A program made the translations under genes and the position numbers. Below, one piece after another: positions 1 to 43,411 of a stretch of DNA of 43,411 nucleotides. Numbering within the stretch: position 1 is the first letter of the stretch; each line of letters starts with the position of its first letter. The notes under the pieces were generated by a model. That model saw nothing but the letters and a program-made list of their open reading frames with translations, was not told the origin of the DNA and ran no database searches. Location of the stretch: the NCBI GenBank assembly GCA_050247895.1, contig JBFWTJ010000001.1, positions 1 to 43,411 of the forward strand, in the 5' to 3' direction. The stretch is from Acidimicrobiia bacterium (GTDB taxonomy: Bacteria > Actinomycetota > Acidimicrobiia > Acidimicrobiales > VFJN01).

Positions 1-108
1 TCGACGTGCTCATCGGAAAGGGCGAAGTCCATCCCCACGCTCCCTGTCGTCCGGTCCTGCGTCCGGTCCCCTGTCGCCGGCCTCACGGCCGTCCCCAAGA
101 CTTGCAGG

Positions 109-136
109 TTGACGTCAGATGTCAAGTCCGTAGCAT
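109..136 (+). promoter_or_regulatory. Putative sigma70-type promoter (TTGACG, 16-nt spacer, TAGCAT) ahead of the Mo-oxidoreductase gene
   Basis: TTGACG at 109-114 and TAGCAT at 131-136 lie in a locally lower-GC patch. They are followed by the RBS GGAGAAGGGGGG (144-156) and ATG 160. Read by eye only. Confidence 0.3.
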
Positions 137-159
137 CGTCGGTGGAGAAGGGGGGAACC

Positions 160-2190
160 ATGGCCGCCGGCCCGAACCCGCGCACCGAGCACCGCAGCTT
201 CTGCCGCTTCTGCATCGCCCTGTGCGGCATCGTCGTGACGACCGAGGGGGACCAGGTCGTGCGGATCCGCGGCGACGAGGAGCACCCCCTGTCCCGGGGC
301 TACACCTGCCCCAAGGGCCGGGCGCTGGGCCGCGCCCACCACGACCCGCGCCGCCTGGACCGGCCGCTGCTGCGCCGGGACGGCGAGCTGGTCGAGGTGA
401 GCTGGGACGAGTGCCTCGACGACGTCGCCGCCCGGCTGCGGTCGATCCTCGACGCCGGCGACCCCGACGCCGTGGGCACCTACCTGGCCACGGCGTCCTC
501 GTTCGACGCCAGCGGCCGCCGGCTGGCCGAGAAGTTCGTGCGGGCCCTCGGCTCGCGCTCCAAGTACACGGCGACCACCGTCGACACGCCGTGCAAGCCG
601 CTGGTGGCCCAGCTCATGGCCGGCCACCCCGGCCTGGTCGCCGCGCTCGACCACCGCGACGCCCGGCTGGTCCTGCTCATCGGCCTCAACCCGGTGGTGT
701 CCCACGGGCACATGAACTCGTTCCCCGACCCGGTGGTCCGCCTGCGCGGCCTGGCCGCGCAGGGCGAGCTGTGGGTCCTGGACCCGCGGCGGACCGAGAC
801 GGCCCGGCTGGCCACCCGCCACCTGCAACCCCGGGCCGGCACCGACCACGTGGTCCTGGCCCACCTGGTCCGCGAGCTGCTACGCGACGGGGCCGACGAG
901 GACTACCTGCGCGACCACGCCACCGGCGTCGAGCGGCTCCGGGCCGCGGTCGAGCCCTTCGACCGGGACGGCGCGGCGGAGCGGACCGGGCTGGACCCGA
1001 GCGACCTCGACGACCTGGTCGCCACGGTGCGCCGGCACGGCCGGGTCGCGGCCCAGACCGGCACCGGCACGACCATGTCGCCGGCGGCCAACGTGACCGA
1101 GTGGCTCACCTGGGCCCTGCACGTGGTGACCGGATCGTGGGAGCGCCCGGGCGGCATGTGGTTGCACCCCGGCTTCCTCAAGCAGCTCGACCGGCGGTCG
1201 CTGTCGCCGCTGCCGGCCACGCCGGCCCCCGGGCCCCGGGCCCGCCCCGAGCTGCCCGGCCGGTTCGGCGAGCTCCCCTGCGCCGGCCTGGCCGACGAGA
1301 TCGCGGCCGGGAACCTGCGGGGGCTGTTCGTCGGGGGCGCCAACCCGGTGACCTCGCTGCCCGACGCCGGGCGCCTGGTCCCGCTGCTGTCGGGCCTGGA
1401 GCTGCTCGTGGTGTCCGACGTGGTCATGTCCGAGACCGCCGAGCTGGCCACCCACGTGCTGCCGGCCCTGGGCCAGCTCGAACGGCCCGACGTCCCCCAC
1501 TACATCGACCAGTTCCAGTTCGAGGTGGCCAGCCAGTACACCGACCGGGTCGTGGCGCCGGTGGCCGAGCGACGGTCGATGTGGTGGCACTACGCGTCGA
1601 TCGCCCACCGGCTGGGGCTGGACCTGCTCGACGGCCGGCACCCCGACGAGGTGACCGACGAGGAGCTGCTGGCACCGCTGGCCGAGCGGTCCCGGGCCGA
1701 CTTCGCCACCCTGCGCGAGGCCCCCACCGCGGTGGTGGCCGAGCGGGCCGCCATGGGCTGGGTCGAGCGCGACCTGCTGCCCGACGGCCGCTGGGAGGCG
1801 GCACCGCCCGAGCTGGTGGCCCAGCTGGCCGCGCTGTCGGACCCCGCCCCGCTCGTGCTCACCCCCCGCCGCCAGCTCCGCCACCTGAACTCGCAGATGG
1901 CGGCCGATGCCATGGGATCGTCGGCGGACCGGCCCGAGGCGCTGGTGAACCCGGCCGACGCGGCCGACGCCGGCATCGCCGACGGCCAGGAGGTCCTGGT
2001 CCGCTCGGCCAGCGGCAGCCTGGTCGTGCGGGCCAAGGTCGTCGACGACATCCGCCGTGGGGCGGTGTCGATCCCCCACGGCTTCGGCACGGCCAACGTC
2101 AGCGTCCTCACGTCGGGGACCCACGACGTCGACCCGCTCACCGGCATGGTCACCCAGTCCGGCGTCCCCATCACCCTCGCCCCGGCGTGA
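160..2190 (+). CDS. Molybdopterin-dependent oxidoreductase, MopB superfamily (formate/nitrate-reductase-like catalytic subunit)
   Basis: 676 aa. N-terminal C-x2-C-x3-C-x27-C motif (CRFCIALCG...YTCPKG) is typical of the MopB 4Fe-4S domain. The rest is protein-like throughout. The ORF track starts at TTG 109, but ATG 160 has a strong purine-rich RBS 4 nt upstream. Confidence 0.85.
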   Translation: MAAGPNPRTEHRSFCRFCIALCGIVVTTEGDQVVRIRGDEEHPLSRGYTCPKGRALGRAHHDPRRLDRPLLRRDGELVEVSWDECLDDVAARLRSILDAGDPDAVGTYLATASSFDASGRRLAEKFVRALGSRSKYTATTVDTPCKPLVAQLMAGHPGLVAALDHRDARLVLLIGLNPVVSHGHMNSFPDPVVRLRGLAAQGELWVLDPRRTETARLATRHLQPRAGTDHVVLAHLVRELLRDGADEDYLRDHATGVERLRAAVEPFDRDGAAERTGLDPSDLDDLVATVRRHGRVAAQTGTGTTMSPAANVTEWLTWALHVVTGSWERPGGMWLHPGFLKQLDRRSLSPLPATPAPGPRARPELPGRFGELPCAGLADEIAAGNLRGLFVGGANPVTSLPDAGRLVPLLSGLELLVVSDVVMSETAELATHVLPALGQLERPDVPHYIDQFQFEVASQYTDRVVAPVAERRSMWWHYASIAHRLGLDLLDGRHPDEVTDEELLAPLAERSRADFATLREAPTAVVAERAAMGWVERDLLPDGRWEAAPPELVAQLAALSDPAPLVLTPRRQLRHLNSQMAADAMGSSADRPEALVNPADAADAGIADGQEVLVRSASGSLVVRAKVVDDIRRGAVSIPHGFGTANVSVLTSGTHDVDPLTGMVTQSGVPITLAPA

Positions 2191-2285
2191 CCGGCCCAAC
2201 AGGGTTGACGGCCGACGCACCTCAAGTGTTCAACGTGATCTTGCTGGGCGACTACGGCAAGCCCAAGGTGTCTGGGCGATCGAGG

Positions 2286-2612
2286 TCATTCGCGAGCGAC
2301 AGCGACTTCCAGGGCGGCACAGACCTGGCGCATGCGATCGTCGCCGAGCCGGCCCAACCGCTCGACCAGGACACCGAGTGACACGCACTCCACTGAATCC
2401 AGGTTCACGGCGCAACGACGGGGAACCGGATCCTCGACGGGTTCCAGCTCGACCTCGCTGGCAAGCCCCCTCACGGTCGTCGTACACGGTGCCACCAGGC
2501 TCCGGCGGAGCCGGGGGATCGCTGCGTCCCGGGACAGGATGACGACCGGGCGACGCCCGACGTGCGGCATCTCGCACCACCAGACCTCACCCCGCGATGG
2601 CAGGCCGATCAT
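2286..2612 (-). CDS. Type II toxin, PemK/MazF-family endoribonuclease
   Basis: 108 aa from [16 protein letters not shown]...RPVVILSRD...[17 protein letters not shown]...[11 protein letters not shown]...[19 protein letters not shown], which follows the MazF/PemK pattern. ATG 2612 overlaps the antitoxin stop (ATGA at 2609-2612). About 20% A/T-ending codons by hand count. Confidence 0.85.
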
Positions 2613-2845
2613 GACCGTCCCGCCGCGTCCCGGAACGAGGCCAGGTCGCCCCACTCGTCGGGCTCGTCGAGCGGCACCTCGTCGTAGGCCGCATAGGCGG
2701 CATCCACCTCGGCCGCCCGGTGCGACCGCAGGAGCGCGGCGAGCGCCTCGTCCAGCAACGTGGCGTCGTTGACGCCCTCGCGCAATCGCCGGGCCGCAGC
2801 CAGGAGCTCCTCGTCCACCGTCGTGCTCACCCGCGTTCGAGCCAT
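2609..2845 (-). CDS. Type II antitoxin (MazE-like / RHH-type) partnered with the MazF-like toxin
   Basis: 78 aa, [21 protein letters not shown]... with an acidic C-terminus ([13 protein letters not shown]). Sits directly upstream of the toxin and overlaps it by 4 nt. Alternative start at ATG 2857 ([10 protein letters not shown]); the longer 2914 start in the track is unlikely. Confidence 0.7.
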
Positions 2846-2848
2846 TGG

Positions 2849-2870
2849 CACGATCATGCCACGATCATGC
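2849..2870. repeat. Perfect tandem duplication of an 11-nt unit (CACGATCATGC x2) abutting the antitoxin start; probable TA operator
   Basis: Bases 2849-2859 and 2860-2870 are identical, followed by a partial third copy (CAC). The repeat lies 4 nt upstream (minus strand) of ATG 2845. Confidence 0.6.
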
Positions 2871-2944
2871 CACCAGCCTGTGACAGCTCCACCGGGCGCC
2901 GGTCGAAGGACCACCGAGGCCGGCGCCTACGACGACGACACGGG

Positions 2945-5203
<2,259 letters not shown>

Positions 5204-5316
5204 TCACCTCGGCTCGCCGAGCCGTCTCCCGGCAACGTAAACCCGATCCCCGGACCGGTCCAGGGATCGACCCGGCTCCGCCTCCCGCCGTGGCACCCGC
5301 GGATCGACCGGGGCCG

Positions 5317-5955
5317 TCAGACCGCTCGGGCCGCGGCGAAGACCACCAGGGCCGCGAGGGCGGCGGTGCCGGTGGCGGCCAGCGCGGTGGCGGGCCGGCG
5401 GCTGCGGGCGACGACGATCGCCACGACCACCACGCCGATCGAGGTCTCGGCGGCCCAGTAGCGCCAGTCGGTGGTGTCGGCCACCGTGGACCAGCCGTAG
5501 GCGCCCTCGCCGACCAGCACCCCGCCGATCGCGGCGAGGCCGACCGGACCGAGCAGGCCGCCGCGGGTCGACCAGGCCGCGGCGACGCCGAGGGGCGGGC
5601 CGGCCAGCACCGCGGCGGTCAGCCAGAACACGACGGTCGAGGTGGCGTTGGCGCCGCCGCGGACCTCGGTCGCGACCACGTAGCCGACCTCGCAGCAGGC
5701 CAGGGTCGCCGTGGCCGCGACCACCGCGGGCAGGACCTGGCGGCTCCGGCGGGCGACGACGAACGCGGCCAGGGACCACGGCCCGGCCGAGTTGGCCAGC
5801 GACGACGTCGAGTCCCCCAGCCACCCCTGGCCGTAGGCGGTCAGCGCGCCGACGCCGAACCCGACGGCCACCGCCACCAGCAGGGCCGAGCCCACCGACG
5901 GACCACCGGGGTGGCGTCCCTCCACCGGGCTCGTCGCCGTCCGCATCCACGCCAC
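5317..5955 (-). CDS. Hypothetical polytopic membrane protein
   Basis: 212 aa with about six hydrophobic Ala/Val/Gly-rich segments (LLVAVAVGFGVGALTAY, VVFWLTAAVLAGPPLGVAAA, IGVVVVAIVVA). No recognisable catalytic motif. Start could be GTG 5955 or ATG 5946. Confidence 0.55.
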   Translation of the reverse strand: MAWMRTATSPVEGRHPGGPSVGSALLVAVAVGFGVGALTAYGQGWLGDSTSSLANSAGPWSLAAFVVARRSRQVLPAVVAATATLACCEVGYVVATEVRGGANATSTVVFWLTAAVLAGPPLGVAAAWSTRGGLLGPVGLAAIGGVLVGEGAYGWSTVADTTDWRYWAAETSIGVVVVAIVVARSRRPATALAATGTAALAALVVFAAARAV

Positions 5956-6022
5956 CCTAGGGAGGCGCGATCACCGCGAGGCGAGGGCGAGCCCGCCCGG
6001 CCACGCCGGGCGACCCGGGCCC

Positions 6023-6394
6023 TCAGGCGAGGAGGTGGCGGCGGAGGACCTCGGCGCCCGAGCGCGCCACGTCGCGGGTGGCGGTGAGCAGGACGACCGG
6101 GCCCCGGCCGGCCAGGGCCCGCAGGTGCTCGACCACCGCGGTGGCGGGCGGTTCGGCCAGCTCGGCCCGGTAGCGGCGGGCGAACTCGTCGAACCGGGCC
6201 GGCTCGTGGCCGTACCAGCGGCGCAACCCGCCGCTGGGGGCCACGTCCTTGGCCCACTCGTCCAGGGCCAGGTCGCCACGGGCCACGCCCCGAGGCCAGA
6301 GCCGGTCGACCAGGACCCGGTGGCCGCCCGCCCGGTCGTCGGGGCCGTAGACCCGACGGACCTCCACCACGCCCGGGCCGACCTCAGCCGTCAC
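6023..6394 (-). CDS. DUF488-family protein
   Basis: RRVYGPDDRAGGHRVLVDRLWPRGVARGDLALDEWAKDVAPSGGLRRWYGHEPARFDEFARRYRAEL matches the DUF488 pattern as I remember it. Start is uncertain: GTG 6394, or a GTG a few codons downstream at VVEVRRVY. Confidence 0.75.
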   Translation of the reverse strand: MTAEVGPGVVEVRRVYGPDDRAGGHRVLVDRLWPRGVARGDLALDEWAKDVAPSGGLRRWYGHEPARFDEFARRYRAELAEPPATAVVEHLRALAGRGPVVLLTATRDVARSGAEVLRRHLLA

Positions 6395-6545
6395 GGTAGG
6401 TCCAGTCGGACCGCTCGAGCCGGTGGCGCTCGTCGCAGCGGGCCACGCCACCGGACAGGTCGACCAGCTTGGGCAGCGGGCGGTCACCCGGCAGGGGGCA
6501 GCGGTGGCCCGCGAGGTGGGCGGCCGGCAGCAGGAAGGTGGTCAC
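6384..6545 (-). CDS. Possible small (53 aa) Cys/His-containing protein
   Basis: GTG 6545 is preceded by GAGAGGAG at a 6-nt spacing. Translation is VTTFLLPAAHLAGHRCPLPGDRPLPKLVDLSGGVARCDERHRLERSDWTYRDG. It is the 3' end of a 822-aa shadow ORF in the track. No family recognised. Confidence 0.3.
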   Translation of the reverse strand: MTTFLLPAAHLAGHRCPLPGDRPLPKLVDLSGGVARCDERHRLERSDWTYRDG

Positions 6546-6669
6546 GGATCGCTCCTCTCGGTCCGGGCCCTGGCCCGAGCCCCGCTCCGGTCCGCTCGGC
6601 CGGCAGGATCGGCCGTACCCGGTCCGGGTCGCCGCGCACCTGGCCACCCCGCCGGGCGGCCGGGCCGGG

Positions 6670-6936
6670 TCACAGGGCGCGGAGGAACTCCTCGGCCAAG
6701 GCCCCCAGGGTGGCCGGCCGGGCGTCGGACAGGTCCAGGTCGCCCAGCGAGCGCTCGCCCAGCTCCTCGGCGACGAGGTCCCACAGGCGCAGCAGGGCCA
6801 GGTCGTCGTCGAGGTCCAGCGCGGCCAGCGTGGCGCTCCCGGCGCCTTCGGGCTCGATGCCCACGAGCGCGGCCAGCAGCTCGACGACGGCGTCGACGCC
6901 CAGGTCGTCGCGCTGCTGGTGGGTCTCGGCCGGCAC
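6670..6936 (-). CDS. Hypothetical small acidic protein (88 aa)
   Basis: The GTG start lies 1 nt after the DUF2249 stop, indicating translational coupling. Highly acidic Leu/Asp-rich helical-looking sequence (LDLDDDLALLRLWDLVAEELGERSLGDLDL). It looks vaguely ACP-like but lacks the DSL serine. Confidence 0.5.
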   Translation of the reverse strand: MPAETHQQRDDLGVDAVVELLAALVGIEPEGAGSATLAALDLDDDLALLRLWDLVAEELGERSLGDLDLSDARPATLGALAEEFLRAL

Positions 6937-6937
6937 C

Positions 6938-7375
6938 TCAGCCCCGCAGGAAGGTGACCCGCCAGTCGCCGGACTCGAGCGGGTCGGCGACGTAGCGGAA
7001 CCCCTGCGCGCCCAGCACGCCCTCGAGGGGGACGGGCTCGAAGGGCGCGTAGACGACCAGCACCTCGCCCTCCCCGACCCGGGCCGCGGCCTCCATGATC
7101 TCGGCGAAGGGCTCGCCGCCCTCGGCCAGGGTGGGCCGGGCGTCGACCACGTGGGCCCGGCTGGTGATCTCGACGGCCCACTCCTCGGGGCCCCGCTCGA
7201 CGTACTCCCAGGCGAACTGGCCGGGCCGCGTGGCGTCGAGCTGGTGGCGCAGCGGCGACGGGTCGTGGTCGTTGAGCAACCGGAGCACCTCCCCGGCGGC
7301 CAGGCCGTCGAGCTCCTCGAAGATGGCCTCGTGCCGGCCCCTCGGCGGCATCGGCCTCACGTCCAGCGTCCGCAT
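6938..7375 (-). CDS. DUF2249 domain protein (tandem DUF2249 repeats)
   Basis: LDVRPMPPRGRHEAIFEELDGLAAGEVLRLLNDHDPSPLRHQL, plus a second similar half (VVDARPTLAEGGEPFAEIMEAAARVGEGEVLVVYAPFEPVPL). This is the pattern remembered for DUF2249. Confidence 0.8.
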   Translation of the reverse strand: MRTLDVRPMPPRGRHEAIFEELDGLAAGEVLRLLNDHDPSPLRHQLDATRPGQFAWEYVERGPEEWAVEITSRAHVVDARPTLAEGGEPFAEIMEAAARVGEGEVLVVYAPFEPVPLEGVLGAQGFRYVADPLESGDWRVTFLRG

Positions 7376-7404
7376 CGTCGGTCCTCCCGCGGTCGGTTGC
7401 CGGT

Positions 7405-7442
7405 GATGTTATTCTGCTACTAACTAGAAAAACCAACGGAGG
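7405..7442 (+). promoter_or_regulatory. AT-rich conserved leader/operator-like motif, copy A
   Basis: GATGTTATTCTGCTACTAACTAGAAAAACCAACGGAGG ends 6 nt before GTG 7449. It aligns with the copies at 9401, 14501, 15907 and 19809. It lies in the divergent DUF2249/membrane-protein intergenic region. Confidence 0.5.
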
Positions 7443-7448
7443 TCGCCC

Positions 7449-8843
7449 GTGCCCGGAACCAGCGCCCCACCCGGTCCCGGACCCGGGCCCGCCGCGGCAC
7501 CGGTCGCCCCGTTCGTCCCCGGCGGGGCGACGGTGCCGCCGGCATCGGTGCCCCTCGCCTTCCTGGCCGCCTCCGGGGTCGGCCTGGCCGGCTTCGGCCT
7601 GGCCGCGTCCCTCGCCGCCGGGCGCGTGGTGTCGGCACCCACCGCGCCGGGCGCCCTGGCCGCCACCCACGTGGGGATGCTGGCCTTCCTCACCACCGCC
7701 GTGCTCGGCGCCGCGCACCAGTTCACCCCGGTCGTGTCCCGCCGACCGCTGCGCTCGGTCGCGCTGGCCCGCCTGACCGCCGTCGGCATGGTGGCGACGG
7801 CCTGGCTGCTGCCCACCGGCTTCGCCCACGGCCCCGAGGACCTGGTCGTGGTGGGCGGCCTGCTCGGCGCGGCGACGGTGGCCTCGGCGGCCTGGAACCT
7901 GTCGGGACCGCTGGCCGCCCGGGGCGGCGGCGTGCCCCTGGCCGGGCTCCGGCTCTCCGTCGCCTACCTGGTCGTCACGGTGGCCTTCGGCGTCGTCTAC
8001 GCCTTCGACCGGCAGGCCGGCTGGTTCCCGCTGCTCCCCCACCGCGTCCTGGCCCACGCCCACCTGGGCCTGCTGGGCTGGCTCGGCCTGACCTACGTGT
8101 CGGTGGCCGAGAAGCTGTGGCCCATGTTCCTGCTGGCCCACCGGCCCCGGGCCCGGGCCGGCGCCTGGGCCGTCGGGCTGCTGGGAGCAGGCTCCCCGGT
8201 GCTGGCCGCCGGCCTCCTGTTCGGCGTGCCGGCGCTCGCCTGGCCCGGCGGGCTCGCCGCGGCCGGCGGGCTGGGGGCCCACCTGGTCTCGCTGGCCGGT
8301 GCCGTCCGCCACCGCCGGCGCCCGCTCGAGCTCCTGCACGCCTTCCTGTTCGCCTCGGCCGCCTTCCTCGTCGCCGCCGTCGTGCTGGCCGCGACGGCGG
8401 CGCTGGCCCCGCTCGACACCGCGGACCGGGTCCGCCTGGTGACCGCCGAGATCGCCGCGCTGGTCGCCTGGCTCGGCCTGGCCGTGGTCGGCCACGCCCA
8501 CAAGATCGTGCCCTTCATCGCCTACACGGTGCTGCGCCGCCGCGGCGTGGCCGCGGCCCCGTCGGGACGGCCGCTGCTGTTCGGCGACCTGTTCCACCAC
8601 GGCACGGCGCGGGCCACCTGCGTGGTGGCCACCGCGGGCTTCGCCGGCGTGCTGGTGGGGATCCTGGCCGCCTCTCCGGGTGCCGTGGCCGCCGGGGCGC
8701 TGGGCGTGTCGGTCGCGGGGGTCCTGGCCACGGCCACCCTCGCCACCGGCCCGCGGCGGGCCGTCCGGGCCACCCGCCGCGCCGGGCCGGCGCCGGCCCG
8801 TGGCGCGACATCCGGCCCGGCGATCCCGGGGAGGCCCTCGTGA
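7449..8843 (+). CDS. His-rich polytopic membrane protein (possible haem/copper-binding, HCO subunit I / NnrS-like)
   Basis: 464 aa with about 12 hydrophobic segments. Conserved-looking His clusters include THVGMLAF..AAHQFTP, LPHRVLAHAHLGLLGW and VVGHAHKIVPF. RBS GGAGG sits 6 nt upstream of the GTG. The family assignment is tentative. Confidence 0.7.
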   Translation: MPGTSAPPGPGPGPAAAPVAPFVPGGATVPPASVPLAFLAASGVGLAGFGLAASLAAGRVVSAPTAPGALAATHVGMLAFLTTAVLGAAHQFTPVVSRRPLRSVALARLTAVGMVATAWLLPTGFAHGPEDLVVVGGLLGAATVASAAWNLSGPLAARGGGVPLAGLRLSVAYLVVTVAFGVVYAFDRQAGWFPLLPHRVLAHAHLGLLGWLGLTYVSVAEKLWPMFLLAHRPRARAGAWAVGLLGAGSPVLAAGLLFGVPALAWPGGLAAAGGLGAHLVSLAGAVRHRRRPLELLHAFLFASAAFLVAAVVLAATAALAPLDTADRVRLVTAEIAALVAWLGLAVVGHAHKIVPFIAYTVLRRRGVAAAPSGRPLLFGDLFHHGTARATCVVATAGFAGVLVGILAASPGAVAAGALGVSVAGVLATATLATGPRRAVRATRRAGPAPARGATSGPAIPGRPS

Positions 8844-9364
8844 CCCAGCCACCGACCGCAGACCCCCGCACCCCGGGGGCGACCGCCCCGACCCCTCGCC
8901 GTGCCGACCCGGAGGGGCACCCGCCTCCCGGTGCGGACCTCGACGCCGCGGGCCCGTCCCCGAGCGGCGACGGCTCGTCCCCGGCTGTCGGGGGCCGGCT
9001 GGCCGACCTCGTGCACGACGCGGCGAGCGGGCTCGCGCCGGCGGCCGACCCCGGCGCCGAGGAGCGCCGTGCCGCGGTGCTCACGGCCCTGGGCGACGTG
9101 TGGGACCCCGAGCTGGGCCTCGACGTGGTCGCCCTCGGCCTCGTCTACGACGTGCGGGTCGACGGGGACCGGGTCGAGGTGGACATGACCTTGACCACGC
9201 CCGGCTGCCCGGTCTCCGAGCAGCTCCCGAGCGAGGCCGAGGCCGCGGTGCGAGCCGCCCTGCCCGGTGCCGAGGTCGTCCTGCGGGTGGTGTGGGAACC
9301 GCCGTGGACGCCCGAGCTGCTCTCGCCCTCGGCCCTCGAGCGGCTGGGCCTGGCCCGCGGCTGA
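8840..9364 (+). CDS. DUF59 / SufT-MIP18-like Fe-S (metal-sulfur) cluster assembly factor with a Pro-rich N-terminal extension
   Basis: C-terminal ~100 aa (VLTALGDVWDPELGLDVVALGLVYDVRVDGDRVEVDMTLTTPGCPVSEQL) is a classic DUF59 core. GTG 8840 overlaps the upstream stop (GTGA). Confidence 0.85.
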   Translation: MTQPPTADPRTPGATAPTPRRADPEGHPPPGADLDAAGPSPSGDGSSPAVGGRLADLVHDAASGLAPAADPGAEERRAAVLTALGDVWDPELGLDVVALGLVYDVRVDGDRVEVDMTLTTPGCPVSEQLPSEAEAAVRAALPGAEVVLRVVWEPPWTPELLSPSALERLGLARG

Positions 9365-9380
9365 CCGTCCGAATCCCGAC

Positions 9381-9409
9381 TTGCACGGTCGAGAATGGGT
9401 CCGTAGTTT
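9381..9409 (+). promoter_or_regulatory. Putative promoter TTGCAC-17 nt-TAGTTT for the peroxiredoxin/sulfite-reductase unit
   Basis: TTGCAC at 9381-9386 and TAGTTT at 9404-9409 (TANNNT) with a 17-nt spacer. By eye only. Confidence 0.3.
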
Positions 9410-9439
9410 TCCTATCAACAGCTAGAAGAACTACGGAGG
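9401..9439 (+). promoter_or_regulatory. AT-rich conserved leader/operator-like motif, copy C
   Basis: CCGTAGTTTTCCTATCAACAGCTAGAAGAACTACGGAGG ends 4 nt before ATG 9444. Its 3' half (CTAGAAGAAC-TACGGAGG) is near-identical to copy A (CTAGAAAAACCAACGGAGG). Confidence 0.5.
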
Positions 9440-9443
9440 AACC

Positions 9444-10076
9444 ATGACGCTCCAGCTCGGCGACCCCGCCCCGGACTTCACCGCCGACACCACCCAGGGC
9501 CGGCTCGGACTGCACGAGTACCTGGGCGAGGGATGGGGGATCCTCTTCTCCCACCCGGCCGACTTCACCCCGGTGTGCACCACCGAGCTGGGCGCCTTCG
9601 CCAACCGCCGGGACGAGTTCGCGCAGCGGGACACCAAGCTCATCGGGGTCAGCGTCGACCCCGTCGAGGACCACCGGCGCTGGTCGGACGACATCGCGGA
9701 GACCCAGGGCACCGGGCTCAACTTCCCCCTCGTCGGCGACGAGGGCCGTGAGGTCGCCTCGCTCTACGGGATGATCCACCCCAACGCCCTGGCCACGGCC
9801 ACGGTGCGCACGGTGTTCGTGATCAGCCCGGACAAGAAGGTCGCGCTCACCCTGACCTACCCCGCCGCCATCGGCCGCAACGTCGACGAGATCCTGCGCG
9901 TCCTCGACGCCCTGCAGCTCAGCGCCCGGCACAGCGTGTCCACCCCGGTGAACTGGACCGACGGCGACGACGTGATCATCTCCCCCGCCATCGACGACGC
10001 CACCGCGGCCGAGCGGTTCCCCAAGGGCTTCCGCACCCTCAAGCCCTACCTCCGCTACACGCCCCAGCCCGACTGA
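9444..10076 (+). CDS. 1-Cys peroxiredoxin (Prx6-type, AhpC/TSA family)
   Basis: FSHPADFTPVCTTEL peroxidatic-Cys motif. 210-aa length and the C-terminal extension are typical of 1-Cys Prx. Confidence 0.95.
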   Translation: MTLQLGDPAPDFTADTTQGRLGLHEYLGEGWGILFSHPADFTPVCTTELGAFANRRDEFAQRDTKLIGVSVDPVEDHRRWSDDIAETQGTGLNFPLVGDEGREVASLYGMIHPNALATATVRTVFVISPDKKVALTLTYPAAIGRNVDEILRVLDALQLSARHSVSTPVNWTDGDDVIISPAIDDATAAERFPKGFRTLKPYLRYTPQPD

Positions 10077-10144
10077 CGCCGCGGCGCCTCCCCGCCGACG
10101 TGCACGCCCACGCCGCTCCCGCGACCCCCGGGCCGGGCGCCTCG

Positions 10145-11959
10145 ATGTCCGACGAGGTGCCCGGCTCGAAGGTCGAGCAGGCCAAGGCCCGCAGCCGCCA
10201 GCTCCGCTCGACCATCGCCCGGGAGCTCCACGACGGCGCGGCCACCTTCTCGCCCGAGGCCGCCCTGACGCTCAAGTTCCACGGCACCTACTCGCAGGAC
10301 GACCGCGACACCCGGTCCCTCCGGCGGCGGGAGGGCCTGGCCCCCGACGCCTTCCACATGGTCCGCACCGGCATCCCCGGCGGAGAGCTCACGGCCGAGC
10401 AGTACCTGGTCCTGGACCGGCTGGCCGACACGGTCGGCAACGGCACGCTGCGGGTCACCACCCGCCAGGACGTCCAGTTCCACCGGGTCGACAAGTCCGA
10501 CCTCCACGAGCTGATCGCCACCCTCGACGCCGCACTGGTCACGACCCTGGCCGCCTGCGGGGACGTGGTGCGCAACACCACCGCCTGCCCCGCGCCCCTG
10601 CCCGGCGGTGCCCGCGCCGAGCTGCGGGCCTGGGCCCGGCTCGTGTCCCGCCACCTCAAGCCCCGCACCCGCGCCTACTACGACGTCTGGGTCGACGGCG
10701 AGCACGTGGCCGCCGCGGGCCCGGCCGGCACGCCCGACGAGGAACCGCTCTACGGGCGGGTCTACCTGCCCCGGAAGTTCAAGATCGGGTTCAGCGCGCC
10801 CGGCGACAACTGCACCGACGTGCTCATCAACGACCTCGCCGTCGTGCCGGTGGTCCACGACGACGCGATCGAGGCCTTCACGCTCCTGGTCGGCGGGGGC
10901 CAGGGCAAGAACCACAACAAGCCCGGGACCTACCCCCGCCTGGCCACGCCCCTGACCACCGTGGCTCCCGACGACCTGCTCGCCGCCTGCGAGGCGGTCG
11001 TGGCGCTGCACCGGGACCACGGCGACCGGGTCGACCGGGACCACGCCCGGCTGAAGTACGTCGTGGACGACCTCGGCGAGCGGCGGGTCCGCGCCATCGT
11101 GGCCGCCAACCTCGGCCGGGCGCGGCTGGCCGACGCCGAGCCCGTCGACCTCCACCGGGCCGAGGACCACCTGGGCTGGCACGACCAGGGCGACGGCCGC
11201 TGCTTCCTCGGCGTCAAGGTCCTCAACGGTCGCATCGCCGACGTCGGCGCGGAGCGGGTCCGCTCCGGCCTGCGGGACGTCGTCGAGCGCTTCGGCGCCT
11301 CGGTGCGCTTCACCCCCCGCGAGGACGTGCTGCTCTGCGACCTCCCCGCCGACGCCCGCCCCGCCGTCGACGCGGTCCTGGCCGGCCACGGCGTCCGGCC
11401 GGTCGGCGCCTGGACGCCGGTGGCCCGGAGCTCGTTCGCGTGCCCGGCCCTGCCCACCTGCGGCCTGGCCCTGGCCGAGTCGGAGCGGGCCCTGCCCGCG
11501 CTCCTCGACGAGCTCCACCTGGCGCTGGCCGACCTGGGCCTGGCCGACCTCGACCTGCACGTGCGGATGACCGGCTGCCCCAACGGCTGCGCCCGGCCCT
11601 ACACGACCGAGGTGGCCTTCGTCGGCCGGGGCAAGCACCGCTACGACGTCCACCTCGGCGGCGAGCAGGTCGGCATCCGGCTCAACGAGGTGTTCTGCGA
11701 GAACGTCCCCCGCGACGCCCTGGTCGAGGTCCTGGTCCCGGTCCTGGCGCGCTACGCCGCCGAGCGGGAGCCCTGCCAGGGCTTCGGCGACTGGTGCCAC
11801 CGGGTCGGCGTCGCCGCCCTGCGGGCCGAGCTGGGCACCCAGCGGTGGGCCCGGCGCCCCCGCGACGCCGGGCCCACCGGGGCCGTTGCCGGGCCCGGAG
11901 CCGCCGTGGAGGTCACCGCGGGGGCAGGTCCTCCCAGAGGGCGTCGAAGTCGGCCCTGA
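10145..11959 (+). CDS. Sulfite/nitrite reductase hemoprotein (CysI-like, sirohaem-4Fe4S)
   Basis: LKFHGTYSQDDRD motif and duplicated NIR_SIR folds. Cluster-ligand Cys pattern is SFACPALPTCG ... MTGCPNGCARPY. ATG 10145 preferred over the longer 10100 start. The 3' end overlaps the convergent MarR gene by 47 nt. Confidence 0.9.
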   Translation: MSDEVPGSKVEQAKARSRQLRSTIARELHDGAATFSPEAALTLKFHGTYSQDDRDTRSLRRREGLAPDAFHMVRTGIPGGELTAEQYLVLDRLADTVGNGTLRVTTRQDVQFHRVDKSDLHELIATLDAALVTTLAACGDVVRNTTACPAPLPGGARAELRAWARLVSRHLKPRTRAYYDVWVDGEHVAAAGPAGTPDEEPLYGRVYLPRKFKIGFSAPGDNCTDVLINDLAVVPVVHDDAIEAFTLLVGGGQGKNHNKPGTYPRLATPLTTVAPDDLLAACEAVVALHRDHGDRVDRDHARLKYVVDDLGERRVRAIVAANLGRARLADAEPVDLHRAEDHLGWHDQGDGRCFLGVKVLNGRIADVGAERVRSGLRDVVERFGASVRFTPREDVLLCDLPADARPAVDAVLAGHGVRPVGAWTPVARSSFACPALPTCGLALAESERALPALLDELHLALADLGLADLDLHVRMTGCPNGCARPYTTEVAFVGRGKHRYDVHLGGEQVGIRLNEVFCENVPRDALVEVLVPVLARYAAEREPCQGFGDWCHRVGVAALRAELGTQRWARRPRDAGPTGAVAGPGAAVEVTAGAGPPRGRRSRP

Positions 11960-12323
11960 GCCGCGACAGCTCCTCGAGGTGGGCGCCGCCCAACGCCTCG
12001 ATCCGGGCTGTCCCGTCGGGGGTGAGCCGCACGCGGACGACCCGGTTGTCGTCGGCGTCGTGGATGCGCTCGACCAGGCCGGCGGTGGCGGCCCGGTCGA
12101 CCAGCTCGACCGCGCTGTGGTGCCGGAGGAGGAGGTGCTCGGCGACCTCGCCGATCGAGGGCGGGCCACCGTGGCCCCGGACGGCCAGGAGCAGCTGGTG
12201 CTGCGACGCGGTGAGGCCGACCGAGCGGGCCTGCTCCTCGCTCCAGTGCAGGAACCGGCGCAGCCCGTCGCGGAAGGAGAGGAGCCGGGCGAAGTCCTGG
12301 TCGCGCAGGCGGGACGCATTCAT
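11913..12323 (-). CDS. MarR-family transcriptional regulator
   Basis: 136 aa. wHTH region LTASQHQLLLAVRGHGGPPSIGEVAEHLLLRHHSAVELVDRAATAGLVERIHDADDNRVVRVRLTPDG is typical of MarR. Confidence 0.9.
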   Translation of the reverse strand: MNASRLRDQDFARLLSFRDGLRRFLHWSEEQARSVGLTASQHQLLLAVRGHGGPPSIGEVAEHLLLRHHSAVELVDRAATAGLVERIHDADDNRVVRVRLTPDGTARIEALGGAHLEELSRLRADFDALWEDLPPR

Positions 12324-12331
12324 ATCGTTCT

Positions 12332-12344
12332 ACGATACTATCGT
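12332..12344. promoter_or_regulatory. Perfect 6-1-6 palindrome ACGATA-C-TATCGT in the 27-bp MarR/ClC divergent spacer; probable MarR operator
   Basis: Read directly. The whole intergenic region between ATG 12323 (minus strand) and ATG 12351 (plus strand) is only 27 bp and is AT-rich. Confidence 0.5.
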
Positions 12345-12350
12345 GCCACG

Positions 12351-14117
12351 ATGATCATGGACACCCCGATCCGGCGCCTGCTCCTGCTGGTCGCCCTCGC
12401 CGCGGTCCTGGGCTTCGCCGGAGGCGGCGCGGCCTGGGTGCTGCTGCACCTCATCGACCTCATCACCAACGTGGCCCTCTTCCACGTGCTCGACACCCGG
12501 CACCGCTCCCCGGCCACCCTCGACGTCGACGCCACCCTGCTCCTGGCCGCCACGGGTGGGGCGCTGACCATCAGCCTCCTGGCCCGGTGGGCGCCGGTCA
12601 TCCGGGGCCACGGCATCCCCGAGGCGATGGAGGCGGTCCTCACGCGCCAGAGCCGGGTCGCCCCCCGCACGGCGCTGGCCAAGCCGATCTCGGCCGCGCT
12701 GGCCATCGGCACCGGTGCGCCCTTCGGGGCCGAGGGACCGATCATCGTCACCGGCGGGTCGATCGGCTCGCTGATCGGCCAGGTCCTCCCGGTCACGCCG
12801 TCCGAGCGCAAGATCCTGCTCGCCACCGGTGCCGCCGCGGGCATGTCGGCCACCTTCGGCGCGCCCCTGGCCGCCGTGGTCCTGGCCCTCGAGCTGCTGC
12901 TGTTCGAGTTCTCGGCCCGCGCCCTGATCCCGCTCGTCGTCGCCACCTCCGTCGCCGGGGCCGTGCACTCGGCCCTGTTCGGCTCGGGCCCGCTCTTCTC
13001 GGTGCCTCACCACGACCTGTCCGGCCTCGACGTCCTGCCCGCCTTCGCCCTGCTCGGCCTGGCCTGCGGCGCCCTGGCCGTCGTGATCAGCCGGGGGCTC
13101 TTCCTCGTCGAGCACCTCTTCCGCCGCCTGCCCCTCGACGACCTCTGGCACCCGGTCCTCGGCGCCCTGGGCTTCGCCGTCGTCGGCCTCGTCCTGCCCC
13201 GCACCCTCGGCGTCGGCTACGACGCCATCGCCGACGTGCTCGACGCCCGCCTGGCGGTCGGCACGGTCGCCGCCCTCGCCGCCGGGAAGCTCGTGGCGTG
13301 GTGGCTGGCCCTGGGCTCGGGGACCTCCGGCGGCACGCTGGCACCGATCCTGCTGATCAGCGCGGGCTTCGGCACCGTCGTCGGCGACGGCCTCAACCAG
13401 GTCCTGCCGGGGCCCGACGTCGCCCTGGGGGCCTTCGCCGTGGTGGCCATGGCGGCCACCTTCGGCGCGGCGACCCGGGCCACCTTCACCGCCATCGTCT
13501 TCGTGTTCGAGCTGACCCGGGCCTACGACGTGGTCCTCCCGCTGATGCTGGCCAGCGTGGTCGCCGACCTCGTCTGCTCCGCGGTCAACCGCGACAGCCT
13601 GATGACCGAGAAGCTCCGGCGACGGGGCCTGGTCGTGGGCCGGCACTACGGCGTCGATCCCTTCGCCCACGTGCGGGTGGCCGAGATCATGAGCACCGAG
13701 GTCGCCACCCTGGGCGCGGACGTCACCGTCGGCGACGCCCGCCGCCGCCTGGCCGTCGGCGACCACAGCGCGCTCCCCCTCGTGCGGGCCGGGCGGGTGG
13801 TCGGCATCGTGACGCGGGGCGACGTGCTGCGCGACGACCGGGACGACGGGTCGGCCCTGCTCGACGACGGGGACGCGCAGGTCCTCGCCGTGGCGCCCGA
13901 CGACACCGCGCAGGCCGCCCTGCGCCTGATGGTCGGCGAAGGCGTCGAGCACGTCCCGGTGGTCGACGCGGATCGGCTCGTGGGGATCTGCACCCGCACC
14001 GACCTGCTGAAGGTGCACCGCCGCCAGCTCGACGACGAGCGGCCCCAGGACGGGCTGGCGGCACGGCGGGTGCTCGGCCGGCGCAACCGGCTCGACCCGG
14101 CCCGCCCCCCGGGCTGA
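12351..14117 (+). CDS. ClC-family chloride channel/antiporter with C-terminal CBS pair
   Basis: RGHGIPE, GAEGPI and GAPLAAV selectivity-filter-like motifs with about 10 TM segments. Two CBS-like repeats at the C-terminus (VATLGADVTVGDARRRL...; VLAVAPDDTAQAALRLM...VEHVPVVD). Confidence 0.9.
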   Translation: MIMDTPIRRLLLLVALAAVLGFAGGGAAWVLLHLIDLITNVALFHVLDTRHRSPATLDVDATLLLAATGGALTISLLARWAPVIRGHGIPEAMEAVLTRQSRVAPRTALAKPISAALAIGTGAPFGAEGPIIVTGGSIGSLIGQVLPVTPSERKILLATGAAAGMSATFGAPLAAVVLALELLLFEFSARALIPLVVATSVAGAVHSALFGSGPLFSVPHHDLSGLDVLPAFALLGLACGALAVVISRGLFLVEHLFRRLPLDDLWHPVLGALGFAVVGLVLPRTLGVGYDAIADVLDARLAVGTVAALAAGKLVAWWLALGSGTSGGTLAPILLISAGFGTVVGDGLNQVLPGPDVALGAFAVVAMAATFGAATRATFTAIVFVFELTRAYDVVLPLMLASVVADLVCSAVNRDSLMTEKLRRRGLVVGRHYGVDPFAHVRVAEIMSTEVATLGADVTVGDARRRLAVGDHSALPLVRAGRVVGIVTRGDVLRDDRDDGSALLDDGDAQVLAVAPDDTAQAALRLMVGEGVEHVPVVDADRLVGICTRTDLLKVHRRQLDDERPQDGLAARRVLGRRNRLDPARPPG

Positions 14118-14133
14118 GCCGCCGACCCCGGCT

Positions 14134-14460
14134 TCAGCCGCCGGCGGGGAAGGGCGGCGCGAAGACGCCGAGCAGGACGAGGTCGGCCGGGCCGGTGTTG
14201 GCCACCCGCAGCGCCTCGTCGCCGTGGAGGTGGACGAGCGTGCCCGGGGCGATCTCGGCCCCCTCGGCGAGGTCGATCCGGCCCGTCCCCTCGACGACGT
14301 GGAGCACCACGTCGGACGCGCCGTGGGTGTGGGCGGGCAGGGCGTGGCCCGGCCCGATCCGGATGACCCGGACGTTGCAGCCCGCGGCCCGCAGGACGAC
14401 GTCCACCGCCACCCCGCCGGGACCGGGCACCGAGCCCTCCGCAACGCTGGTCAGCTGCAC
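14134..14460 (-). CDS. Cupin-domain protein
   Basis: 108 aa. GHALPAHTHGASDVVLHVVEGTG...GTLVHLHGDEALRVAN fits the two cupin motifs. RBS AGGAGGA sits upstream of GTG 14460. Confidence 0.8.
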   Translation of the reverse strand: MQLTSVAEGSVPGPGGVAVDVVLRAAGCNVRVIRIGPGHALPAHTHGASDVVLHVVEGTGRIDLAEGAEIAPGTLVHLHGDEALRVANTGPADLVLLGVFAPPFPAGG

Positions 14461-14500
14461 GGCACCCGTCCTCCTGTCCCGCGCTGTCGGCGCGGTCCGC

Positions 14501-14539
14501 GATGTTGTTCTATCTGTTGCTAGTCAAACCTCCAGGAGG
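14501..14539 (+). promoter_or_regulatory. AT-rich conserved leader/operator-like motif, copy B
   Basis: GATGTTGTTCTATCTGTTGCTAGTCAAACCTCCAGGAGG ends 5 nt before ATG 14545. It shares GATGTT.TTCT, CTAG and AAACC with copy A, and TTCTATC...TGCT..TCAAAC with copy F. Confidence 0.5.
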
Positions 14540-14544
14540 GTGCC

Positions 14545-15252
14545 ATGGCCAGTTTCCCGGACGAGGGCGGTGATCCCGCCTGCTGGGCCCACCTCTTCGA
14601 CGACGACCCTGGACATTTAAATAGGACTCCTATATATATGGCGACAGCCAACGACCAGGAGCCGACCGTGACCACCATCGCCGGGTACACCTACGACGAC
14701 CCCTCCCTGTCCCCCTCGCCCGTCACCCCGGAGGACCTCGCCGCCCTCCAGGCCTCGGTGCTGTGGACCGACGCCGACCGCGCCGCCCTGCGCCGGGCCG
14801 GCGAGATCCTCGTCCCCCGCACCGAGGAGATCCTCGACGTCTGGTACGGGTTCGTGGGCGGGACATCCCACCTCGTGTCGACCTTCGTCGGCCCCCACGG
14901 CCAGCCCGACGGGGACTACCTCGCCGCGGTGCGGGGTCGGTTCGGGCGCTGGATCGCCGACCTCTGCGGGCGGGACCACGACGAGCGCTGGCTCGCCTAC
15001 CAGGACGAGATCGCCCTCCGGCACCACACCGCGGCCAAGAACCGGACCGACGGGGTCGACTCGCCCTCGACCCACGTCCCGCTCCGCCACCTCATCGCCC
15101 TCGTGGTGCCCATCACCGTGACCGTGCGCGACTTCCTCGCCGCCGGCGAGGCCGACCCCGACGCGGTCGACGCGATGTACCACGCCTGGCTCAAGGCCGT
15201 GACCCTCTCGGTGGCCCTCTGGGCCCGCCCCTACAGTCCCACCACGTGGTGA
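14545..15252 (+). CDS. Protoglobin-domain protein (possibly with a 31-aa N-terminal extension)
   Basis: AGYTYDDPSLSPSPVTPEDLAALQASVLWTDAD...ILDVWYGFVGG.SHLV...YLAAVRGRFGRWI...WLAYQDEIALRHH..KNRTDGV matches the protoglobin pattern. ATG 14545 has an excellent RBS. An in-frame ATG at 14638 would give a canonical ~204-aa protoglobin. Confidence 0.85.
   Translation: MASFPDEGGDPACWAHLFDDDPGHLNRTPIYMATANDQEPTVTTIAGYTYDDPSLSPSPVTPEDLAALQASVLWTDADRAALRRAGEILVPRTEEILDVWYGFVGGTSHLVSTFVGPHGQPDGDYLAAVRGRFGRWIADLCGRDHDERWLAYQDEIALRHHTAAKNRTDGVDSPSTHVPLRHLIALVVPITVTVRDFLAAGEADPDAVDAMYHAWLKAVTLSVALWARPYSPTTW
14621..14633. promoter_or_regulatory. Perfect 6-1-6 palindrome ATAGGA-C-TCCTAT inside an AT-rich patch just before the internal ATG 14638
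   Basis: Read directly. The patch 14614-14640 (CATTTAAATAGGACTCCTATATATATG) is the most AT-rich stretch in this region. It contains TANNNT-like hexamers. Confidence 0.4.
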
Positions 15253-15271
15253 GCCCCTCGCCGTCCCACCC

Positions 15272-15856
15272 GTGAGCGCCGACCGGCCCGCCGACCTGGC
15301 CGGCAAGGTGGCCGCCGCGCTCGACCGGCTGGCCCACGCCCGGCGAGCGGAGCGCCAGGCCGTGGCCACCCGCCACGGGCTGACCCCCCTCCAGGCCGAC
15401 CTCCTCGCCGTGCTGCGCGGCGGCCCGCCGCCCGAGCCGCTGGTCGGCGCGCTGGCCGCCGAGGTCGGCGTGACCCAGCCGACGGTGACCGACTCGCTCC
15501 GGGCGCTGGAGGGCAAGGGCCTGGTGCGGCGGCGGCCCGACCCCCGCGACGGCCGCCGGGCGACGGTCGAGCTCACCGTGGCCGGGACGCACCTGGCCGC
15601 CGAGCTGGCCGACACGCCCGACGCCGTCGTCGAGGCCGTGCGGGGCCTCGACCGCGCGCAGCAGGAGGCGGCGCTGGAGGCGCTGCTGGCCCTGATCGCC
15701 CGGCTCGTCGACGTCGGCGCCATCACCGTGGCCCGCACCTGCGCCACCTGCCGCTTCCACCGCTTCGAGCGGGGCGTGCACCGCTGCACGCTGCTCGACG
15801 TCGAGCTGCCACCCGCCGAGCTGCGGGTGGACTGCCCCGAGCACCAGCCGGCCTGA
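15272..15856 (+). CDS. MarR-like wHTH regulator with C-terminal Cys/His-rich tail
   Basis: wHTH region LTPLQADLLAVL...VGALAAEVGVTQPTVTDSLRALEGKGLVRRRPDPRDGRRATVELT. The tail is C-x2-C-x11-C-x15-C with interspersed His (TCATCRFHRFERGVHRCTLLD...VDCPEH). Confidence 0.85.
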   Translation: MSADRPADLAGKVAAALDRLAHARRAERQAVATRHGLTPLQADLLAVLRGGPPPEPLVGALAAEVGVTQPTVTDSLRALEGKGLVRRRPDPRDGRRATVELTVAGTHLAAELADTPDAVVEAVRGLDRAQQEAALEALLALIARLVDVGAITVARTCATCRFHRFERGVHRCTLLDVELPPAELRVDCPEHQPA

Positions 15857-15906
15857 CCCACCCCCGCCGCCGCGGCCGCCGATGGGGCGCGCCGTCGCGG
15901 CCCGGC

Positions 15907-15941
15907 ATATATTTCTAGTTGTGAATAGAGAAACAAGGCGG
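15907..15941 (+). promoter_or_regulatory. AT-rich conserved motif, copy D (overlaps the cupredoxin start)
   Basis: ATATATTTCTAGTTGTGAATAGAGAAACAAGGCGG shares TTCTAG ... TAGAGAAAC ... AAGG with copies A and C. TATATT (15908-15913) sits 7 nt before GTG 15921, which is leaderless-promoter geometry. Confidence 0.4.
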
Positions 15942-16343
15942 CACCTGGTCGGGGCCGCACCGCTCGTCGCCCTCGCCCTGGTCCTGTCGAGCTGCGGCGA
16001 CGACGGGTCCGACGACGGGTCCGTCGGCGGGCGCGACGGCGGAGCCGACCCCGCACCGGCGACCGACGGACCCGTGGACCTCGACGTCGTGGCCCAGGAC
16101 ATCCACTTCGACCGGGACGACTACGCGACCCGACCCGGGACCGTCCGCGTCCGCTACACGAACGAGGGCAGCATCCGCCACACGCTGGTGGTCGAGGACG
16201 TCGACGGGTTCTCGCTCGACGTCACCGGCCACGGCGACGTCGAGCGGGGCACCCTCGAGCTCGAGCCGGGCCGGTACGTCCTGTACTGCGACGTGGCCGG
16301 GCACCGGGCCGCCGGCATGGAAGCCCGCCTGGAGGTGGCGTGA
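15921..16343 (+). CDS. Cupredoxin (type-1 copper) lipoprotein
   Basis: Signal peptide plus lipobox (RRHLVGAAPLVALALVLSSC). Type-1 Cu ligands are H (SIRHTLVV) and C-x4-H-x4-M (YCDVAGHRAAGM). Start is uncertain: GTG 15921 gives an ideal signal peptide, while the track uses ATG 15882. Confidence 0.8.
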   Translation: MNRETRRHLVGAAPLVALALVLSSCGDDGSDDGSVGGRDGGADPAPATDGPVDLDVVAQDIHFDRDDYATRPGTVRVRYTNEGSIRHTLVVEDVDGFSLDVTGHGDVERGTLELEPGRYVLYCDVAGHRAAGMEARLEVA

Positions 16344-16663
16344 CGACGCTCGACCATCCCGATCCCGCGACGCCCTCCGCCGCCGCCCGCTCCCCGCTGA
16401 TCGAGCCCGGCTCACCCGCGGGTCGGTGGGCCTCGATCGGCGCGCTCATCGGCTTCGCCGTCCTGTTCGGCATGGTCGCCGCCCTCGGCCTGGGCCTGGG
16501 CATGGACGCCAAGGGCGCCATCGGCCTGGGCGTGTTCGTGGGCGTCTGGGGCGGGCTCGGCTACGGGTTCATGATGGGCGGGTGCGTCGCCCTGTCGATC
16601 TCCCACGTCCACACCCACGCCGCCGACCCAGCCGGCCGGCCCGACCCTCCCGCCACGCCGTGA
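16340..16663 (+). CDS. Small hypothetical membrane protein (2-3 TM)
   Basis: GTGA overlap with the cupredoxin stop. Gly-rich hydrophobic segments (WASIGALIGFAVLFGMVAALGLGLG; IGLGVFVGVWGGLGYGFMMGGCVAL). Confidence 0.6.
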   Translation: MTTLDHPDPATPSAAARSPLIEPGSPAGRWASIGALIGFAVLFGMVAALGLGLGMDAKGAIGLGVFVGVWGGLGYGFMMGGCVALSISHVHTHAADPAGRPDPPATP

Positions 16664-17097
16664 GCCGGCTGGCCGCGGTGCCCTCCCGGCGGGGCCGGGA
16701 CCTCGACGACCCCACCGAGATCGCCGAGATGGTCCGCCGCTTCTACGCCGACGTGGCCCAGGACGACCTGCTCGGGCCGCTCTTCAACGACGTCGCCCGG
16801 GTCGACTGGTCCGAGCACCTGCCCAAGCTCACCGCCTTCTGGTGCCGGGTGCTGCTGTCGATGCCCGGCTACGAGGGCAACCCCTTCCGGGCCCACCTGC
16901 TGGTCCACGCCCGGCAACCCTTCACCACGGCCCACTTCGAGCGCTGGCTCGACCTGTTCCACGAGACGGTGGACCTGGGCTGGGACGGTCCCGGCGCCGA
17001 GCAGGCCAAGGCCTTCGCCCGCAAGGTGGCCATGGTCCACTCCAAGCAGCTCGTCGGCCACCCCGTCACCTACGCCGACCCCGGGGCCGGTCGATGA
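16660..17097 (+). CDS. Group III truncated haemoglobin
   Basis: 145 aa. MVRRFYADVAQDDLLGPLFNDV.RVDWSEHLPKLTAFWCRVLL..PGYEGNPFRAHL......FTTAHFERWLDLFHETV matches trHb group III as remembered. GTGA overlap with the upstream gene. Confidence 0.85.
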   Translation: MSRLAAVPSRRGRDLDDPTEIAEMVRRFYADVAQDDLLGPLFNDVARVDWSEHLPKLTAFWCRVLLSMPGYEGNPFRAHLLVHARQPFTTAHFERWLDLFHETVDLGWDGPGAEQAKAFARKVAMVHSKQLVGHPVTYADPGAGR

Positions 17098-17531
17098 GGG
17101 TCGACGGCTGGAGCCTGGTCCGCTTCCTCCACGTCACCGCGGCCATGGGCTGGGTCGGCGGCCAGCTCCTGCTCAGCGGCGTGGTCCTGCCCGTGCTGCG
17201 GGCCAACCTGGAGCCGGCCGCCCGCACCCCGCTCGTCCACGCCACGGCCCGGCGCTTCGCCCTGGTCGCCAACGCCGGGCTGCTGCCCGTCCTGCTCGCC
17301 ACCGGCATCGCGCTGGCCTGGCACCGGGGCGTCACCCTGGGCAGCTTCGACGACCCGGGCTACGGCCGCCTGCTCGGGATCAAGCTCACCCTCGTGGTCG
17401 TCTCGATCGTGCTGGCCGCCGGGCACGGCGTGCTGGCCACCCGCAACCCCCGCAGCGCCCGGCCCGTCGCCATGGCCGGCCTGGCCGCCTCCCTCGGCGT
17501 GGTCGTCTTCGCCACCGCCCTGGTCCCCTGA
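17094..17531 (+). CDS. CopD-like / small integral membrane protein (4 TM)
   Basis: ATGA overlap with the globin stop. FLHVTAAMGWVGGQLLLSGVVLPVL and three further TM segments. The family call is tentative. Confidence 0.65.
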   Translation: MRVDGWSLVRFLHVTAAMGWVGGQLLLSGVVLPVLRANLEPAARTPLVHATARRFALVANAGLLPVLLATGIALAWHRGVTLGSFDDPGYGRLLGIKLTLVVVSIVLAAGHGVLATRNPRSARPVAMAGLAASLGVVVFATALVP

Positions 17532-17587
17532 GGACCCGACCTCCGATTACCAAGCCGACTTATACAAATCTTGTTTAGTATTATTCC

Positions 17588-19054
17588 GTGCAGCGGCCCG
17601 ACGACGTGTTCGACCGCGAGTCGGAATGGGACGACCTCGCCACGTTCGCCACGCAGGGCGGATCGGGCACCCGGCTCGCCCTGGTGAGGGGACGACGACG
17701 CCAGGGGAAGTCCTACCTCCTGCGCCGGCTGGCCCGAGCCACCGGCGGCTTTTACCACCAGGCCGTCGAGGAAGAGCGGAGCCAGGCACTCGCGGGGTTC
17801 GGTCGTGCGCTGGGTGCCCACCTCGGAGTGCCCGGAGGGCGACTCGCGCTCGACCATTGGGACGACGCGCTCCTCGCCCTCCGCGAGCTGCCGACCGCCG
17901 GCGGTCCGACCGTCGTCGTCCTCGACGAGCTGCCCTACCTCCTCGGCAACTCGCCGGAGCTCCCTTCGGTCATCCAGAGGTTCATCGACGACACGGACGA
18001 TCGGCCGGGTTCCCTGCGGCTCGTCCTGTGCGGCTCGGCGCTGTCGGTCATGGCCCACCTGCTCGAGGGGACCCAGGCGCTGCGCGGTCGTGCTTCGGTC
18101 GACGTGCTGGTGCGCGCCTTCGACTACCGGACGGCAGCTGCGTTCTGGGACATCGCCGACCCCATGACCGCCTTCCTCGTCCACGCCGTCGTCGGTGGGA
18201 CCCCCGGATACCGCGACCTCCTCCCTTCGTCCCCCCCACGACGACCCTCTGACCTCGGACGATGGCTCGGTGCCGGCCCGCTGAACCCGGCGAGCGCCCT
18301 GTTCCGCGAGGACGACTACCTGCTGACAGAGGACCGCTCGCTGTCCGACCGGCAGCTCTACCACTCCGTCGTCGCCGCGATCGCCGGGGGGAGCACGAGC
18401 CAGGGTGCCATCGCCCAGGTGCTGGGACGTGAGCAGCGCGCCGTCCAGCACCCCCTCAGATCCCTGGAGGAGGCGGGCTTCGTCACCGCCACCGACGACG
18501 CGCTCAGGTCGAGGCGGCCCATCTACCGGATCGCCGACCCGATCGTCCGGTTCCACCACGTCGTCACCCGCCGTGACCTCGCACGGTTCGAGGATCGGCG
18601 GACCGCCGAGGCGTGGGAGGACGCCAGGCCCCGCTTTCGAACCCACGTGCTCGGCCCTCACTTCGAGGACCTCGCGCGAGCCTTCACCTTCGCCTACGCA
18701 TCACCGGCCACGGTCGGCGGCAGCGTGGCCTCGGTCGGACCAGCCGTCGTCAACGATCCGACCACACGTCGCCAGCACGAGATCGACGTCGTGGCCCTCG
18801 GGCGCGAACCCGACGGCTCCTCGCGGGTGTTGGCCATCGGTGAAGCGAAGTTCACGACCTCCAAGCGGACCACCGCCGACCTGGATCGGCTGGAGGACGT
18901 GCGTCGCCTCGTGGCGCGCAAGTCGCCGGCGGCCGAGACCGCCCGGTTGCTGCTGTTCGCAGCCAACGGGGTCGACGTGAACCTCGCCCGCGTCGCGAAG
19001 GGCCGACCCGATGTGGAGCTGGTCGACATCCAGCGCCTCTACTTCGGGGAGTAG
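17588..19054 (+). CDS. P-loop ATPase (archaeal-ATPase/AAA-like) + wHTH + DUF234-type PD-(D/E)xK nuclease domain
   Basis: Walker A GRRRQGKS (17690-17713) and Walker B VVVLDELPYL. wHTH-like segment SQGAIAQVLGREQRAVQHPLRSLEEAGFV. C-terminal HEIDVV...AIGEAKF (D400, E419, K421). TAGTAT at 17576-17581 sits 6 nt before GTG 17588, which is leaderless geometry. Confidence 0.85.
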   Translation: MQRPDDVFDRESEWDDLATFATQGGSGTRLALVRGRRRQGKSYLLRRLARATGGFYHQAVEEERSQALAGFGRALGAHLGVPGGRLALDHWDDALLALRELPTAGGPTVVVLDELPYLLGNSPELPSVIQRFIDDTDDRPGSLRLVLCGSALSVMAHLLEGTQALRGRASVDVLVRAFDYRTAAAFWDIADPMTAFLVHAVVGGTPGYRDLLPSSPPRRPSDLGRWLGAGPLNPASALFREDDYLLTEDRSLSDRQLYHSVVAAIAGGSTSQGAIAQVLGREQRAVQHPLRSLEEAGFVTATDDALRSRRPIYRIADPIVRFHHVVTRRDLARFEDRRTAEAWEDARPRFRTHVLGPHFEDLARAFTFAYASPATVGGSVASVGPAVVNDPTTRRQHEIDVVALGREPDGSSRVLAIGEAKFTTSKRTTADLDRLEDVRRLVARKSPAAETARLLLFAANGVDVNLARVAKGRPDVELVDIQRLYFGE

Positions 19055-19081
19055 CGGGCCTCGTCCCGAGTGCGCGGGCGG

Positions 19082-19756
19082 TCAGGCCGGGGTGGCGACC
19101 TTGATCCGGCAGCCGGCCCGGCGGGGCGGGCGGACGACCAGGTCGGTGATGGTCGCCTCGCCGCCGGTCTGCTCGGCGATGCCCTCGGCGATGCCCCGGT
19201 GCAGGTCGCAGACGATCTCGGGCGACGACGCGGCCGGGCCCACGAACGGGCAGCGGTCCAGGACCACCTCGACCCCGGCCCGGGCCGGCGCCACCCGGGG
19301 CTCGAAGCCGAGCCGGCGGGCCACCGCGTCGAGCACCTCCACGGCGTCCGCGCCGCGGCCGTGGTCCGCGGCCAGCCGGCGACCGGCCCGGCGGCCGACC
19401 TCCCGGGGGGTCCCCTCACCGCGGAGGAGCTCGAGCAGCATCATCGACAGGGCCTCGAACGGGCTCGGGCCGCCCCAGCGCTCGGCCGCGCCCGGCATCG
19501 GCCGGTAGCGCAGCCGGGGCCGCCCGGGGCCCGAGGGGGCGTCCTGCTCCTCGACGACCAACCCGGCCTGGCGCAGCTTGGCCAGGTGCTGGCGGATGGC
19601 GTTGTGGTTGAGCCCGAAGTGGTCGGTCAGCTCGGCCACGCCCACCGGGCCCGGCGCGCCACGGACGTAGGCGAACACGGCGTTGCGGGTGGGGTCCCCC
19701 AGGGCCCGGCTCTGCACCAGGATGTCCTGGTCGATGAGGTCGTCGCCTCGGGGCAT
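19082..19756 (-). CDS. ArsR-like wHTH transcriptional regulator with C-terminal Cys-containing sensor-type domain
   Basis: 224 aa from ATG 19756 (RBS AGGAG 6 nt upstream). LGDPTRNAVFAYVRGAPGPVGVAELTDHFGLNHNAIRQHLAKLRQAGLV is the wHTH. The C-terminus carries DRCPF...PEIVCDLHRGIAEGI. The track ORF extends spuriously to 19921. Confidence 0.85.
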   Translation of the reverse strand: MPRGDDLIDQDILVQSRALGDPTRNAVFAYVRGAPGPVGVAELTDHFGLNHNAIRQHLAKLRQAGLVVEEQDAPSGPGRPRLRYRPMPGAAERWGGPSPFEALSMMLLELLRGEGTPREVGRRAGRRLAADHGRGADAVEVLDAVARRLGFEPRVAPARAGVEVVLDRCPFVGPAASSPEIVCDLHRGIAEGIAEQTGGEATITDLVVRPPRRAGCRIKVATPA

Positions 19757-19808
19757 GCGCCGCTCCTGACCGTCGGGCCCGCGACCGCGGAGGCGCTCCG
19801 GGCCGGCA

Positions 19809-19846
19809 GGTAATTCTATCGGCTGCTCGATCAAACAGCCGGGAAG
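19809..19846 (+). promoter_or_regulatory. AT-rich conserved motif, copy F, in the regulator/giant-operon divergent region
   Basis: GGTAATTCTATCGGCTGCTCGATCAAACAGCCGGGAAG matches about 27 of 38 positions of copy B by hand alignment. It lies about 175 nt upstream of GTG 20022. Confidence 0.45.
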
Positions 19847-19896
19847 CCTGCGGCGGGAACGGCCGCCACGGTCCGCGTCGGGCCGACCGCGCGATC

Positions 19897-19908
19897 GGCA
19901 GATCTGCC
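19897..19908. promoter_or_regulatory. Perfect 12-nt palindrome GGCAGATCTGCC in the leader of the giant operon
   Basis: Read directly. It is followed by a TATGTT hexamer (19922-19927). Candidate operator for the adjacent ArsR-like regulator, or an RNA hairpin. Confidence 0.35.
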
Positions 19909-20021
19909 CCTTCGGCTGCACTATGTTGCCGAGCCGTGCGGACGGGCGGGGCCCAGGATGTGGGTTCGTGGGCGACCGACCGCGAGCGCACGTCCGGTCG
20001 GGCAGGTCCTGAGGGCTGACG

Positions 20022-23000
20022 GTGGCCTACGCCCCGCTCTCCGGCCGGCTGTCGAGCCTGCCCCTCGTCCTCTGCGGGCCTCTGCTCCGCCGCGTGACCA
20101 CCGACGCGGTCACCGTCTTCGTGGCGCTGCGCAAGCCGGCCAGCGTCACCCTCACCGTCTCGGCGGTCACCTCGGCCGGCGGCGCCGGCGCGACCCGTTG
20201 CACCGGCACGGCGCCGACCGTCGGGATCGGCGCCAACCTGCACGTGGTCGCCGTCACCGCCACCGCGCCCGGCGCCATCGTGCCCGGGGCCACCTACGTC
20301 TACGACCTCGCACTGACCCCGCAGGGCGAGTCGACCCGCTCCCTGCTCGACGCCGGCGTGGTGGCCGACACCGGGGCCGCGGCCCGCCAGGCCCTGACCT
20401 ACGAGGTGCCCGGCGCCCCGGCCCTGCCCTCGTTCACCGCCCCGCCGCCCGACCCCCGCGGCCTGCGGATCCTGCACGTCTCGTGCCGCAAGCCCCACGG
20501 CCACGGCACCGACGCCCTGCCCACCGTCGACCGCATGATCCGCGACTCGTTCACCGCGACCGGGCCCGACGCCGCGCCCCGGCCCCACCTGCTCGTCCAC
20601 ACCGGCGACCAGATCTACGCCGACGACGTGGCCGATCACCTGCTGTACGTGCTGATCGACGCGGCCGACGCCCTGCTCGGCTGGACCCCCGGCGAGCAGC
20701 TCCCCCTGCCCGGCGGGGCCGCCGCGCCCCGCACCCTGCGCCCCGGGCTGCGGATCCGGACCGCGCTCGAGGGCGGGCTGACCAGCGGGGCGCCCTTCGG
20801 CCGCAAGCCCCCCGACCAGGTCGACGACGACGTCGTGGCCAAGTGGGGCCAGGAGCCCCGCAGCCACCTGCTCGGCTTCGGCGAATTCTGCGCCATGTAC
20901 CTGCACGCGTGGAGCCCGACCCTGTGGCCCCCGGCCATGCCGACCGAGGCCGAGCTCTACCCGGGCGCCACGCCCGAGCAGCTCGAGGCCCACCGCAAGG
21001 CCGTCTCCGACCAGCGCACCCGGGTCGGCTGGGGCTACGGCCCGTTCGTGGCCGACGTCCGCCGGCTGCTGGCCAACGTGCCCTCGCTGATGCAGTTCGA
21101 CGACCACGAGGTGACCGACGACTGGTTCCTCAACCTCGCCTGGCTCAAGCGCGCCCAGGACCCGGCCACCCCCAAGGGCCGGCTGGGCCGGTCCATCGTG
21201 CGCAACGGGATGGCCGCGTTCGCCGTGTTCCAGGGGTGGGGCAACGTCCCCGAGCGGTTCGTCGCCGCCCCCGGCCCGGTCCCGGTGGCCGGCGCCGAGA
21301 TCCTCCGGCTGCTCAACACCTGGCACGGCGACGGCGGCCGCAGCGACAGCGCCACCGGCAGCAACACCCTCGAGCTGCTCGAGAAGCTGCTCGGGCTGCC
21401 CACCGGCTTCGGCATCGACCGGGCCACGCGCGACGCCAACGCCATCGACTGGCACTTCCACCACACCTGGCCCGGCCACCAGCTCGTGGTGCTCGACACC
21501 CGCACGGTCCGCTCGACCCCGGGCGCCGAGGGCGAGCCACCCGCGCTCATCTCCGCCGAGGACCTCGTCGACCAGTTCGCCCAGGTCCCCGTGCCCGGGG
21601 CCGACGACCTCGTCCTGGTGGTGTCCCCCGCGCCGGTGTTCGGGGCCGAGGCCCACGAGAAGCTGGGCAAGACCCGCCAGCACATGGTCGACCCCGAGCA
21701 CTGGTCGCTCCAGGAGGCGGCCTGGGAGCGCCTGCTGGCCCGCGTCGTGACCCGGCGGCCGGCCGACGCGACCGGCGTGCGCCGGTCGCGGACCGTCATC
21801 CTGTCCGGCGACGTCCACTACGCCTCGACGCTGGCCGTGCACTACAAGGGCCGGCCCTACGAGGCCGACGCCACGACCCGGGTCGAGGCGGCCATCGCCC
21901 AGCTCACGTCGAGCGCGTCGAAGAACCAGGACTCCAAGACCATCGGGATCGCCTACGGAGCCAGCGCGGCCATGCCCGCCGCCCACCGCTACGGCTGGAC
22001 CAACCCGGGCGGCGGGCCGTTCCCGGTGACCACCGCGACCGGCACCGAGACCCGCAACGGCTCGCCCGTGGTGGTCGACGTGCCCAACGGCCCCGGGCCG
22101 CTCGCCGAGTGGGACGTCGACATCCTCCCCCAGCGCGACGTGCGCCTCGGCATCTCGCACCTGCTCAGCCTGCCCCCGGCCGGCGGCGGGCTCGCCGGGG
22201 CCGTCGAGGCCGGCAAGTGGGCCGCCGGCGTGGTCGCGACCGAGCTCAGCGGGCGCCGCATCGTGGGGCGCAACAACGTGGGCGACATCCGCTTCCGGTG
22301 GGAGGCGGGCGACGACAAGAAGGTCATGCACCACCTCTGGTACCGGGCCAAGGACGCCGACCCGCTCGCCGCACCGCACACCCTGCACGTGGTGGACCTC
22401 GCCGTCGGCCTGCCCGCGGCGTCGACGGACCCGACCCTGCGCCGGGGCGACCACGACCGCGACGCCGGCGGCATCGCCCGCTACGACGGGGCCGACCGGG
22501 TCGAGCCGGCCCCGGGCAGCGGGCTCGTCGCCCGGCGCCAGGCCCAGCTGGCCCAGCTCGGCTTCTCGCTCGTCGGCCCGGCCGACGGCCTGTTCGACGC
22601 CGAGATGGAGGAGGCCGTCCGCGAGTTCCAGATCGCGGCCGGCAGCTCCCGGGCCGCCCGCTCGACCAGCGGCGCGCCGAGCGACCCGACGACCCACGAA
22701 CCGGTGGTCATCGGCACGGCCGAGCGCTACGCCGGCGCGATCGACGGCCGGATCGACCAGGCCCTGGCCGGGGTGATCGACGGCTGGGTCGCCCGGGGCT
22801 GGGCCAACCCGGTGTGGGCCCGGGCCCAGCAGGGCGCCACGGTGACCGCCACCACGGTCTGGCGCTTCGACGACCCCGTCCCGGCGGGCAGCGAGGTGTC
22901 GATCCGGGACCTGTCCGACCTGTGGCCCCTGCCCGGCGGCCGGGCCGCGGCCGACTACCACCCGGCGGGGCGCTTCCTGGCCACGGCGGGCGGGCCCGTG

Positions 23001-24092
23001 GCCGTGGCCCCGGACCACACCTGGGCCCAGGCCGAGCTGCTGCCCGCCGTGCTCACCGGCACCACGCCGACGGTGGTCCAGCGCTCGACGTTCAAGGTCG
23101 TCCGGGCGGTGAGCGAGCGGGAGTGCGGCGGCTTCCTCGACAGCGTGGCCACCTCGTCCAACGCGCTGCTGGAGGCCGGCACCTTCCACTGGACCTTCGG
23201 CCTGCCCAACGGCGCCCTGCGCGCCCCCGGCGAGCTGGCCGGCTTCGCCGCCTACCTGCGCCACGCCGACCCGCTGATCTTCGACGCCGTGTTCACCCGG
23301 TTCGGGCTCGTCCCGTCCAAGGCCTGGCGCCAGGTCGACCAGTCCCCCACCGGCCGGGCCCTGCTCACCCCCGAGCGCACCTACCGGGCCTGGTGGAGCC
23401 GGCCCCACGACCCCCTCCAGGAGATCGAGGACGGCGCGGTCGAGTCGGACCGGTTCCGGTCCTGGCACTGGGTCCACCGCATGCAGATGGCGGCCCGCAC
23501 CTTCGGCGACTGGCGCCGGGCCGCCTACGACTTCGGCCGCATCCGGGTGCGCGACCTGCTCTCCACGCCCTGGGGCAAGAAGACCGGCGCCGACGGGGTC
23601 CCCGACATCGCCCTGACCGGCGGCGGGACCCGCGTCGCGACGATCGGCGACGTGGTCACCTCCGAGCGGGGCGTGGCCCTGCTGGTGCGCTGGCACGTCT
23701 TCCGCCCGGCCGACCTCGTGAGCGCCAACGCCGCCGCGTCCTTGCTGCGCCAGACCCTGGCCACCGTGGGCAGGCCGGCCGGCGCCCCTTCGAGCTGGCC
23801 CGACAGCTTCGAGGACCAGTTCGTCGCCGCCCTGGCCGCGGCACCGCCGACGGGCATCAACTCGTTCGACGACGTGCTGCGCTGGCCCCGTTGGCAGGCG
23901 AACAACCCGTCCGGGTTCGCCCTGGACCTCGACGCCCTGCTCGCGGCGGCGCCCGGCGCGCCGACCGGCTACGTCGCGCCGACCGACATCTCGCGCACCG
24001 CCGGCCTGCTGTCGGCCCGGCGGGGCTCGTTCCTGCTCGACGCCGCGGGCCTGCCCCCGGCCCCCGACTACGCCCAGGCAGGCCAGCCGTGA
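20022..24092 (+). CDS. Giant-operon gene 1: PhoD-like metallophosphoesterase + peptidoglycan-binding (PG_binding_1-like) module + ~400-aa uncharacterised C-terminal region
   Basis: 1356 aa. PhoD_N-like strand (GPLLRRVTTDAVTVFVAL). Metallophosphatase motifs are HVSC, GDQIYADD (20604), FDDHEVTDDW (21096) and LSGDVHYAS (21804). PG-binding-like segment QLAQLGFSLVGPADGLFDAEMEEAVREFQ (~22524-22645). RBS GAGGG 6 nt before the GTG. Confidence 0.85.
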   Translation: MAYAPLSGRLSSLPLVLCGPLLRRVTTDAVTVFVALRKPASVTLTVSAVTSAGGAGATRCTGTAPTVGIGANLHVVAVTATAPGAIVPGATYVYDLALTPQGESTRSLLDAGVVADTGAAARQALTYEVPGAPALPSFTAPPPDPRGLRILHVSCRKPHGHGTDALPTVDRMIRDSFTATGPDAAPRPHLLVHTGDQIYADDVADHLLYVLIDAADALLGWTPGEQLPLPGGAAAPRTLRPGLRIRTALEGGLTSGAPFGRKPPDQVDDDVVAKWGQEPRSHLLGFGEFCAMYLHAWSPTLWPPAMPTEAELYPGATPEQLEAHRKAVSDQRTRVGWGYGPFVADVRRLLANVPSLMQFDDHEVTDDWFLNLAWLKRAQDPATPKGRLGRSIVRNGMAAFAVFQGWGNVPERFVAAPGPVPVAGAEILRLLNTWHGDGGRSDSATGSNTLELLEKLLGLPTGFGIDRATRDANAIDWHFHHTWPGHQLVVLDTRTVRSTPGAEGEPPALISAEDLVDQFAQVPVPGADDLVLVVSPAPVFGAEAHEKLGKTRQHMVDPEHWSLQEAAWERLLARVVTRRPADATGVRRSRTVILSGDVHYASTLAVHYKGRPYEADATTRVEAAIAQLTSSASKNQDSKTIGIAYGASAAMPAAHRYGWTNPGGGPFPVTTATGTETRNGSPVVVDVPNGPGPLAEWDVDILPQRDVRLGISHLLSLPPAGGGLAGAVEAGKWAAGVVATELSGRRIVGRNNVGDIRFRWEAGDDKKVMHHLWYRAKDADPLAAPHTLHVVDLAVGLPAASTDPTLRRGDHDRDAGGIARYDGADRVEPAPGSGLVARRQAQLAQLGFSLVGPADGLFDAEMEEAVREFQIAAGSSRAARSTSGAPSDPTTHEPVVIGTAERYAGAIDGRIDQALAGVIDGWVARGWANPVWARAQQGATVTATTVWRFDDPVPAGSEVSIRDLSDLWPLPGGRAAADYHPAGRFLATAGGPVAVAPDHTWAQAELLPAVLTGTTPTVVQRSTFKVVRAVSERECGGFLDSVATSSNALLEAGTFHWTFGLPNGALRAPGELAGFAAYLRHADPLIFDAVFTRFGLVPSKAWRQVDQSPTGRALLTPERTYRAWWSRPHDPLQEIEDGAVESDRFRSWHWVHRMQMAARTFGDWRRAAYDFGRIRVRDLLSTPWGKKTGADGVPDIALTGGGTRVATIGDVVTSERGVALLVRWHVFRPADLVSANAAASLLRQTLATVGRPAGAPSSWPDSFEDQFVAALAAAPPTGINSFDDVLRWPRWQANNPSGFALDLDALLAAAPGAPTGYVAPTDISRTAGLLSARRGSFLLDAAGLPPAPDYAQAGQP

Positions 24093-27000
24093 GTGACGCC
24101 GCGACCAACGTCCTCAAGGCCCTGATCGGCGAGCTGGAGGCCTTCTTCGAACCGCTGACCACGGCCATGCAGAGCCGCCACGGCCGGGCCCGCATGTTCG
24201 CCACCATGGGCTGGGACGGCGGAGTGCTCGTCGACGGGGCCGTCGAGGACGCGGTCGAGGCCCTGCAGCAGATCCTCGAGACGGTCATGGACCTGGCCGA
24301 CGGCGAGCTGTCGGACCTCGGGGTCCTGCTCGACGCCATCGAGGCGATCGGCGACCTGATCACCGCCATCGACACGCTGGGCCGGGCCGCGGCGAACGGC
24401 ACGCTGGCCGCCCTGCTCGACCCGACCGTGCTGGGCGAGCTGGCCGAGGACCTGCTGGCCTACCTGGCCTGCACCTACCTGGCCCGCCGCTACCCGGTGG
24501 CCTACATCGGCGCGGTCCTGCTGACCCTGGTCGACCCGGCCGCCCCCGAGCGCAGCCGCCTGGCGCTGCCCTCGGGCCAGGTGGTCCGCCGCCCGGTCAA
24601 GCGCCAGGCCCTGCGCTTCGACCACATCCCCAAGCTCTTCGAGGACCCGGTCGGCCACCTCAAGGCGTTCCACTTCAACGGGGCGGTCGACGCCGCCGGC
24701 GTCACCTACTTCAGCGACCGGGTGCTCGACGAGATCGCCCAGGTCCTGATGGACCACGGGATCGAGGCCTCCTACGGGTTCCCGACCGAGCTGGCCACGG
24801 CCCTGGGCGTCGACCCCGGCACTCCCTTCGTGGAGCGGCTGCTGAGCCTGCTCTTCCGCTTCCCCGCCACCGACGTGGGCGCCGGGGTCGAGGTCGGCGG
24901 CGAGCTGGCCATCTCGTCGGGGCTGCTGGGCTCCGACGAGGGCGGCCCGGCGCTGGTGCTGCTGCCCTCGGGCGAGATCGAGGTGTCCCGGACCTTCGCC
25001 GACTGGGTCGTCGAGCTGGTCCTGGGCGGCACGACCGGCGGGGTGGCGTTCGGTCCCGGCGGCGTCACCTTCGGGAGCGGCTCGACCCCCTCGGGGCGCA
25101 TCGAGCTGGGCGTGTCCAAGGGCGGGGGGAGCACCGCCCCGGCCTTCGTCATCGGGCCCTCGGACGGCTCCCGGGTCGAGCTGGGCACGGTGCGGGCCCG
25201 GGCCGGGGTGGACCTGGCCGCGTCGGGTGCTGCGTTCGACCTCGAGGTCGGCGTCATGTCGGCCCAGATCGTGGTGGCCGCGGGCGACGGCGACGGCTTC
25301 CTCCAGAAGGTCCTGCCCCCCGACGGGTTCCGGGTCCCCTTCGAGCTCGGCGTCGGGTTCAAGTCGCCCGACCGCCTCTACTTCTTCGGCGGGGCCGGCC
25401 TGGAGATCGAGCTGCCGGTCGACATCGACCTGTTCGGCGTCATCAAGATCCCCGTGATCGGCCTGCGTGCGGTGGTGACCCTGCCCGCCGGCCAGCCGCC
25501 GCGGGTGGAGACCGCGGTGACCGCCGACGTCGAGGTGGCCATCGGGCCCTTCTACGCCACCGTCGAGGGCATGGGGATCTCGGCCGACCTGTCGTTCCCG
25601 CCCGGCGGGGGCAACCTGGGCCCGGTCCAGCTCGACTTCGGCTTCGAGCCGCCCCGGGGCATCGGCATGTCCATCAAGGCCGGACCGGTCGACGGCGGGG
25701 GGTACCTGTTCCTGGACTTCGACGCCGGGGAGTACGCCGGCGTCCTGCAGGTGAAGGTGGGGCCGGTCGGCGTCACCGCCATCGGGCTGCTCAACACGAA
25801 GCTGCCCGACGGCAGCGACGGCTTCTCGCTGATGCTGATCATCTGCGCCGACTTCCCGACCATCCAGCTCGGCTACGGGTTCACCCTCAACGGCGCCGGC
25901 GGGGTGCTCGGCATCAACCGGACCGTCAACGTCCCCGCCCTCCAGGACGGCGTGCGCCGGGGTGCGCTCGACTCGATCCTGTTCCCCAAGGACGCGGTCC
26001 AGAACGCCCGGCGGATCATCTCCGACGTCGGGACGATCTACCCGCCGATGGTGGGCCAGTTCGTGGTCGGCCCGATGGTCAAGATCGGCTGGGGCGTGTT
26101 CGTGACCGCCTCCATCGGCGTGATCATCGAGTTCCCCCGGTTCACGATCTCGCTGCTGGGGCTCATCCAGATCGGCCTGCCCGCGCTCGACGCCCCGGTC
26201 GTGCTGCTGCGCCTGGCCGTGGCCGGGATCGTGGACCCGGGCCGGGGCGAGCTGTCCATCGACGCCACCCTGCACGGCTCGTTCGTCACCGTGTTCACCA
26301 TCAGCGGCGACGTGGCCATGCGCCTGCGGTGGAAGGACGACCCGATGTTCGCCCTGGCCGCGGGTGGCTTCCACCCCCGGTTCGACCCGCCGGCGAGCTT
26401 CCCCCAGCTCGAGCGCCTGACGATCGCGCTGGCCGACAGCGACAACCCGCGGATCCGCCTCGAGTCGTACATGGCGGTGACGCCGGCCACCGTGCAGTTC
26501 GGGGCCCGCCTGGAGGCCTACGCCGCGCTGGACCTGGGCGTGATCGGGTTCTTCGAGGTCGAGGCGGGCATGGGCTTCGACACGCTGATCCGGTTCTCGC
26601 CGTTCTCGTTCGAGGTCGACATCTACGGCTACGCGCACCTCAAGCGCAACCGCGAGGTGCTCTTCGGCGTGGACGTGGCGCTGCGCCTGTCGGGCCCGTC
26701 GCCGTGGCGGGCCAAGGGCGTGGCGACGGTCCACTTCTTCGGCGAGCACAAGGTCGAGTTCGAGGTCACCAGCGGCCAACCGGCCCACGAGCCTCCCCCG
26801 CCGGCGATCGACGTGGCCGGGCTGGTGCGCGCCGCGCTGGGCGACCCGCAGGCCTGGGCGTCCCTGCCGCCCACCGACGCGCCGGTCCGCCTGCGCGAGG
26901 TGCCCGTCGACCCGGGCGCGCCGGCGCCGGCCCGGCTCATGGTCCACCCCGCCGCCACGCTCACCGCCCGCCAGTCGGCCGCCCCGCTCGACCGGGACCT

Positions 27001-27544
27001 CCACAAGGTCGGCGAGGCGCCCATCAGCGGGCCGAAGCGGATCACCCTCGACCACGTCCTGGTCGGCCCGGACAACGCTGCGGCGACCCTGGCCGTGGGC
27101 GACAAGGTGACCGACCACTTCGCCCCCAGCCAGTTCTTCCGCCTGTCCGACGACCAGCGCCTGACCGGCCCGTCGTTCGAGCCGTTGCCCTCGGGGGCCC
27201 AGGTCGGCGGGACGGCCGCGGCGTGGGGCCCGTCGGCGACCCTGGCCGACGAGGTCGAGGACATCGTGGTCGACGCCGACGAGCGGCGGGTCTCGGTGGT
27301 GGCCATGCTCCCGGTGTTCGCGCTGGTCGCGTCGAGCGCGCTGGACCGGCACCGCAAGCTGGCCTCCAAGGGCCGGGGCGTGCTGGGCGTGTCGCTGACC
27401 AGCGCGCAGTACGCCGTGGCCGGCGAGCAGGCCGCCGGGGGCGCGCTCGTCGCCGAGGGCCCGGTCTTCGCCACCTGGATCGACGCCACCCTGGCCGGGG
27501 GCGTGCACGCCCTGGTCGTCCCCGCCGCGGAGGCCGCACCGTGA
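24089..27544 (+). CDS. Giant-operon gene 2: large uncharacterised beta-rich protein (resembles, from memory, the DUF6603 family)
   Basis: 1151 aa. The GTG overlaps the gene 1 stop (GTGA). N-terminal acidic helical region, then long Gly/Val-rich beta-like repeats. Distinctive block GGYLFLDFDAGEYAGVLQVKVGPVGVTAIGLLNTKLPDGSDGFSLMLIICADFPTIQLGYGFTLNGAGGVLGINRT. Extreme GC3 bias in this frame. Confidence 0.85.
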   Translation: MSDAATNVLKALIGELEAFFEPLTTAMQSRHGRARMFATMGWDGGVLVDGAVEDAVEALQQILETVMDLADGELSDLGVLLDAIEAIGDLITAIDTLGRAAANGTLAALLDPTVLGELAEDLLAYLACTYLARRYPVAYIGAVLLTLVDPAAPERSRLALPSGQVVRRPVKRQALRFDHIPKLFEDPVGHLKAFHFNGAVDAAGVTYFSDRVLDEIAQVLMDHGIEASYGFPTELATALGVDPGTPFVERLLSLLFRFPATDVGAGVEVGGELAISSGLLGSDEGGPALVLLPSGEIEVSRTFADWVVELVLGGTTGGVAFGPGGVTFGSGSTPSGRIELGVSKGGGSTAPAFVIGPSDGSRVELGTVRARAGVDLAASGAAFDLEVGVMSAQIVVAAGDGDGFLQKVLPPDGFRVPFELGVGFKSPDRLYFFGGAGLEIELPVDIDLFGVIKIPVIGLRAVVTLPAGQPPRVETAVTADVEVAIGPFYATVEGMGISADLSFPPGGGNLGPVQLDFGFEPPRGIGMSIKAGPVDGGGYLFLDFDAGEYAGVLQVKVGPVGVTAIGLLNTKLPDGSDGFSLMLIICADFPTIQLGYGFTLNGAGGVLGINRTVNVPALQDGVRRGALDSILFPKDAVQNARRIISDVGTIYPPMVGQFVVGPMVKIGWGVFVTASIGVIIEFPRFTISLLGLIQIGLPALDAPVVLLRLAVAGIVDPGRGELSIDATLHGSFVTVFTISGDVAMRLRWKDDPMFALAAGGFHPRFDPPASFPQLERLTIALADSDNPRIRLESYMAVTPATVQFGARLEAYAALDLGVIGFFEVEAGMGFDTLIRFSPFSFEVDIYGYAHLKRNREVLFGVDVALRLSGPSPWRAKGVATVHFFGEHKVEFEVTSGQPAHEPPPPAIDVAGLVRAALGDPQAWASLPPTDAPVRLREVPVDPGAPAPARLMVHPAATLTARQSAAPLDRDLHKVGEAPISGPKRITLDHVLVGPDNAAATLAVGDKVTDHFAPSQFFRLSDDQRLTGPSFEPLPSGAQVGGTAAAWGPSATLADEVEDIVVDADERRVSVVAMLPVFALVASSALDRHRKLASKGRGVLGVSLTSAQYAVAGEQAAGGALVAEGPVFATWIDATLAGGVHALVVPAAEAAP

Positions 27545-30357
27545 GCACCACGTTCTCGTCCTGGGTCCGCACCGGGATCGCCGGCACCTCGGGCGGGGCC
27601 ACCCCGCTGCTAGCTCCGGCCACCGACGCGGCCCGGTTGACCACCCGCCTGCGGGCCTCGGTCAACGGCACCCCGGCCGCCGCGGTCGACGTGGCCGTGT
27701 TCGGGCCCGGGGACGTGGCCGGCATCGACCCGGGCCAGATCGTCCGCTCCGACCCCCACCCGGGTGCCGAGGGCTTCGAGACGACCCGCTTCGCCCTGGT
27801 CGAGCTGGCCCGGGCCGACCTGCCCTGGCAGTTCACCCCCCAGGTGGCCAACCCCCGGCTGCGCCCGTGGATCGCGCTGGTCGTGGTCCCCGCGGCGGAG
27901 TGCGAGCTGACCCCCCAGCGGGACCGGTTGCCGGTCCTGACCGTCGACCAGCGCCAGCTCCCGCCCCTCGCGTCGAGCTGGGCCTGGGCCCACGTGCAGG
28001 CCCCTTCGACGTCGGGCGCGCCCGGCCCCGGGGCCCGCAGCCGCCTGGTCTGCCCCCGCCAGCTCCGACCCTTCACCCGCTACCTGGCCGCGGTCGTGCC
28101 GACCTTCGAGGCCGGCCGGCGGACGGGGATGGGCCTGGATCCGGGGGCCGAGCTGGGCGACGCGTGGGGCACCGGCGCGGGCGACGTGGACCTGCCCGTG
28201 TACCACCACTGGTTCTTCGCCACCGGCGAGGCGGGCGACTTCGAGTCCCTGGCCCGGGGGCTGACCGCGCTGCCCCAGGCCCCGGCCGGCCTGGGCGCGG
28301 GGACCCTCGACGTCGGCGCGCCGGGCCCGGCCGGGCTGGCCGCGCCGGGCCGGACCACCCCGCTGCTGGGCCCGGTCGCCGCGCCCGGTGCCGGCTTGGC
28401 ACCGTGGGGGCCGGCCGACCGGACCGCGCTGGCCGCCGAGCTGGTCCCGCCGACCGCGGCCCGGGTCCTGGGCCCGCCGGTCTACGGCGCGCTGGCCTCG
28501 GCGACCGACGTGGCGGCCGCCATCCCCACCACGGGGACGCGGCGCTGGGTGGGCCAGCTCAACCTGCACCCGGCCCAGCGGGCCGCGGCGGGCCTGGGCG
28601 CCACGGTGGTCCGCCGCCGCCAGCACGACTTCGTCCAGGAGGCCTGGGAGCAGGCCGGGCAGGTCCTGGAGGCCAACCGGCTGCTCAACCAGGGCCGGCT
28701 GGGCCGCCGGGTGAGCCTGGGCCTGGAGCGCCGGCACGTGGCGCCGCGGATCCCCGTCGACCTGCTCCAGCTCGCCTCACCGCTGCTGCGCCGGGTCCCC
28801 CACCGCACCCTGCCGGTGACCCTGGCCGCCGACCTGCGCCGGACCATGCTCCCGCCCAACCTGCTCGGCCCGGCGTTCCGCCGCCTGGCCCGGCCGACCG
28901 GCCCGATCGCCCGGCGCGGGCTCGACGCGGTCCGGCGCGAGCGGCTGGTGACCGAGGTCAACGCCGGGACCCTGGTCCCCGACCGGTCCCTCGTGTCCCG
29001 GCCCGGCGGACTGCTCACCATCGGCGGGCTCGTCGACGTGCTGGAGGCGGCCCGGCAGAGCTGGCGCCTGGACCAGCCCGTCGTCTTCACGCCCCGCTCG
29101 CTGGTCGCGCCCGCCCCGGCCCCGGCGGCGCCGCTGACCCGGGGCGGCCGGGCGGTCCGGGCCACCGGCGGGGGCGACGCCGGTGGCGAGGTGAAGGTCT
29201 CGGCCTACGCGATCCGCGAGGGGACCAGCATCCGGGTGACCGACCGGAACCTGGTCGTGGCCGGCTCGCTGACCATCCACCTCGACGACACGATGCAGGT
29301 GCCGCCCAAGGCCATCCTCCAGCTGCTCGATCCCGAGAAGCTCACCGCGGCCCACCTGTCCAAGATGCAGGGGATGGTCCACCTGCCCTTCGACGGCAAG
29401 GTCCTGGAGATCACCGAGTCCGTGCGCGCCGGCCTGCTCGGGCTGATCGGCGCGGCCCCCACGGTGCCGCCCAAGCCGGCCGCCGCCCTCCAGGAGCTGG
29501 CCGACACCGTGCGGCTGGCCGTCTCCCCCGCCGTCGCGGTGCGCGACGTGGTGCTGTCCACCGTGAACCGGCCCCTCGCGGCGGTCGACCCGTTGGAGCC
29601 GGTCATGGTCGCCCCGTCGATCGACGAGGCGCTGTGGGACGACCTGGTCGAGGTGTCGGGCGACCTGTTCCTTCCCGGGGCCGACCTCCTCGAGCGCGAG
29701 CACGCCACGATCCTGGCCACCAACCCCGGCTTCGTGGCCGCCTTCATGGCCGGGGCCAACGAGGAGATGATGCGCGAGCTGCGCTGGCGGGGCTACCCGA
29801 CCGACGGGCGGGGCACGGTCTTCCGGCGGTTCTGGGACCGCTACGACGCCCAGGGCGCACCGCTGCCCGACCTGCGGGCCGACGTCCACGCCTGGCGCAA
29901 CGCCCTGGGCGACGACCTGGCCGAGCCGTCGGGCGAGCTGGTCCTGGTCGTGCGCAGCGAGCTGTTCCGCCGCTACCCGGGGACCCTGGTCACCGCGGTG
30001 CGGGCCCTGCCCGGCACGCCCCGCCGGCCCGACCACGCCAGCGCCCGACCCCCCTCGTTCCACGGCAACCTGCCCCGCGGCGCCGCCTTCTTCGGCTTCC
30101 CCATCCCCCTCGAGGAAGCGGTGGGCGAGCCCGGCAACGCGGCGAAGCCGGGATGGTTCATCGTGTTCCACCAGCCGCCGACCGACCTGGGCTTCGGCCT
30201 CGACGACCCCACGCCCGAGGCCCCGGGCGAGCCGCCGACCTGGCTCGACCCGACCGCCCTGGGGGCCGACGCCGCCGCGGTGGCCGTGGCCACGTCCCAG
30301 CTCCCGATCCGCCTGGCCGTCCACGCCAGCGACCTCGCCGGCCTGGCGGTGCCGTGA
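27541..30357 (+). CDS. Giant-operon gene 3: uncharacterised 938-aa protein
   Basis: GTGA overlap with the gene 2 stop. Protein-like, non-repetitive translation (TFSSWVRTG..., ADLPWQFTP, RPWIALVVVP, SSWAWAHVQ). No domain recognised. Confidence 0.8.
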   Translation: MSTTFSSWVRTGIAGTSGGATPLLAPATDAARLTTRLRASVNGTPAAAVDVAVFGPGDVAGIDPGQIVRSDPHPGAEGFETTRFALVELARADLPWQFTPQVANPRLRPWIALVVVPAAECELTPQRDRLPVLTVDQRQLPPLASSWAWAHVQAPSTSGAPGPGARSRLVCPRQLRPFTRYLAAVVPTFEAGRRTGMGLDPGAELGDAWGTGAGDVDLPVYHHWFFATGEAGDFESLARGLTALPQAPAGLGAGTLDVGAPGPAGLAAPGRTTPLLGPVAAPGAGLAPWGPADRTALAAELVPPTAARVLGPPVYGALASATDVAAAIPTTGTRRWVGQLNLHPAQRAAAGLGATVVRRRQHDFVQEAWEQAGQVLEANRLLNQGRLGRRVSLGLERRHVAPRIPVDLLQLASPLLRRVPHRTLPVTLAADLRRTMLPPNLLGPAFRRLARPTGPIARRGLDAVRRERLVTEVNAGTLVPDRSLVSRPGGLLTIGGLVDVLEAARQSWRLDQPVVFTPRSLVAPAPAPAAPLTRGGRAVRATGGGDAGGEVKVSAYAIREGTSIRVTDRNLVVAGSLTIHLDDTMQVPPKAILQLLDPEKLTAAHLSKMQGMVHLPFDGKVLEITESVRAGLLGLIGAAPTVPPKPAAALQELADTVRLAVSPAVAVRDVVLSTVNRPLAAVDPLEPVMVAPSIDEALWDDLVEVSGDLFLPGADLLEREHATILATNPGFVAAFMAGANEEMMRELRWRGYPTDGRGTVFRRFWDRYDAQGAPLPDLRADVHAWRNALGDDLAEPSGELVLVVRSELFRRYPGTLVTAVRALPGTPRRPDHASARPPSFHGNLPRGAAFFGFPIPLEEAVGEPGNAAKPGWFIVFHQPPTDLGFGLDDPTPEAPGEPPTWLDPTALGADAAAVAVATSQLPIRLAVHASDLAGLAVP

Positions 30358-33300
30358 TGGCCCGCGACCTCACCACCCTGCGCGTCGCCGCCGAGGCCCA
30401 CCTCCGCAAGGTCGAGGCGGCCCGGACCGTGCTGGTCGCCCGCAACGAGGAGCTCGCCGCGGCGGAGACGCCGGCCGAGGTCCGCAAGGCGGCCGCCGCG
30501 GTCTCCGGGGCGGCCAAGACGCTGGTCCAGGTGGTCGACCCGAAGGTCTGGGACGCGGTCATCGCCCTGATGAACCCGGTGGCGGCCCTGTCGGGCATCG
30601 AGGACACCGTCCCCATCGCGTTCCTGCCCGTGCGGTTGGAGACCCGGTTCCGGCGGCGGGGCACCCAGTGGGACCTGCTGGTGCGGATCTACCCGGACGC
30701 GGTCCACCAGGACCAGCACCGTCCCGAGCTCACGCCGTCCGAGCGCGAGGACGGCGAGGCCTACTGGGCCACGTCCGCGGCCGCCGCGGCGGCCCCGGAC
30801 GAGCCGGCGGCCTGGGCCACCCTGGTCCGCGGCCACGGGCCGACCCGTGCGGCCTGGATCCGCCGGGCCACCGAGCCCGGCGCGCCCGACCCGGGATCGG
30901 TGGCGGCCAACACGTTCACCCGCCCGTCCCAGACGATCCTGCTGCCCGACGTGTTCTTCGCCGTGGGCTACCGGCACGGCGTGGAGATCGCCCGGGTCCA
31001 GGGGTCGAGCGTGCGCCAGCCGTTGTTCACCGCGCCCGACCCGGCGGTCCCGGCCGACGACGACGGCCTCGACCCCTCGACCCGCTGGCTGGTCGACTTC
31101 GACGTCGCCGCGGCAGCCGGGATGGCCCTGACCATCCCCCTGGGCCCGGGCGGTGGGACGGGCCTCGACCGGCTGGTGGTCTACGGCGTGAAGGCCTCCT
31201 CGGCGCCGGCCCGGTCCGCCGTGCTCCTGGCCGCCACGCTCGACGCCCACCACTACACCGACGGCCTGGGCCTGGTGCCGGTGGGCACGCCGACCAACAA
31301 CGCCGAGGGGCGCCGGTCGGGCTACCTCGGGGGCGACGACGCCCTGGCCGAGCGCAGCCACCGGGTCGAGGTCGAGCCGAGCCCGGTGGACGGGGGGACG
31401 AGCCCGTCGGGGCTGCTGCTGTCCGACGCGGCCCGGGCCATGATGGCCGACGGCTCCCGGGTGGCCGCGGCCCTGGGGATCGCCCGCTCGCACCTGGCCC
31501 ACGTGGAGAGCACGGCGGCGACCAGCGACCGGGACGCCCAGGCGATGATCGTCGGGCTGTGGCCCTCGGTGGGCGCCTACGCCATCCGCCAGTTCCTGGC
31601 CGACTCGATCGACACCGACCTGGAGGAGGCGATCCGGACCCACGCGGTGCGCTGGGTCCGGGCCCGGGGACCGTTCCCCGCGCTGCGGGTCGGCCGCCAG
31701 CCCTACGGCCTGCTGCCGATCACCTCGTTGAGCCGCCACGTGCCCGCCTCGGGCGACCCCCACGCGGCGACGATCCTGGCCGGGCTGCGGGACCTGGCCC
31801 AGGTGTGGACCACGGCGACCGACCAGGTGCCCCGGGTCGGGGCCTCGTCGGACCCGGCCGAGGCGCTGGCCCAGATCCTGGCCCTGTCCCCGGTGTCGGT
31901 GGGCTACCGGCTCCGGCGGGAGGCCGACTCGCAGATCCTGGAGGTCCTGGGCCAGCTCGCCGACGCGACCCCCGAGGCCCGGGCGACGGTGCAGTCGGCC
32001 CACCAGCAGCTGGCGCTCAACGGCCTGGGCTGGTCGAAGGGCGCGGCGGGCAACGGCCTGCTCCGCCTGATCGGCTTCGACACGCCCGCCCCGCTGGAGC
32101 GCCCGCTGGTCCAGCACGGCGGCGTGTCCGAGACCGACCCGCTCGTCGACAACTACATCGCCTTCATCCGCACCGCGACCGGCGGCGACCTGATGAGCGC
32201 GGCGACCCGGAACCGGCCGCCGCTCCTCTACATCCTGCTGCGGGGCTCGATGCTGTCCCAGATGCTCGACGACGGGCTCAAGCTGGCCGACCTGCCGCCG
32301 CGGCCCGACCTGGCGCTGGACCGGTTCATCCACATGCAGCTGGAGGGCGTGGGGCCGATCGGGACGCTGGCCGAGCTGTTGAAGCGGCCGACGCCGGGCA
32401 CGGGCGGCTTCACCCCGCCGGTCGGCCCGGTGGGCGGGATCGGCCGGGGCGACCTGGCCGTGGGCGACCTGCTGGACCTCGTCCGGGACCGGCTCGGCCG
32501 GGACCCGCTGATCATCAAGGACGGCCCGCTGGCCGGGCCGGGCACGGTGCTGGGCGTCGGGGGGATCGTGGCCTGGCCGCCGCGGGCGGTGGACGGCGGC
32601 GGGACGCTCCCCGGCTTCGCCGACGTGACCGGGCCGGCCGGCGAGCCGGTCTTCGACCTGGACCAGACCCCGGTCGACCCGGGCACGGCCGATGGGGGGC
32701 CCTCGACCACGCCGGCCGGCGTCGTCGAGGGGGTGCCCGACCTCGACGAGCTCGCCGGCATGGGTGGGCTGGCCGGCGTGCTGGAGCTGGGCGAGCTGGC
32801 CGCGGGCGGCCCCGGCGGGCTCGGGGGCCTGGGTGGGCTCGGGGGACCTGGTGGTCCCGGTGGCCCGGGCGGACCGTTCCGGTCGCTGAGCATGCCGGCA
32901 CGCCCGCTGTCGGCGTCCACCGCGGCCCCGGCCGGCGAGGCCGTGCGCCTGGCCTCGATCAGCCTGCCCCCCGGCGCCTGGAACGAGGTCTCCGACGTCC
33001 TGGTGAACAAGCTCCTGGGCGTGATCGACATCGGCGCCGCGCTGGCCCACCTGGAGAAGCTCCCCACCGCCACGCTCGACCGGCTGCTGCGCGAGACCCT
33101 CGACCTGGCCGGCCACCGCCTGGACGCCTGGATCACCTCGCTGGCCACCGAGCGGCTGGCCGAGATGCGCGCCTCGTCGCCCGCCGGGGTCCACCTGGGC
33201 GCCTACGGGCTCGTCCACGACCTGCGCCCGGCCGGGGCCGGTTCCACCGGGGGCTACGTGCACGCGCCGTCGGTGGGCCAGGCGGCCACGGCCGCGATCC

Positions 33301-35327
33301 TGCGCAGCGGCCACCTGGCCCGCGGGGGCGGCGGCGAGCTGGCCGTCGACCTGAGCTCGGCCCGGGTGCGCCGGGCCCTGCGGGTCCTCGACGCGGTGCG
33401 GGCCGGCCAGTCCGAGGGGGCGCTGCTCGGCGTCCTCTACGAGGAGCACCTGCTGGCCAACGGCGCCCCGGCCGCGATCGGCCCGTCCCGCCAGGCCGCA
33501 CCGCTGGCGGGCACGATCGGCGCCGGGACGGTGCCGGGGGGCTGCGACGGGGACCTGCTGCTCCAGGCCGTCGACGACGGCACGACCAGCGCGGCGGCGA
33601 TCGCGGCGGCCTCCGGCGTGCCGGCGAACCAGCGACCGGCGTTGCAGGCCGCGGTGGCCGGGGGCCTGGCCCTGCTGGCCGACACGGCCGACGCCATCGG
33701 CGACCTGCTGCTGGCCGAGTCGGTCCACCAGCTCGCGGCCCGCAACACGGCCCGGGCGACGGCGGCGATGGCCGCGGCGAGCGGCGGGGCGCCACCGGAC
33801 TCCTACGACGTGCTGCGGGTCGCCCCGACGGGCGTGGGCCTGAACCAGCGGGTCGGCGTGCTGCACCGCGGGGCACTGCCCCGCTCGCCGGCGAACACGG
33901 TCCGGGCCCTGGTCGACCCGTTCGTCGACGCCTGGATCGGCGGCCTGCTGACACCCCCGGGCCGGATCGTGCTGACCCTGCACCTGGTCGACCGCACCCG
34001 GGTGTCGGTGAGCGCGGCCGACCTCGGGCTGGGCCCGTCCGACGTGGTGGCCCTGTCCGGCGCGGCGCCGACCGCGGCGGGCGAGGTCGACGTGCCGCTG
34101 CGCCGGCTCCTGGAGGGCGCGGCCCGGGCCCTGGCCGGGACCCGGGAGGTGGACCGGGTGGACGCGGGCCCGGTGGACGTGGCGGCGCGCCTGGGCCGTG
34201 CGGTGGCCGACGCGCTGACCGGGGCCAGGCCGTTCGACCCGGGCGACGTGCCGACCGCGACAGGCGCGGACCCGGCCACCACGGACCGACGGGAGGTCGA
34301 GGACCGCCTGGGCGTGGCCGTCCGGGCCGCCGAGCGGCTCCTGGCCGGGGCGAGCAGGCCCGGCCCGCTGCCCGTGCGGCGGACCCCGGCCCAGCTGCGC
34401 CAGGCGCTGCTCGGGCTGGTCCGGGCCGGGATGGTCACCGCGGTGCCCGAGGCCGCGCCGGGGTCCGACGGCGAGGTGGCCGCGCTGTCCGACCAGCTGG
34501 CCCGGGCCGTGGGCGTGGTCGAGGGCCGGGTCCGTGCCGCGGCGGCCGCGCTGGCCGAGGTGCGGGCCGCGCCGGACGGGCCGGACCTGCTGTCCCGCCT
34601 GCGGTCGGTGGCCGAGAGCCTGGTCGGCGACCGGGTCCTGGTCACCGTGCCGGTGGGCTCGGACGTGCTGGACCAGGCGTTGGACCTGCCCCCGTCGATC
34701 GACGGGGTGACCACGGCCGGAGAGCGGCGGCGCCAGGCCCGCCGGCTGTTGAACGAGGTGGCCGCGGTGCGCACGCCGGTGGCCCACGTGCGCCGGTTGC
34801 GCCAGCTCGTCCAGGCGTCCCGCCGGACCGCGCCGCCGGTGGACCTGGTGCAGCTCTCGGTGGCCCCGGTGGCGGGCGACCCGTGGGCCGGGGTGGGCTC
34901 GTCGGCCCGCCAGGCCGCCGGGGATCCGGCGATCGCCGGCGGCCGCGTGTCGGTCCTGGCCCTGGACGCCGGGTTGGGGGACGTCCCGGGCGGACCGGTC
35001 CGGGGCCTGGTGCTCGACGAGTGGAGCGAGACGGTGCCGAACCCGACGTTGACCACCGCGCTGGCCGTGCACGCCAACCGGCCGAGCAACGAGGCGCCCC
35101 AGACGATCCTGCTCGCCGTCCCGCCCGACCCGACGGCAGGTTGGAGCCAAGCCGAGATCGAGGCGGTGCTGGGCGAGGCGCTGGACCTGGCCGCGCTGCG
35201 CAGCGTGGACCTGCCCGCCCTGGGATCGCTGGGCCAGCTCGTGCCGATGGTCCGGGTCCCCCTGGAGGGCCACTCGTTCAACCGCGACCTGCGCTGGGAG
35301 CACCTTGTGGCCAAGGACGACGAGTGA
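30357..35327 (+). CDS. Giant-operon gene 4: uncharacterised 1656-aa protein with internal Gly/Pro linker
   Basis: ATG 30357 shares one base with the gene 3 stop (TGATG). N-terminal coiled-coil-like segment. Also FLPVRLETRF...LLVRIYPD, LRVGRQPYGLLPI and a GGPGGLGGLGGLGGPGGPGGPGGP tract (32805-32876). No domain recognised. Confidence 0.8.
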   Translation: MARDLTTLRVAAEAHLRKVEAARTVLVARNEELAAAETPAEVRKAAAAVSGAAKTLVQVVDPKVWDAVIALMNPVAALSGIEDTVPIAFLPVRLETRFRRRGTQWDLLVRIYPDAVHQDQHRPELTPSEREDGEAYWATSAAAAAAPDEPAAWATLVRGHGPTRAAWIRRATEPGAPDPGSVAANTFTRPSQTILLPDVFFAVGYRHGVEIARVQGSSVRQPLFTAPDPAVPADDDGLDPSTRWLVDFDVAAAAGMALTIPLGPGGGTGLDRLVVYGVKASSAPARSAVLLAATLDAHHYTDGLGLVPVGTPTNNAEGRRSGYLGGDDALAERSHRVEVEPSPVDGGTSPSGLLLSDAARAMMADGSRVAAALGIARSHLAHVESTAATSDRDAQAMIVGLWPSVGAYAIRQFLADSIDTDLEEAIRTHAVRWVRARGPFPALRVGRQPYGLLPITSLSRHVPASGDPHAATILAGLRDLAQVWTTATDQVPRVGASSDPAEALAQILALSPVSVGYRLRREADSQILEVLGQLADATPEARATVQSAHQQLALNGLGWSKGAAGNGLLRLIGFDTPAPLERPLVQHGGVSETDPLVDNYIAFIRTATGGDLMSAATRNRPPLLYILLRGSMLSQMLDDGLKLADLPPRPDLALDRFIHMQLEGVGPIGTLAELLKRPTPGTGGFTPPVGPVGGIGRGDLAVGDLLDLVRDRLGRDPLIIKDGPLAGPGTVLGVGGIVAWPPRAVDGGGTLPGFADVTGPAGEPVFDLDQTPVDPGTADGGPSTTPAGVVEGVPDLDELAGMGGLAGVLELGELAAGGPGGLGGLGGLGGPGGPGGPGGPFRSLSMPARPLSASTAAPAGEAVRLASISLPPGAWNEVSDVLVNKLLGVIDIGAALAHLEKLPTATLDRLLRETLDLAGHRLDAWITSLATERLAEMRASSPAGVHLGAYGLVHDLRPAGAGSTGGYVHAPSVGQAATAAILRSGHLARGGGGELAVDLSSARVRRALRVLDAVRAGQSEGALLGVLYEEHLLANGAPAAIGPSRQAAPLAGTIGAGTVPGGCDGDLLLQAVDDGTTSAAAIAAASGVPANQRPALQAAVAGGLALLADTADAIGDLLLAESVHQLAARNTARATAAMAAASGGAPPDSYDVLRVAPTGVGLNQRVGVLHRGALPRSPANTVRALVDPFVDAWIGGLLTPPGRIVLTLHLVDRTRVSVSAADLGLGPSDVVALSGAAPTAAGEVDVPLRRLLEGAARALAGTREVDRVDAGPVDVAARLGRAVADALTGARPFDPGDVPTATGADPATTDRREVEDRLGVAVRAAERLLAGASRPGPLPVRRTPAQLRQALLGLVRAGMVTAVPEAAPGSDGEVAALSDQLARAVGVVEGRVRAAAAALAEVRAAPDGPDLLSRLRSVAESLVGDRVLVTVPVGSDVLDQALDLPPSIDGVTTAGERRRQARRLLNEVAAVRTPVAHVRRLRQLVQASRRTAPPVDLVQLSVAPVAGDPWAGVGSSARQAAGDPAIAGGRVSVLALDAGLGDVPGGPVRGLVLDEWSETVPNPTLTTALAVHANRPSNEAPQTILLAVPPDPTAGWSQAEIEAVLGEALDLAALRSVDLPALGSLGQLVPMVRVPLEGHSFNRDLRWEHLVAKDDE

Positions 35328-36958
35328 TCCAGCTCACCTTCACGACGTGGGCCCGGCTCGAGCCGAACGCCAGCGACCCGGACATGAGCCCGGGCCTGGT
35401 GGCCGAGGTGGCCGACCCGCTGTGGTTCCTGGCCCGCCAGTGGCAGCTGGGCGAGCTCCAGGGGGAGGACGCGGCGACCCCGGCCACGGTCCACGTGTCG
35501 GCCGAGGTCGGGGTGCCGAACCGGGCCCGGTTCGGGGGCGGGGGCCCGGTGGCGGCCTACGACCCGACGACGACGCCGCTGGACCTGCTGGCCGAGCGGG
35601 AGCCGGCCCCGGCCGGGGTGCCGGTGGTGCTGGCCGCGGAGGCGTCGCTGATGCTGGCCGAGGAGCTGGGGACGGGGGCGGCGGCGACGGCGGTGCTCGA
35701 CGCCCTGCGGGTCGCGTTCCCGCTGCCGGTCCTGACCCCGGCCGAGACGGCCGAGCTGGCCCCCTCCAGCGCCGAGCTGCTCGTCGCGCTGGACGGGACG
35801 GCCTTCGACGGGGTGGCGGTGGTGCGGGCCCAGCCGGCCGACGTCCCGGCCGCCGCGGCCGGCCCGGCGCTGGACGCGGCGATCGCCGCGGTGGGCCCGT
35901 GGGTGGACCTGCACCTGGCCCCGACCAGCGCCTGGGTGCCCGACCAGCTCGGGGCCACGGTGGAGCTGGGGATCCCGGCCACGGGCGGCCAGGTGGCGCT
36001 GCGGGCCGAACGGCCGGCCGGCGAGCAGCTCGGCTGGTGGAGCTTCGACCGGACGAACGCGGCGCTGGGCGCGGGGACGACGGTCACCGCGCTGGCGACC
36101 CATCCGCTGCCGGCGACGACGGTGCCGATGGCGGGGGCTCCGGCGGCCCGCTACTGGGAGATGGAGGACGCCGCGGTCGACCTGGGCGCGGTGGGGGTGG
36201 CGCCGAGCGAGCTGGCCCGGCTGGTGGTGCTGGAGTACCTGCTCGTCTACGGCAACGACATGGTGGTGGTGCCCCTGGAGGTGCCCTACGGCTGCCGGGT
36301 GGCGGTGACCAAGGTCGAGGTGGTGGACAACTTCGGCGGCCGGACGGTGGTCCCGACGGCCGCGTCGCTGACCGGCGGGCAGTTCCGCATGTGGAGCGTG
36401 ACGGGGGACGACGGGGCGCTGCTGGTCCCCCCGCTGGCGCTGACGACGCTGAACGGCCCGGCGCTGGAGGAGGTGCTGGTGGCCCGGGACGAGCAGGCCA
36501 ACGTGGCCTGGCTGATCGAGTCGCTGGGCACCGACCCGGCCGGCTCGCCCGTGGACCTGCGGGGCCTGCCCGCGCCGGCACCGCCGCCCCCGTCGATCCC
36601 CGATGCCTACGGGACGCCGCGCCCGCCGTGGCGCTGGAAGCTGACCGACGCGGTCCCGCCGACCTGGCACCCGCTGCTGCCGACGGCCGCGACCGACGGC
36701 CGGACCCGGCTGGTGGCCGGCACGGTGGCCGGGGTCCCCGCGGCGCCGCCCCGGTCGCGCCTGCTGGCCGAGCTGCCGGCCCAGGGCCTGCCGCTGGCCA
36801 TCGTCCCGGCCGAGGGCCTGCGCCTGCGCCGCCGGGCCGAGGCCACCCGCTGGATCGACGGCAGCCGCCACGCCTGGATCGCCCGCGACCGCCGCGCCGG
36901 CACCGGCGACGCCGGCAGCGGCATGGTCTTCGACACCCTCACCAAGCCCGACGACTGA
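35324..36958 (+). CDS. Giant-operon gene 5: uncharacterised 544-aa protein
   Basis: GTGA overlap with the gene 4 stop. TFTTWARLE N-terminus and ADPLWFLARQWQLGELQGEDAATP block (35411-35482). No domain recognised. Confidence 0.8.
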   Translation: MIQLTFTTWARLEPNASDPDMSPGLVAEVADPLWFLARQWQLGELQGEDAATPATVHVSAEVGVPNRARFGGGGPVAAYDPTTTPLDLLAEREPAPAGVPVVLAAEASLMLAEELGTGAAATAVLDALRVAFPLPVLTPAETAELAPSSAELLVALDGTAFDGVAVVRAQPADVPAAAAGPALDAAIAAVGPWVDLHLAPTSAWVPDQLGATVELGIPATGGQVALRAERPAGEQLGWWSFDRTNAALGAGTTVTALATHPLPATTVPMAGAPAARYWEMEDAAVDLGAVGVAPSELARLVVLEYLLVYGNDMVVVPLEVPYGCRVAVTKVEVVDNFGGRTVVPTAASLTGGQFRMWSVTGDDGALLVPPLALTTLNGPALEEVLVARDEQANVAWLIESLGTDPAGSPVDLRGLPAPAPPPPSIPDAYGTPRPPWRWKLTDAVPPTWHPLLPTAATDGRTRLVAGTVAGVPAAPPRSRLLAELPAQGLPLAIVPAEGLRLRRRAEATRWIDGSRHAWIARDRRAGTGDAGSGMVFDTLTKPDD

Positions 36959-37125
36959 ACCGGGCGAGGGCCTTCAGCTGTCTCCGCCACCTCTTGCGCC
37001 AGAACGCGGTAGGCGTCCTGTTCGCCAGCCTTGCCAACCTCGACGAGGTGTTGGCACAGTCCGGCGCCGGGAACCCCCCTCCCGACGGAGCCTCGCCTGG
37101 AGGTTCTCCCACCACACCCACCTGG

Positions 37126-38934
37126 CTACTCCCATCGGCTGCCCGGCAGGCGACTGGAGGGCCCACCGCTGTCCTCGAAGCTCGGACCGCCGATGCCCGT
37201 GCCGCTGAACAAGCGCGCGTACTGACCATCGCGAACGGCGAGGTCGGCCGGGCGGCCGACCTCGACGATCCGACCGCCCGATAGCACCACCACCCGATCA
37301 CATCGCGCGGCGGTCGCCAGCCGGTGGGCGATCACCAACACGACCCGGTCGGCGCCGGCGCGCTCGACGGCGACCGCCACGGCCGCCTCCGTGGCAGGGT
37401 CCAGGATGCTGGTGGCCTCGTCGAGCACGAGCACGGCCGGGTCGCCGACGACCGCACGGAGGAGCGCGACGAGCTGACGCTCGCCGAGTGAGAGCTGTGA
37501 TCCGTTGGGTCCGACCGGGGTATCAACCCCCTCCGGCAACCCGGCGATCCATGCGCCGAGGCCCAACCGGTCGGCGGCGGCACGCACCTCGTCGTCGGTC
37601 AGGATCGGACGGGCGAGGCGGACGTTGTCCAAGATCGTCCCTTCGACGAGGAACGTCTCCTGCGTGACGAGGGTCAGCCGCCGGGCCCGCTCGATCGCCC
37701 CCGCCGTGCCGACATCCGACCCGCCGAGGTGCACGGTGCCGGTGGAGGGCACCGCGAGGCCAACCGCCAGCCGGGCCAGCGTCGACTTGCCCGACCCGGT
37801 GGCCCCGACGACGGCGACTCGCTCGCCGGGCGCCACGGTGAGGTCGATCCCGGCCAGAGCCGGGGTGCCCGGGAGGTACGCGTAGCCGGCATCGTCGAAC
37901 ACCAGCTCGCCACGGCGGGGCAAGCCCGGCGCGCCGGCTGGCGCCGAGTCGGCGAGAGCGGCCAACTCACCGACCCGGACAAGTGCGGTGCGCGCCCTGA
38001 GCATGTCGTCGAAGCCGGCCAGGAACCAGCTCACCGGACCGAACACACCCGCCAGGACCAGCACGGCAGCGGTGCCGGTACCGATCGTGATCGAGCCCCG
38101 ATCGACGAGCAGGCCGGCCCCCACGACGACCGATGCGGTGGCGACGGCTTGGAGTGCGAGCAGCGTCGAATAGAACCAGTTGTGCATCGCTGCGGCTCGC
38201 ATGGCGGCCCCGATCGCCGAGGTCGAGATGGCCCGCAGGCCCGCCAACCGACGCGGCCCGGCACCGAACGAGGCGATCGTGGTGGACCCCTCGGTCAGCT
38301 CGACCACCGCGCCCACCGCGGCTGCGTTCGCCCGGAACATGGCCGGATAGACCTCGCGGCCACGCCGCAGGAGCCACCACCCGGCGAGCGTCGCGGGTGG
38401 CACGAACACGAGCGCGACGAGTGCCAGCGGGAGCGACAGGAGCGCGACCGCGGCGAACCCGCCGACGATCGCGATGAGATGCTCGAGCAGGTTGGGGGCG
38501 AGCCCCTCGGCGGCACCACCCAGGCTGTCGGCGTCTGAGGTCACACGGGCCTGTAGGTCTCCTCGATCAGCCGCCTCGTACTGGGCCAGCTCAAGCCCGA
38601 GCACCCCGCCCACGGCGTCGCTCCGAAGGTGGTGCACGAGGTGCTGGCCCACGGTCGCCGCCGAGACCGTGCGGATCGCGTCGACGATCCCGCCGAGCAC
38701 ACCGATCGCCAGGTACGCGGCGCCGGCCCAGGCGAGTGTGCGCTGGTCGCCGGCGCGCACACCGTCGTCGATCGCGATCCGCAGTGCCGTCGGGCCTATC
38801 GCCACGGTTGCCGCGCTGAGTACGACTGCGGTGAGGCCGAGGACGAGCGCGCCGAGCCGTCCGCGGGCGTGGCGCCACACCAGGCGAGCCAGTTGGCCTC
38901 GCGAGACGGCCGGGGGTGCCCAGGCTGCACTCAC
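37126..38934 (-). CDS. ABC transporter, fused permease/ATP-binding subunit (exporter fold), canonical Walker B, deviant signature
   Basis: 602 aa. Six-TM N-terminal domain, Walker A GATGSGKST, signature LSLGERQ (deviant), Walker B VLVLDEATS. GTGA overlap with the upstream partner. Confidence 0.9.
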   Translation of the reverse strand: MSAAWAPPAVSRGQLARLVWRHARGRLGALVLGLTAVVLSAATVAIGPTALRIAIDDGVRAGDQRTLAWAGAAYLAIGVLGGIVDAIRTVSAATVGQHLVHHLRSDAVGGVLGLELAQYEAADRGDLQARVTSDADSLGGAAEGLAPNLLEHLIAIVGGFAAVALLSLPLALVALVFVPPATLAGWWLLRRGREVYPAMFRANAAAVGAVVELTEGSTTIASFGAGPRRLAGLRAISTSAIGAAMRAAAMHNWFYSTLLALQAVATASVVVGAGLLVDRGSITIGTGTAAVLVLAGVFGPVSWFLAGFDDMLRARTALVRVGELAALADSAPAGAPGLPRRGELVFDDAGYAYLPGTPALAGIDLTVAPGERVAVVGATGSGKSTLARLAVGLAVPSTGTVHLGGSDVGTAGAIERARRLTLVTQETFLVEGTILDNVRLARPILTDDEVRAAADRLGLGAWIAGLPEGVDTPVGPNGSQLSLGERQLVALLRAVVGDPAVLVLDEATSILDPATEAAVAVAVERAGADRVVLVIAHRLATAARCDRVVVLSGGRIVEVGRPADLAVRDGQYARLFSGTGIGGPSFEDSGGPSSRLPGSRWE

Positions 38935-40628
38935 CTGTGCGCACCCGCGTGCCAGCCAGGAGCGGCCAGGGTCACAGTCGCCCTGACCAGGCGCCGGGCG
39001 CCGGGGTTGGGTGTGACGAGCAACACGATCGAACCCGGGCAGTGGGCCACCACCGATGCCAGCACGACCAGCTCGCGGTCAGGTTCGAGACCACCCAGCG
39101 CGCCGTCGAGCACGAGCACCGGGGGCTTCGCCAGGAGCGCCCGGGCGAGCGCCAAGCGTTGGCGTTGTCCGCCCGACAGCGACGCACCCCGGTCAGCGAG
39201 CACGGTCGCGGCCCCCTCGGGGAGTCGGTCGACGAACTCGGTGGCACCGACCGCCAGCAGGGCGGCGGCGACCGCTGCGTCGTCGACATCGGGTGCTCCG
39301 AGGCAGACGTTGGTGGCGATCGACGTCGCGAGCAGGAACGGTTCGGGTCCGAGCCGCAGCACGGCCGCGCGCCGTGCGTCGCGGTCGAGCCCCGTCACAT
39401 CACGCCCGCCCAGCGAGACGGTCCCGCCGACCGGCACCCGGTCGCCGGCGACGAGCGCGGCGAGGGTCGACTTGCCCGAGCCCACGGGGCCCTCGAGCAG
39501 AACGACGTCACCCGGCCCAGCCCGGAACGAGACGGGGCCGAGCGAGAACCGGCCATCGCCGGGATAGCGGTACGTGACGCCGTCGACGACCAGTTCGCCG
39601 ACGGGCCGGTCCGGCGGAGTGGGTCTGGCCATCTCTTCGGGTGCACCCCGCGCCAGCTCGGACGCCATCGGATGGACCAGGGCGACGATACGCCTGGCCG
39701 AGGCGAGCGTCGACCGAAGCAGCAACACCAGATCGCCGGCCGCGCCGATGGGCGCCCGGAGGAAGAGCGCCAAGCCGATCGCCGTCACCACCGAACCGAT
39801 CTCGGCGTGCCCGCCGATCGCCCGCCATCCTCCGACCCAGATCACGGCCACCGTGCTCAGTCCGCTGAGCGCCGTGAGCACCGGACCGTACCGAAGCGAC
39901 CACCGAGCGGTCGCCACCGCCCGGTCGCGCGCCAGCGCCGAACGTGCGGCGTACGCCTCGTGGATCGCTGCCTGAGCACCGATCCCGGCGACGACCTTGA
40001 AGCCTTCCAACGCCGCCTGGGCGGCGGCGATCGTGTCGCCCGCGGCGGCCTGGCTGGCCGCGGTCCGGTGCTCCCACAGCGCCGACACCCGCCACGACAC
40101 GACGACGCTGAGTAGCACCGAGGCGACCACGGCAAAGGCGATCACCACATCGACACGCAGCAACAGGACGATCACCACAGGGATCGCCAGGAGATAGGCG
40201 ATTGTGTAGCCGAACGACTCGACGGCCCCCGCGACGCCGTCCGCGTCGCTCGTGGCCCTCGCCGTGGCCTGGCCCGCTGGCCACGCATCACGGGACGGCT
40301 CGTCGAGGTCGAGCGCGGCTGCGGCTGCCGCGTGGCGCAAGCGCGCCCGGGTGCGCTCCTGGCAGCCGACCTCGAGCCAGTGGCGGATCGCGTCGCACGC
40401 CGACTCCCCGACGCCGACGAGGACGACCAGCAACGCCCCGACCCAGATGGCGCGGCGGTCAGACTCGACGACACCGTGCTGGACAGTCCAGCCGAGCACG
40501 ACCGGAACGGCCATACCGAAGCCGAGCCAGGCGACCGCGGCCAGCGTGCTTCCCGTCAGTGCCCACCGCTCGACCAGCGCCAGCCGGCGCAACAACACCC
40601 AGGAGAGCCGCCGGTCAACCGCGTCCAT
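38931..40628 (-). CDS. ABC transporter, fused permease/ATP-binding subunit (exporter fold) with degenerate Walker B
   Basis: 565 aa. Walker A GPVGSGKST and canonical signature LSGGQRQ. Walker B is VLVLDG, with Gly509 (39102-39104) replacing the catalytic Glu. Confidence 0.9.
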   Translation of the reverse strand: MDAVDRRLSWVLLRRLALVERWALTGSTLAAVAWLGFGMAVPVVLGWTVQHGVVESDRRAIWVGALLVVLVGVGESACDAIRHWLEVGCQERTRARLRHAAAAAALDLDEPSRDAWPAGQATARATSDADGVAGAVESFGYTIAYLLAIPVVIVLLLRVDVVIAFAVVASVLLSVVVSWRVSALWEHRTAASQAAAGDTIAAAQAALEGFKVVAGIGAQAAIHEAYAARSALARDRAVATARWSLRYGPVLTALSGLSTVAVIWVGGWRAIGGHAEIGSVVTAIGLALFLRAPIGAAGDLVLLLRSTLASARRIVALVHPMASELARGAPEEMARPTPPDRPVGELVVDGVTYRYPGDGRFSLGPVSFRAGPGDVVLLEGPVGSGKSTLAALVAGDRVPVGGTVSLGGRDVTGLDRDARRAAVLRLGPEPFLLATSIATNVCLGAPDVDDAAVAAALLAVGATEFVDRLPEGAATVLADRGASLSGGQRQRLALARALLAKPPVLVLDGALGGLEPDRELVVLASVVAHCPGSIVLLVTPNPGARRLVRATVTLAAPGWHAGAHR

Positions 40629-41448
40629 CGACGTCTCTTGCCGCCGGCGCAGCGATCCGCCGGACGCGCGGGATCACCAGGGGCGCGCCCGACTCGGGAT
40701 CGGCGATCACACGACAAGGGAGACCGAAGACGTCCTCGACGATCCCTTCGGCGACGACCTCGGCCGGCCGGCCGGCGGCCACGATCGTCCCGTCCTTCAT
40801 CGCCACGATCCGGGTGGCGTAGCGGGCCGCATGATTGAGGTCGTGGAGCACGACGACGAGCGTGCGGCCCTGCTCGCGGTGCAGCTCGGCGCACAAGTCG
40901 AGCAGTTCGATCTGGTGGGCGATGTCGAGGAACGTGGTCGGCTCGTCGAGCAGCATCAGGGGCGTTTGCTGGGCGAGGACCATCGCCACCCACACCCGCT
41001 GGCGTTGACCACCGGAGAGCTCGTCGACACGGCGCTGGGCGAGATCGGTGATGCGGGTAGCGGCGAGCGCCTCGACGACGGCCGCCTCGTCGGCTGCCGA
41101 CCACTGCCGCAAGAAGCCTTGGTGAGGGTGCCGGCCGCGGGCGACCAGGTCGCCGACGGTGATCCCGTCGGGGGCGATCGACGTCTGCGGCAACAAGCCG
41201 AGACGACGGGCGACCTCCTTGGTCGGGTACTCAGAGATTGCCTTGCCGTCGAGTACCACCTGGCCAGTGGTCGGTGCCAGCAGCCGGGCCAACGCCCGCA
41301 GCAGGGTCGACTTGCCGCACGCGTTCGGCCCGACCACCATCGTGAACGACCCCTCCTCGACGCCGAGCGACAGGCCTTCGGCGATCACCCGCTGGTCGTA
41401 CGCCAAGGTCACGCCGTCAGCACGCAGGGGCACGCTTCGTTCGCTCAT
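40615..41448 (-). CDS. Iron-siderophore-type ABC importer ATP-binding protein (FepC/FecE-like)
   Basis: 277 aa from ATG 41448 (ATGA overlap with the upstream permease stop). GPNACGKSTLL, LSGGQRQRVWVAMVLAQ and LMLLDEPTTFLD are typical of FecE/FepC. The track ORF extends spuriously to 41676. Confidence 0.9.
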   Translation of the reverse strand: MSERSVPLRADGVTLAYDQRVIAEGLSLGVEEGSFTMVVGPNACGKSTLLRALARLLAPTTGQVVLDGKAISEYPTKEVARRLGLLPQTSIAPDGITVGDLVARGRHPHQGFLRQWSAADEAAVVEALAATRITDLAQRRVDELSGGQRQRVWVAMVLAQQTPLMLLDEPTTFLDIAHQIELLDLCAELHREQGRTLVVVLHDLNHAARYATRIVAMKDGTIVAAGRPAEVVAEGIVEDVFGLPCRVIADPESGAPLVIPRVRRIAAPAARDVDGRG

Positions 41449-42509
41449 CGCCTCGTCTCCTGGAACAGCAGCCACACGAAGTAGACGCCGCCGACCGCGA
41501 CGGTGATCGCCCCCACCGGCAACTCCACCCAGAACAGGCGCTGGGCCATCAGGTCGCTCACCCCCAGCAGGCCGGCGCCCATCGCCATCGCCGCCGGAAC
41601 GGCCACCCCGGCGCTGCGCGTCAGGCGCCGGCCAAGCTGTGGTGCGGCCAACGCCACGAAGCCGATCGGCCCGCACACCGACGTGACGGTGGCGGTCAGC
41701 CCGACACCGACGAGCACAATCGCGACCCGTGTCGGGTTGAGACGGATGCCCAAGGCCGTGGCAGCATCGTCACCCATCTCGATCCACCGCAACGGCCGGG
41801 ACACGACCAAGGCCGCCGGCAGCAGCACCGCCAGCAGCAGGCCAGCCGCGCGAAGGTTGCCCCAAGTGATGCCGTTGAGCGTTCCGACCGCCCAGTAGCG
41901 CACCTGCTGGAGGCTGACGATCTCGCCGGAGCGGAGGGCCTTGACCAACAGGTACTGGTTGACCGCGGCGAGCATCGCCGACACGGCGATGCCCACGAGG
42001 ATCAGCCGGAACCCTTGCACCCCGCGCCGGTAGGCGAGCACGTAGACAGCGATCGCCGTGGCGATGCCGCCGATCAGCGCTCCCGCCGCTACCGACCCGG
42101 GCCCAGCCCGCAGCACGAGCAGCACCACCAGCGCCCCTGTCATCGCCCCGCTGTCGAAGCCGACCACGTCGGGACTGGCCAGCGGGTTGGCGGCGAGCGA
42201 CTGGAACAGGGCCCCCGATGCGCCGAGCGCGGCTCCGAACAGCAACGTGGCCAGCACGCGCGGCAAGCGCCAGTTGACCACGATCGAGTCCGCCAGCCCG
42301 TCCCGGTCTCCGAGCAATGCGCCGATCGCGTCGGTCAGCGGGATCGGGTACCCCCCGGTGATGAGCGCGATCGCCCCACACGAGATGGTCAAGCCCAGCA
42401 GGCCGAGCGTCACCAACGCGGCCCGGCGCTGGAACTTGACCGATCGTCGACCCGTCCGCCGTGAGACGACGATGGTGTCGGAAGGCAGGACTGAGCTGCG
42501 CTGGCTCAC
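41445..42509 (-). CDS. FecCD-family siderophore ABC permease
   Basis: 354 aa from GTG 42509 (GTGA overlap with the upstream stop). RLPRVLATLLFGAALGASGALFQSLAANPLASPDVVGF is the FecCD signature region. Confidence 0.9.
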   Translation of the reverse strand: MSQRSSVLPSDTIVVSRRTGRRSVKFQRRAALVTLGLLGLTISCGAIALITGGYPIPLTDAIGALLGDRDGLADSIVVNWRLPRVLATLLFGAALGASGALFQSLAANPLASPDVVGFDSGAMTGALVVLLVLRAGPGSVAAGALIGGIATAIAVYVLAYRRGVQGFRLILVGIAVSAMLAAVNQYLLVKALRSGEIVSLQQVRYWAVGTLNGITWGNLRAAGLLLAVLLPAALVVSRPLRWIEMGDDAATALGIRLNPTRVAIVLVGVGLTATVTSVCGPIGFVALAAPQLGRRLTRSAGVAVPAAMAMGAGLLGVSDLMAQRLFWVELPVGAITVAVGGVYFVWLLFQETRR

Positions 42510-43411
42510 AACTGCACCGTCCGGCGGCGACGCACGACGTAGATCAGCAGTGGGGCACCGACGAACGCCGTCACCACACCGACCGGCAGCTCGTCGGGCC
42601 GCACGATCGTGCGGCCGACGATGTCTGCCACCAACACAACGACGGGCGACAGCACGATCGTGTAGGCGAACACCCAACGCTGGTCGGGCCCGCAGATCCT
42701 CCGGGCGACGTGCGGCACGACGAACCCGACGAAGGCCACCGGGCCGCCTGCCGACGTGCCCCCGCCCGCCAGCAGGGTGACCGCCACCACCCCGGCGAGG
42801 CGGACTCGCCCGATGTCGGCGCCCAGCGCGCGGGCCAGGTCGTCACCTAGGGCGACCGCGTTGAGCGGCCGCGCCACCGCAAGCGCGATCACAGCGCCCA
42901 CCAGCACGAACGGCATGATGATCGTGAACACCGTCGGGTGCGGGTTGGCGATGCTGCCCACGGTCCACCGCGTCAGTTCGCGGAACGAGTCGGGGCGGAG
43001 GAACGTGAGGACCGTCGTCGAGCCACCGACGGCCGCGCCGAAGGCGATCCCGGCGACGGCCAGGCGCTCCGGCGTCGCCCCACCACGCCCGACCGAGCCG
43101 AGCGCATACACCAGCACCATCGCTCCGAGCGCCCCCGCGAATGAGAACCACACGAACGCGGCGGCGCTCGTCAGACCAACGAACACGACCGCGACCACCA
43201 GCATGAAACTCGCTCCGGCGTTGATCCCGAGAACCCCCGGGTCGGCGAGCGGGTTGCGCGTCATCGCCTGGATCAACGCGCCGGCGAGCCCCATCGCGGC
43301 GCCCACCAGGACGCCAGCAAACGTACGCGGCAGACGGACCTCGCGAATCGCACGGTGATCCATCGAACCGTCGGGGATGAACAGGGCCCGGAATGCGCTC
43401 CCGAACGGCAC
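42506..43411 (-). CDS. FecCD-family siderophore ABC permease (5' end beyond the window)
   Basis: RLPRTFAGVLVGAAMGLAGALIQAMTRNPLADPGVLGINAGA is the FecCD signature. The ORF runs off the right edge, so it is partial. Confidence 0.9.
   Translation of the reverse strand: MPFGSAFRALFIPDGSMDHRAIREVRLPRTFAGVLVGAAMGLAGALIQAMTRNPLADPGVLGINAGASFMLVVAVVFVGLTSAAAFVWFSFAGALGAMVLVYALGSVGRGGATPERLAVAGIAFGAAVGGSTTVLTFLRPDSFRELTRWTVGSIANPHPTVFTIIMPFVLVGAVIALAVARPLNAVALGDDLARALGADIGRVRLAGVVAVTLLAGGGTSAGGPVAFVGFVVPHVARRICGPDQRWVFAYTIVLSPVVVLVADIVGRTIVRPDELPVGVVTAFVGAPLLIYVVRRRRTVQL

What the first reader, a model, noticed from the sequence alone, without database searches (positions are those of the whole stretch)
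7405..19846. Related AT-rich motif recurs upstream of five transcription units, linking the redox/globin genes and the giant operon
In this very GC-rich DNA, five AT-rich patches align by hand:
- A, 7405: GATGTTATTCTGCTACTAACTAGAAAAACCAACGGAGG
- C, 9402: CGTAGTTTTCCTATCAACAGCTAGAAGAACTACGGAGG
- B, 14501: GATGTTGTTCTATCTGTTGCTAGTCAAACCTCCAGGAGG
- D, 15907: ATATATTTCTAGTTGTGAATAGAGAAACAAGGCGG
- F, 19809: GGTAATTCTATCGGCTGCTCGATCAAACAGCCGGGAAG

The common architecture is TTCT(A/G), then 8-11 nt, then CTAG (or CGAT) followed by an A-rich AAAC box, then a purine-rich GGAGG-like box. TTCTA and TAGAA form a loose dyad.

The copies precede the His-rich membrane protein/DUF59, the peroxiredoxin/sulfite reductase, the protoglobin, the cupredoxin/truncated-globin operon and the giant operon. 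The MarR/ClC spacer (GTTCTACGATACTATCGT, 12327-12344) shares the GTTCTA start.

This could be a regulon operator, a conserved promoter/5'UTR module, or remnants of a small duplicated element.
Basis: seen in the sequence. Interest (0 to 1): 0.65.

Follow-up and report, generated by a model that had tools for sequence, protein, structure and literature searches.

The report
Operator sites of an ArnR/SufR-like regulator
The five AT-rich patches are real copies of one 26-bp palindromic DNA site, most likely the binding site of an iron-sulfur-cluster repressor encoded next to them, and together they define a previously undescribed stress regulon (globins, peroxiredoxin, Fe-S assembly genes) in Acidimicrobiia bacteria.

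Summary
All five patches are copies of a fixed-length 26-bp palindrome, RTTnyTCTAG-N6-CTAGArnAAY: A 7408-7433, C 9406-9431, B 14504-14529, D 15909-15934, F 19810-19835. The GGAGG box is the ribosome-binding site, not part of the motif.

A matrix built only from sites in other genomes ranks these five first in the 43-kb window (24-41 bits; next best 9.6). A matrix built only from window sites finds 17 hits in 182 kb of 10 loci chosen solely for encoding a homologue of the 224-aa "ArsR-like" gene (19082-19756, minus strand). It finds none in 655 kb of high-GC control loci.

In those loci the sites precede truncated globin, 1-Cys peroxiredoxin, sufBCD, ScdA/hemerythrin, PAS genes and the regulator's own gene. 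The regulator belongs to the SufR/ArnR-like COG2345 family, with an invariant GRP AT-hook and C-X13-C-X2-H-X29-C.

Most likely mechanism (inferred): the [4Fe-4S] form represses, and NO or Fe-S damage relieves repression.

F is the autoregulatory site, not evidence for the "giant operon". The protoglobin has its own separate operator, and the MarR/ClC spacer holds a third, unrelated one.

Verdict: new member of a known kind.

The parts
7408..7433 (.). Operator A, GTTATTCTGCTACTAACTAGAAAAAC. It lies between divergent DUF2249 (start 7375, minus strand) and the His-rich membrane protein-DUF59 operon (start 7449).
   Evidence: Scores 36.2 bits with the PWM from independent loci. The orthologous HisMemb-DUF59-regulator operon in L085 has its best local hit at the same position.
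9406..9431 (.). Operator C, GTTTTCCTATCAACAGCTAGAAGAAC, 12 nt upstream of the 1-Cys peroxiredoxin ATG (9444). It overlaps a TTGCAC-N17-TAGTTT promoter-like pair (9381-9409).
   Evidence: 34.1 bits. The 85%-identical Prx in L083 has a site 15 nt upstream of its start. Promoter boxes were read from the sequence.
14504..14529 (.). Operator B, GTTGTTCTATCTGTTGCTAGTCAAAC, between the cupin gene (start 14460, minus strand) and ORF 14545.
   Evidence: 28.3 bits. PAS genes with the same N-terminal peptide have sites upstream in L089, L091 and L088 (weak).
15909..15934 (.). Operator D, ATATTTCTAGTTGTGAATAGAGAAAC, at the 5' end of the cupredoxin-orf107-trHb-CopD operon. It contains the probable GTG start (15921) and overlaps a TATATT -10 box (15908-15913).
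   Evidence: 41.0 bits. trHb orthologues in L001, L081, L082, L083, L084, L087 and L088 all have a site upstream.
19810..19835 (.). Operator F, GTAATTCTATCGGCTGCTCGATCAAA, an autoregulatory site 54 nt upstream of the regulator's start. One arm is strong and one is degenerate.
   Evidence: 24.3 bits. It aligns with a conserved block (ATTGATC...CTAGAATTAT) upstream of the regulator orthologues in L001, L081, L083, L084, L086 and L087.
19082..19756 (-). Candidate cognate regulator, 224 aa. It has an ArsR-type wHTH, a GRP AT-hook and a C-terminal sensory domain with C169, C183, H186 and C216 (SufR/ArnR-like, COG2345 family).
   Evidence: Pfam HTH_20/HTH_5. Invariant residues in 35 homologues. hhalign to Mtb SufR gives 95% probability. 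Full-length BLAST to COG2345 member BAN04159.1 gives E 6e-25, and to C. glutamicum NCgl1138, which I take to be ArnR, gives E 5e-7.
6938..7375 (-). DUF2249 gene, a putative target of A (divergent).
   Evidence: Pfam PF10006. The SD and ATG lie 20-33 nt from the site.
7449..9364 (+). His-rich membrane protein (7449-8843) and DUF59/FeS_assembly_P (GTG 8840-9364), a putative target operon of A.
   Evidence: Pfam. Start codons. L085 has the same gene pair in an operon with the regulator.
9444..11959 (+). 1-Cys peroxiredoxin (9444-10076) and a NIR_SIR sulfite/nitrite reductase (10100-11959), a putative target operon of C.
   Evidence: Pfam.
14134..14460 (-). Cupin_2 gene, a putative divergent target of B.
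   Evidence: Pfam. B lies 44 nt upstream of its GTG.
14545..14637 (+). A 31-codon remnant of a regulon PAS gene (MASFPDEGGDPACWAHLFDDD...), fused in frame to the protoglobin.
   Evidence: tblastn matches the N-termini of PAS proteins in L083, L089, L088 and a gene in L081. L089 PAS was confirmed by Pfam.
14638..15252 (+). Protoglobin, with its own promoter and operator (ATAGGACTCCTAT, 14621-14633). It may additionally be read through from B.
   Evidence: Pfam Protoglobin. The palindrome is conserved upstream of protoglobin in 17 loci.
15921..17531 (+). Cupredoxin-like lipoprotein (15921-16343), small membrane protein (16340-16663), truncated globin (16660-17097) and CopD-like protein (17094-17531), the target operon of D.
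   Evidence: Pfam. Overlapping start and stop codons. L001 and L082 have the same trHb context.

Best explanation
The five patches are operators of one transcription factor, the 224-aa protein encoded at 19082-19756 (minus strand). It is a member of the SufR/ArnR-like (COG2345) family of [4Fe-4S] regulators.

Shown:
- The motif is a 26-bp palindrome, RTTnyTCTAG-N6-CTAGArnAAY.
- It is conserved in other Acidimicrobiia loci that carry the regulator.
- It lies in front of a recurring gene set and of the regulator's own transcription unit.

Inferred from the family:
- A dimer binds each site. The wHTH helices (invariant HNAIRQH) would read the CTAG-N6-CTAG core. The wing AT-hooks (invariant GxGRP) would sit in the minor groove of the outer A/T arms.
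- The sites lie 12-15 nt before the start codons (3-6 nt before the Shine-Dalgarno box at A, B and C) or overlap -10-like boxes. Binding should therefore block RNA polymerase, which means repression.
- The cluster, held by C169, C183, C216 and probably H186, is nitrosylated or lost under NO, oxidative or Fe-S stress. The protein then leaves the DNA.
- Released genes are truncated globin, protoglobin (by read-through), peroxiredoxin with the sulfite/nitrite reductase, DUF59 with the membrane protein, DUF2249, cupin and the regulator itself. In other genomes they also include sufBCD, ScdA and nitrobindin.
For: 1. Specificity. A PWM trained only on window sites A-D gives 17 hits >=20 bits in 182 kb of 10 independent regulator-containing loci, and 0 in 655 kb of 38 high-GC control loci. 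The reverse PWM recovers exactly the five window sites.

2. Autoregulation. A site or conserved site-like block precedes the regulator's own transcription unit in the window and in L001, L081, L083, L084, L086, L087, L089 and L091, and weakly in L085 and L088.

3. Coherent targets.
- sufB: L083 4536 and L084 2045.
- trHb: 7 loci.
- 1-Cys Prx: L083 9859.
- ScdA/hemerythrin: L084 16674.
- Ferredoxin: L084 15459.
- COX1-like plus nitrobindin: L088 10741.
- PAS genes.

4. The regulator was the only window regulator found together with the motif in the loci examined (fetched stretches, up to 10 kb on each side of the query gene). Among the 80 protoglobin loci, only L001 has the regulator, and only L001 has a motif hit among the high-GC ones.

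5. Family features. T23/R24, R55-Q56-H57, G76-x-G78-R79-P80, C169, C183, H186 and C216 are invariant in 35 homologues. hhalign to Mtb SufR gives 95% probability across both the DNA-binding and the Cys domain. Alignments to a CDD COG2345 member and to the C. glutamicum protein taken to be ArnR are full-length and colinear.

6. Literature.
- SufR binds a palindrome flanked by A/T tracts through HTH plus AT-hook, and represses in its holo form (bioRxiv 10.64898/2025.12.26.696629).
- Mtb SufR senses NO (PMC8371249).
- ArnR has C179/C193/C223 plus a conserved His, is an NO sensor, and represses hmp (PMC12343034).
Against: - No binding or expression data exist; everything is comparative.
- One homologue locus (L090, 63% identity) has no detectable site, and L085 and L088 have only weak ones.
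- Control loci are mostly from other taxa, and whole genomes could not be scanned. A second, unlinked factor recognising the motif is therefore not excluded.
- The protein fails the curated cut-offs of cyanobacterial SufR (TIGR02702: 20 vs 178.8 bits) and of the ArsR/SmtB subfamily (43 vs 55).
- Mtb SufR is reported to read the palindromic core with low specificity. Here the core is the best conserved part, so the recognition mode may differ.
- Ilumatobacter coccineus also has a separate protein annotated as 'putative SufR family transcriptional regulator', so this protein need not be the only suf regulator.
- Direction (repressor) and signal (NO) are inferred by analogy and from site position only.
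Confidence: 0.72

Rival explanations
1. The palindrome is a genuine operator, but a different transcription factor encoded elsewhere binds it (for example the canonical SufR, an Rrf2/NsrR-type or a WhiB-type factor). The COG2345 gene would then be just one more member of the regulon.
For: Only the fetched stretches (up to 10 kb each side) were examined, never whole genomes. L090 has the regulator without a site. I. coccineus encodes a separate SufR-type protein. trHb is adjacent to the regulator in most loci, so co-occurrence with the motif could run through trHb.
Against: L086, L089 and L091 have a site in front of the regulator's unit with no trHb nearby. The site upstream of the regulator is conserved as a distinctive half-degenerate variant, which is typical of autoregulation. 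The palindrome with outer A/T arms fits the dual HTH/AT-hook mode described for this family. No other regulator gene recurs in these loci.
Confidence: 0.17
2. One of the other local regulators binds the motif: the MarR with a Cys-rich tail (15272-15856), the MarR at 11913-12323, or the ATPase-wHTH protein (17588-19054).
For: All three lie inside the 12-kb cluster. The MarR-Cys and MarR1 genes also occur near the regulator in L001, L082 and L086.
Against: - MarR-Cys is present in 23 protoglobin loci, 22 of which lack motif 1. It tracks a different palindrome, TAGGANTCCTA: 16 of 17 loci with that palindrome have the gene.
- MarR1 sits on its own pair of ATCGT-N3-ACGAT palindromes, conserved in L086.
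- The ATPase-wHTH has no counterpart in any related locus.
- L081, L083-L085, L087-L089 and L091 have motif 1 without any of these three.
Confidence: 0.04
3. The conserved unit is an RNA hairpin in the 5' UTR (a translational or stability element next to the Shine-Dalgarno box), not a DNA site.
For: In A, B and C the element ends 3-6 nt before GGAGG. The arms can pair (152 Watson-Crick plus 24 G-U of 250 arm positions).
Against: When a conserved arm position deviates, pairing is broken 46 times and compensated twice. The autoregulatory sites keep one arm and lose the other. Sites serve divergent gene pairs. No Rfam family matches.
Confidence: 0.03
4. The resemblance is only what AT-rich promoters plus ribosome-binding sites of a 75% GC genome share by chance, or the patches are decayed copies of a small mobile or duplicated element.
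For: A palindrome could be a pair of terminal repeats.
Against: Shuffle and cross-genome PWM tests. Three other AT-rich patches do not match. Sites are conserved at orthologous positions in front of orthologous genes in genomes whose regulators are only 47-79% identical.
Confidence: 0.02

Closest known systems
ArnR of Corynebacterium glutamicum (COG2345; NO-sensing [4Fe-4S] repressor of narKGHJI and hmp)
   Same: - Same architecture: wHTH, GRGRP wing, dimerisation helix, C-terminal sensory domain.
- Same ligand pattern: ArnR has C179-X13-C193-X29-C223 with a conserved His; here it is C169-X13-C183-X2-H186-X29-C216.
- The C-terminal domain of the model gives the same weak TRAPP/Bet3-like fold hits that the ArnR authors report.
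- Both control a globin gene likely to be used against NO.
- The footprint of about 30 bp includes two A/T-rich arms.
   Different: - Only 22% identity.
- The operator differs: TAWTTAAWTA for ArnR versus RTTnyTCTAG-N6-CTAGArnAAY here.
- The targets here are truncated globin, peroxiredoxin, suf, ScdA and PAS genes rather than nitrate reductase and flavohaemoglobin.
- The lineage is Acidimicrobiia, whereas ArnR homologues are described almost exclusively from Actinobacteria, chiefly Corynebacterium.
SufR (Mycobacterium tuberculosis Rv1460, Streptomyces avermitilis, Synechocystis)
   Same: - Homologous over both the DNA-binding and the cluster domains (hhalign 95%).
- Has the GRP AT-hook and an R-x-H motif in helix 3.
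- Autoregulated palindromic operator flanked by A/T tracts.
- Sites precede sufB in L083 and L084.
- SufR is an NO-, H2O2- and O2-labile [4Fe-4S] repressor.
   Different: - The gene is not the first gene of a suf operon. It usually sits next to a truncated globin.
- The fourth-ligand position is His, not Glu.
- The helix motif is RQH, not RRH.
- The operator sequence differs from CAAC-N6-GTTG and ACACT-N5-TGTGA.
- The core is strongly conserved, whereas Mtb SufR tolerates core mutations.
- It scores far below the TIGR02702 cut-off.
- An Acidimicrobiia genome carries a separate SufR-type paralogue.
NsrR (Rrf2 family) - hmp regulons
   Same: Functional analogy only: an Fe-S cluster repressor whose palindromic operators sit in front of globin and Fe-S repair genes and are released by NO.
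   Different: Unrelated protein family. The Rrf2 Pfam hit is 18 bits against a cut-off of 30, in the HTH only. The operator is different.

Membership tests
SufR/ArnR-like [4Fe-4S] transcription factors (COG2345) | N-terminal ArsR-type winged helix-turn-helix | tested here: met
   Pfam HTH_20 (4.5e-9) and HTH_5. PDB sequence and Foldseek hits to ArsR, SmtB, HlyU and CzrA over residues ~15-90.
SufR/ArnR-like [4Fe-4S] transcription factors (COG2345) | Arg/His motif in recognition helix alpha-3 (RRH in Mtb SufR), plus T-R in alpha-1 | tested here: met
   R55-Q56-H57, T23 and R24 are invariant in 35 homologues. The middle residue is Q, not R. The preprint reports R50 and H52 as the conserved positions.
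SufR/ArnR-like [4Fe-4S] transcription factors (COG2345) | Central GRP AT-hook in the wing | tested here: met
   G76-x-G78-R79-P80 is invariant. It aligns with RGRP of Mtb SufR and with GRGRP of the C. glutamicum protein taken to be ArnR.
SufR/ArnR-like [4Fe-4S] transcription factors (COG2345) | Three conserved Cys plus a metal-binding residue three positions after the second Cys | tested here: met
   C169, C183, H186 and C216 are invariant. This is the same spacing as ArnR C179/C193/C223 with a conserved His, and it aligns to the HCP...LCETE segment of SufR.
SufR/ArnR-like [4Fe-4S] transcription factors (COG2345) | Sequence homology to accepted members | tested here: met
   BLASTP to the CDD COG2345 representative BAN04159.1: 29% identity, full length, E 6e-25. 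hhalign to Mtb SufR: 95.3%, E 2e-8. C. glutamicum NCgl1138 (taken to be ArnR): E 5e-7, colinear. Formal CDD assignment was not run.
SufR/ArnR-like [4Fe-4S] transcription factors (COG2345) | Binds a [4Fe-4S] cluster that controls DNA binding | not testable with these tools
   Needs anaerobic purification and spectroscopy.
SufR/ArnR-like [4Fe-4S] transcription factors (COG2345) | Palindromic operator flanked by A/T tracts, including one at its own promoter | tested here: met
   26-bp palindrome with A/T outer arms. A conserved site lies upstream of the regulator in the window and in 8-10 of 12 related loci. This is computational only.
SufR/ArnR-like [4Fe-4S] transcription factors (COG2345) | Fold of the Mtb SufR cryo-EM structure | not testable with these tools
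   The AF2 model has pLDDT 85. No SufR entry is in the PDB copy, only wHTH hits plus weak Bet3/TRAPP hits for the C-terminal domain.
SufR proper (suf-operon repressor; TIGR02702 for cyanobacteria) | Reaches the curated model score | tested here: not met
   TIGR02702 scores 20.3 bits against a cut-off of 178.8, HTH only.
SufR proper (suf-operon repressor; TIGR02702 for cyanobacteria) | Encoded at the head of the suf operon it represses | tested here: not met
   There is no suf operon in the window. In L083 and L084 sufB carries the motif, but the regulator lies 5-8 kb away next to trHb or Prx.
ArsR/SmtB metalloregulators | Reaches NF033788 subfamily cut-off; about 100-120 aa with alpha-3 or alpha-5 metal sites | tested here: not met
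   43.3 bits against a cut-off of 55. The protein is 224 aa with an extra Cys-bearing domain.

The most novel reading that the evidence does not exclude
An uncharacterised COG2345 clade of Acidimicrobiia acts as a master sensor of NO or Fe-S damage. Its single, sequence-specific operator (a CTAG-N6-CTAG core with A/T arms) joins what are separate regulons elsewhere: Fe-S assembly (SufR), globin-based NO detoxification (ArnR/NsrR), peroxiredoxin, and Fe-centre repair (ScdA). It would read its core by direct base contacts, unlike the shape-dominated recognition reported for Mtb SufR. The window would also show regulon rewiring in progress, because a protoglobin-MarR cassette with its own operator has been inserted into, and fused in frame with, a regulon PAS gene.
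Probability: 0.4. Interest if true: 0.6.

Novelty: new member of a known kind. Interest (0 to 1): 0.5.

Why it matters
According to the 2025 preprint, ArnR is the only non-SufR member of the large COG2345 family with known targets. This locus gives a third clade a defined operator, a testable regulon and a clear physiological theme: globins, peroxiredoxin, Fe-S assembly and repair.

It also offers a natural contrast for the AT-hook/HTH recognition model, because here the palindromic core is the most conserved part of the site. It is the first regulatory motif I could find for Acidimicrobiia, a widespread but largely uncultured class; no paper mentioning both Acidimicrobiia and SufR is in the searched library.

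The five sites, plus two further operator-regulator pairs in the same 12 kb, make a compact system for EMSA or DAP-seq work.

Tried and rejected
- Rfam at a permissive E-value over 6500-20500 gave only noise.
- The sigma-70/terminator scan gave nothing useful at the sites. Promoter boxes quoted in this report were read by eye.
- The genome-contig scan with the protoglobin returned no close relative of the window (best 77%). It did supply L001, the control loci and motif 2.
- The metagenome scan with the regulator returned only 2 loci, so I switched to the search for homologous proteins plus look-up of encoding contigs. One of those look-ups returned no DNA.
- The PDB sequence and fold searches could not test similarity to SufR, because the cryo-EM structure is not in the copy.
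- My first translation of the ClC gene (12353) was out of frame and gave false 'no Pfam' and 'no homologue' results. Corrected to 12351-14117, it is Voltage_CLC plus CBS.
- Known actinobacterial boxes (Rex, GlnR, PhoP, DasR, McbR, NsrR) were considered from memory and dropped. None has this palindrome and none was tested.
- MarR-Cys as the binder was rejected on co-occurrence.

Full report
**Observation**

The window is 75% G+C and has only about eight strongly AT-rich 30-mers. All of them lie between genes, apart from one inside the annotated protoglobin ORF.

Pairwise ungapped comparison shows that the five resemble one another far more than dinucleotide shuffles do: 9 of 10 pairs at p<=0.07, most at <=0.005. 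Three other AT-rich patches (MarR/ClC spacer, 14601, 17545) resemble nothing. Matches to reverse complements are as good as direct ones (C versus the reverse complement of B: 21/28), so the element is a palindrome.

Aligned from the outer GTT to AAC, sites A, C, B and D are all exactly 26 bp: GTTnTTCTAk-N6-mTAGAAnAAC. The GGAGG box is simply each gene's Shine-Dalgarno sequence.

**Genes**

| Coordinates | Strand | Gene |
|---|---|---|
| 6938-7375 | - | DUF2249 |
| 7449-8843 | + | His-rich membrane protein |
| 8840-9364 | + | DUF59 |
| 9444-10076 | + | 1-Cys peroxiredoxin |
| 10100-11959 | + | NIR_SIR reductase |
| 11913-12323 | - | MarR |
| 12351-14117 | + | ClC channel with CBS domains |
| 14134-14460 | - | cupin |
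| 14545/14638-15252 | + | protoglobin |
| 15272-15856 | + | MarR with a Cys-rich tail |
| 15921-16343 | + | cupredoxin-like lipoprotein |
| 16340-16663 | + | small membrane protein |
| 16660-17097 | + | truncated globin (trHb) |
| 17094-17531 | + | CopD-like |
| 17588-19054 | + | ATPase with wHTH |
| 19082-19756 | - | 224-aa 'ArsR-like' protein |
| 20022 onward | + | about five very large genes |

**Conservation**

A genome scan with the protoglobin gave 80 loci. A PWM trained on A-D found a hit in only one high-GC locus, L001, an Acidimicrobiaceae MAG. The hit is ATTATTCTATCGTTCACTAGATAATC, 23 nt before a trHb gene.

L001 is also the only one of the 80 loci that encodes an orthologue (71% identity) of the 224-aa ArsR-like protein. 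I therefore collected loci solely by homology to that protein:
- two from metagenomes;
- eight with DNA through the protein index (a ninth look-up returned no DNA).

In ten such loci (L001, L081-L089; 182 kb) the window-trained PWM finds 17 hits >=20 bits. In 655 kb of 38 high-GC control loci it finds none. Two further loci were added afterwards: L091 has a site and L090 has none.

The reverse test is equally clean. A PWM from 18 foreign sites ranks D, A, C, B and F as the top five positions of the window (41.0, 36.2, 34.1, 28.3 and 24.3 bits). The next best is 9.6, and shuffles that preserve local composition reach at most 18.4. The independent consensus is RTTnyTCTAG-N6-CTAGArnAAY, with C7/G20 nearly invariant.

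**What the sites precede**
- sufBCD-DUF59-PAS (L083)
- sufB and a globin, divergently (L084)
- 1-Cys peroxiredoxin (L083, 85% identical to the window's)
- trHb (L001, L081, L082, L083, L084, L087, and weakly L088)
- ScdA/hemerythrin and a ferredoxin (L084)
- a COX1-like oxidase plus nitrobindin (L088)
- PAS genes (L089, L091)
- a membrane protein-DUF59-regulator operon (L085, weak site)

Every window site therefore has an orthologous counterpart elsewhere.

A site also precedes the regulator's own transcription unit almost everywhere. Aligning the upstream regions of seven orthologues shows one conserved block, (G/A)TTGnTC...CTAGAATTAT, and window F belongs to it. F is thus the autoregulatory site, conserved as a one-strong-arm variant. 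It gives no specific evidence for control of the giant genes 186 bp away, although divergent control is not excluded.

**The regulator**

In 35 homologues (46-79% identical to the window protein) the following are invariant: T23, R24, HNAxRQH (51-57), G76-x-GRP80, C169, C183, H186 and C216.

A December 2025 preprint describes the cryo-EM structure of M. tuberculosis SufR and defines the SufR-like/COG2345 family by exactly these features:
- a wHTH with an RRH motif in helix 3;
- a GRP AT-hook in the wing;
- three Cys plus a fourth ligand three residues after the second Cys;
- operators that are palindromes flanked by A/T tracts.

Using sequences from that paper's data set:
- The window protein aligns over its full length with the COG2345 representative BAN04159.1 of Ilumatobacter (29% identity, E 6e-25).
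- Its family profile matches Mtb SufR through both domains (95% probability).
- It aligns colinearly with C. glutamicum NCgl1138, which I take to be ArnR on the basis of gene-order memory; the supplement lists it only as a hypothetical protein (22% identity, E 5e-7).

The Cys spacing and the His are those of ArnR (C179/C193/C223 with a conserved His). ArnR is an O2-tolerant, NO-sensing [4Fe-4S] repressor of nar and hmp. The AF2 model (pLDDT 85) gives ArsR/SmtB hits for the N-terminal domain and the same weak Bet3/TRAPP hits for the C-terminal domain that the ArnR authors reported.

The protein fails the curated models for cyanobacterial SufR and for ArsR/SmtB. It is not at the head of a suf operon, and Ilumatobacter has a separate SufR-type paralogue that matches only in the HTH. 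I therefore place it in the family as a distinct clade, not as SufR proper.

**Mechanism**

Shown: the motif, its conservation, its positions, and the family features of the protein.

Inferred:
- A dimer binds each 26-bp site, with HTH helices on the CTAG-N6-CTAG core and AT-hooks in the outer A/T arms.
- Binding represses, because of where the sites lie. C begins inside a TTGCAC-N17-TAGTTT promoter-like pair and ends 3 nt before the SD. A and B end 5-6 nt before the SD. D overlaps a TATATT box 7 nt before a probable leaderless GTG. In the autoregulatory sites the strong arm (TAGAAT, TAGGAT or TAGAGT) is itself a TAnnnT -10-like hexamer in most loci.
- Nitrosylation or loss of the cluster releases the genes, by analogy with SufR and ArnR.

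The target list fits an NO/Fe-S-damage response: globins, nitrobindin, peroxiredoxin, Fe-S assembly and repair, and a siroheme reductase.

**Rivals**
- RNA hairpin: unlikely. Deviations from consensus break arm pairing 46 times against 2 compensated, and Rfam finds nothing.
- The other local regulators have their own operators (see next section).
- An unlinked factor cannot be excluded without whole genomes. L090 is an exception, with the regulator but no site.

**Other operators in the same region**

*Protoglobin operator.* A perfect palindrome, ATAGGACTCCTAT (14621-14633), lies inside the annotated protoglobin ORF, 5 nt before the in-frame ATG at 14638. TAGGANTCCTA occurs exactly once in 17 of the 80 protoglobin loci. 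It always lies 0-1 kb upstream of protoglobin; in the eight loci whose upstream sequence I read it sits just downstream of a TTGAC-like box and mostly overlaps a TATGNT-like box. Sixteen of those 17 loci encode the MarR-with-Cys-tail protein, against 1 of 57 loci without it.

*PAS remnant.* The 31 codons from 14545 to 14637 match the N-terminus (DEGGDPxCWAHLF) of the regulon's PAS proteins. B therefore appears to be the operator of a PAS gene whose body was replaced by a protoglobin-MarR cassette that brought its own promoter. The fusion happens to be in frame.

*MarR/ClC operator.* The 27-bp MarR/ClC spacer consists of two palindromes, ATCGTTCTACGAT and ATCGTGCCACGAT. The orthologous pair in L086 has ATCGTGACACGAC and ATCGTGACACGAT. 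This is a third operator system, unrelated to motif 1 (2.1 bits).

**Verdict**

The system is a new, computationally defined member of the recently recognised SufR/ArnR-like family, with a new operator sequence and a new regulon composition. Interest is moderate (0.5).

Noticed in passing
window 14621-14633 (and L001-L012, L014, L015, L030, L032, L040): A perfect palindrome, ATAGGACTCCTAT, lies inside the annotated protoglobin ORF, 5 nt before the in-frame ATG at 14638. TAGGANTCCTA occurs exactly once in 17 of 80 protoglobin loci (Actinomycetota, Deinococcota, Chloroflexota), always 0-1 kb upstream of protoglobin. It tracks the MarR with a Cys-rich C-terminal tail (window 15272-15856): 16 of 17 loci with the palindrome have that gene, against 1 of 57 loci without it. 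This is probably a separate, widespread protoglobin operator-regulator pair. The library search turned up no paper that evidently addresses this pairing.
   Followed up: partly
window 14545-14637: The first 31 codons of the 'protoglobin' ORF (MASFPDEGGDPACWAHLFDDD...) match the N-terminus of small PAS proteins that belong to the same regulon in L083, L088, L089 and L081. This looks like a PAS-gene 5' remnant fused in frame to an inserted protoglobin-MarR cassette. The stretch around the junction uses rare A/T-ending codons.
   Followed up: partly
window 12324-12352; L086 12610-12640: The whole 27-bp spacer between the MarR gene (start 12323, minus strand) and the ClC gene (ATG 12351) is two 13-bp palindromes, ATCGTTCTACGAT and ATCGTGCCACGAT. 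The second overlaps the ClC start codon. The orthologous MarR/ClC pair in L086 has the same arrangement. This is probably the MarR operator, and both genes may be leaderless.
   Followed up: partly
window 17537-19054: An ATPase_2/AAA protein with a wHTH (17588-19054) is preceded by the most AT-rich patch of the window (17537-17601, GC down to 0.23). It sits between CopD and the regulator, where L001 has nothing. It has no counterpart in any related locus, so it is possibly a recent insertion.
   Followed up: no
window 15882-15945: The cupredoxin-like gene encodes a lipoprotein signal peptide (…LALVLSSCG). It probably starts at GTG 15921, inside operator D, 7 nt after a TATATT box. That suggests a leaderless mRNA whose start codon lies within the operator.
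   Followed up: partly
window 8840-8843, 16660-16663, 17094-17097: Start and stop codons overlap by 4 nt (GTGA/ATGA) at HisMemb/DUF59, orf107/trHb and trHb/CopD. This indicates translational coupling within the target operons.
   Followed up: no
window 20022-37284: The 'giant operon' is about five consecutive very large genes in alternating frames, with GC3 of 0.98-1.00. The first (1356 aa) has PhoD-like, PG_binding_1 and DUF7800 hits. Function was not examined.
   Followed up: no
L036 9032-9057: In Thermanaerothrix daxensis the region upstream of the MarR-Cys homologue has TCCTATAATTATTTAGGA. These are the motif-2 half-sites in everted order with motif-1-like spacing. It is the only control-locus hit near 20 bits with the window PWM (GC 0.64).
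   Followed up: no
L084 6609-6634: A second COG2345 paralogue in the Microthrixaceae locus (6769-7503, 46% identical) has a weak motif-like sequence, TTTTATCTACCATAGACTAGAAGTTG, upstream. This hints that the paralogues recognise related sites.
   Followed up: no

Follow-up and report, generated by a model that had tools for sequence, protein, structure and literature searches.

Three kinds of described system come closest to the operon analysed here. Tc (ABC) toxin complexes of Photorhabdus/Yersinia (TcA, TcB, TcC) consist of few, very large proteins encoded by adjacent genes. Their chassis is conserved, the receptor-binding domains vary, the enzymatic payload can be swapped, and their horizontal spread is patchy. 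They have no classical signal peptides and are released by non-classical routes. The extracellular contractile injection systems (eCIS: Afp, PVC, and MAC; haloarchaeal CIS) are self-contained mobile loci whose neighboring cargo genes and binding proteins vary, and they are found in Actinomycetota, Bacteroidota, Cyanobacteria, Proteobacteria, and haloarchaea. The umbrella (Umb) particle of Streptomyces, reportedly described in 2024, is said to be a multi-protein particle from Actinomycetota with variable lectins and a coiled-coil element. Its components are UmbA, a trypsin-like protein with a lectin, UmbB, and UmbC, which has ALF repeats and ends in a C-terminal toxin domain.

Our analysis of a 43,411-nt stretch of DNA (hereafter the window) showed an operon which has, or is proposed to have, the listed features of Tc toxin and eCIS loci, and whose phyletic spread resembles that of eCIS. 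However, it has none of the VRP1, SpvB, TcdB, or RHS/YD signatures of Tc toxins. Its putative payload is a separate full-length upstream enzyme gene and not a C-terminal hypervariable region, its core proteins are four (about 1150, 940, 1650, and 545 aa), and it extends to archaea and to numerous phyla beyond the Tc range. Unlike eCIS, the locus and its surroundings have no genes for sheath, tube, spike, baseplate, or tape-measure proteins or for an AAA+ ATPase, and structures of this kind were not matched by the gene-3 and gene-5 models. Compared by description with Umb, genes 3 and 4 likewise have lectin or propeller inserts, and their coiled coils vary in length, but gene content and sizes are different, no core protein has a polymorphic C-terminal toxin domain, the enzyme is encoded by a separate gene, and the spread reaches far beyond Actinomycetota.

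Organization and spread of the operon

The five genes (Table 1) together occupy positions 20022-36958 (16,937 nt), all on the + strand and with overlapping stop and start codons: GTGA at 24089, 27541, and 35324, and TGATG at 30355-30359. The initial annotation had given the sizes, strand, span, and junctions of these ORFs, and all of its coordinates proved exact. Among the first 101 codons of gene 1, we likewise counted 3 that end in A or T, and the bias that the initial annotation called uniform was seen in all five genes (GC3 0.979-0.990).

Table 1. Features of the operon and its upstream region (nucleotide positions in the window, residue positions within proteins)
Feature	Position	Strand	Length	Start	Description
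Next gene upstream but one	17588-19051				PADLOC candidate PDC-S27 match (5e-21)
ArsR/HTH_20-type regulator gene	19085-19921	-	279 aa		Pfam HTH_20 (7e-9), HTH_5 (3e-7)
Intergenic region	19922-20021		100 nt		separates gene 1 from the divergent ArsR-like gene
Inverted repeat	19976-20001		7-nt arms		CCGACCG-N12-CGGTCGG
Gene 1	20022-24092	+	1356 aa	GTG	occupant of variable first slot; PhoD-like metallophosphoesterase core ~1-800; PG_binding_1 839-873; C-terminal ~480 aa without match
Gene 2	24089-27544	+	1151 aa	GTG	core component 1; helical N-terminal region ~1-400; DUF6603 domain 449-1022
Gene 3	27541-30357	+	938 aa	GTG	core component 2; conserved 1-480 and 660-938; hypervariable middle ~480-650
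Gene 4	30357-35327	+	1656 aa	ATG	core component 3; N-terminal coiled coil; conserved 100-640 and 890-1656; lineage-specific Gly/Pro-rich insert ~700-880
Gene 5	35324-36958	+	544 aa	GTG	core component 4; top conserved segment N-terminal, DPLWxLARQWQxGEFxGEDAGSP, residues 31-53 (conservation 0.65)

Because the G+C content of the window is 75%, long chance ORFs are present in every frame, for example one of 1426 aa in antisense. The G+C content by codon position (~0.73, ~0.54, and ~0.99 for the first, second, and third) singles out exactly the five + strand frames. The protein N-termini align with homologues from genomes of 43-46% G+C, where a chance origin of the ORFs is impossible, and this indicates that the genes are real. 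An independent assembly (Logan SRR27751816) gave identical calls of 1151, 938, and 1656 aa. The five ORFs are real genes, not chance ORFs.

Co-occurrence of the five families in other genomes had been proposed as a test. The outcome is strongly in favor for genes 2-5, whereas gene 1 lies in a variable slot. Of 67 related loci, 64 have gene 2 beside gene 3, and genes 4 and 5 come next, in that order, at 59 of 62. Genes 2-5 retain their order and strand at these loci, and their junctions overlap or nearly abut in independent gene calls across many phyla. The conserved unit is a set of four genes, one for a DUF6603 protein and three for families without a Pfam model. Such fixed order and strand with coupled junctions fit a complex of several subunits.

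The module, usually with an exchangeable hydrolase gene in front, spans haloarchaea and at least 15 phyla of bacteria, the bacterial hosts including Actinomycetota, Bacteroidota, Cyanobacteria, and Proteobacteria. Its layout is identical in monoderms, diderms, and archaea, which indicates that it is independent of any single envelope type. The flanking genes of related loci are unrelated, and the flanks of 80 loci contained no extra conserved genes, including any of tube or sheath size. Copies are present on megaplasmids, and a Bradyrhizobium copy lies on an integrase-flanked island. The module forms a self-contained unit that spreads horizontally, with a patchy, HGT-like distribution. No bona fide phage carried it among the 50,697 phage records searched, the single match being an unannotated 75% G+C contig labelled 'UNVERIFIED' with the cluster at its end, and no relative was found in 2.9 million IMG/VR contigs.

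With the exception of DUF6603, no match to the core proteins was found in Pfam, NCBIfam, PADLOC, PHROGs, or the PDB sequences, and genes 1-5 matched no family in PADLOC-DB 2.0 (5,027 models). P-loops (Walker A), transmembrane helices, signal peptides, and YD repeats had not been seen in genes 2-5 before, and our motif and signal scans agreed. The ~4,300 aa of the core contained no NTPase, nuclease, or signaling domain. No component has a Tat motif, and no sortase, PGF-CTERM, or lipobox motif was seen. No lysis or secretion gene is present in the module or conserved nearby.

Several candidate assignments were rejected upon these searches. A TcA-type subunit (VRP1, pore-forming, or receptor-binding) had no Pfam match in genes 1-5 and 26 gene-4 homologues, and no PDB sequence match. 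As for a TcB/TcC cocoon, there was no RHS, SpvB, or TcdB match in Pfam and no YxYDxxG motif, and the gene-3 and gene-5 models matched no cocoon. Proteins of eCIS, T6SS, and phage tails (sheath, tube, VgrG/gp27-gp5 spike, gp25, and gp6/Baseplate_J) gave no Pfam or PHROG match, and Foldseek searches for their folds with genes 3 and 5 against PDB and BFVD were empty at E <= 0.001. An AAA+/ClpV-type ATPase was rejected for want of a Walker A motif in genes 2-5 and of any Pfam ATPase family; a PADLOC defence system, as no component matched and the loci do not seem to lie in defence islands (weak evidence, from a small flank sample); and a phage structural or accessory module, as there was no bona fide phage or IMG/VR carrier and no PHROG match. 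The earlier view that this is not a Tc, eCIS, T6SS/T7SS, RHS, or adhesin locus was thus borne out by Pfam, NCBIfam, PHROGs, PADLOC, PDB sequences, and Foldseek (genes 3 and 5). Since no characterised machine matched, the operon looks like one copy of an undescribed kind of multiprotein system. No paper in the literature searched mentions the module. With ~4,300 aa in four families, of which one alone has a Pfam model, and with a gene order fixed in bacteria and archaea, it may rank among the larger blocks of conserved 'dark matter' in prokaryotes.

The variable first slot and the four core proteins

Both motifs named in gene 1 by the initial annotation were recovered in Pfam above their cutoffs, PhoD with 41 bits (cutoff 27) and PG_binding_1 with 31 bits (cutoff 23). 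Only ~40 residues align to the PhoD profile (PF09423). The motifs SCR154, GDQIYAD195, DDHE360, and GDVH596 were identified, and their core residues (S154, C155, R156; G195, D196, Q197, Y199; D360, D361, H362; G596, D597, H599) are invariant in 16 homologues. Judged by a profile score above the gathering score and by these conserved metal-ligand motifs, gene 1 encodes a PhoD-like phosphatase. Its only match in the PDB sequences was a weak one to a secreted alkaline phosphatase (E = 0.15). Canonical PhoD is Tat-exported, whereas gene 1 has no Tat signal, and a search for a signal peptide found none. It also differs from the PhoD family in its fusion to PG_binding_1 and to a 480-aa domain without match, and in being the first gene of a module.

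At other loci, the occupant of the first slot is a phospholipase D with two HKD motifs, a peptidase with HExxH, a subtilase, or another protein, or the slot is empty. Our sample of 39 slot proteins comprised 8 PhoD-like, 5 PLD, 5 M64-like, 2 S8, and 2 Nal1-like proteins, the rest being others and unknowns, and no domain was common to all. The catalytic motifs are intact, with two HKD in 5/5 PLD and HExxH in 4/4 M64-like proteins. The slot enzymes are 400-1650 aa long, tandem paralogues fill the slot at some loci, and at least one locus has no slot gene. Many unrelated enzymes can fill this slot; gene 1 is an example and does not belong to the conserved unit. Some slot proteins have wall- or glycan-binding modules (PG_binding_1, LGFP, or ricin). 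PG_binding_1 was present in 2 of the 39, and the label 'envelope-associated', which rests on this module of gene 1 and on surface-type insert domains in relatives, is conjectural. No immunity gene was evident beside the slot enzymes.

Gene 2 matched DUF6603 (PF20248) in Pfam with 442 bits (E = 2.4e-132) over profile positions 5-501 of 502 and is, by this match, a full-length member; NCBI annotators gave its homologues the same name. The statement that motifs could be named in gene 1 alone therefore stands for genes 3-5, which have no Pfam family, but not for gene 2. We found no paper naming DUF6603 in the literature searched, and the family has no assigned function. The N-terminus of gene 2 matches designed helical bundles alone in PDB. 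With overall divergence controlled, similarity in its N-terminal 400 residues was higher among loci sharing a slot-1 enzyme class (residual +0.029, permutation p = 0.0015; 27 loci, one enzyme class dominant), and it was the sole one of seven regions tested to show this co-variation. Residues 1-400 are thus a candidate cargo-binding region.

The gene-3 family is present at >592 genomic loci, and none of its 363 or more homologues carries a family name. In relatives, the middle of the protein has tachylectin, PKD, or FG-GAP inserts. The AF2 model (pLDDT 77.7, pTM 0.68) gave no Foldseek match in PDB or BFVD at E <= 0.001. Gene 4 has 918 homologues, and no Pfam family was consistent across 26 of its members. 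In its relatives, there are FG-GAP, Big_6, or haloarchaeal BGTF surface domains, BGTF being found in the Salinigranum homologue, and the coiled coils of these relatives differ in length.

The gene-5 family has 5,891 representatives at 50% identity (E <= 1e-3), that is, thousands of diverged members in this family alone. Its AF2 model (pLDDT 80.2, pTM 0.76) gave no Foldseek match in PDB at E <= 0.001. Residues 1-48 have a pLDDT below 50, and the conserved N-terminal motif is disordered in the monomer model, as might be expected of a docking peptide. One homologue has a lamin-tail domain named by its annotator. Taken together, the variable regions of genes 3, 4, and 5 in relatives host tachylectin, PKD, FG-GAP/VCBS, Big_6, TIG, collagen, and haloarchaeal BGTF domains. 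The core proteins are mixed alpha/beta and not simply 'beta-rich', as they had been described.

Possible functions of the module

We tentatively prefer to read the module as a released, target-binding protein particle with the enzyme as its cargo, analogous but not homologous to Tc toxins. That it forms a new nanomachine class, unrelated in sequence and fold to Tc, contractile, and secretion systems, which brings an interchangeable hydrolase (phosphodiesterase, phospholipase D, or protease) to a surface bound via hypervariable lectin/Ig/propeller modules, is possible but doubtful. Genes 2-5 would encode the four subunits of a single large soluble assembly (the 'chassis'), partnered by the slot-1 enzyme as the functional payload, here a PhoD-like phosphodiesterase with a peptidoglycan-binding module. 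The enzyme may dock onto the DUF6603 protein (gene 2) at its helical N-terminus, and the target surface would be bound by genes 3, 4, and 5 through their hypervariable regions with lectin, Ig, or propeller domains. The particle would exit its producer without Sec or Tat, e.g. by lysis or another route, and act on other cells or extracellular polymers, a logic analogous, not homologous, to that of Tc toxins, eCIS, and umbrella toxin particles.

The genes and their strict co-occurrence, the swappable enzymes with intact catalytic motifs, the lack of any known domain or fold, and the variable regions were observed; complex formation, the enzyme as cargo, the extracellular location, and the target are what we infer. 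Export is entirely conjectural, because neither a signal peptide, Tat motif, or transmembrane segment nor a lysis or secretion gene was found. The 'delivered effector complex' that the initial annotation had offered as an option is favored by the new evidence, still as a surmise. Some observations count against a particle: the missing immunity gene, which an antibacterial toxin would need; the folded enzymes of 400-1650 aa, an awkward cargo for translocation; the rarity of PG_binding_1 among slot proteins (2/39); and the extent of the fold comparison, which covers genes 3 and 5, so that genes 2 and 4 may have a remote fold match to a known machine. If true, a cargo-delivering or enzyme-presenting particle would be a new mechanism of microbe-microbe or microbe-eukaryote interaction, and a natural modular chassis with swappable enzyme and binding domains would be of biotechnological interest. 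In any case, what was an anonymous operon is now a defined, testable system whose components have clear boundaries and in which residues 1-400 of gene 2 are a candidate for cargo binding.

The absence of export signals throughout would also suit an intracellular conflict or anti-phage system, in which the four large proteins form a cytoplasmic sensor scaffold that recognises invader molecules by its variable propeller/lectin/Ig inserts and the slot-1 enzyme is an abortive-infection effector. Swappable hydrolytic effectors (PLD-type nuclease/lipase, metallophosphoesterase, protease) are typical of defence, the hypervariable regions fit an arms race, and the patchy distribution with one integrase-flanked copy and the PDC-S27 match near the operon point the same way. 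We nevertheless consider this unlikely. None of the five proteins matched the PADLOC models, and the core has no NTPase, nuclease, or signaling domain. The flanks of 50 loci (141 ORFs) contained mostly housekeeping and metabolic genes; few of these ORFs matched PADLOC, with no family in more than three ORFs (small sample), and no integrase family was among the commonest Pfam families. Moreover, the haloarchaeal surface, collagen, TIG, PG-binding, LGFP, and ricin domains are typical of extracytoplasmic proteins. If true, a defence system without any NTPase would be equally unexpected.

It is rather improbable that the module is a cellulosome-like surface or extracellular enzyme display. Such a display would serve to scavenge nutrients and not to attack another cell, with a digestive exoenzyme (phosphatase, phospholipase, protease, or glycosidase) fixed to the wall of the producer or to particles of substrate. 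The slot-1 classes are typical of scavenging exoenzymes, some with PG_binding_1, LGFP, or ricin, the core proteins have lectin and Ig-like inserts, and the missing immunity genes fit. But there is no secretion signal or anchor motif (sortase, PGF-CTERM, lipobox), some loci have no slot-1 enzyme, the core is common to organisms with entirely different envelopes, and ~4,300 aa of strictly conserved non-repetitive protein far exceeds the needs of a scaffold.

Least probable is that the module is a very remote relative, diverged beyond recognition, of a known injection or toxin machine (Tc A/B/C, or baseplate parts like those of phage tails), or that it serves a structural role in some uncharacterised mobile element. 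Its gene sizes, its payload slot, the variable domains for binding, and its patchy spread do resemble Tc and eCIS loci, and the fold evidence covers genes 3 and 5, not the 2,807 aa of genes 2 and 4. But Pfam and PHROGs gave no sheath, tube, baseplate, spike, VRP1, SpvB, TcdB, or RHS match, no small tube- or sheath-sized neighbors are conserved, the good gene-3 and gene-5 models find nothing in PDB or BFVD, and the phage records and IMG/VR contigs contained no bona fide carrier.

The upstream region

The divergent ArsR-like regulator noted before was found to exist, but it is local, with a tblastn match in 0 of 80 related loci. This gene is a local neighbor and possibly a local regulator, outside the system. 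The shared AT-rich motif noted with it was not recovered, as none was clear in the intergenic region, nor did a simple scan find a sigma-70-like promoter in these 100 nt. The only element seen there was the 7-nt inverted repeat, which may be a candidate local operator outside the conserved module. A GAGGG Shine-Dalgarno-like site precedes the GTG start of gene 1.

Reality of the five genes and conservation of genes 2–5

The G+C content of the window is 75%. At this composition, chance alone yields long ORFs in every frame, such as a 1426-aa ORF on the antisense strand (19416-23696). The G+C content at codon positions 1, 2 and 3 (approximately 0.73, 0.54 and 0.99) marked precisely the plus-strand frames of genes 1–5 between 20.0 and 36.9 kb, with a GC3 of 0.979-0.990 for these genes. 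The gene calls of 1151, 938 and 1656 aa recurred in an independent assembly (Logan SRR27751816) from another sequencing run. Chance ORFs in G+C-rich DNA were therefore excluded by the frame-specific GC3, by homologues in low-G+C genomes and by the independent assembly. Upon recomputation, the coordinates, lengths and start codons of the five ORFs were as the initial annotation had given them, as were the junctions (GTGA at 24089, 27541 and 35324; TGATG at 30355), and a recount of the first 101 codons of gene 1 again yielded 3 ending in A or T. Simple scans detected no promoter-like sites and no plus-strand terminator-like sites within the five-gene block, and Rfam and tRNA scans of the window gave no match. 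The source contig belongs to an NCBI MAG assigned to Acidimicrobiia, in which genes 3 and 5 are labelled 'hypothetical protein'.

Homologues of genes 3, 4 and 5 were numerous, and all lacked a family name. With its family profile, gene 5 had 5,891 representatives, counted as clusters at 50% identity, at E <= 1e-3; at the stricter threshold of E <= 1e-30 the number was 2,675. A pattern scan with the gene-3 alignment, using one genome per GTDB species, confirmed more than 592 loci among the matches listed. Their hosts were Actinomycetota, Bacteroidota, Acidobacteriota, Cyanobacteria, Alpha-, Beta- and Gammaproteobacteria, Bacillota, Gemmatimonadota, Nitrospirota, Chloroflexota, Myxococcota, Deferribacterota, Binatia, Eremiobacterota ('Candidatus Lustribacter'), Verrucomicrobiota and haloarchaea. 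Variovorax, Chitinophaga, Streptomyces and Salinigranum are among the cultivable carriers, and Neobacillus citreus has a copy at 46% G+C.

Gene order was compared, by tblastn with the window proteins, in the 80 loci kept. Co-occurrence in a set order across genomes, a check proposed in the initial annotation, held for genes 2–5: in 64 of the 67 loci with room for it, gene 2 directly preceded gene 3, and in 59 of 62 gene 3 was followed on its own strand by gene 4 and then gene 5. The proposed unit of five genes thus stood only in part, as gene 1 is not a fixed member and a homologue of it precedes gene 2 in 27 of the 80 loci. Exceptions to the common order were circular permutations (L012 and L015), a decayed locus (L020), an inversion (L072), a locus without a detected gene 5 (L053) and a locus with a gap (L032). 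The order in L012 (Leptolyngbya PCC 7375) is genes 3-4-5, the gene-1 homologue and gene 2; L015, from a Cytophagales MAG, has genes 3-4-5 followed by a gene-1 homologue, inside which the locus ends. Independent gene calls showed the same layout in Bradyrhizobium, Spirillospora, Kocuria, a verrucomicrobial MAG, Salinigranum and Rhizobium, with junctions that were mostly overlaps or very small gaps.

The flanking genes were mostly housekeeping genes and were not conserved. Conserved accessory genes (immunity, lysis, chaperone or regulator) were sought there and rejected, the widest-shared flank family occurring in 5 of 80 loci, and neither integrase nor defence genes were enriched. The module was also found on megaplasmids of Streptomyces, haloarchaea and Rhizobium, and the Bradyrhizobium copy adjoins an integrase and an excisionase. 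Unconserved flanks, megaplasmid copies and the integrase neighbour together indicate that genes 2–5 are a self-contained, horizontally mobile four-gene module.

Gene 1 and the variable first slot

The PhoD-like phosphoesterase and peptidoglycan-binding module previously named in gene 1 were both recovered by Pfam, as PhoD (41 bits; cutoff 27) and PG_binding_1 (residues 839-873). Gene 1 carries SCR, GDQIYAD, DDHE and GDVH, which we take to be the PhoD metal-ligand motifs, and their core residues were invariant across 16 homologues. On these matches and motifs, gene 1 encodes a distant PhoD-like metallophosphoesterase that is probably active. Its profile gave a weak alkaline-phosphatase match against PDB sequences. 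The C-terminal region of gene 1 was common only to the Humibacillus homologue (L029) among the examined loci, and may form a second domain with catalytic or wall activity.

Clustering of the gene just upstream of the DUF6603 gene (gene 2) in 45 loci gave 16 PhoD-like members, the window included, families of 5, 4, 4, 3 and 2, and 11 singletons. The other families in this first slot were identified by Pfam as two-domain phospholipase D (PLD), M64-like zincins, subtilases (S8), Nal1-like serine peptidases and DUF2515; single cases had GH59 with ricin or glyoxal-oxidase/kelch domains, and several proteins had no Pfam match. Two HxKxxxxD motifs were present in all five PLD proteins and one HExxH in all four M64-like proteins. 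A common adaptor or packaging domain was not found among these enzyme families by hhalign. Signal peptides were absent from the slot-1 proteins checked (window gene 1; those of L021, L077 and L079; Salinigranum). The Spirillospora locus has no slot-1 gene on the core strand. Two or three tandem slot-1 paralogues lie upstream of the DUF6603 gene in L077 (541-6428), L009 (705-6482) and L073 (3373-6615), where they look like effector arrays.

Co-variation of the core with the slot-1 enzyme was analysed in 27 loci with a classified enzyme, the PhoD class being dominant. For each of seven core regions, pairwise identity was regressed on the average identity across the remaining core proteins, and we asked whether loci with the same enzyme class exceeded the expected similarity. 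This was so for residues 1-400 of gene 2 alone, with a residual of +0.029 (p = 0.0015 by label permutation). No enzyme-class signal came from the DUF6603 part or from gene 3, and genes 4 and 5 gave weak, non-significant trends. In this small, PhoD-dominated sample, the result fits a contact between the gene-2 N-terminus and the slot-1 enzyme.

Architecture of the core proteins

Assignable function was indeed nearly absent outside gene 1, as the initial annotation had stated. The single named match in profile searches was that of gene 2, a full-length DUF6603 protein (Pfam, E = 2.4e-132); genes 3, 4 and 5 had no match in Pfam, NCBIfam, PADLOC or PHROGs. The latter three also had none against PDB sequences when searched singly, nor did genes 3 and 4 as family profiles. 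The core profiles gave only coiled-coil or helical-bundle noise against PDB sequences, that of gene 2 helical-bundle noise only. DUF6603 (PF20248) was not mentioned in the literature searched, and descriptive terms likewise had no relevant match there.

Genes 1–5 contain no transmembrane segment and no signal peptide. The same was true of firmicute and haloarchaeal homologues and of the slot-1 proteins of two Bacteroidota. A motif scan found no Walker A, HExxH or YD motif in genes 2–5, so that motif and topology scans agree with the earlier statement that these genes lack P-loops, TM helices, signal peptides and YD repeats.

Gene 2 consists of a helical N-terminal part of 400 residues and a better-conserved DUF6603 part. 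Gene 3 is conserved at 1-480 and 660-938 around a hypervariable middle, which in relatives hosts tachylectin, PKD or FG-GAP inserts. Its AF2 model (pLDDT 77.7, pTM 0.68) had low confidence in the middle only, and gave no Foldseek match at E <= 0.001 in PDB or BFVD. Gene 4 has an N-terminal coiled coil and conserved blocks at 100-640 and 890-1656; its relatives contain FG-GAP, Big_6 or haloarchaeal BGTF surface domains, and coiled coils that differ in length. The Gly/Pro-rich insert of gene 4 overlaps a frame-plot blip at 32761-32820. In Nitrospira, an additional gene lies between genes 3 and 4 and encodes a Gln/Ala-rich coiled-coil protein of 269 aa (L042 4709-5518; likewise L051, L066, L071 and L080); gene 4 of these copies contains a long coiled-coil insert internally and is extended at its C-terminus. 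On Rhizobium lusitanum plasmid p_3 (L088 11896-19784), gene 3 is split into 357 + 731 aa and gene 4 into 946 + 597 aa as overlapping genes, and these natural split points could be domain boundaries. A gene-4 homologue from an Acidobacteriota MAG (P0247) bears the NCBI name 'TM1812 family CRISPR-associated protein', which appears spurious because no NCBIfam release 20 model matches it.

The AF2 model of gene 5 (pLDDT 80.2, pTM 0.76) had no Foldseek match in PDB. Its N-terminal DPLWxLARQWQxGEF motif combines the highest conservation with disorder in the monomer model, where no other long stretch is disordered; this would be expected of a segment folding on a partner. Paralogy of genes 3, 4 and 5 was rejected, since hhalign found only one weak helical similarity of approximately 100 residues, between gene 5 (102-196) and gene 4 (1019-1113), with a probability of 63%.

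Features of the window listed by position
Feature	Position	Strand	Remark
464-aa ORF	7449-8843	+	Coding-type GC3 0.96; no Pfam family
488-aa protein, archaeal-type ATPase_2 + winged-helix + weak DUF234-like tail	17588-19051	+	Second gene upstream of the operon
Perfect 7-nt inverted repeat CCGACCG-N12-CGGTCGG	19976-20001		In the gap between gene 1 and the divergent ArsR-like gene, 20 nt from the gene-1 start
Gene 1 C-terminal region, ~480 aa after the PG-binding module	22660-24089 (residues ~880-1356)	+	No database match
Gene 4 lineage-specific Gly/Pro-rich low-complexity insert (GGLGGLGGLGGPGGPGGPGGP...)	32455-32995 (residues ~700-880)	+	In <20% of homologues

Possible role of the module and its surroundings

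Any explanation has to cover four large proteins, in fixed order and tightly coupled, that bear no signature of catalysis, NTPase activity, membrane insertion or export; an interchangeable hydrolase with intact catalytic motifs; hypervariable regions hosting binding modules typical of extracytoplasmic proteins; and presence in hosts of every envelope type. The simplest reading, which we hold tentatively, is that genes 2–5 would form a conserved protein chassis that carries the enzyme and binds a target. Tc toxins, eCIS and umbrella toxin particles follow the same logic, but without detectable homology in the case of Tc toxins and eCIS. Export of such a particle is entirely inferred, and the chassis reading is weakened by the apparent absence of immunity genes.

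An intracellular sensor-effector immune complex is favoured by the absence of export signals. However, it is unlikely, given the absence of a PADLOC match, of a defence-island context and of an NTPase, and the surface-type inserts in the core proteins. A scaffold displaying the enzyme is improbable, and a mobile-element module or a very distant relative of a known machine slightly more so; the remainder of the probability lies with something else. Membership of a known defence system was rejected, with no PADLOC match and flanks that, in the loci sampled, are not defence islands. A Tc toxin, eCIS/T6SS, RHS or adhesin locus matched neither in models nor in the folds of genes 3 and 5, which bears out the initial annotation on Tc toxin, eCIS, T6SS and adhesin. 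Phage origin was likewise dismissed: IMG/VR gave no match, and the single 'phage' match (L086, GenBank MT835531.1, ~30100-40040) has genes 2–5 at one end of an unannotated 75% G+C contig from human faeces labelled 'UNVERIFIED: Bacteriophage sp.', which is probably a misclassified actinobacterial contig. Because the module fits none of the known systems it was tested against and genes 3 and 5 have no structural relative in PDB, we rate it as categorically new in kind, on sequence together with these two predicted folds.

The divergent ArsR-like regulator noted earlier is present in the window but has no counterpart at other loci by tblastn, and the upstream ATPase gene was not found there either. 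The product of the ATPase gene has a PADLOC match (E = 5e-21) to PDC-S27, a candidate for phage defence. The inverted repeat before gene 1 may be an operator or may have arisen by chance, the DNA being G+C-rich. Other neighbours are ordinary chromosomal genes, with three ABC transporter genes downstream. Those upstream, at 2948-17528, include KatG catalase-peroxidase, tandem DUF2249, an FeS-assembly domain protein, 1-Cys peroxiredoxin, sulfite/nitrite reductase, a CLC channel with CBS domains, protoglobin, MarR, a truncated globin and a CopD-like protein, and this region looks like an oxidative or nitrosative stress island.

Follow-up and report, generated by a model that had tools for sequence, protein, structure and literature searches.

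Gene 1 of the window (the whole 43,411-nucleotide stretch of Acidimicrobiia DNA that was analyzed) opens a run of five translationally coupled genes that are kept together across phyla. It spans positions 20,022 to 24,092 of the forward strand, starts with a GTG at 20,022 and encodes a 1356-aa protein that combines a PhoD-like domain, a PG_binding_1 domain and an endolysin-like cassette. Our preferred reading, to which we give a probability of roughly 0.45, is that this protein acts on the envelope as the enzyme subunit of a five-protein system, of which we found no published description, and is not a phosphate-scavenging PhoD.

All four junctions of genes 1 to 5 (20,022-36,958) are linked by GTGA-type overlaps. 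The GTG of gene 2 (24,089-27,544, + strand; 1151 aa) overlaps the stop codon of gene 1, and the same GTGA arrangement joins gene 3 (27,541-30,357, + strand; 938 aa) to gene 2 and gene 5 (35,324-36,958, + strand; 544 aa) to gene 4 (30,354-35,327, + strand; 1657 aa), whose start overlaps the stop of gene 3. This operon context had not been picked up by the first-pass annotation. Gene 2 encodes a DUF6603 protein (E 2e-132). This was the only match of genes 2 to 5 in Pfam, NCBIfam, PADLOC and PHROGs, genes 3, 4 and 5 having no known domain, and no PDB entry was found when genes 2, 3 and 5 were used in profile searches. Neither signal peptides nor transmembrane segments were seen in genes 1 to 5; such a signal-less system could just as well operate wholly inside the cytoplasm.

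The five-gene unit occurs in at least ten bacterial phyla, including Actinomycetota, Acidobacteriota, Bacteroidota, Proteobacteria and Nitrospira; for instance, the same five genes are found in Humibacillus, Archangium, Micromonospora and Pyrinomonadaceae, among others. Genes 2 to 4 lie directly downstream of the gene 1 homologue at about 40 of 80 loci, and the gene order is permuted at three of the 80 (two as g3-g4-g5-g1-g2). Permuted order and patchy distribution together suggest a horizontal spread of the unit. Furthermore, Nostocales and Ktedonobacteria carry solo copies of the core enzyme without genes 2 to 5, which indicates that this enzyme can work without them.

The stretch 20,022-24,092 (+ strand) is a coding frame, with a GC3 of 0.99 and a GC content of about 0.55 at the second codon position. 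Long ORFs that overlap it in other frames were rejected as genes, being by-products of 75% GC. An in-frame TGA (20,010-20,012) sits three codons upstream of the GTG, the earliest start available, which is itself preceded by GAGGG at 7 nt; a hidden signal peptide is therefore impossible. The N-terminus, LPLVLCGPLLRRV, is the family-invariant beta-strand of the first domain (pLDDT 93-98), and a Sec or Tat leader was rejected on this ground. Because the NCBI model (P0001, 1332 aa) begins 24 codons further in, it lacks this conserved strand. The 'RR' at residues 23-24 was also rejected as a Tat motif, a charged and structured segment coming next. Nearly all relatives among the 120 listed start 10-15 residues ahead of the N-terminal strand, and no Tat or Sec signal was seen in these; a few others have longer N-terminal leaders. 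Hence, the absence of an export signal, already remarked in the first-pass annotation, is confirmed by the upstream stop and the structured N-terminal strand.

The N-terminal beta-sandwich (aa ~13-100; 20,058-20,321, + strand) corresponds to the N-terminal domain of PhoD. It carries the invariant LPLVLxGPxLRRV strand, in which P14, G19, P20 and R23 are invariant in an alignment of 39 relatives, and matches Pfam DUF7800 below the cut-off (E 0.0015); its strands (aa 16-100) have a pLDDT above 93 in the AF2 model. It is followed by a metallophosphoesterase core of the PhoD/purple acid phosphatase type (aa ~137-800; 20,430-22,421, + strand), interrupted by large helical insertions (aa ~205-460) and rich in beta structure toward its C-terminal end. 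Pfam PhoD matches above its cut-off (E 1.7e-10, 41 bits versus 27), the best stretch being aa 327-369. When the AF2 model of aa 1-800 (pLDDT 88, pTM 0.92) was compared with the PDB by Foldseek, the top match was B. subtilis PhoD (2yeq_A; E 1.6e-12, probability 1.00) and the second a purple acid phosphatase (3zk4; E 3.6e-7). Sequence and profile searches of the PDB with the core did not reach canonical PhoD structures significantly; the DDHE and GDxH motifs align weakly to 9uya, an 'alkaline phosphatase, secreted'.

The candidate metal ligands are strictly conserved. Cys155 (20,484-20,486, + strand) lies in an invariant S-C-R-K motif and, judging from motif order, would be the counterpart of Cys-180, an Fe3+ ligand of B. 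subtilis PhoD (PMC4223295). GDQIYADD (aa 195-202; 20,604-20,627, + strand) comprises the GDxxY motif, whose Asp and Tyr are the metal-ligand residues, and behind it two invariant Asp; G195, Q197 and I198 are also invariant in the 39 sequences. FDDHE (aa 359-363; 21,096-21,110, + strand) lies inside the best Pfam PhoD stretch, and G596 is invariant in SGDVH (aa 595-599; 21,804-21,818, + strand). Across these 39 diverse relatives (36-48% identity), C155, D196, Y199, D201, D202, D360, D361, H362, D597 and H599 are all invariant and appear to fit the Cys/Tyr-Fe and Asp-rich Ca sites of the PhoD metal centre (PMC4223295). The three motifs are located where the first-pass annotation had placed them, and its view of an apparently intact PhoD-like phosphoesterase agrees with the Pfam score, the invariant ligands and the structural match. 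The core is predicted to hydrolyze a phosphoester or phosphodiester bond; in this operon context, a phosphate-scavenging role like that of canonical PhoD is unlikely.

Downstream of the core, a cassette of about 550 aa (AF2 pLDDT 89, pTM 0.91) comprises a PG_binding_1 domain, a small beta domain and an alpha-rich domain. The helix pair suspected earlier to be PG_binding_1-like (aa 835-875; 22,524-22,646) proves to be a genuine PG_binding_1 domain: Pfam places it at aa 839-873 (22,536-22,640, + strand; E 2.6e-7, 31.2 bits versus a cut-off of 23), the model has helices at 835-845 and 860-873, and its profile matches are the peptidoglycan-binding domains of SleB, an endolysin and an L,D-transpeptidase. 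The beta-rich linker domain (aa ~877-1000; 22,650-23,021, + strand; AF2 pLDDT ~90) accompanies the cassette in other proteins. The distinct C-terminus recognized at first pass is indeed a conserved domain, of about 480 aa. It is found in 1,014 representative clusters, including a LysM-annotated Vibrio phage protein and a VanY fusion, usually downstream of PG_binding_1 and once with the VanY peptidase (P0273). The Vibrio phage protein A0A2I7QP03 is a structural relative (E 2.6e-9), and the homologue in phage 150E35-1, annotated as a LysM protein, is encoded between a TM-helix protein and tail genes. In giant proteins of 3.5-4.2k aa, the cassette is N-terminal and duplicated in tandem.

The alpha-rich domain (aa ~1015-1310; 23,064-23,951, + strand) is a candidate peptidoglycan glycosidase. 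Its conserved residues are E1032 (23,115-23,117), E1034, D1040 (23,139-23,141), W1057, W1148-H1149 and S1214-E1215 (23,661-23,666), and the string AVSERECGGFLD...FHWTFGL (aa 1029-1061) is kept in homologues. In the AF2 model, E1032 is at a helix end and D1040 follows eight residues later; both are invariant among actinobacterial fusion proteins. Since the best PDB match is a GH46 chitosanase at E 5 (TM 0.47) and no solved glycosidase matches significantly, the enzymatic nature of this domain is conjecture. A faint resemblance to DUF3380 had also been proposed, of which only a 14-residue local motif stands: VRAVSERECGG pairs with VRAVNEVESKG, the surroundings of catalytic Glu101 in endolysin AP3gp15. 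Membership in that family was rejected, because PF11860 gave no Pfam match even at E<=10, the hhalign probability is 3% and Foldseek searches of the PDB did not return the AP3gp15 structure (5NM7). Context does support the more general notion that an endolysin-like catalytic domain follows the peptidoglycan-binding domain. We regard the cassette as a probable new peptidoglycan hydrolase, most likely able to bind and cut peptidoglycan.

The wall module is an optional, actinobacterial add-on to a core enzyme of about 800 aa. Among the 80 genome loci, extended gene 1 homologues are operon-type copies only. Eight carry the cassette, all in Actinomycetota, to which Conexibacter, with one longer form, also belongs; another four copies, extended to about 930-1,010 aa, are from Acidobacteriota and Bacteroidota. 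The core-cassette fusion is the usual form of the protein in Micromonospora, Streptomyces, Humibacillus and Actinomadura. Other relatives have different envelope-type additions at the cassette position, either an amidase of the NlpC/P60 type (Peptidase_C92/NlpC_P60, P0042) or Ig-like domains (FlgD_ig, P0065; TIG, P0082).

According to our preferred reading, a PhoD/purple acid phosphatase-type core with complete metal-ligand motifs would hydrolyze a phosphoester or phosphodiester bond and, in this Acidimicrobiia genome as in other Actinomycetota, would have gained a cassette with the layout of a modular phage endolysin. As all five proteins lack signal peptides, we infer that their assembly would take place in the cytoplasm and their action at the cell envelope. 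A way through the thick actinobacterial wall would be cut by the cassette; the PhoD-like domain may cleave either a phospholipid or an envelope component held by phosphodiester bonds, for which a wall glycopolymer or a teichoic-type linkage are candidates. The purpose could be the release of the complex from its producer or an attack on another cell.

The intact PhoD fold and ligand motifs and the presence of PG_binding_1 could also fit a stand-alone wall-anchored phosphodiesterase. Acting like B. subtilis PhoD or S. chromofuscus phospholipase D, it would free phosphate from the substrates suggested at first pass, namely teichoic acids, phospholipid or eDNA, which are speculative. Wall teichoic acid has been proposed as a PhoD target and a cell-wall-binding role discussed for cap domains of related enzymes (PMC4223295). 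However, we consider this unlikely, given the excluded export signal, also unseen in the relatives inspected, the translational coupling to four large signal-less genes, a linkage kept across phyla, the 800-aa core with large insertions, the failure of sequence searches to reach canonical PhoD structures, and a neighborhood of oxidative-stress and transport genes that includes no phosphate-regulon genes. The lack of signals in all five proteins, the patchy spread and permuted order, the swappable, effector-like C-terminus and a cassette that is signal-less as phage endolysins are would suit a cytoplasmic conflict system (anti-phage, or abortive infection/programmed death), gene 1 being the effector whose PhoD-like domain degrades nucleic acid or nucleotide and whose cassette lyses the cell from within. 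This is doubtful too: none of 5,027 PADLOC models matched, NTPase and nuclease motifs are absent from genes 2 to 5, none of the loci examined is a defence island, a single IMG/VR contig carries a relative, and relatives have accessory domains (Ig-like, FG-GAP, PG-binding) of a sort that characterizes extracytoplasmic proteins.

Another reading concerns the alpha-rich domain, which might be a non-enzymatic structural or adaptor module that, with PG_binding_1, tethers the PhoD-like enzyme or complex to peptidoglycan. It has no Pfam or PHROG family and no significant similarity to solved hydrolases, E1032 is out of register in phage homologues, and the tandem N-terminal cassettes of the giant proteins are placed as anchoring modules often are. 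Against this reading stands the classic lysozyme arrangement of a Glu at a helix end followed by an Asp in a beta region (PMC5674055), which the AF2 model shows. D1040 and E1215 are invariant in bacteria and phages, and E1032 is invariant in 36 fusion proteins. Moreover, relatives have a bona fide hydrolase family (C92/NlpC_P60) at the cassette position, and the co-occurrence with VanY recalls multi-catalytic lysins. A purely tethering role is rather unlikely.

Several known systems share parts of this organization. Non-lytic, holin-dependent export is a concept in the literature. Virion- or secretion system-associated wall hydrolases and holin/endolysin-dependent (type 10) release offer an analogy only: a large signal-less protein set with its own peptidoglycan-cleaving module, as proposed here. 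However, genes 1 to 5 have no homology to known secretion or tail components, genes for a holin, spanin, sheath, tube or ATPase are neither present nor conserved near the operon, and at the loci examined no holin-like or other export gene is conserved beside it. Modular endolysins of phages of Gram-negative hosts, such as AP3gp15 of a Burkholderia phage (DUF3380, PDB 5NM7), have an N-terminal PG_binding_1 and a C-terminal lysozyme-like domain. Like them, the cassette has PG_binding_1 ahead of an alpha-rich domain, no signal peptide, a short motif in common with AP3gp15 around the catalytic Glu (VRAVxExE.xG) and homologues in phage genomes beside a TM-helix protein. It differs in having a catalytic-like domain of about 300 aa with an extra beta domain ahead of it, and it is no free lysin but the C-terminal end of a 1356-aa protein.

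In common with the PhoD family (B. subtilis PhoD, 2YEQ; S. chromofuscus phospholipase D; PF09423), gene 1 has a beta-sandwich at the N-terminus ahead of the metallophosphatase sandwich, a Cys-type Fe ligand motif along with GDxxY, DDHE and GDxH, and numerous invariant Asp that would suit Ca2+ sites. Unlike these enzymes, gene 1 has no Tat signal, a core of about 800 rather than about 520 aa with long helical insertions, a fused wall cassette and a place inside a five-gene operon with no visible phosphate-regulon link. Purple acid phosphatases (lupin PPD1, 3ZK4) also have the Tyr-containing GDxxY motif, but in gene 1 the first ligand is Cys where they have Asp, and DDHE stands where they have GNHE; both features mark it as PhoD-type and not PAP-type.

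Gene 1 (20022-24092, forward strand, 1356 aa) is a real feature that the first-pass annotation had described accurately, but its interpretation has to be corrected on three points: its C-terminus is a new cassette and not a DUF3380 domain, this fusion is widespread in Actinomycetota, and its product belongs to a conserved five-gene system. The N-terminal part of the protein (the core, aa ~1-800) matches Pfam PhoD (PF09423) in two stretches with 41 bits versus a cut-off of 27 (E 1.7e-10), the homologues tested likewise pass this cut-off and a DUF7800 match stays below threshold. The AlphaFold2 (AF2) model of the core, built from 39 relatives (pLDDT 88, pTM 0.92), combines an N-terminal beta-sandwich with a metallophosphatase core of the PhoD/purple acid phosphatase type. 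Its top Foldseek match among solved structures is PhoD from B. subtilis (2yeq_A, E 1.6e-12, probability 1.00), the next-ranked structure being the purple acid phosphatase 3zk4. The TM score against 2yeq_A is modest (0.33/0.48) because of insertions, mainly helical and located at aa ~205-460, that make the core about 280 residues larger than PhoD. Searches of PDB with the sequences of the gene 1 halves gave nothing significant, and profile searches with the alignments A1 (core), A2 and A7 (~1,600-aa class of relatives) gave only PG_binding_1 matches and one sub-threshold PhoD-type phosphatase.

The Cys, GDxxY, DDHE and GDxH motifs are all encoded in the window, and C155 (in S-C-R-K), G195-D196-Q-I-Y199, D201, D202, D360-D361-H362, D366, D367 and G596-D597-x-H599 are invariant in the 39 relatives. 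In the PhoD structure, a Cys (Cys-180) and a Tyr coordinate Fe3+, the ligands of two Ca2+ are almost entirely Asp, and Cys-type and Asp-type subfamilies are distinguished (PMC4223295). Gene 1 displays the Cys-type pattern. We infer which of its residues would bind each metal from the order of the motifs rather than from a superposition. Hence, the Pfam match, the fold match to 2yeq_A and the invariant ligand motifs bear out the earlier proposal of an intact PhoD-like phosphoesterase, and we conclude that the active site is intact; the phosphodiesterase/phosphomonoesterase activity dependent on Fe3+ and Ca2+ that marks the family is predicted for gene 1. The PhoD family is described as extra-cytoplasmic (PMC4223295), whereas gene 1 lacks a Tat signal and does not fit this description.

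The GC content of the window (71-80%) accounts for the long ORFs found on several frames. In the frame of gene 1, GC between 20200 and 23800 reaches 0.99 at the third codon position and about 0.55 at the second; therefore, the gene lies on the forward strand in the 20022 frame. A TGA is in frame at 20010-20012, so the protein cannot be lengthened at its N-terminus, and the next start codon is the GTG at 20022, with GAGGG in front. The database copy (P0001, 1332 aa, annotated as 'peptidoglycan-binding protein' in an Acidimicrobiia MAG) starts at codon 25, i.e. 24 codons inside the ORF (window 20022-20093), and loses the conserved N-terminal strand LPLVLCGPLLRR. Since homologues keep the residues ahead of this start (…RL..LPLVLCGPxLRRV) and GAGGG provides a ribosome-binding site, GTG 20022 is to be preferred as start. 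In the AF2 model, the beta-sandwich begins with the strand of residues 16-25 (pLDDT 93-98), and P14, G19, P20 and R23 are invariant across the family in the 39-sequence alignment. R23-R24 was considered as a Tat leader and ruled out, since this 'RR' belongs to a structured, family-conserved strand followed by a charged segment (D28). No transmembrane (TM) segment was detected in gene 1 by hydropathy and no recognizable signal peptide among the 120 relatives inspected, nearly all of which start 10-15 residues ahead of the strand; the few with longer N-terminal leaders lay outside this inspection. With the TGA at 20010-20012 and the structured N-terminal strand, the lack of an export signal noted beforehand stands and holds for the whole family.

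The middle segment is indeed a PG_binding_1 module, as had been suspected: PF01471 matches aa 839-873 (31.2 bits versus a cut-off of 23), the AF2 model places helices at 835-845 and 860-873, and the family profile matches the PDB peptidoglycan-binding domains of SleB, an endolysin and an L,D-transpeptidase (E 0.002-0.02). Peptidoglycan binding itself is predicted. The model of aa 801-1356 (pLDDT 89, pTM 0.91) has three parts, the helical PG_binding_1 being followed by a small beta-rich domain (aa ~877-1000) and an alpha-rich domain (aa ~1015-1310). According to BLAST, aa ~806-1350 move as a single cassette between proteins, and a crude test found an obvious signal peptide on none of 137 representatives of the cassette proteins. 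The first long helix of the alpha-rich domain ends at E1032/E1034, and short strands with D1040 follow. E1032 and D1040 do not vary among 36 fusion proteins; when the phage proteins are included, D1040 and E1215 remain invariant. No family was found for this domain in Pfam, PHROG or PDB. For a kinship with the lysozyme-like superfamily (GH19/22/23/24/46 fold), Foldseek against PDB gave nothing significant (top match GH46 chitosanase 4qwp_A, E 5.1, TM 0.23/0.47), and in BFVD neither a 'Chitosanase' (E 3.8) nor A0MN73 (probability 0.72) is significant.

The first-pass annotation had pointed to a faint likeness of this C-terminus to DUF3380 motifs (phage-type N-acetylmuramidase). The local resemblance around the catalytic Glu is real, but profile and homology tests failed and homology is not demonstrated. 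Neither aa 877-1356 nor the homologues match PF11860 at E<=10. With AP3gp15, the characterized DUF3380 endolysin of Burkholderia phage AP3, hhalign gives a probability of 3% and aligns only 14 columns around Glu101 (FKVVRAVSEvEc-G in the domain profile, LAAVRAVNEVESKG in AP3gp15), BLASTP gives E 1.2, and the AP3gp15 structure is absent from the Foldseek PDB matches of the alpha-rich domain. Membership in DUF3380 is rejected on these profile, alignment and structure searches. The change of Glu101 to Ala in AP3gp15 removes 99.4% of activity (PMC5674055). The window has SERE (E1032, E1034) where DUF3380 has a VxEVES-type motif; E1034, which pairs with Glu101, is not kept in all relatives, and E1032 is kept in the 36 fusion proteins. 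In a different class of gene 1 relatives, of ~1,600 aa (A7; P0018, P0031, P0071, P0079 and others), the last ~250 residues carry conserved HESG...YGLGQLD...RRYNGG strings that recall, by eye only, the ES/GLMQ/AYNxG motifs of GH23 lytic transglycosylases. SLT/GH23 kinship was rejected for A7 and for A3, the profile of the C-terminal domain, by hhalign against the catalytic domain of E. coli Slt70 (probability <1%), and Pfam gives no GH23 support for the end of the ~1,600-aa class.

The cassette is also found in phages. The only strong match among predicted viral structures is A0A2I7QP03 (E 2.6e-9), which tblastn traces to Vibrio phage 1.031.O, where it has 447 aa, and pairwise BLASTP aligns the phage protein with the window across aa 1023-1232 (E 2e-10). 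Vibrio phage 150E35-1 encodes a homologue that carries the annotation LysM peptidoglycan-binding protein and lies just 3' of a TM-helix protein and 5' of tail genes. A viral origin was rejected, as only a single IMG/VR contig has a relative. A full HMMER search of 1.84 billion representatives gave 1,014 clusters with the alpha-rich domain, and 370 clusters reach E<=1e-30. The domain is found C-terminally in proteins of 450-1,000 aa, usually after PG_binding_1, in the tail of ~1,450-aa PhoD-like proteins, in one case (P0273) after a VanY D-Ala-D-Ala carboxypeptidase domain, and as an N-terminal tandem duplicate in proteins of 3,500-4,250 aa. Nine of these giant proteins (P0270, P0271, P0304, P0323, P0329, P0338, P0364, P0366 and P0373) carry the whole cassette twice in this way, and their other ~3,000 residues match neither a Pfam family nor genes 1-5.

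The stop codon of gene 1 overlaps the GTG of gene 2 (GTGA at 24089-24092), and junctions 2/3, 3/4 and 4/5 show the same type of overlap. Genes 1-5 (1356, 1151, 938, 1657 and 544 aa) span 20022-36958. Gene 2 encodes a DUF6603 protein (E 2e-132), whereas Pfam, NCBIfam, PADLOC and PHROGs give no match for genes 3-5. None of the five genes has an informative NCBIfam match, and PHROGs v4 gives only weak endolysin matches (E 0.006-0.02) on the PG_binding_1 segment of gene 1. The profiles of genes 2, 3 and 5 gave no match in PDB. Genes 2-5 have no signal peptide, no convincing TM segment, no NTPase, nuclease or zinc motif and no internal repeats, and are not paralogous to each other; no C-terminal docking tail is common to the gene 1 classes. 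In the literature searched, no publication was found on DUF6603, DUF7800, PF20248 or PF25077, and nothing relevant on DUF3892 and PhoD context. The gene 4 family has >1,160 members, nearly all 'hypothetical'; some carry FG-GAP_3 and one Glyco_hydro_57. The best database entry for gene 4 (30354-35327) has 54% identity, none being 100% identical; for gene 1, on the same contig, a 100% identical entry exists. Public annotation may lack gene 4 or model it differently.

The genes flanking the operon are ordinary chromosomal ones (KatG, peroxiredoxin, globins, CLC channel, ABC exporters), and the window is neither a prophage nor a defence island. Rfam found nothing across the whole window, and no terminator or promoter consensus was found after gene 5. 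A 205-bp intergenic region (19817-20021) separates gene 1 from a divergent ArsR-type HTH gene (19082-19816, reverse strand) and contains three palindromes (19820-19841, 19882-19899 and 19896-19909), including the perfect 12-mer GGCAGATCTGCC, that could be candidate operators. The regulator is not conserved beside the operon in other genomes. Before it, 17588-19054 encodes a 488-aa protein with archaeal-type ATPase_2 and winged-helix domains and a weak DUF234 match, which was not found beside the operon elsewhere. Positions 1-17500 hold a redox and oxidative-stress cluster: molybdopterin oxidoreductase (73-2190), catalase-peroxidase (2945-5203, reverse strand), 1-Cys peroxiredoxin (9426-10076), CLC channel with CBS domains (12324-14117), protoglobin, MarR regulator, truncated globin and CopD (14620-17531), DUF2249 and an Fe-S assembly protein. 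Third-position GC is 0.98-0.99 over the operon (20000-37000) versus 0.83-0.92 in the convergent ABC-exporter genes (37000-43411), and overall GC drops from ~0.77 to ~0.71; the operon and the genes on its right therefore differ in codon usage.

With each species represented by one genome, a scan found relatives of gene 1 in at least 501 genomes, and the sister family exceeds 1,400 proteins. Carriers belong to Cyanobacteria, Actinomycetota, Acidobacteriota, Bacteroidota, Alpha-, Beta- and Gammaproteobacteria, Chloroflexota, Nitrospira, Myxococcota, Gemmatimonadota and Desulfobacterota. Relatives of gene 1 are followed by the other genes of the operon in Humibacillus (L001), Archangium (L004), a Logan contig (L005), Micromonospora (L006), an ENA genome (L009) and a Pyrinomonadaceae MAG (L010). 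The third gene of L001, L004 and L006, after DUF6603, encodes 1,690-1,800 aa versus 938 aa in the window and has faint or weak FG-GAP and DUF3892 matches. Among the 80 best loci, searched by tblastn with genes 2-5, genes 2-3-4 lie directly 3' of gene 1 in about 40. Three loci are cyclically permuted, g3-g4-g5-g1-g2 in Leptolyngbya PCC 7375 (L028) and a Cytophagales MAG (L063) and g4-g5-g3-g1 in a Lunatimonas MAG (L090), which argues that the five genes are one selected unit and not a chance neighbourhood. Solo cores of ~820 aa, with genes 2-5 absent within 10 kb, were found in heterocystous cyanobacteria (Nostocales, L016-L040; Chlorogloeopsis, L002 and L003) and Ktedonobacteria (L048, L062, L068). 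They keep all ligand motifs; therefore, the enzyme also functions by itself.

Gene 1 relatives vary at the C-terminus. The core stands alone in proteins of 770-930 aa, is followed by the cassette in proteins of ~1,390-1,560 aa (Micromonospora, Streptomyces, Humibacillus, Actinomadura, Sinosporangium, Actinokineospora and the Acidimicrobiia genome of the window), and is elsewhere joined to Peptidase_C92/NlpC_P60 (P0042), Ig-like FlgD_ig (P0065), TIG (P0082) or a ~800-aa extension without family (P0018, P0071). Among the 80 loci, all solo copies are short, and the eight cassette copies are all operon-type and all actinobacterial; the fusion of PhoD-like core and cassette is a common arrangement in Actinomycetota. 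Among the genomes sampled, only bacteria with a thick exposed wall carry the largest add-ons, the cassette among them, and Acidobacteriota and Bacteroidota also have shorter extensions. The operon-type enzyme has thus repeatedly gained wall-directed modules. This repeated gain, together with the restriction of the largest add-ons, is our main reason for placing the action of the five-gene system at the envelope.

We therefore favour, with a probability slightly under one half (about 0.45), an account in which the five proteins would be made together in the cytoplasm and gene 1 would supply catalysis, its PhoD-like domain cleaving a phosphoester or phosphodiester. In the lineage of the window, the endolysin-like cassette would bind, and probably cut, peptidoglycan, and the envelope would be opened or remodelled so that the signal-less complex leaves the producer or acts on another cell. 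The wall-bound PhoD proposed in the first-pass annotation, read as a phosphate scavenger, agrees with the fold and the PG_binding_1 module, and is very unlikely for a family devoid of export signals. Gene 1 could instead be the effector of a cytoplasmic conflict or abortive-infection system, which would suit proteins made without signal peptides; none of the five genes matches PADLOC-DB v2 defence models at E<=0.1, and we consider this reading improbable. The C-terminal domain could also be non-catalytic and serve for anchoring only, a proposal about the cassette alone that is compatible with the favoured account; the domain has no significant match to a solved structure, its D1040 and E1215 are invariant, and a purely anchoring role seems unlikely.

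The strongest form of the favoured account is possible and on balance doubtful as a whole: genes 1-5 would be an undescribed, widespread release or attack machine of five proteins, assembled in the cytoplasm from signal-less components and acting on or through the envelope, with a PhoD-type core enzyme, and the cassette would be a new peptidoglycan-hydrolase family that also has members in phages and in giant proteins of 4,000 aa. PhoD is regarded as a Tat-exported, phosphate-scavenging enzyme. Here, a large sister family lacks an export signal and is tied, in about half of the cases examined, to four very large proteins. If the five proteins form one assembly, they would represent a widespread and undescribed component of bacterial cell biology. 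Culturable, tractable carriers include Micromonospora, Streptomyces, Caulobacter, Sphingomonas, Variovorax, Chitinophaga and Archangium. The lineage-specific wall-directed add-ons (cassette, NlpC/P60-type amidase, Ig-like domains) are a testable clue to the site of action. Moreover, as a candidate peptidoglycan-hydrolase family of ~1,000 clusters with phage members, the cassette is relevant to endolysin discovery.

As in AP3gp15-type lysins, PG_binding_1 precedes the alpha-rich domain in the cassette and there is no signal peptide; the cassette is therefore built like a modular endolysin, yet is not a member of DUF3380. The gene 1 protein joins two known kinds, a PhoD-like enzyme and an endolysin-like module, and the operon of genes 1-5 may be something new.

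Follow-up and report, generated by a model that had tools for sequence, protein, structure and literature searches.

What does the protein encoded by the second gene of this locus (g2, Table 1) do, and which of its neighbors act with it? The original prediction, made for the window (the whole stretch of 43,411 nucleotides analyzed here), proposed that the central block of g2 belongs to DUF6603, a family without known function. Both halves of that statement hold. The Pfam profile for DUF6603 (PF20248) matches g2 with E = 2.4e-132 and 442.5 bits (cut-off 27) over profile positions 5–501 of 502; homologs are named only "DUF6603 domain-containing" or "hypothetical," and no paper that mentions them was found. 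Neither DUF6603, PF20248 nor DUF7800 is mentioned in the searchable literature, and the Pfam entry for DUF6603 gives no function, structure or context. The main result beyond this single-gene view is that g2 belongs to a conserved multi-gene system.

A DUF6603 protein in a conserved five-gene cassette

The g2 frame translates to 1151 codons and a stop. In a GC frame plot, its GC3 is 0.97–1.00 over the full length (about 0.99) and its GC2 is about 0.45, a pattern that identifies it as a genuine gene instead of a spurious long ORF. (The DNA here is 75% GC and yields long spurious ORFs in all six frames.) Translation begins at a GTG that shares bases with the stop codon of the gene before it (GTGA), and homologs that align from residue 1 support this start. 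The core block of the domain corresponds to residues 536–612, give or take one codon, in which G536, G537, G538, Y549, G551, G597, F598, L600, G602, G604, G605 and R611 are invariant or nearly so; across 34 sequences with 27–59% identity, the invariant columns include G536, G537, G538, G597, G605, P633, G759 and G760, among others. The length of g2 is typical of DUF6603 proteins (~1150 aa), and it has N- and C-terminal extensions like those of the best 150 representatives, which align over profile positions 1–1144 and, apart from one of 1641 aa, are ~1030–1250 aa long. g2 is an ordinary full-length member of its family, with nothing to distinguish it. A word-indexed search returned 38 homologs of g2, and an exhaustive search for the family yielded 10,116 clusters at 50% identity, 4,097 of them with E ≤ 1e-30.

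g2 takes second place in a run of five translationally coupled genes (20022–36958, 5645 aa in total), with four-base start/stop overlaps at all four junctions and continuous high-GC3 frames. The order DUF6603, g3, g4, g5 on the same strand recurs in nearly every locus with enough flanking sequence among the ~90 examined, g3 being found after DUF6603 in all related loci, and our comparisons show that the order and orientation of this four-gene core are conserved across bacterial phyla and haloarchaea. The cassette ends after g5 in other genomes, and the genes 3′ of g5 are unrelated. The hosts span many bacterial phyla, among them actinobacteria, myxobacteria, Bacteroidota, Acidobacteriota and proteobacteria, together with haloarchaeal megaplasmids. 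The distribution is sporadic (the two patterns used gave 405 matches in 185,579 species genomes), and no DUF6603 relatives occur in 2.9 million viral contigs or 50,697 phage records. The cassette has the GC content of its flanks, which consist of housekeeping genes in the window and elsewhere. Judged by its position only, the divergent ArsR/HTH_20-type gene is possibly a local regulator of the cassette; it is not conserved elsewhere.

Table 1. Coordinates of the cassette genes, the adjacent regulator and the parts of g2
Feature	Position	Strand	Description
ArsR/HTH_20-type regulator	19082..19921	-	divergent, immediately upstream of g1; Pfam HTH_20 E = 7e-9, HTH_5 E = 3e-7; GC3 frame plot
g1, PhoD-like metallophosphoesterase, variable "enzyme" slot	20022..24092	+	1356 aa; leaderless; Pfam PhoD and PG_binding_1; stop overlaps g2 start
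g2, DUF6603 protein	24089..27544	+	1151 aa; GC3 frame plot, Pfam PF20248, homologs, AlphaFold (AF2) model
g2 N-terminal helical domain	24089..24808	+	aa 1–240; outside Pfam model; proposed adaptor for upstream enzyme
g2 antiparallel β region	24836..26773	+	aa 250–895; 38 strands; helical insert aa 615–650; DSSP of model
Pfam DUF6603 match	25433..27154	+	aa 449–1022; contains core block 25694–25924
g3, conserved partner without known domain	27541..30357	+	938 aa; GTGA overlap with g2
g4, Ala/Leu-rich conserved partner	30354..35327	+	1656–1657 aa; GTGATG junction; Gly/Pro-rich linker near aa 800–841
g5, last cassette gene	35324..36958	+	544 aa; GTGA overlap; AF2 model

None of the partners g3, g4 and g5 could be matched to Pfam, NCBIfam, PADLOC, PHROG or PDB sequences. 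At least 918 homologs of g4 exist, all unnamed and devoid of Pfam domains apart from rare insertions, with NCBI calling the haloarchaeal form a "BGTF surface domain" protein; none of the 104 homologs of g5 has a Pfam family. The AF2 model of g5, which is confident (pLDDT 84.8, pTM 0.80), has no fold match in a Foldseek search of the PDB (best E = 0.36, TM < 0.1). The most conserved motif of g5, DPLWxLxRQWQLGE (aa 25–53), lies in the sole segment that AF2 leaves unplaced in the monomer, as would be expected of a docking element. Walker A motifs are absent from g2–g5, as are NTPase, nuclease and other familiar sensor modules. A crude Kyte-Doolittle hydropathy scan of all five families across loci returned nothing that qualified as a Sec, Tat or transmembrane segment, and no signal-peptide-like or transmembrane segment was found in the g1, g2, g4 and g5 families.

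An interchangeable enzyme and the N-terminal domain of g2

What is the role of the first gene? Pfam identifies PhoD (E = 1.7e-10), PG_binding_1 (E = 2.6e-7) and a weak DUF7800 in g1; the C-terminal ~450 aa have no match, and g1 has no PDB-sequence match. The PhoD match scores 41 bits (cut-off 27), but its aligned part covers only profile positions 60–102 of 343. Residues conserved in the g1 family are H152, C155, R156, D164, D170, GDQIYADD (aa 195–202), H282, N352 and H362, of which C155, GDQIYADD and H362 appear compatible with a PhoD-type site. Bacillus subtilis PhoD degrades wall teichoic acid.

A PhoD-like g1 ortholog lies directly before DUF6603 in about half of the loci (at least 35 of 78), and PG_binding_1 is carried by g1 orthologs. 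In other loci of this set the position is taken by a Nal1-like serine protease (8, one fused to an S8 subtilase), M64 (3), M14 (3) or PLD (2), and Amidase_2, M14 and M64 are among the upstream neighbors of DUF6603. The ends of these enzyme genes lie a few bases at most from the DUF6603 start, and no common domain or shared targeting peptide was detected among them. The first position of the cassette is thus shown to be swappable, held by unrelated hydrolytic enzymes in different lineages. In Edaphocola, three DUF6603 genes lie in tandem, each preceded by other genes.

The original prediction of a helical N terminus in g2 is borne out by the AF2 model (pLDDT 79.1), in which helices occupy aa 8–144 and 177–238. 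When g2 proteins with similar cores were compared, the similarity of their N-terminal domains was higher if the upstream enzymes belonged to the same class: 0.128 for the same class versus 0.059 for different classes at core similarities of 0.35–0.45, and 0.262 versus 0.077 at core similarities above 0.45. With core similarity controlled, the residual difference between classes was reached by none of 5000 label permutations, and for the non-PhoD classes alone the values were 0.241 and 0.089. These sequence comparisons show co-variation of the N-terminal helical domain with the class of the upstream enzyme, although shared ancestry can still inflate the result.

Possible functions of the cassette

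If g2 carries an adaptor for an exchangeable enzyme, where is the enzyme deployed? Our best reading, held with low confidence, is that the cassette encodes a multi-protein complex without leader peptides, which deploys a variable enzyme active on the envelope. The five leaderless proteins would come together in the cytoplasm as a single large hetero-oligomer, in which the N-terminal helical domain of g2 (aa 1–240) would hold the enzyme encoded upstream. Here, that enzyme would be a PhoD-like phosphodiesterase with a peptidoglycan-binding domain, predicted to cleave wall polymers with phosphodiester linkages, for example teichoic acids. The amphipathic β core of g2 would dock on a chassis of g3, g4 and g5, whose orthologs bear peripheral binding modules (FG-GAP, lamin-tail, TIG, collagen). 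Like Tc toxins and tailocins/eCIS, it would leave the cell with neither a Sec nor a Tat signal, and the enzyme would then act on the envelope of a cell, most probably a competitor or prey.

A location at the envelope or outside the cell is suggested by PG_binding_1 and Amidase_2/M14/M64 in the upstream genes, by FG-GAP/VCBS domains in g3 and g4 orthologs, by LTD, TIG and collagen domains fused to g5 orthologs, by Big_13 and Kelch domains on DUF6603 homologs and by the "BGTF surface domain" name. The neighbors in three loci hint at machinery that punctures or is of Tc type. In L002, genes for PAAR, a VgrG with PG_binding and a lipase precede the cassette; in L004, the end of g5 is overlapped by a Phage_base_V gene; and in L087, which carries two DUF6603 genes, a gene encoding FG-GAP and TcdB_toxin_midN lies between them. 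Several findings count against the delivery complex. Lysis genes and a secretion ATPase are missing from the cassette, as is any evident immunity gene, and VgrG/PAAR/gp5 spike genes adjoin it in only two of ~90 loci. Long g3 orthologs, which carry FG-GAP, terminate in DUF3892, a domain that has been linked in the literature to intracellular conflict systems and for which RNA or ribosome binding is predicted. Modules of the PLD, protease and metallophosphatase types are just as characteristic of defense effectors, and, as noted, the PhoD match of g1 is partial and g1 lacks a PDB-sequence match. More tentatively still, the cassette could represent a new class of large machine that delivers interchangeable hydrolytic enzymes, loaded by the adaptor domain of g2, to envelopes independently of known secretion systems, Tc toxins and phage-tail-like devices, with at least two subunits (the g2 β core and g5) that have no solved or predicted-viral structure match in the searched libraries.

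The main rival, which we consider unlikely, is that the cassette is an anti-phage or abortive-infection system in which g2–g5 form a large intracellular sensor scaffold and the upstream enzyme is a swappable effector triggered by infection. Effector swapping at a fixed position is a hallmark of defense systems, and the cassette is self-contained, patchy and probably horizontally transferred in bacteria and archaea, including on megaplasmids. The leaderless nature of all its proteins, the presence of the defense-linked DUF3892 on long g3 forms and the few neighbors that match MADS, DrmC or CARF models would also fit. However, g1–g5 have no match in PADLOC-DB v2, and only ~8 of 93 upstream neighbors match any defense model, so that there is no defense-island signal; the flanks are housekeeping genes. 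g2–g5 also lack an NTPase, nuclease, Walker A motif or other familiar sensor module, the PG_binding_1, LTD, TIG, collagen, FG-GAP and Big_13 fusions suggest an extracellular site, and the family is missing from the viral and phage collections, in which defense genes often travel.

It is also conceivable, if improbable, that the cassette is a housekeeping-type apparatus of the producer's own envelope or surface, such as a scaffold for adhesion, wall remodeling or exo-enzyme display, and not a weapon. The extracellular-type domain fusions also fit this explanation, and PhoD, M14, M64 and serine proteases are classic examples of exo-enzymes used in scavenging. There is no evident immunity gene, and the GC content shared with the flanks indicates that the cassette is not a recent arrival. 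Yet surface proteins usually bear Sec, Tat or sorting signals, and none was found in any family. The sporadic distribution argues against a housekeeping role, and tandem enzyme-DUF6603 modules look more like arsenals than housekeeping genes.

Two further explanations concern the fold of g2. Between aa 252 and 895, the model contains 38 antiparallel strands with a median length of 12 aa, 30 of them at least 10 aa long. The long run of short β strands that had been anticipated is therefore β-rich as described, but the strands are not short. The suggestion of a β-helix or β-solenoid is not supported: such a fold would consist of strands of 3–6 aa in repeated rungs, with periodicity, whereas the strands of g2 form long hairpins without it. 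Internal repeats are absent (alternative alignments in self-hhalign have probabilities below 1%), and Tandem Repeats Finder detected only short 15–30 bp matches of about two copies, with no long-range or coding periodicity. The fold searches covered the models of g2 and g5 against the PDB and that of g2 also against BFVD; for g2, they returned no solenoid, tail-fiber or pore-forming toxin fold at a meaningful TM-score and no PDB or viral fold match (TM ≤ 0.22).

Could g2 instead be a membrane β-barrel or pore, either as an outer-membrane protein or as a giant pore-forming subunit that enters a target membrane? The best PDB matches are FimD, SlpA, LptD, TonB-dependent receptors and SprA, and 21 of the 34 strands scored are strongly amphipathic, alternating hydrophobic and charged residues. 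We regard this explanation as very improbable, as the matches have TM ≤ 0.14 (query-normalized) or ≤ 0.22 (target-normalized) and rmsd > 17 Å, 82 orthologs have no signal-peptide-like N terminus, the hosts include many monoderm actinobacteria and archaea, which lack an outer membrane, and a two-layer sandwich would give the same amphipathic pattern. The top Foldseek matches, namely FimD/PapC ushers, LptD, TonB-dependent receptors, SprA and the β-belt of ApoB100, share long amphipathic antiparallel strands with the g2 model at 7–11% identity, a resemblance of secondary-structure type only. The target-membrane version of the pore could coexist with the delivery complex. That g2 is a stand-alone β-helix or β-solenoid fiber or adhesin resembling a tail fiber is already contradicted and has next to no chance of being correct: although it is rich in β structure, Gly and Val and its top BFVD match is labeled "putative tail fiber," that match has a TM of 0.08–0.10, the hairpin strands (median 12 aa) lack periodicity, no phage or viral relatives exist, and the gene is obligatorily linked to four others.

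Each cassette spends ~17 kb and 5,600 codons on five proteins for which neither the libraries nor the searchable papers offer an explanation. If they form a delivery or attack complex, it would be a new kind of inter-microbial weapon common to actinobacteria, myxobacteria, Bacteroidota, Acidobacteriota, proteobacteria and haloarchaea, with a natural "plug-in" principle for enzyme loading. If they form a defense system, it would be among the largest known, with a new sensor architecture. In either case, a DUF entry becomes a testable system with a defined gene set and a predicted adaptor-cargo pair, and carriers such as Micromonospora, Streptomyces, Caulobacter zeae, Variovorax flavidus and Neobacillus rhizophilus are culturable.

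Comparison with known systems

No system described in the searched libraries of sequences, structures and literature matches the cassette, and its five-gene context, swappable enzyme and adaptor domain appear in none of these libraries or papers. Encapsulin-type operons resemble it in placing a variable enzyme gene before conserved structural genes. However, the models of g2 and g5 have no meaningful match to known folds, including capsid-like folds, no shared targeting peptide was detected among the cassette enzymes, and four different large structural proteins take the place of one shell protomer.

Anti-phage defense systems with interchangeable effectors, such as CBASS, Avs and Lamassu, are likewise self-contained and probably spread horizontally, and they too exchange the effector at one fixed place. 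They typically use PLD, protease and phosphoesterase effectors, and the DUF3892 of some g3 forms adds to the likeness. In contrast to these systems, the cassette has no PADLOC match, NTPase or cyclase sensor or defense-island context, its fusions are of extracellular type, and its products total ~5,600 aa.

The VgrG/PAAR-effector pairs and effector chaperones of T6SS and eCIS share with the cassette a variable effector gene beside a cognate adaptor that tracks the effector sequence, tandem effector-adaptor modules and effectors that act on peptidoglycan or lipid, and VgrG, PAAR or gp5 genes lie near the cassette in two loci. Unlike them, the cassette has no sheath, tube, baseplate, TssB/C or ClpV, and neither g1–g5 nor the rest of the window has a Pfam or PHROG match to contractile-injection genes (sheath, tube, gp25, Baseplate_J, spike).

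Tc (ABC) toxins differ from the cassette in that g1–g5 have no Pfam match (E ≤ 0.01) to VRP1/TcA, SpvB, TcdB_toxin_midN, FG-GAP or RHS/YD, and no RHS-type repeat periodicity was seen. The payload of the cassette is a separate upstream gene, whereas that of Tc toxins is a C-terminal hypervariable region, and the cassette is found in archaea too. Yet TcA/TcB/TcC are also encoded in operons for several very large leaderless proteins, with large antiparallel β-sheet subunits, FG-GAP propellers and a variable enzymatic payload, both systems occur in soil and antagonistic bacteria, and one related cassette locus (L087) itself encodes the FG-GAP and TcdB_toxin_midN protein. The overall logic of the cassette would be that of a cargo-adaptor-chassis complex for toxin or enzyme delivery, one that stands outside every known example.

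DUF6603 and the five-gene cassette

GC content is 72–80% along the entire window, giving long ORFs in all six frames, and genuine genes were told from spurious ones with a codon-position GC plot. In the g2 frame, third-position GC is 0.97–1.00 and second-position GC is approximately 0.45, the GTG start shares the sequence GTGA with the stop of the upstream gene, and the alignment of g2 homologues begins at residue 1. We regard the ORF as firmly established. Its sole Pfam match is DUF6603 (PF20248; E = 2.4e-132, 442.5 bits, cut-off 27), with profile positions 5–501/502 aligned to residues 449–1022. The original prediction had suggested this family from the sequence alone, and the Pfam search bears it out; the core block that it had singled out at 25694–25924 (residues 536–612) is real, and nowhere else are invariant residues packed so densely when 34 or 11 homologues are aligned. 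It is also secure that g2 is a typical DUF6603 protein, a family of which we found no mention across the literature searched. The window itself carries one ordinary example, and what makes it interesting is the wider system to which it belongs.

From the frame plot, together with the sequences at the gene junctions, g2 is placed within five plus-strand genes joined by 4-nt start/stop overlaps. No paralogy links any of the five families, and none contains a transmembrane segment or a signal-peptide-like N terminus. Neither the single proteins nor the family profiles of g3, g4, and g5 gave any match in Pfam, NCBIfam, PADLOC, PHROGs, or PDB sequences; g2 likewise drew nothing from the last four, apart from profile matches of its helical N terminus to designed coiled coils among the PDB sequences, which we read as a composition effect. 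Matches of g1 to PHROGs are confined to a sub-threshold, endolysin-type match of its peptidoglycan-binding part. A single Walker A motif, in g1, looks fortuitous. The g4 protein is split into two conserved halves by a Gly/Pro-rich low-complexity linker, GGLGGLGGLGGPGGPGGPGGP (32754–32879; residues ~800–841), and Tandem Repeats Finder resolves the region 32748–32869 into 18-bp repeats.

Features of the window and of the g2 model (AF2, AlphaFold2)
Feature	Position	Strand	Description
KatG-type catalase-peroxidase	2945–5158	-	
DUF6518; DUF2249	within 2945–17531		
AhpC/1-Cys peroxiredoxin	9444–10076		
Nitrite/sulfite reductase	10100–11959		
ClC channel	12351–14117		with CBS domains
Protoglobin	14638–15252		
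MarR	15272–15856		
Truncated-globin-like protein	16660–17097		
CopD-like protein	17094–17531		
ATPase_2/AAA_14 protein	17588–19054	+	488 aa; weak HTH_Cmi2_C match (STAND/Orc-like); just upstream of cassette
ArsR/HTH_20-type regulator	19082–19921	-	divergent; just upstream of cassette
g1	20022–24092	+	1356 aa
g2	24089–27544	+	1151 aa
g3	27541–30357	+	938 aa
g4	30354/30357–35327	+	1656 aa
g5	35324–36958	+	544 aa
ABC and FecCD genes	37126–43306	-	two fused ABC exporter genes (ABC_membrane + ABC_tran), then ABC ATPase + FecCD permease (siderophore-type importer)
g2 helical N-terminal domain	aa 8–238		AF2 model
g2 beta region	aa 252–895		38 strands as consecutive hairpins; AF2 model
g2 helical insert	aa 615–650		interrupts beta region; AF2 model
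g2 C-terminal region			mixed, with disordered stretch at aa 1042–1103; AF2 model

The cassette is flanked by ordinary chromosomal genes (KatG, peroxiredoxin, nitrite/sulfite reductase, ClC channel, globins, ABC transporters, FecCD permease), with no break in GC content at the cassette. Scans for promoters and terminators in the regions flanking the operon (18900–20200 and 36800–37300) found none, and no tRNA genes or Rfam matches occur in the whole window. Neither the ATPase_2/AAA_14 gene nor the ArsR/HTH_20-type regulator is kept beside the cassette in other genomes, and the downstream ABC and FecCD genes are unrelated to it. Separately, we note that 2945–17531 forms a dense cluster of redox and stress genes.

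How widespread is this arrangement? A word-indexed search returned 38 homologues of g2, the best 59% identical, and a profile search run exhaustively against 1.84 billion cluster representatives returned 10,116 of them at E ≤ 1e-3 (4,097 at E ≤ 1e-30); almost every one of the best 150 is a full-length protein. When each GTDB species, represented by a single genome, was scanned by pattern, a relative was detected in at least 405 genomes. The 80 best-matching genomes comprise Actinomycetota, Alpha-, Beta-, and Gammaproteobacteria, Bacteroidota, Acidobacteriota, Gemmatimonadota, Myxococcota, Ignavibacteriota, Planctomycetota, Bacillota, and one haloarchaeon; as identity to g2 is at most 44% throughout, the source organism has no close representative among them. 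In tblastn searches with g1–g5 and their orthologues, the order and strand g2-g3-g4-g5 are kept in practically every sufficiently flanked locus, in agreement with annotated contigs and plasmids. Neighbors beyond g5 are unrelated. We regard it as firmly established that the five-gene cassette in which g2 encodes one subunit is conserved and widely distributed and that its first gene is swappable.

The cassette also resides on Streptomyces linear plasmids and haloarchaeal megaplasmids. All five genes are present on one megaplasmid of Salinigranum marinum (L088, NZ_CP100462.1, 11365–31001) in the order DUF7800/PhoD, DUF6603, 1229 aa, 2322 aa, and 904 aa, the enlarged g4 orthologue being named "BGTF surface domain" by NCBI and the g5 orthologue ending in a lamin-tail domain; DUF6603 is found on three more haloarchaeal plasmids. 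Homologues of g4 (at least 918) and g5 (104) are unnamed, with a single exception. This is a g4 homologue from an Acidobacteriota MAG (P0310) that NCBI names "TM1812 family CRISPR-associated protein," probably an annotation artefact, as all other g4 homologues are "hypothetical." Enzyme-DUF6603 units can be multiplied: an Edaphocola MAG locus (L023, 9986–23146) contains three tandem DUF6603 genes (9986–13411, 14992–18438, and ~20489 onward), each with small genes that lack Pfam matches in front of it and the first also with a PhoD-like gene upstream, but with no g3–g5 genes within the 10 kb examined, and a second contig (L087) contains two DUF6603 genes. A phage or viral origin was rejected, as no relative was found in 50,697 phage records and none in 2.9 million viral contigs.

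Predicted structures of g2 and g5

The AlphaFold2 model of g2, built on 34 homologues, has a pTM of 0.46 and a mean pLDDT of 79.1, with values above 90 across most of the DUF6603 core. In this model, g2 is a large antiparallel meander sheet, with strands of median length 12 aa (at least 10 aa in 30 of 38); 21 of the 34 strands scored are strongly hydrophobic on one side and polar or charged on the other. The original prediction had suggested a beta-helix or solenoid, but the modeled strands are long and arranged in hairpins, and self-comparison with hhalign detected no internal repeats. That g2 is not a beta-helix is firmly established. The Foldseek comparison proposed with that suggestion gave no usable match to PDB or to predicted viral structures (BFVD). 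Although the top PDB matches include ushers, SlpA, LptD, TonB-dependent receptors, ApoB100, and SprA, TM-scores do not exceed 0.14 (query-normalized) or 0.22 (target-normalized), at 7–11% identity, and significant BFVD matches reach at most 0.10. We read these matches as reflecting secondary-structure type only.

For g5, the model (86 homologues; pLDDT 84.8, pTM 0.80) has a best PDB match in Foldseek of E = 0.36 and TM < 0.1; judged by their models, both g2 and g5 are firmly without structural relatives in PDB. The first ~50 residues are the sole part of g5 that AlphaFold2 leaves unplaced (pLDDT ~50). Because the most conserved motif of the family, DPLWxLxRQWQLGE...GEDAxxP (residues 25–53; 35396–35482), in which D31, W34, R38, Q39, and Q41 are invariant, falls within this segment, residues 25–53 are probably an inter-subunit docking segment that would become ordered only within a complex.

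A variable enzyme slot and the N-terminal domain of g2

PhoD degrades wall teichoic acid. In Pfam searches, g1 contains PG_binding_1, matches PhoD over part of the profile (positions 60–102), and matches DUF7800 weakly. The g1 family (37 sequences) conserves H152, C155, R156, D164, D170, GDQIYADD (residues 195–202), H282, N352, and H362, residues that we take, from the B. subtilis PhoD structure, to be compatible with a PhoD-type metal site that includes a cysteine ligand. The known activity of PhoD, together with the peptidoglycan-binding domain, suggests that g1 is a wall-polymer phosphodiesterase.

Other genomes place different enzymes in this first position. A Pfam census covered 93 ORFs that share the orientation of the cassette and are at most 3 kb upstream of its first gene (g1-type if present, otherwise g2), and classes were assigned, with added per-protein scans, to the ORF ending at the DUF6603 start in 78 loci. 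PhoD-like proteins occupy at least 35 of the 78, an undercount that misses loci such as L014, L015, L027, and L074; the remainder include Nal1-like serine proteases (eight, one fused to an S8 subtilase), Peptidase_M64 (three), Peptidase_M14 (three), PLD-like proteins (two), and 12 of unknown class. No common, potentially docking, domain was found among the different upstream enzymes.

Could g2 itself provide the specificity? An N-terminal domain of ~240–270 aa is present in every DUF6603 protein, yet at non-PhoD loci this domain gives no tblastn alignment to that of g2. With similarity of the beta core as the control for relatedness, a control that removes shared ancestry incompletely, pairs with the same enzyme have an N-domain similarity of 0.128 and pairs with different enzymes one of 0.059 at core similarities of 0.35–0.45, the corresponding values being 0.262 and 0.077 above 0.45; the residual difference was attained in none of 5000 label permutations. 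Among the non-PhoD classes alone, the values are 0.241 within and 0.089 between classes. These comparisons are good circumstantial evidence, if not proof, that the N-terminal domain is an enzyme-specific adaptor.

Site of action and relation to known systems

If the cassette proteins function together, where do they act? Several associated modules point outward. Proteins of the g1 type bear PG_binding_1, orthologues of g3 and g4 contain FG-GAP/VCBS insertions, those of g5 carry LTD, TIG, and collagen, DUF6603 homologues carry Big_13 and Kelch, and Amidase_2, M14, and M64 occur among upstream neighbors. No leader sequence was detected in any cassette component, which is neutral or points inward. 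A single transmembrane-like hydrophobic stretch occurs in ~25% of all g3 orthologues; the g3 of the window lacks it. We tentatively propose, as a possibility that may well prove wrong, that the cassette proteins assemble into one complex, that the g2 N-terminal domain would serve as its cargo adaptor, and that the complex would deploy the enzyme on a cell envelope following non-classical export or release.

The main rival, an anti-phage defence system with interchangeable effectors, seems to us somewhat less likely. Many g3 orthologues from Streptomyces, Micromonospora, and myxobacteria are doubled in length to 1600–1830 aa (L006, L012, L016, L018, L019, L037, L050, L089, and L090), and these long forms carry, in addition to an FG-GAP/VCBS insertion, a C-terminal DUF3892, a domain with a predicted dsRBD/HPF-like fold that published analyses tie to intracellular conflict systems. 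However, only about eight of the 93 upstream neighbors match PADLOC, and a defence-island context is absent. Other readings were set aside: an encapsulin-like shell, for want of a capsid-like fold match; lipid-transfer "taco" proteins, since the ApoB, Chorein_N, and LptD matches reflect only a generic likeness between sheets and monoderms are numerous among the hosts; and T7SS substrates, since the cassette is distributed far more widely than T7SS.

For the proposed envelope-directed complex, Tc toxins and phage-tail-like particles offer a parallel, as they likewise consist of leaderless proteins bearing extracellular-type modules. Spike genes lie near the cassette in two loci only: a Polyangiaceae contig (L002, 1356–6281) encodes PAAR, VgrG with PG_binding_1, and an LCAT-type lipase 4–8 kb upstream, and in L004 (22672–23291) the g5 orthologue and a Phage_base_V (gp5-like) gene overlap at the g5 stop. 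Between the two DUF6603 paralogues of L087, a gene at 4925–6283 encodes a protein of 452 aa in which six FG-GAP_3 repeats are combined with a TcdB_toxin_midN match (27.5 bits, cut-off 24.8), the sole sequence-level link to Tc toxin components that we found. These three loci are isolated hints toward Tc toxins and phage-tail-like particles.
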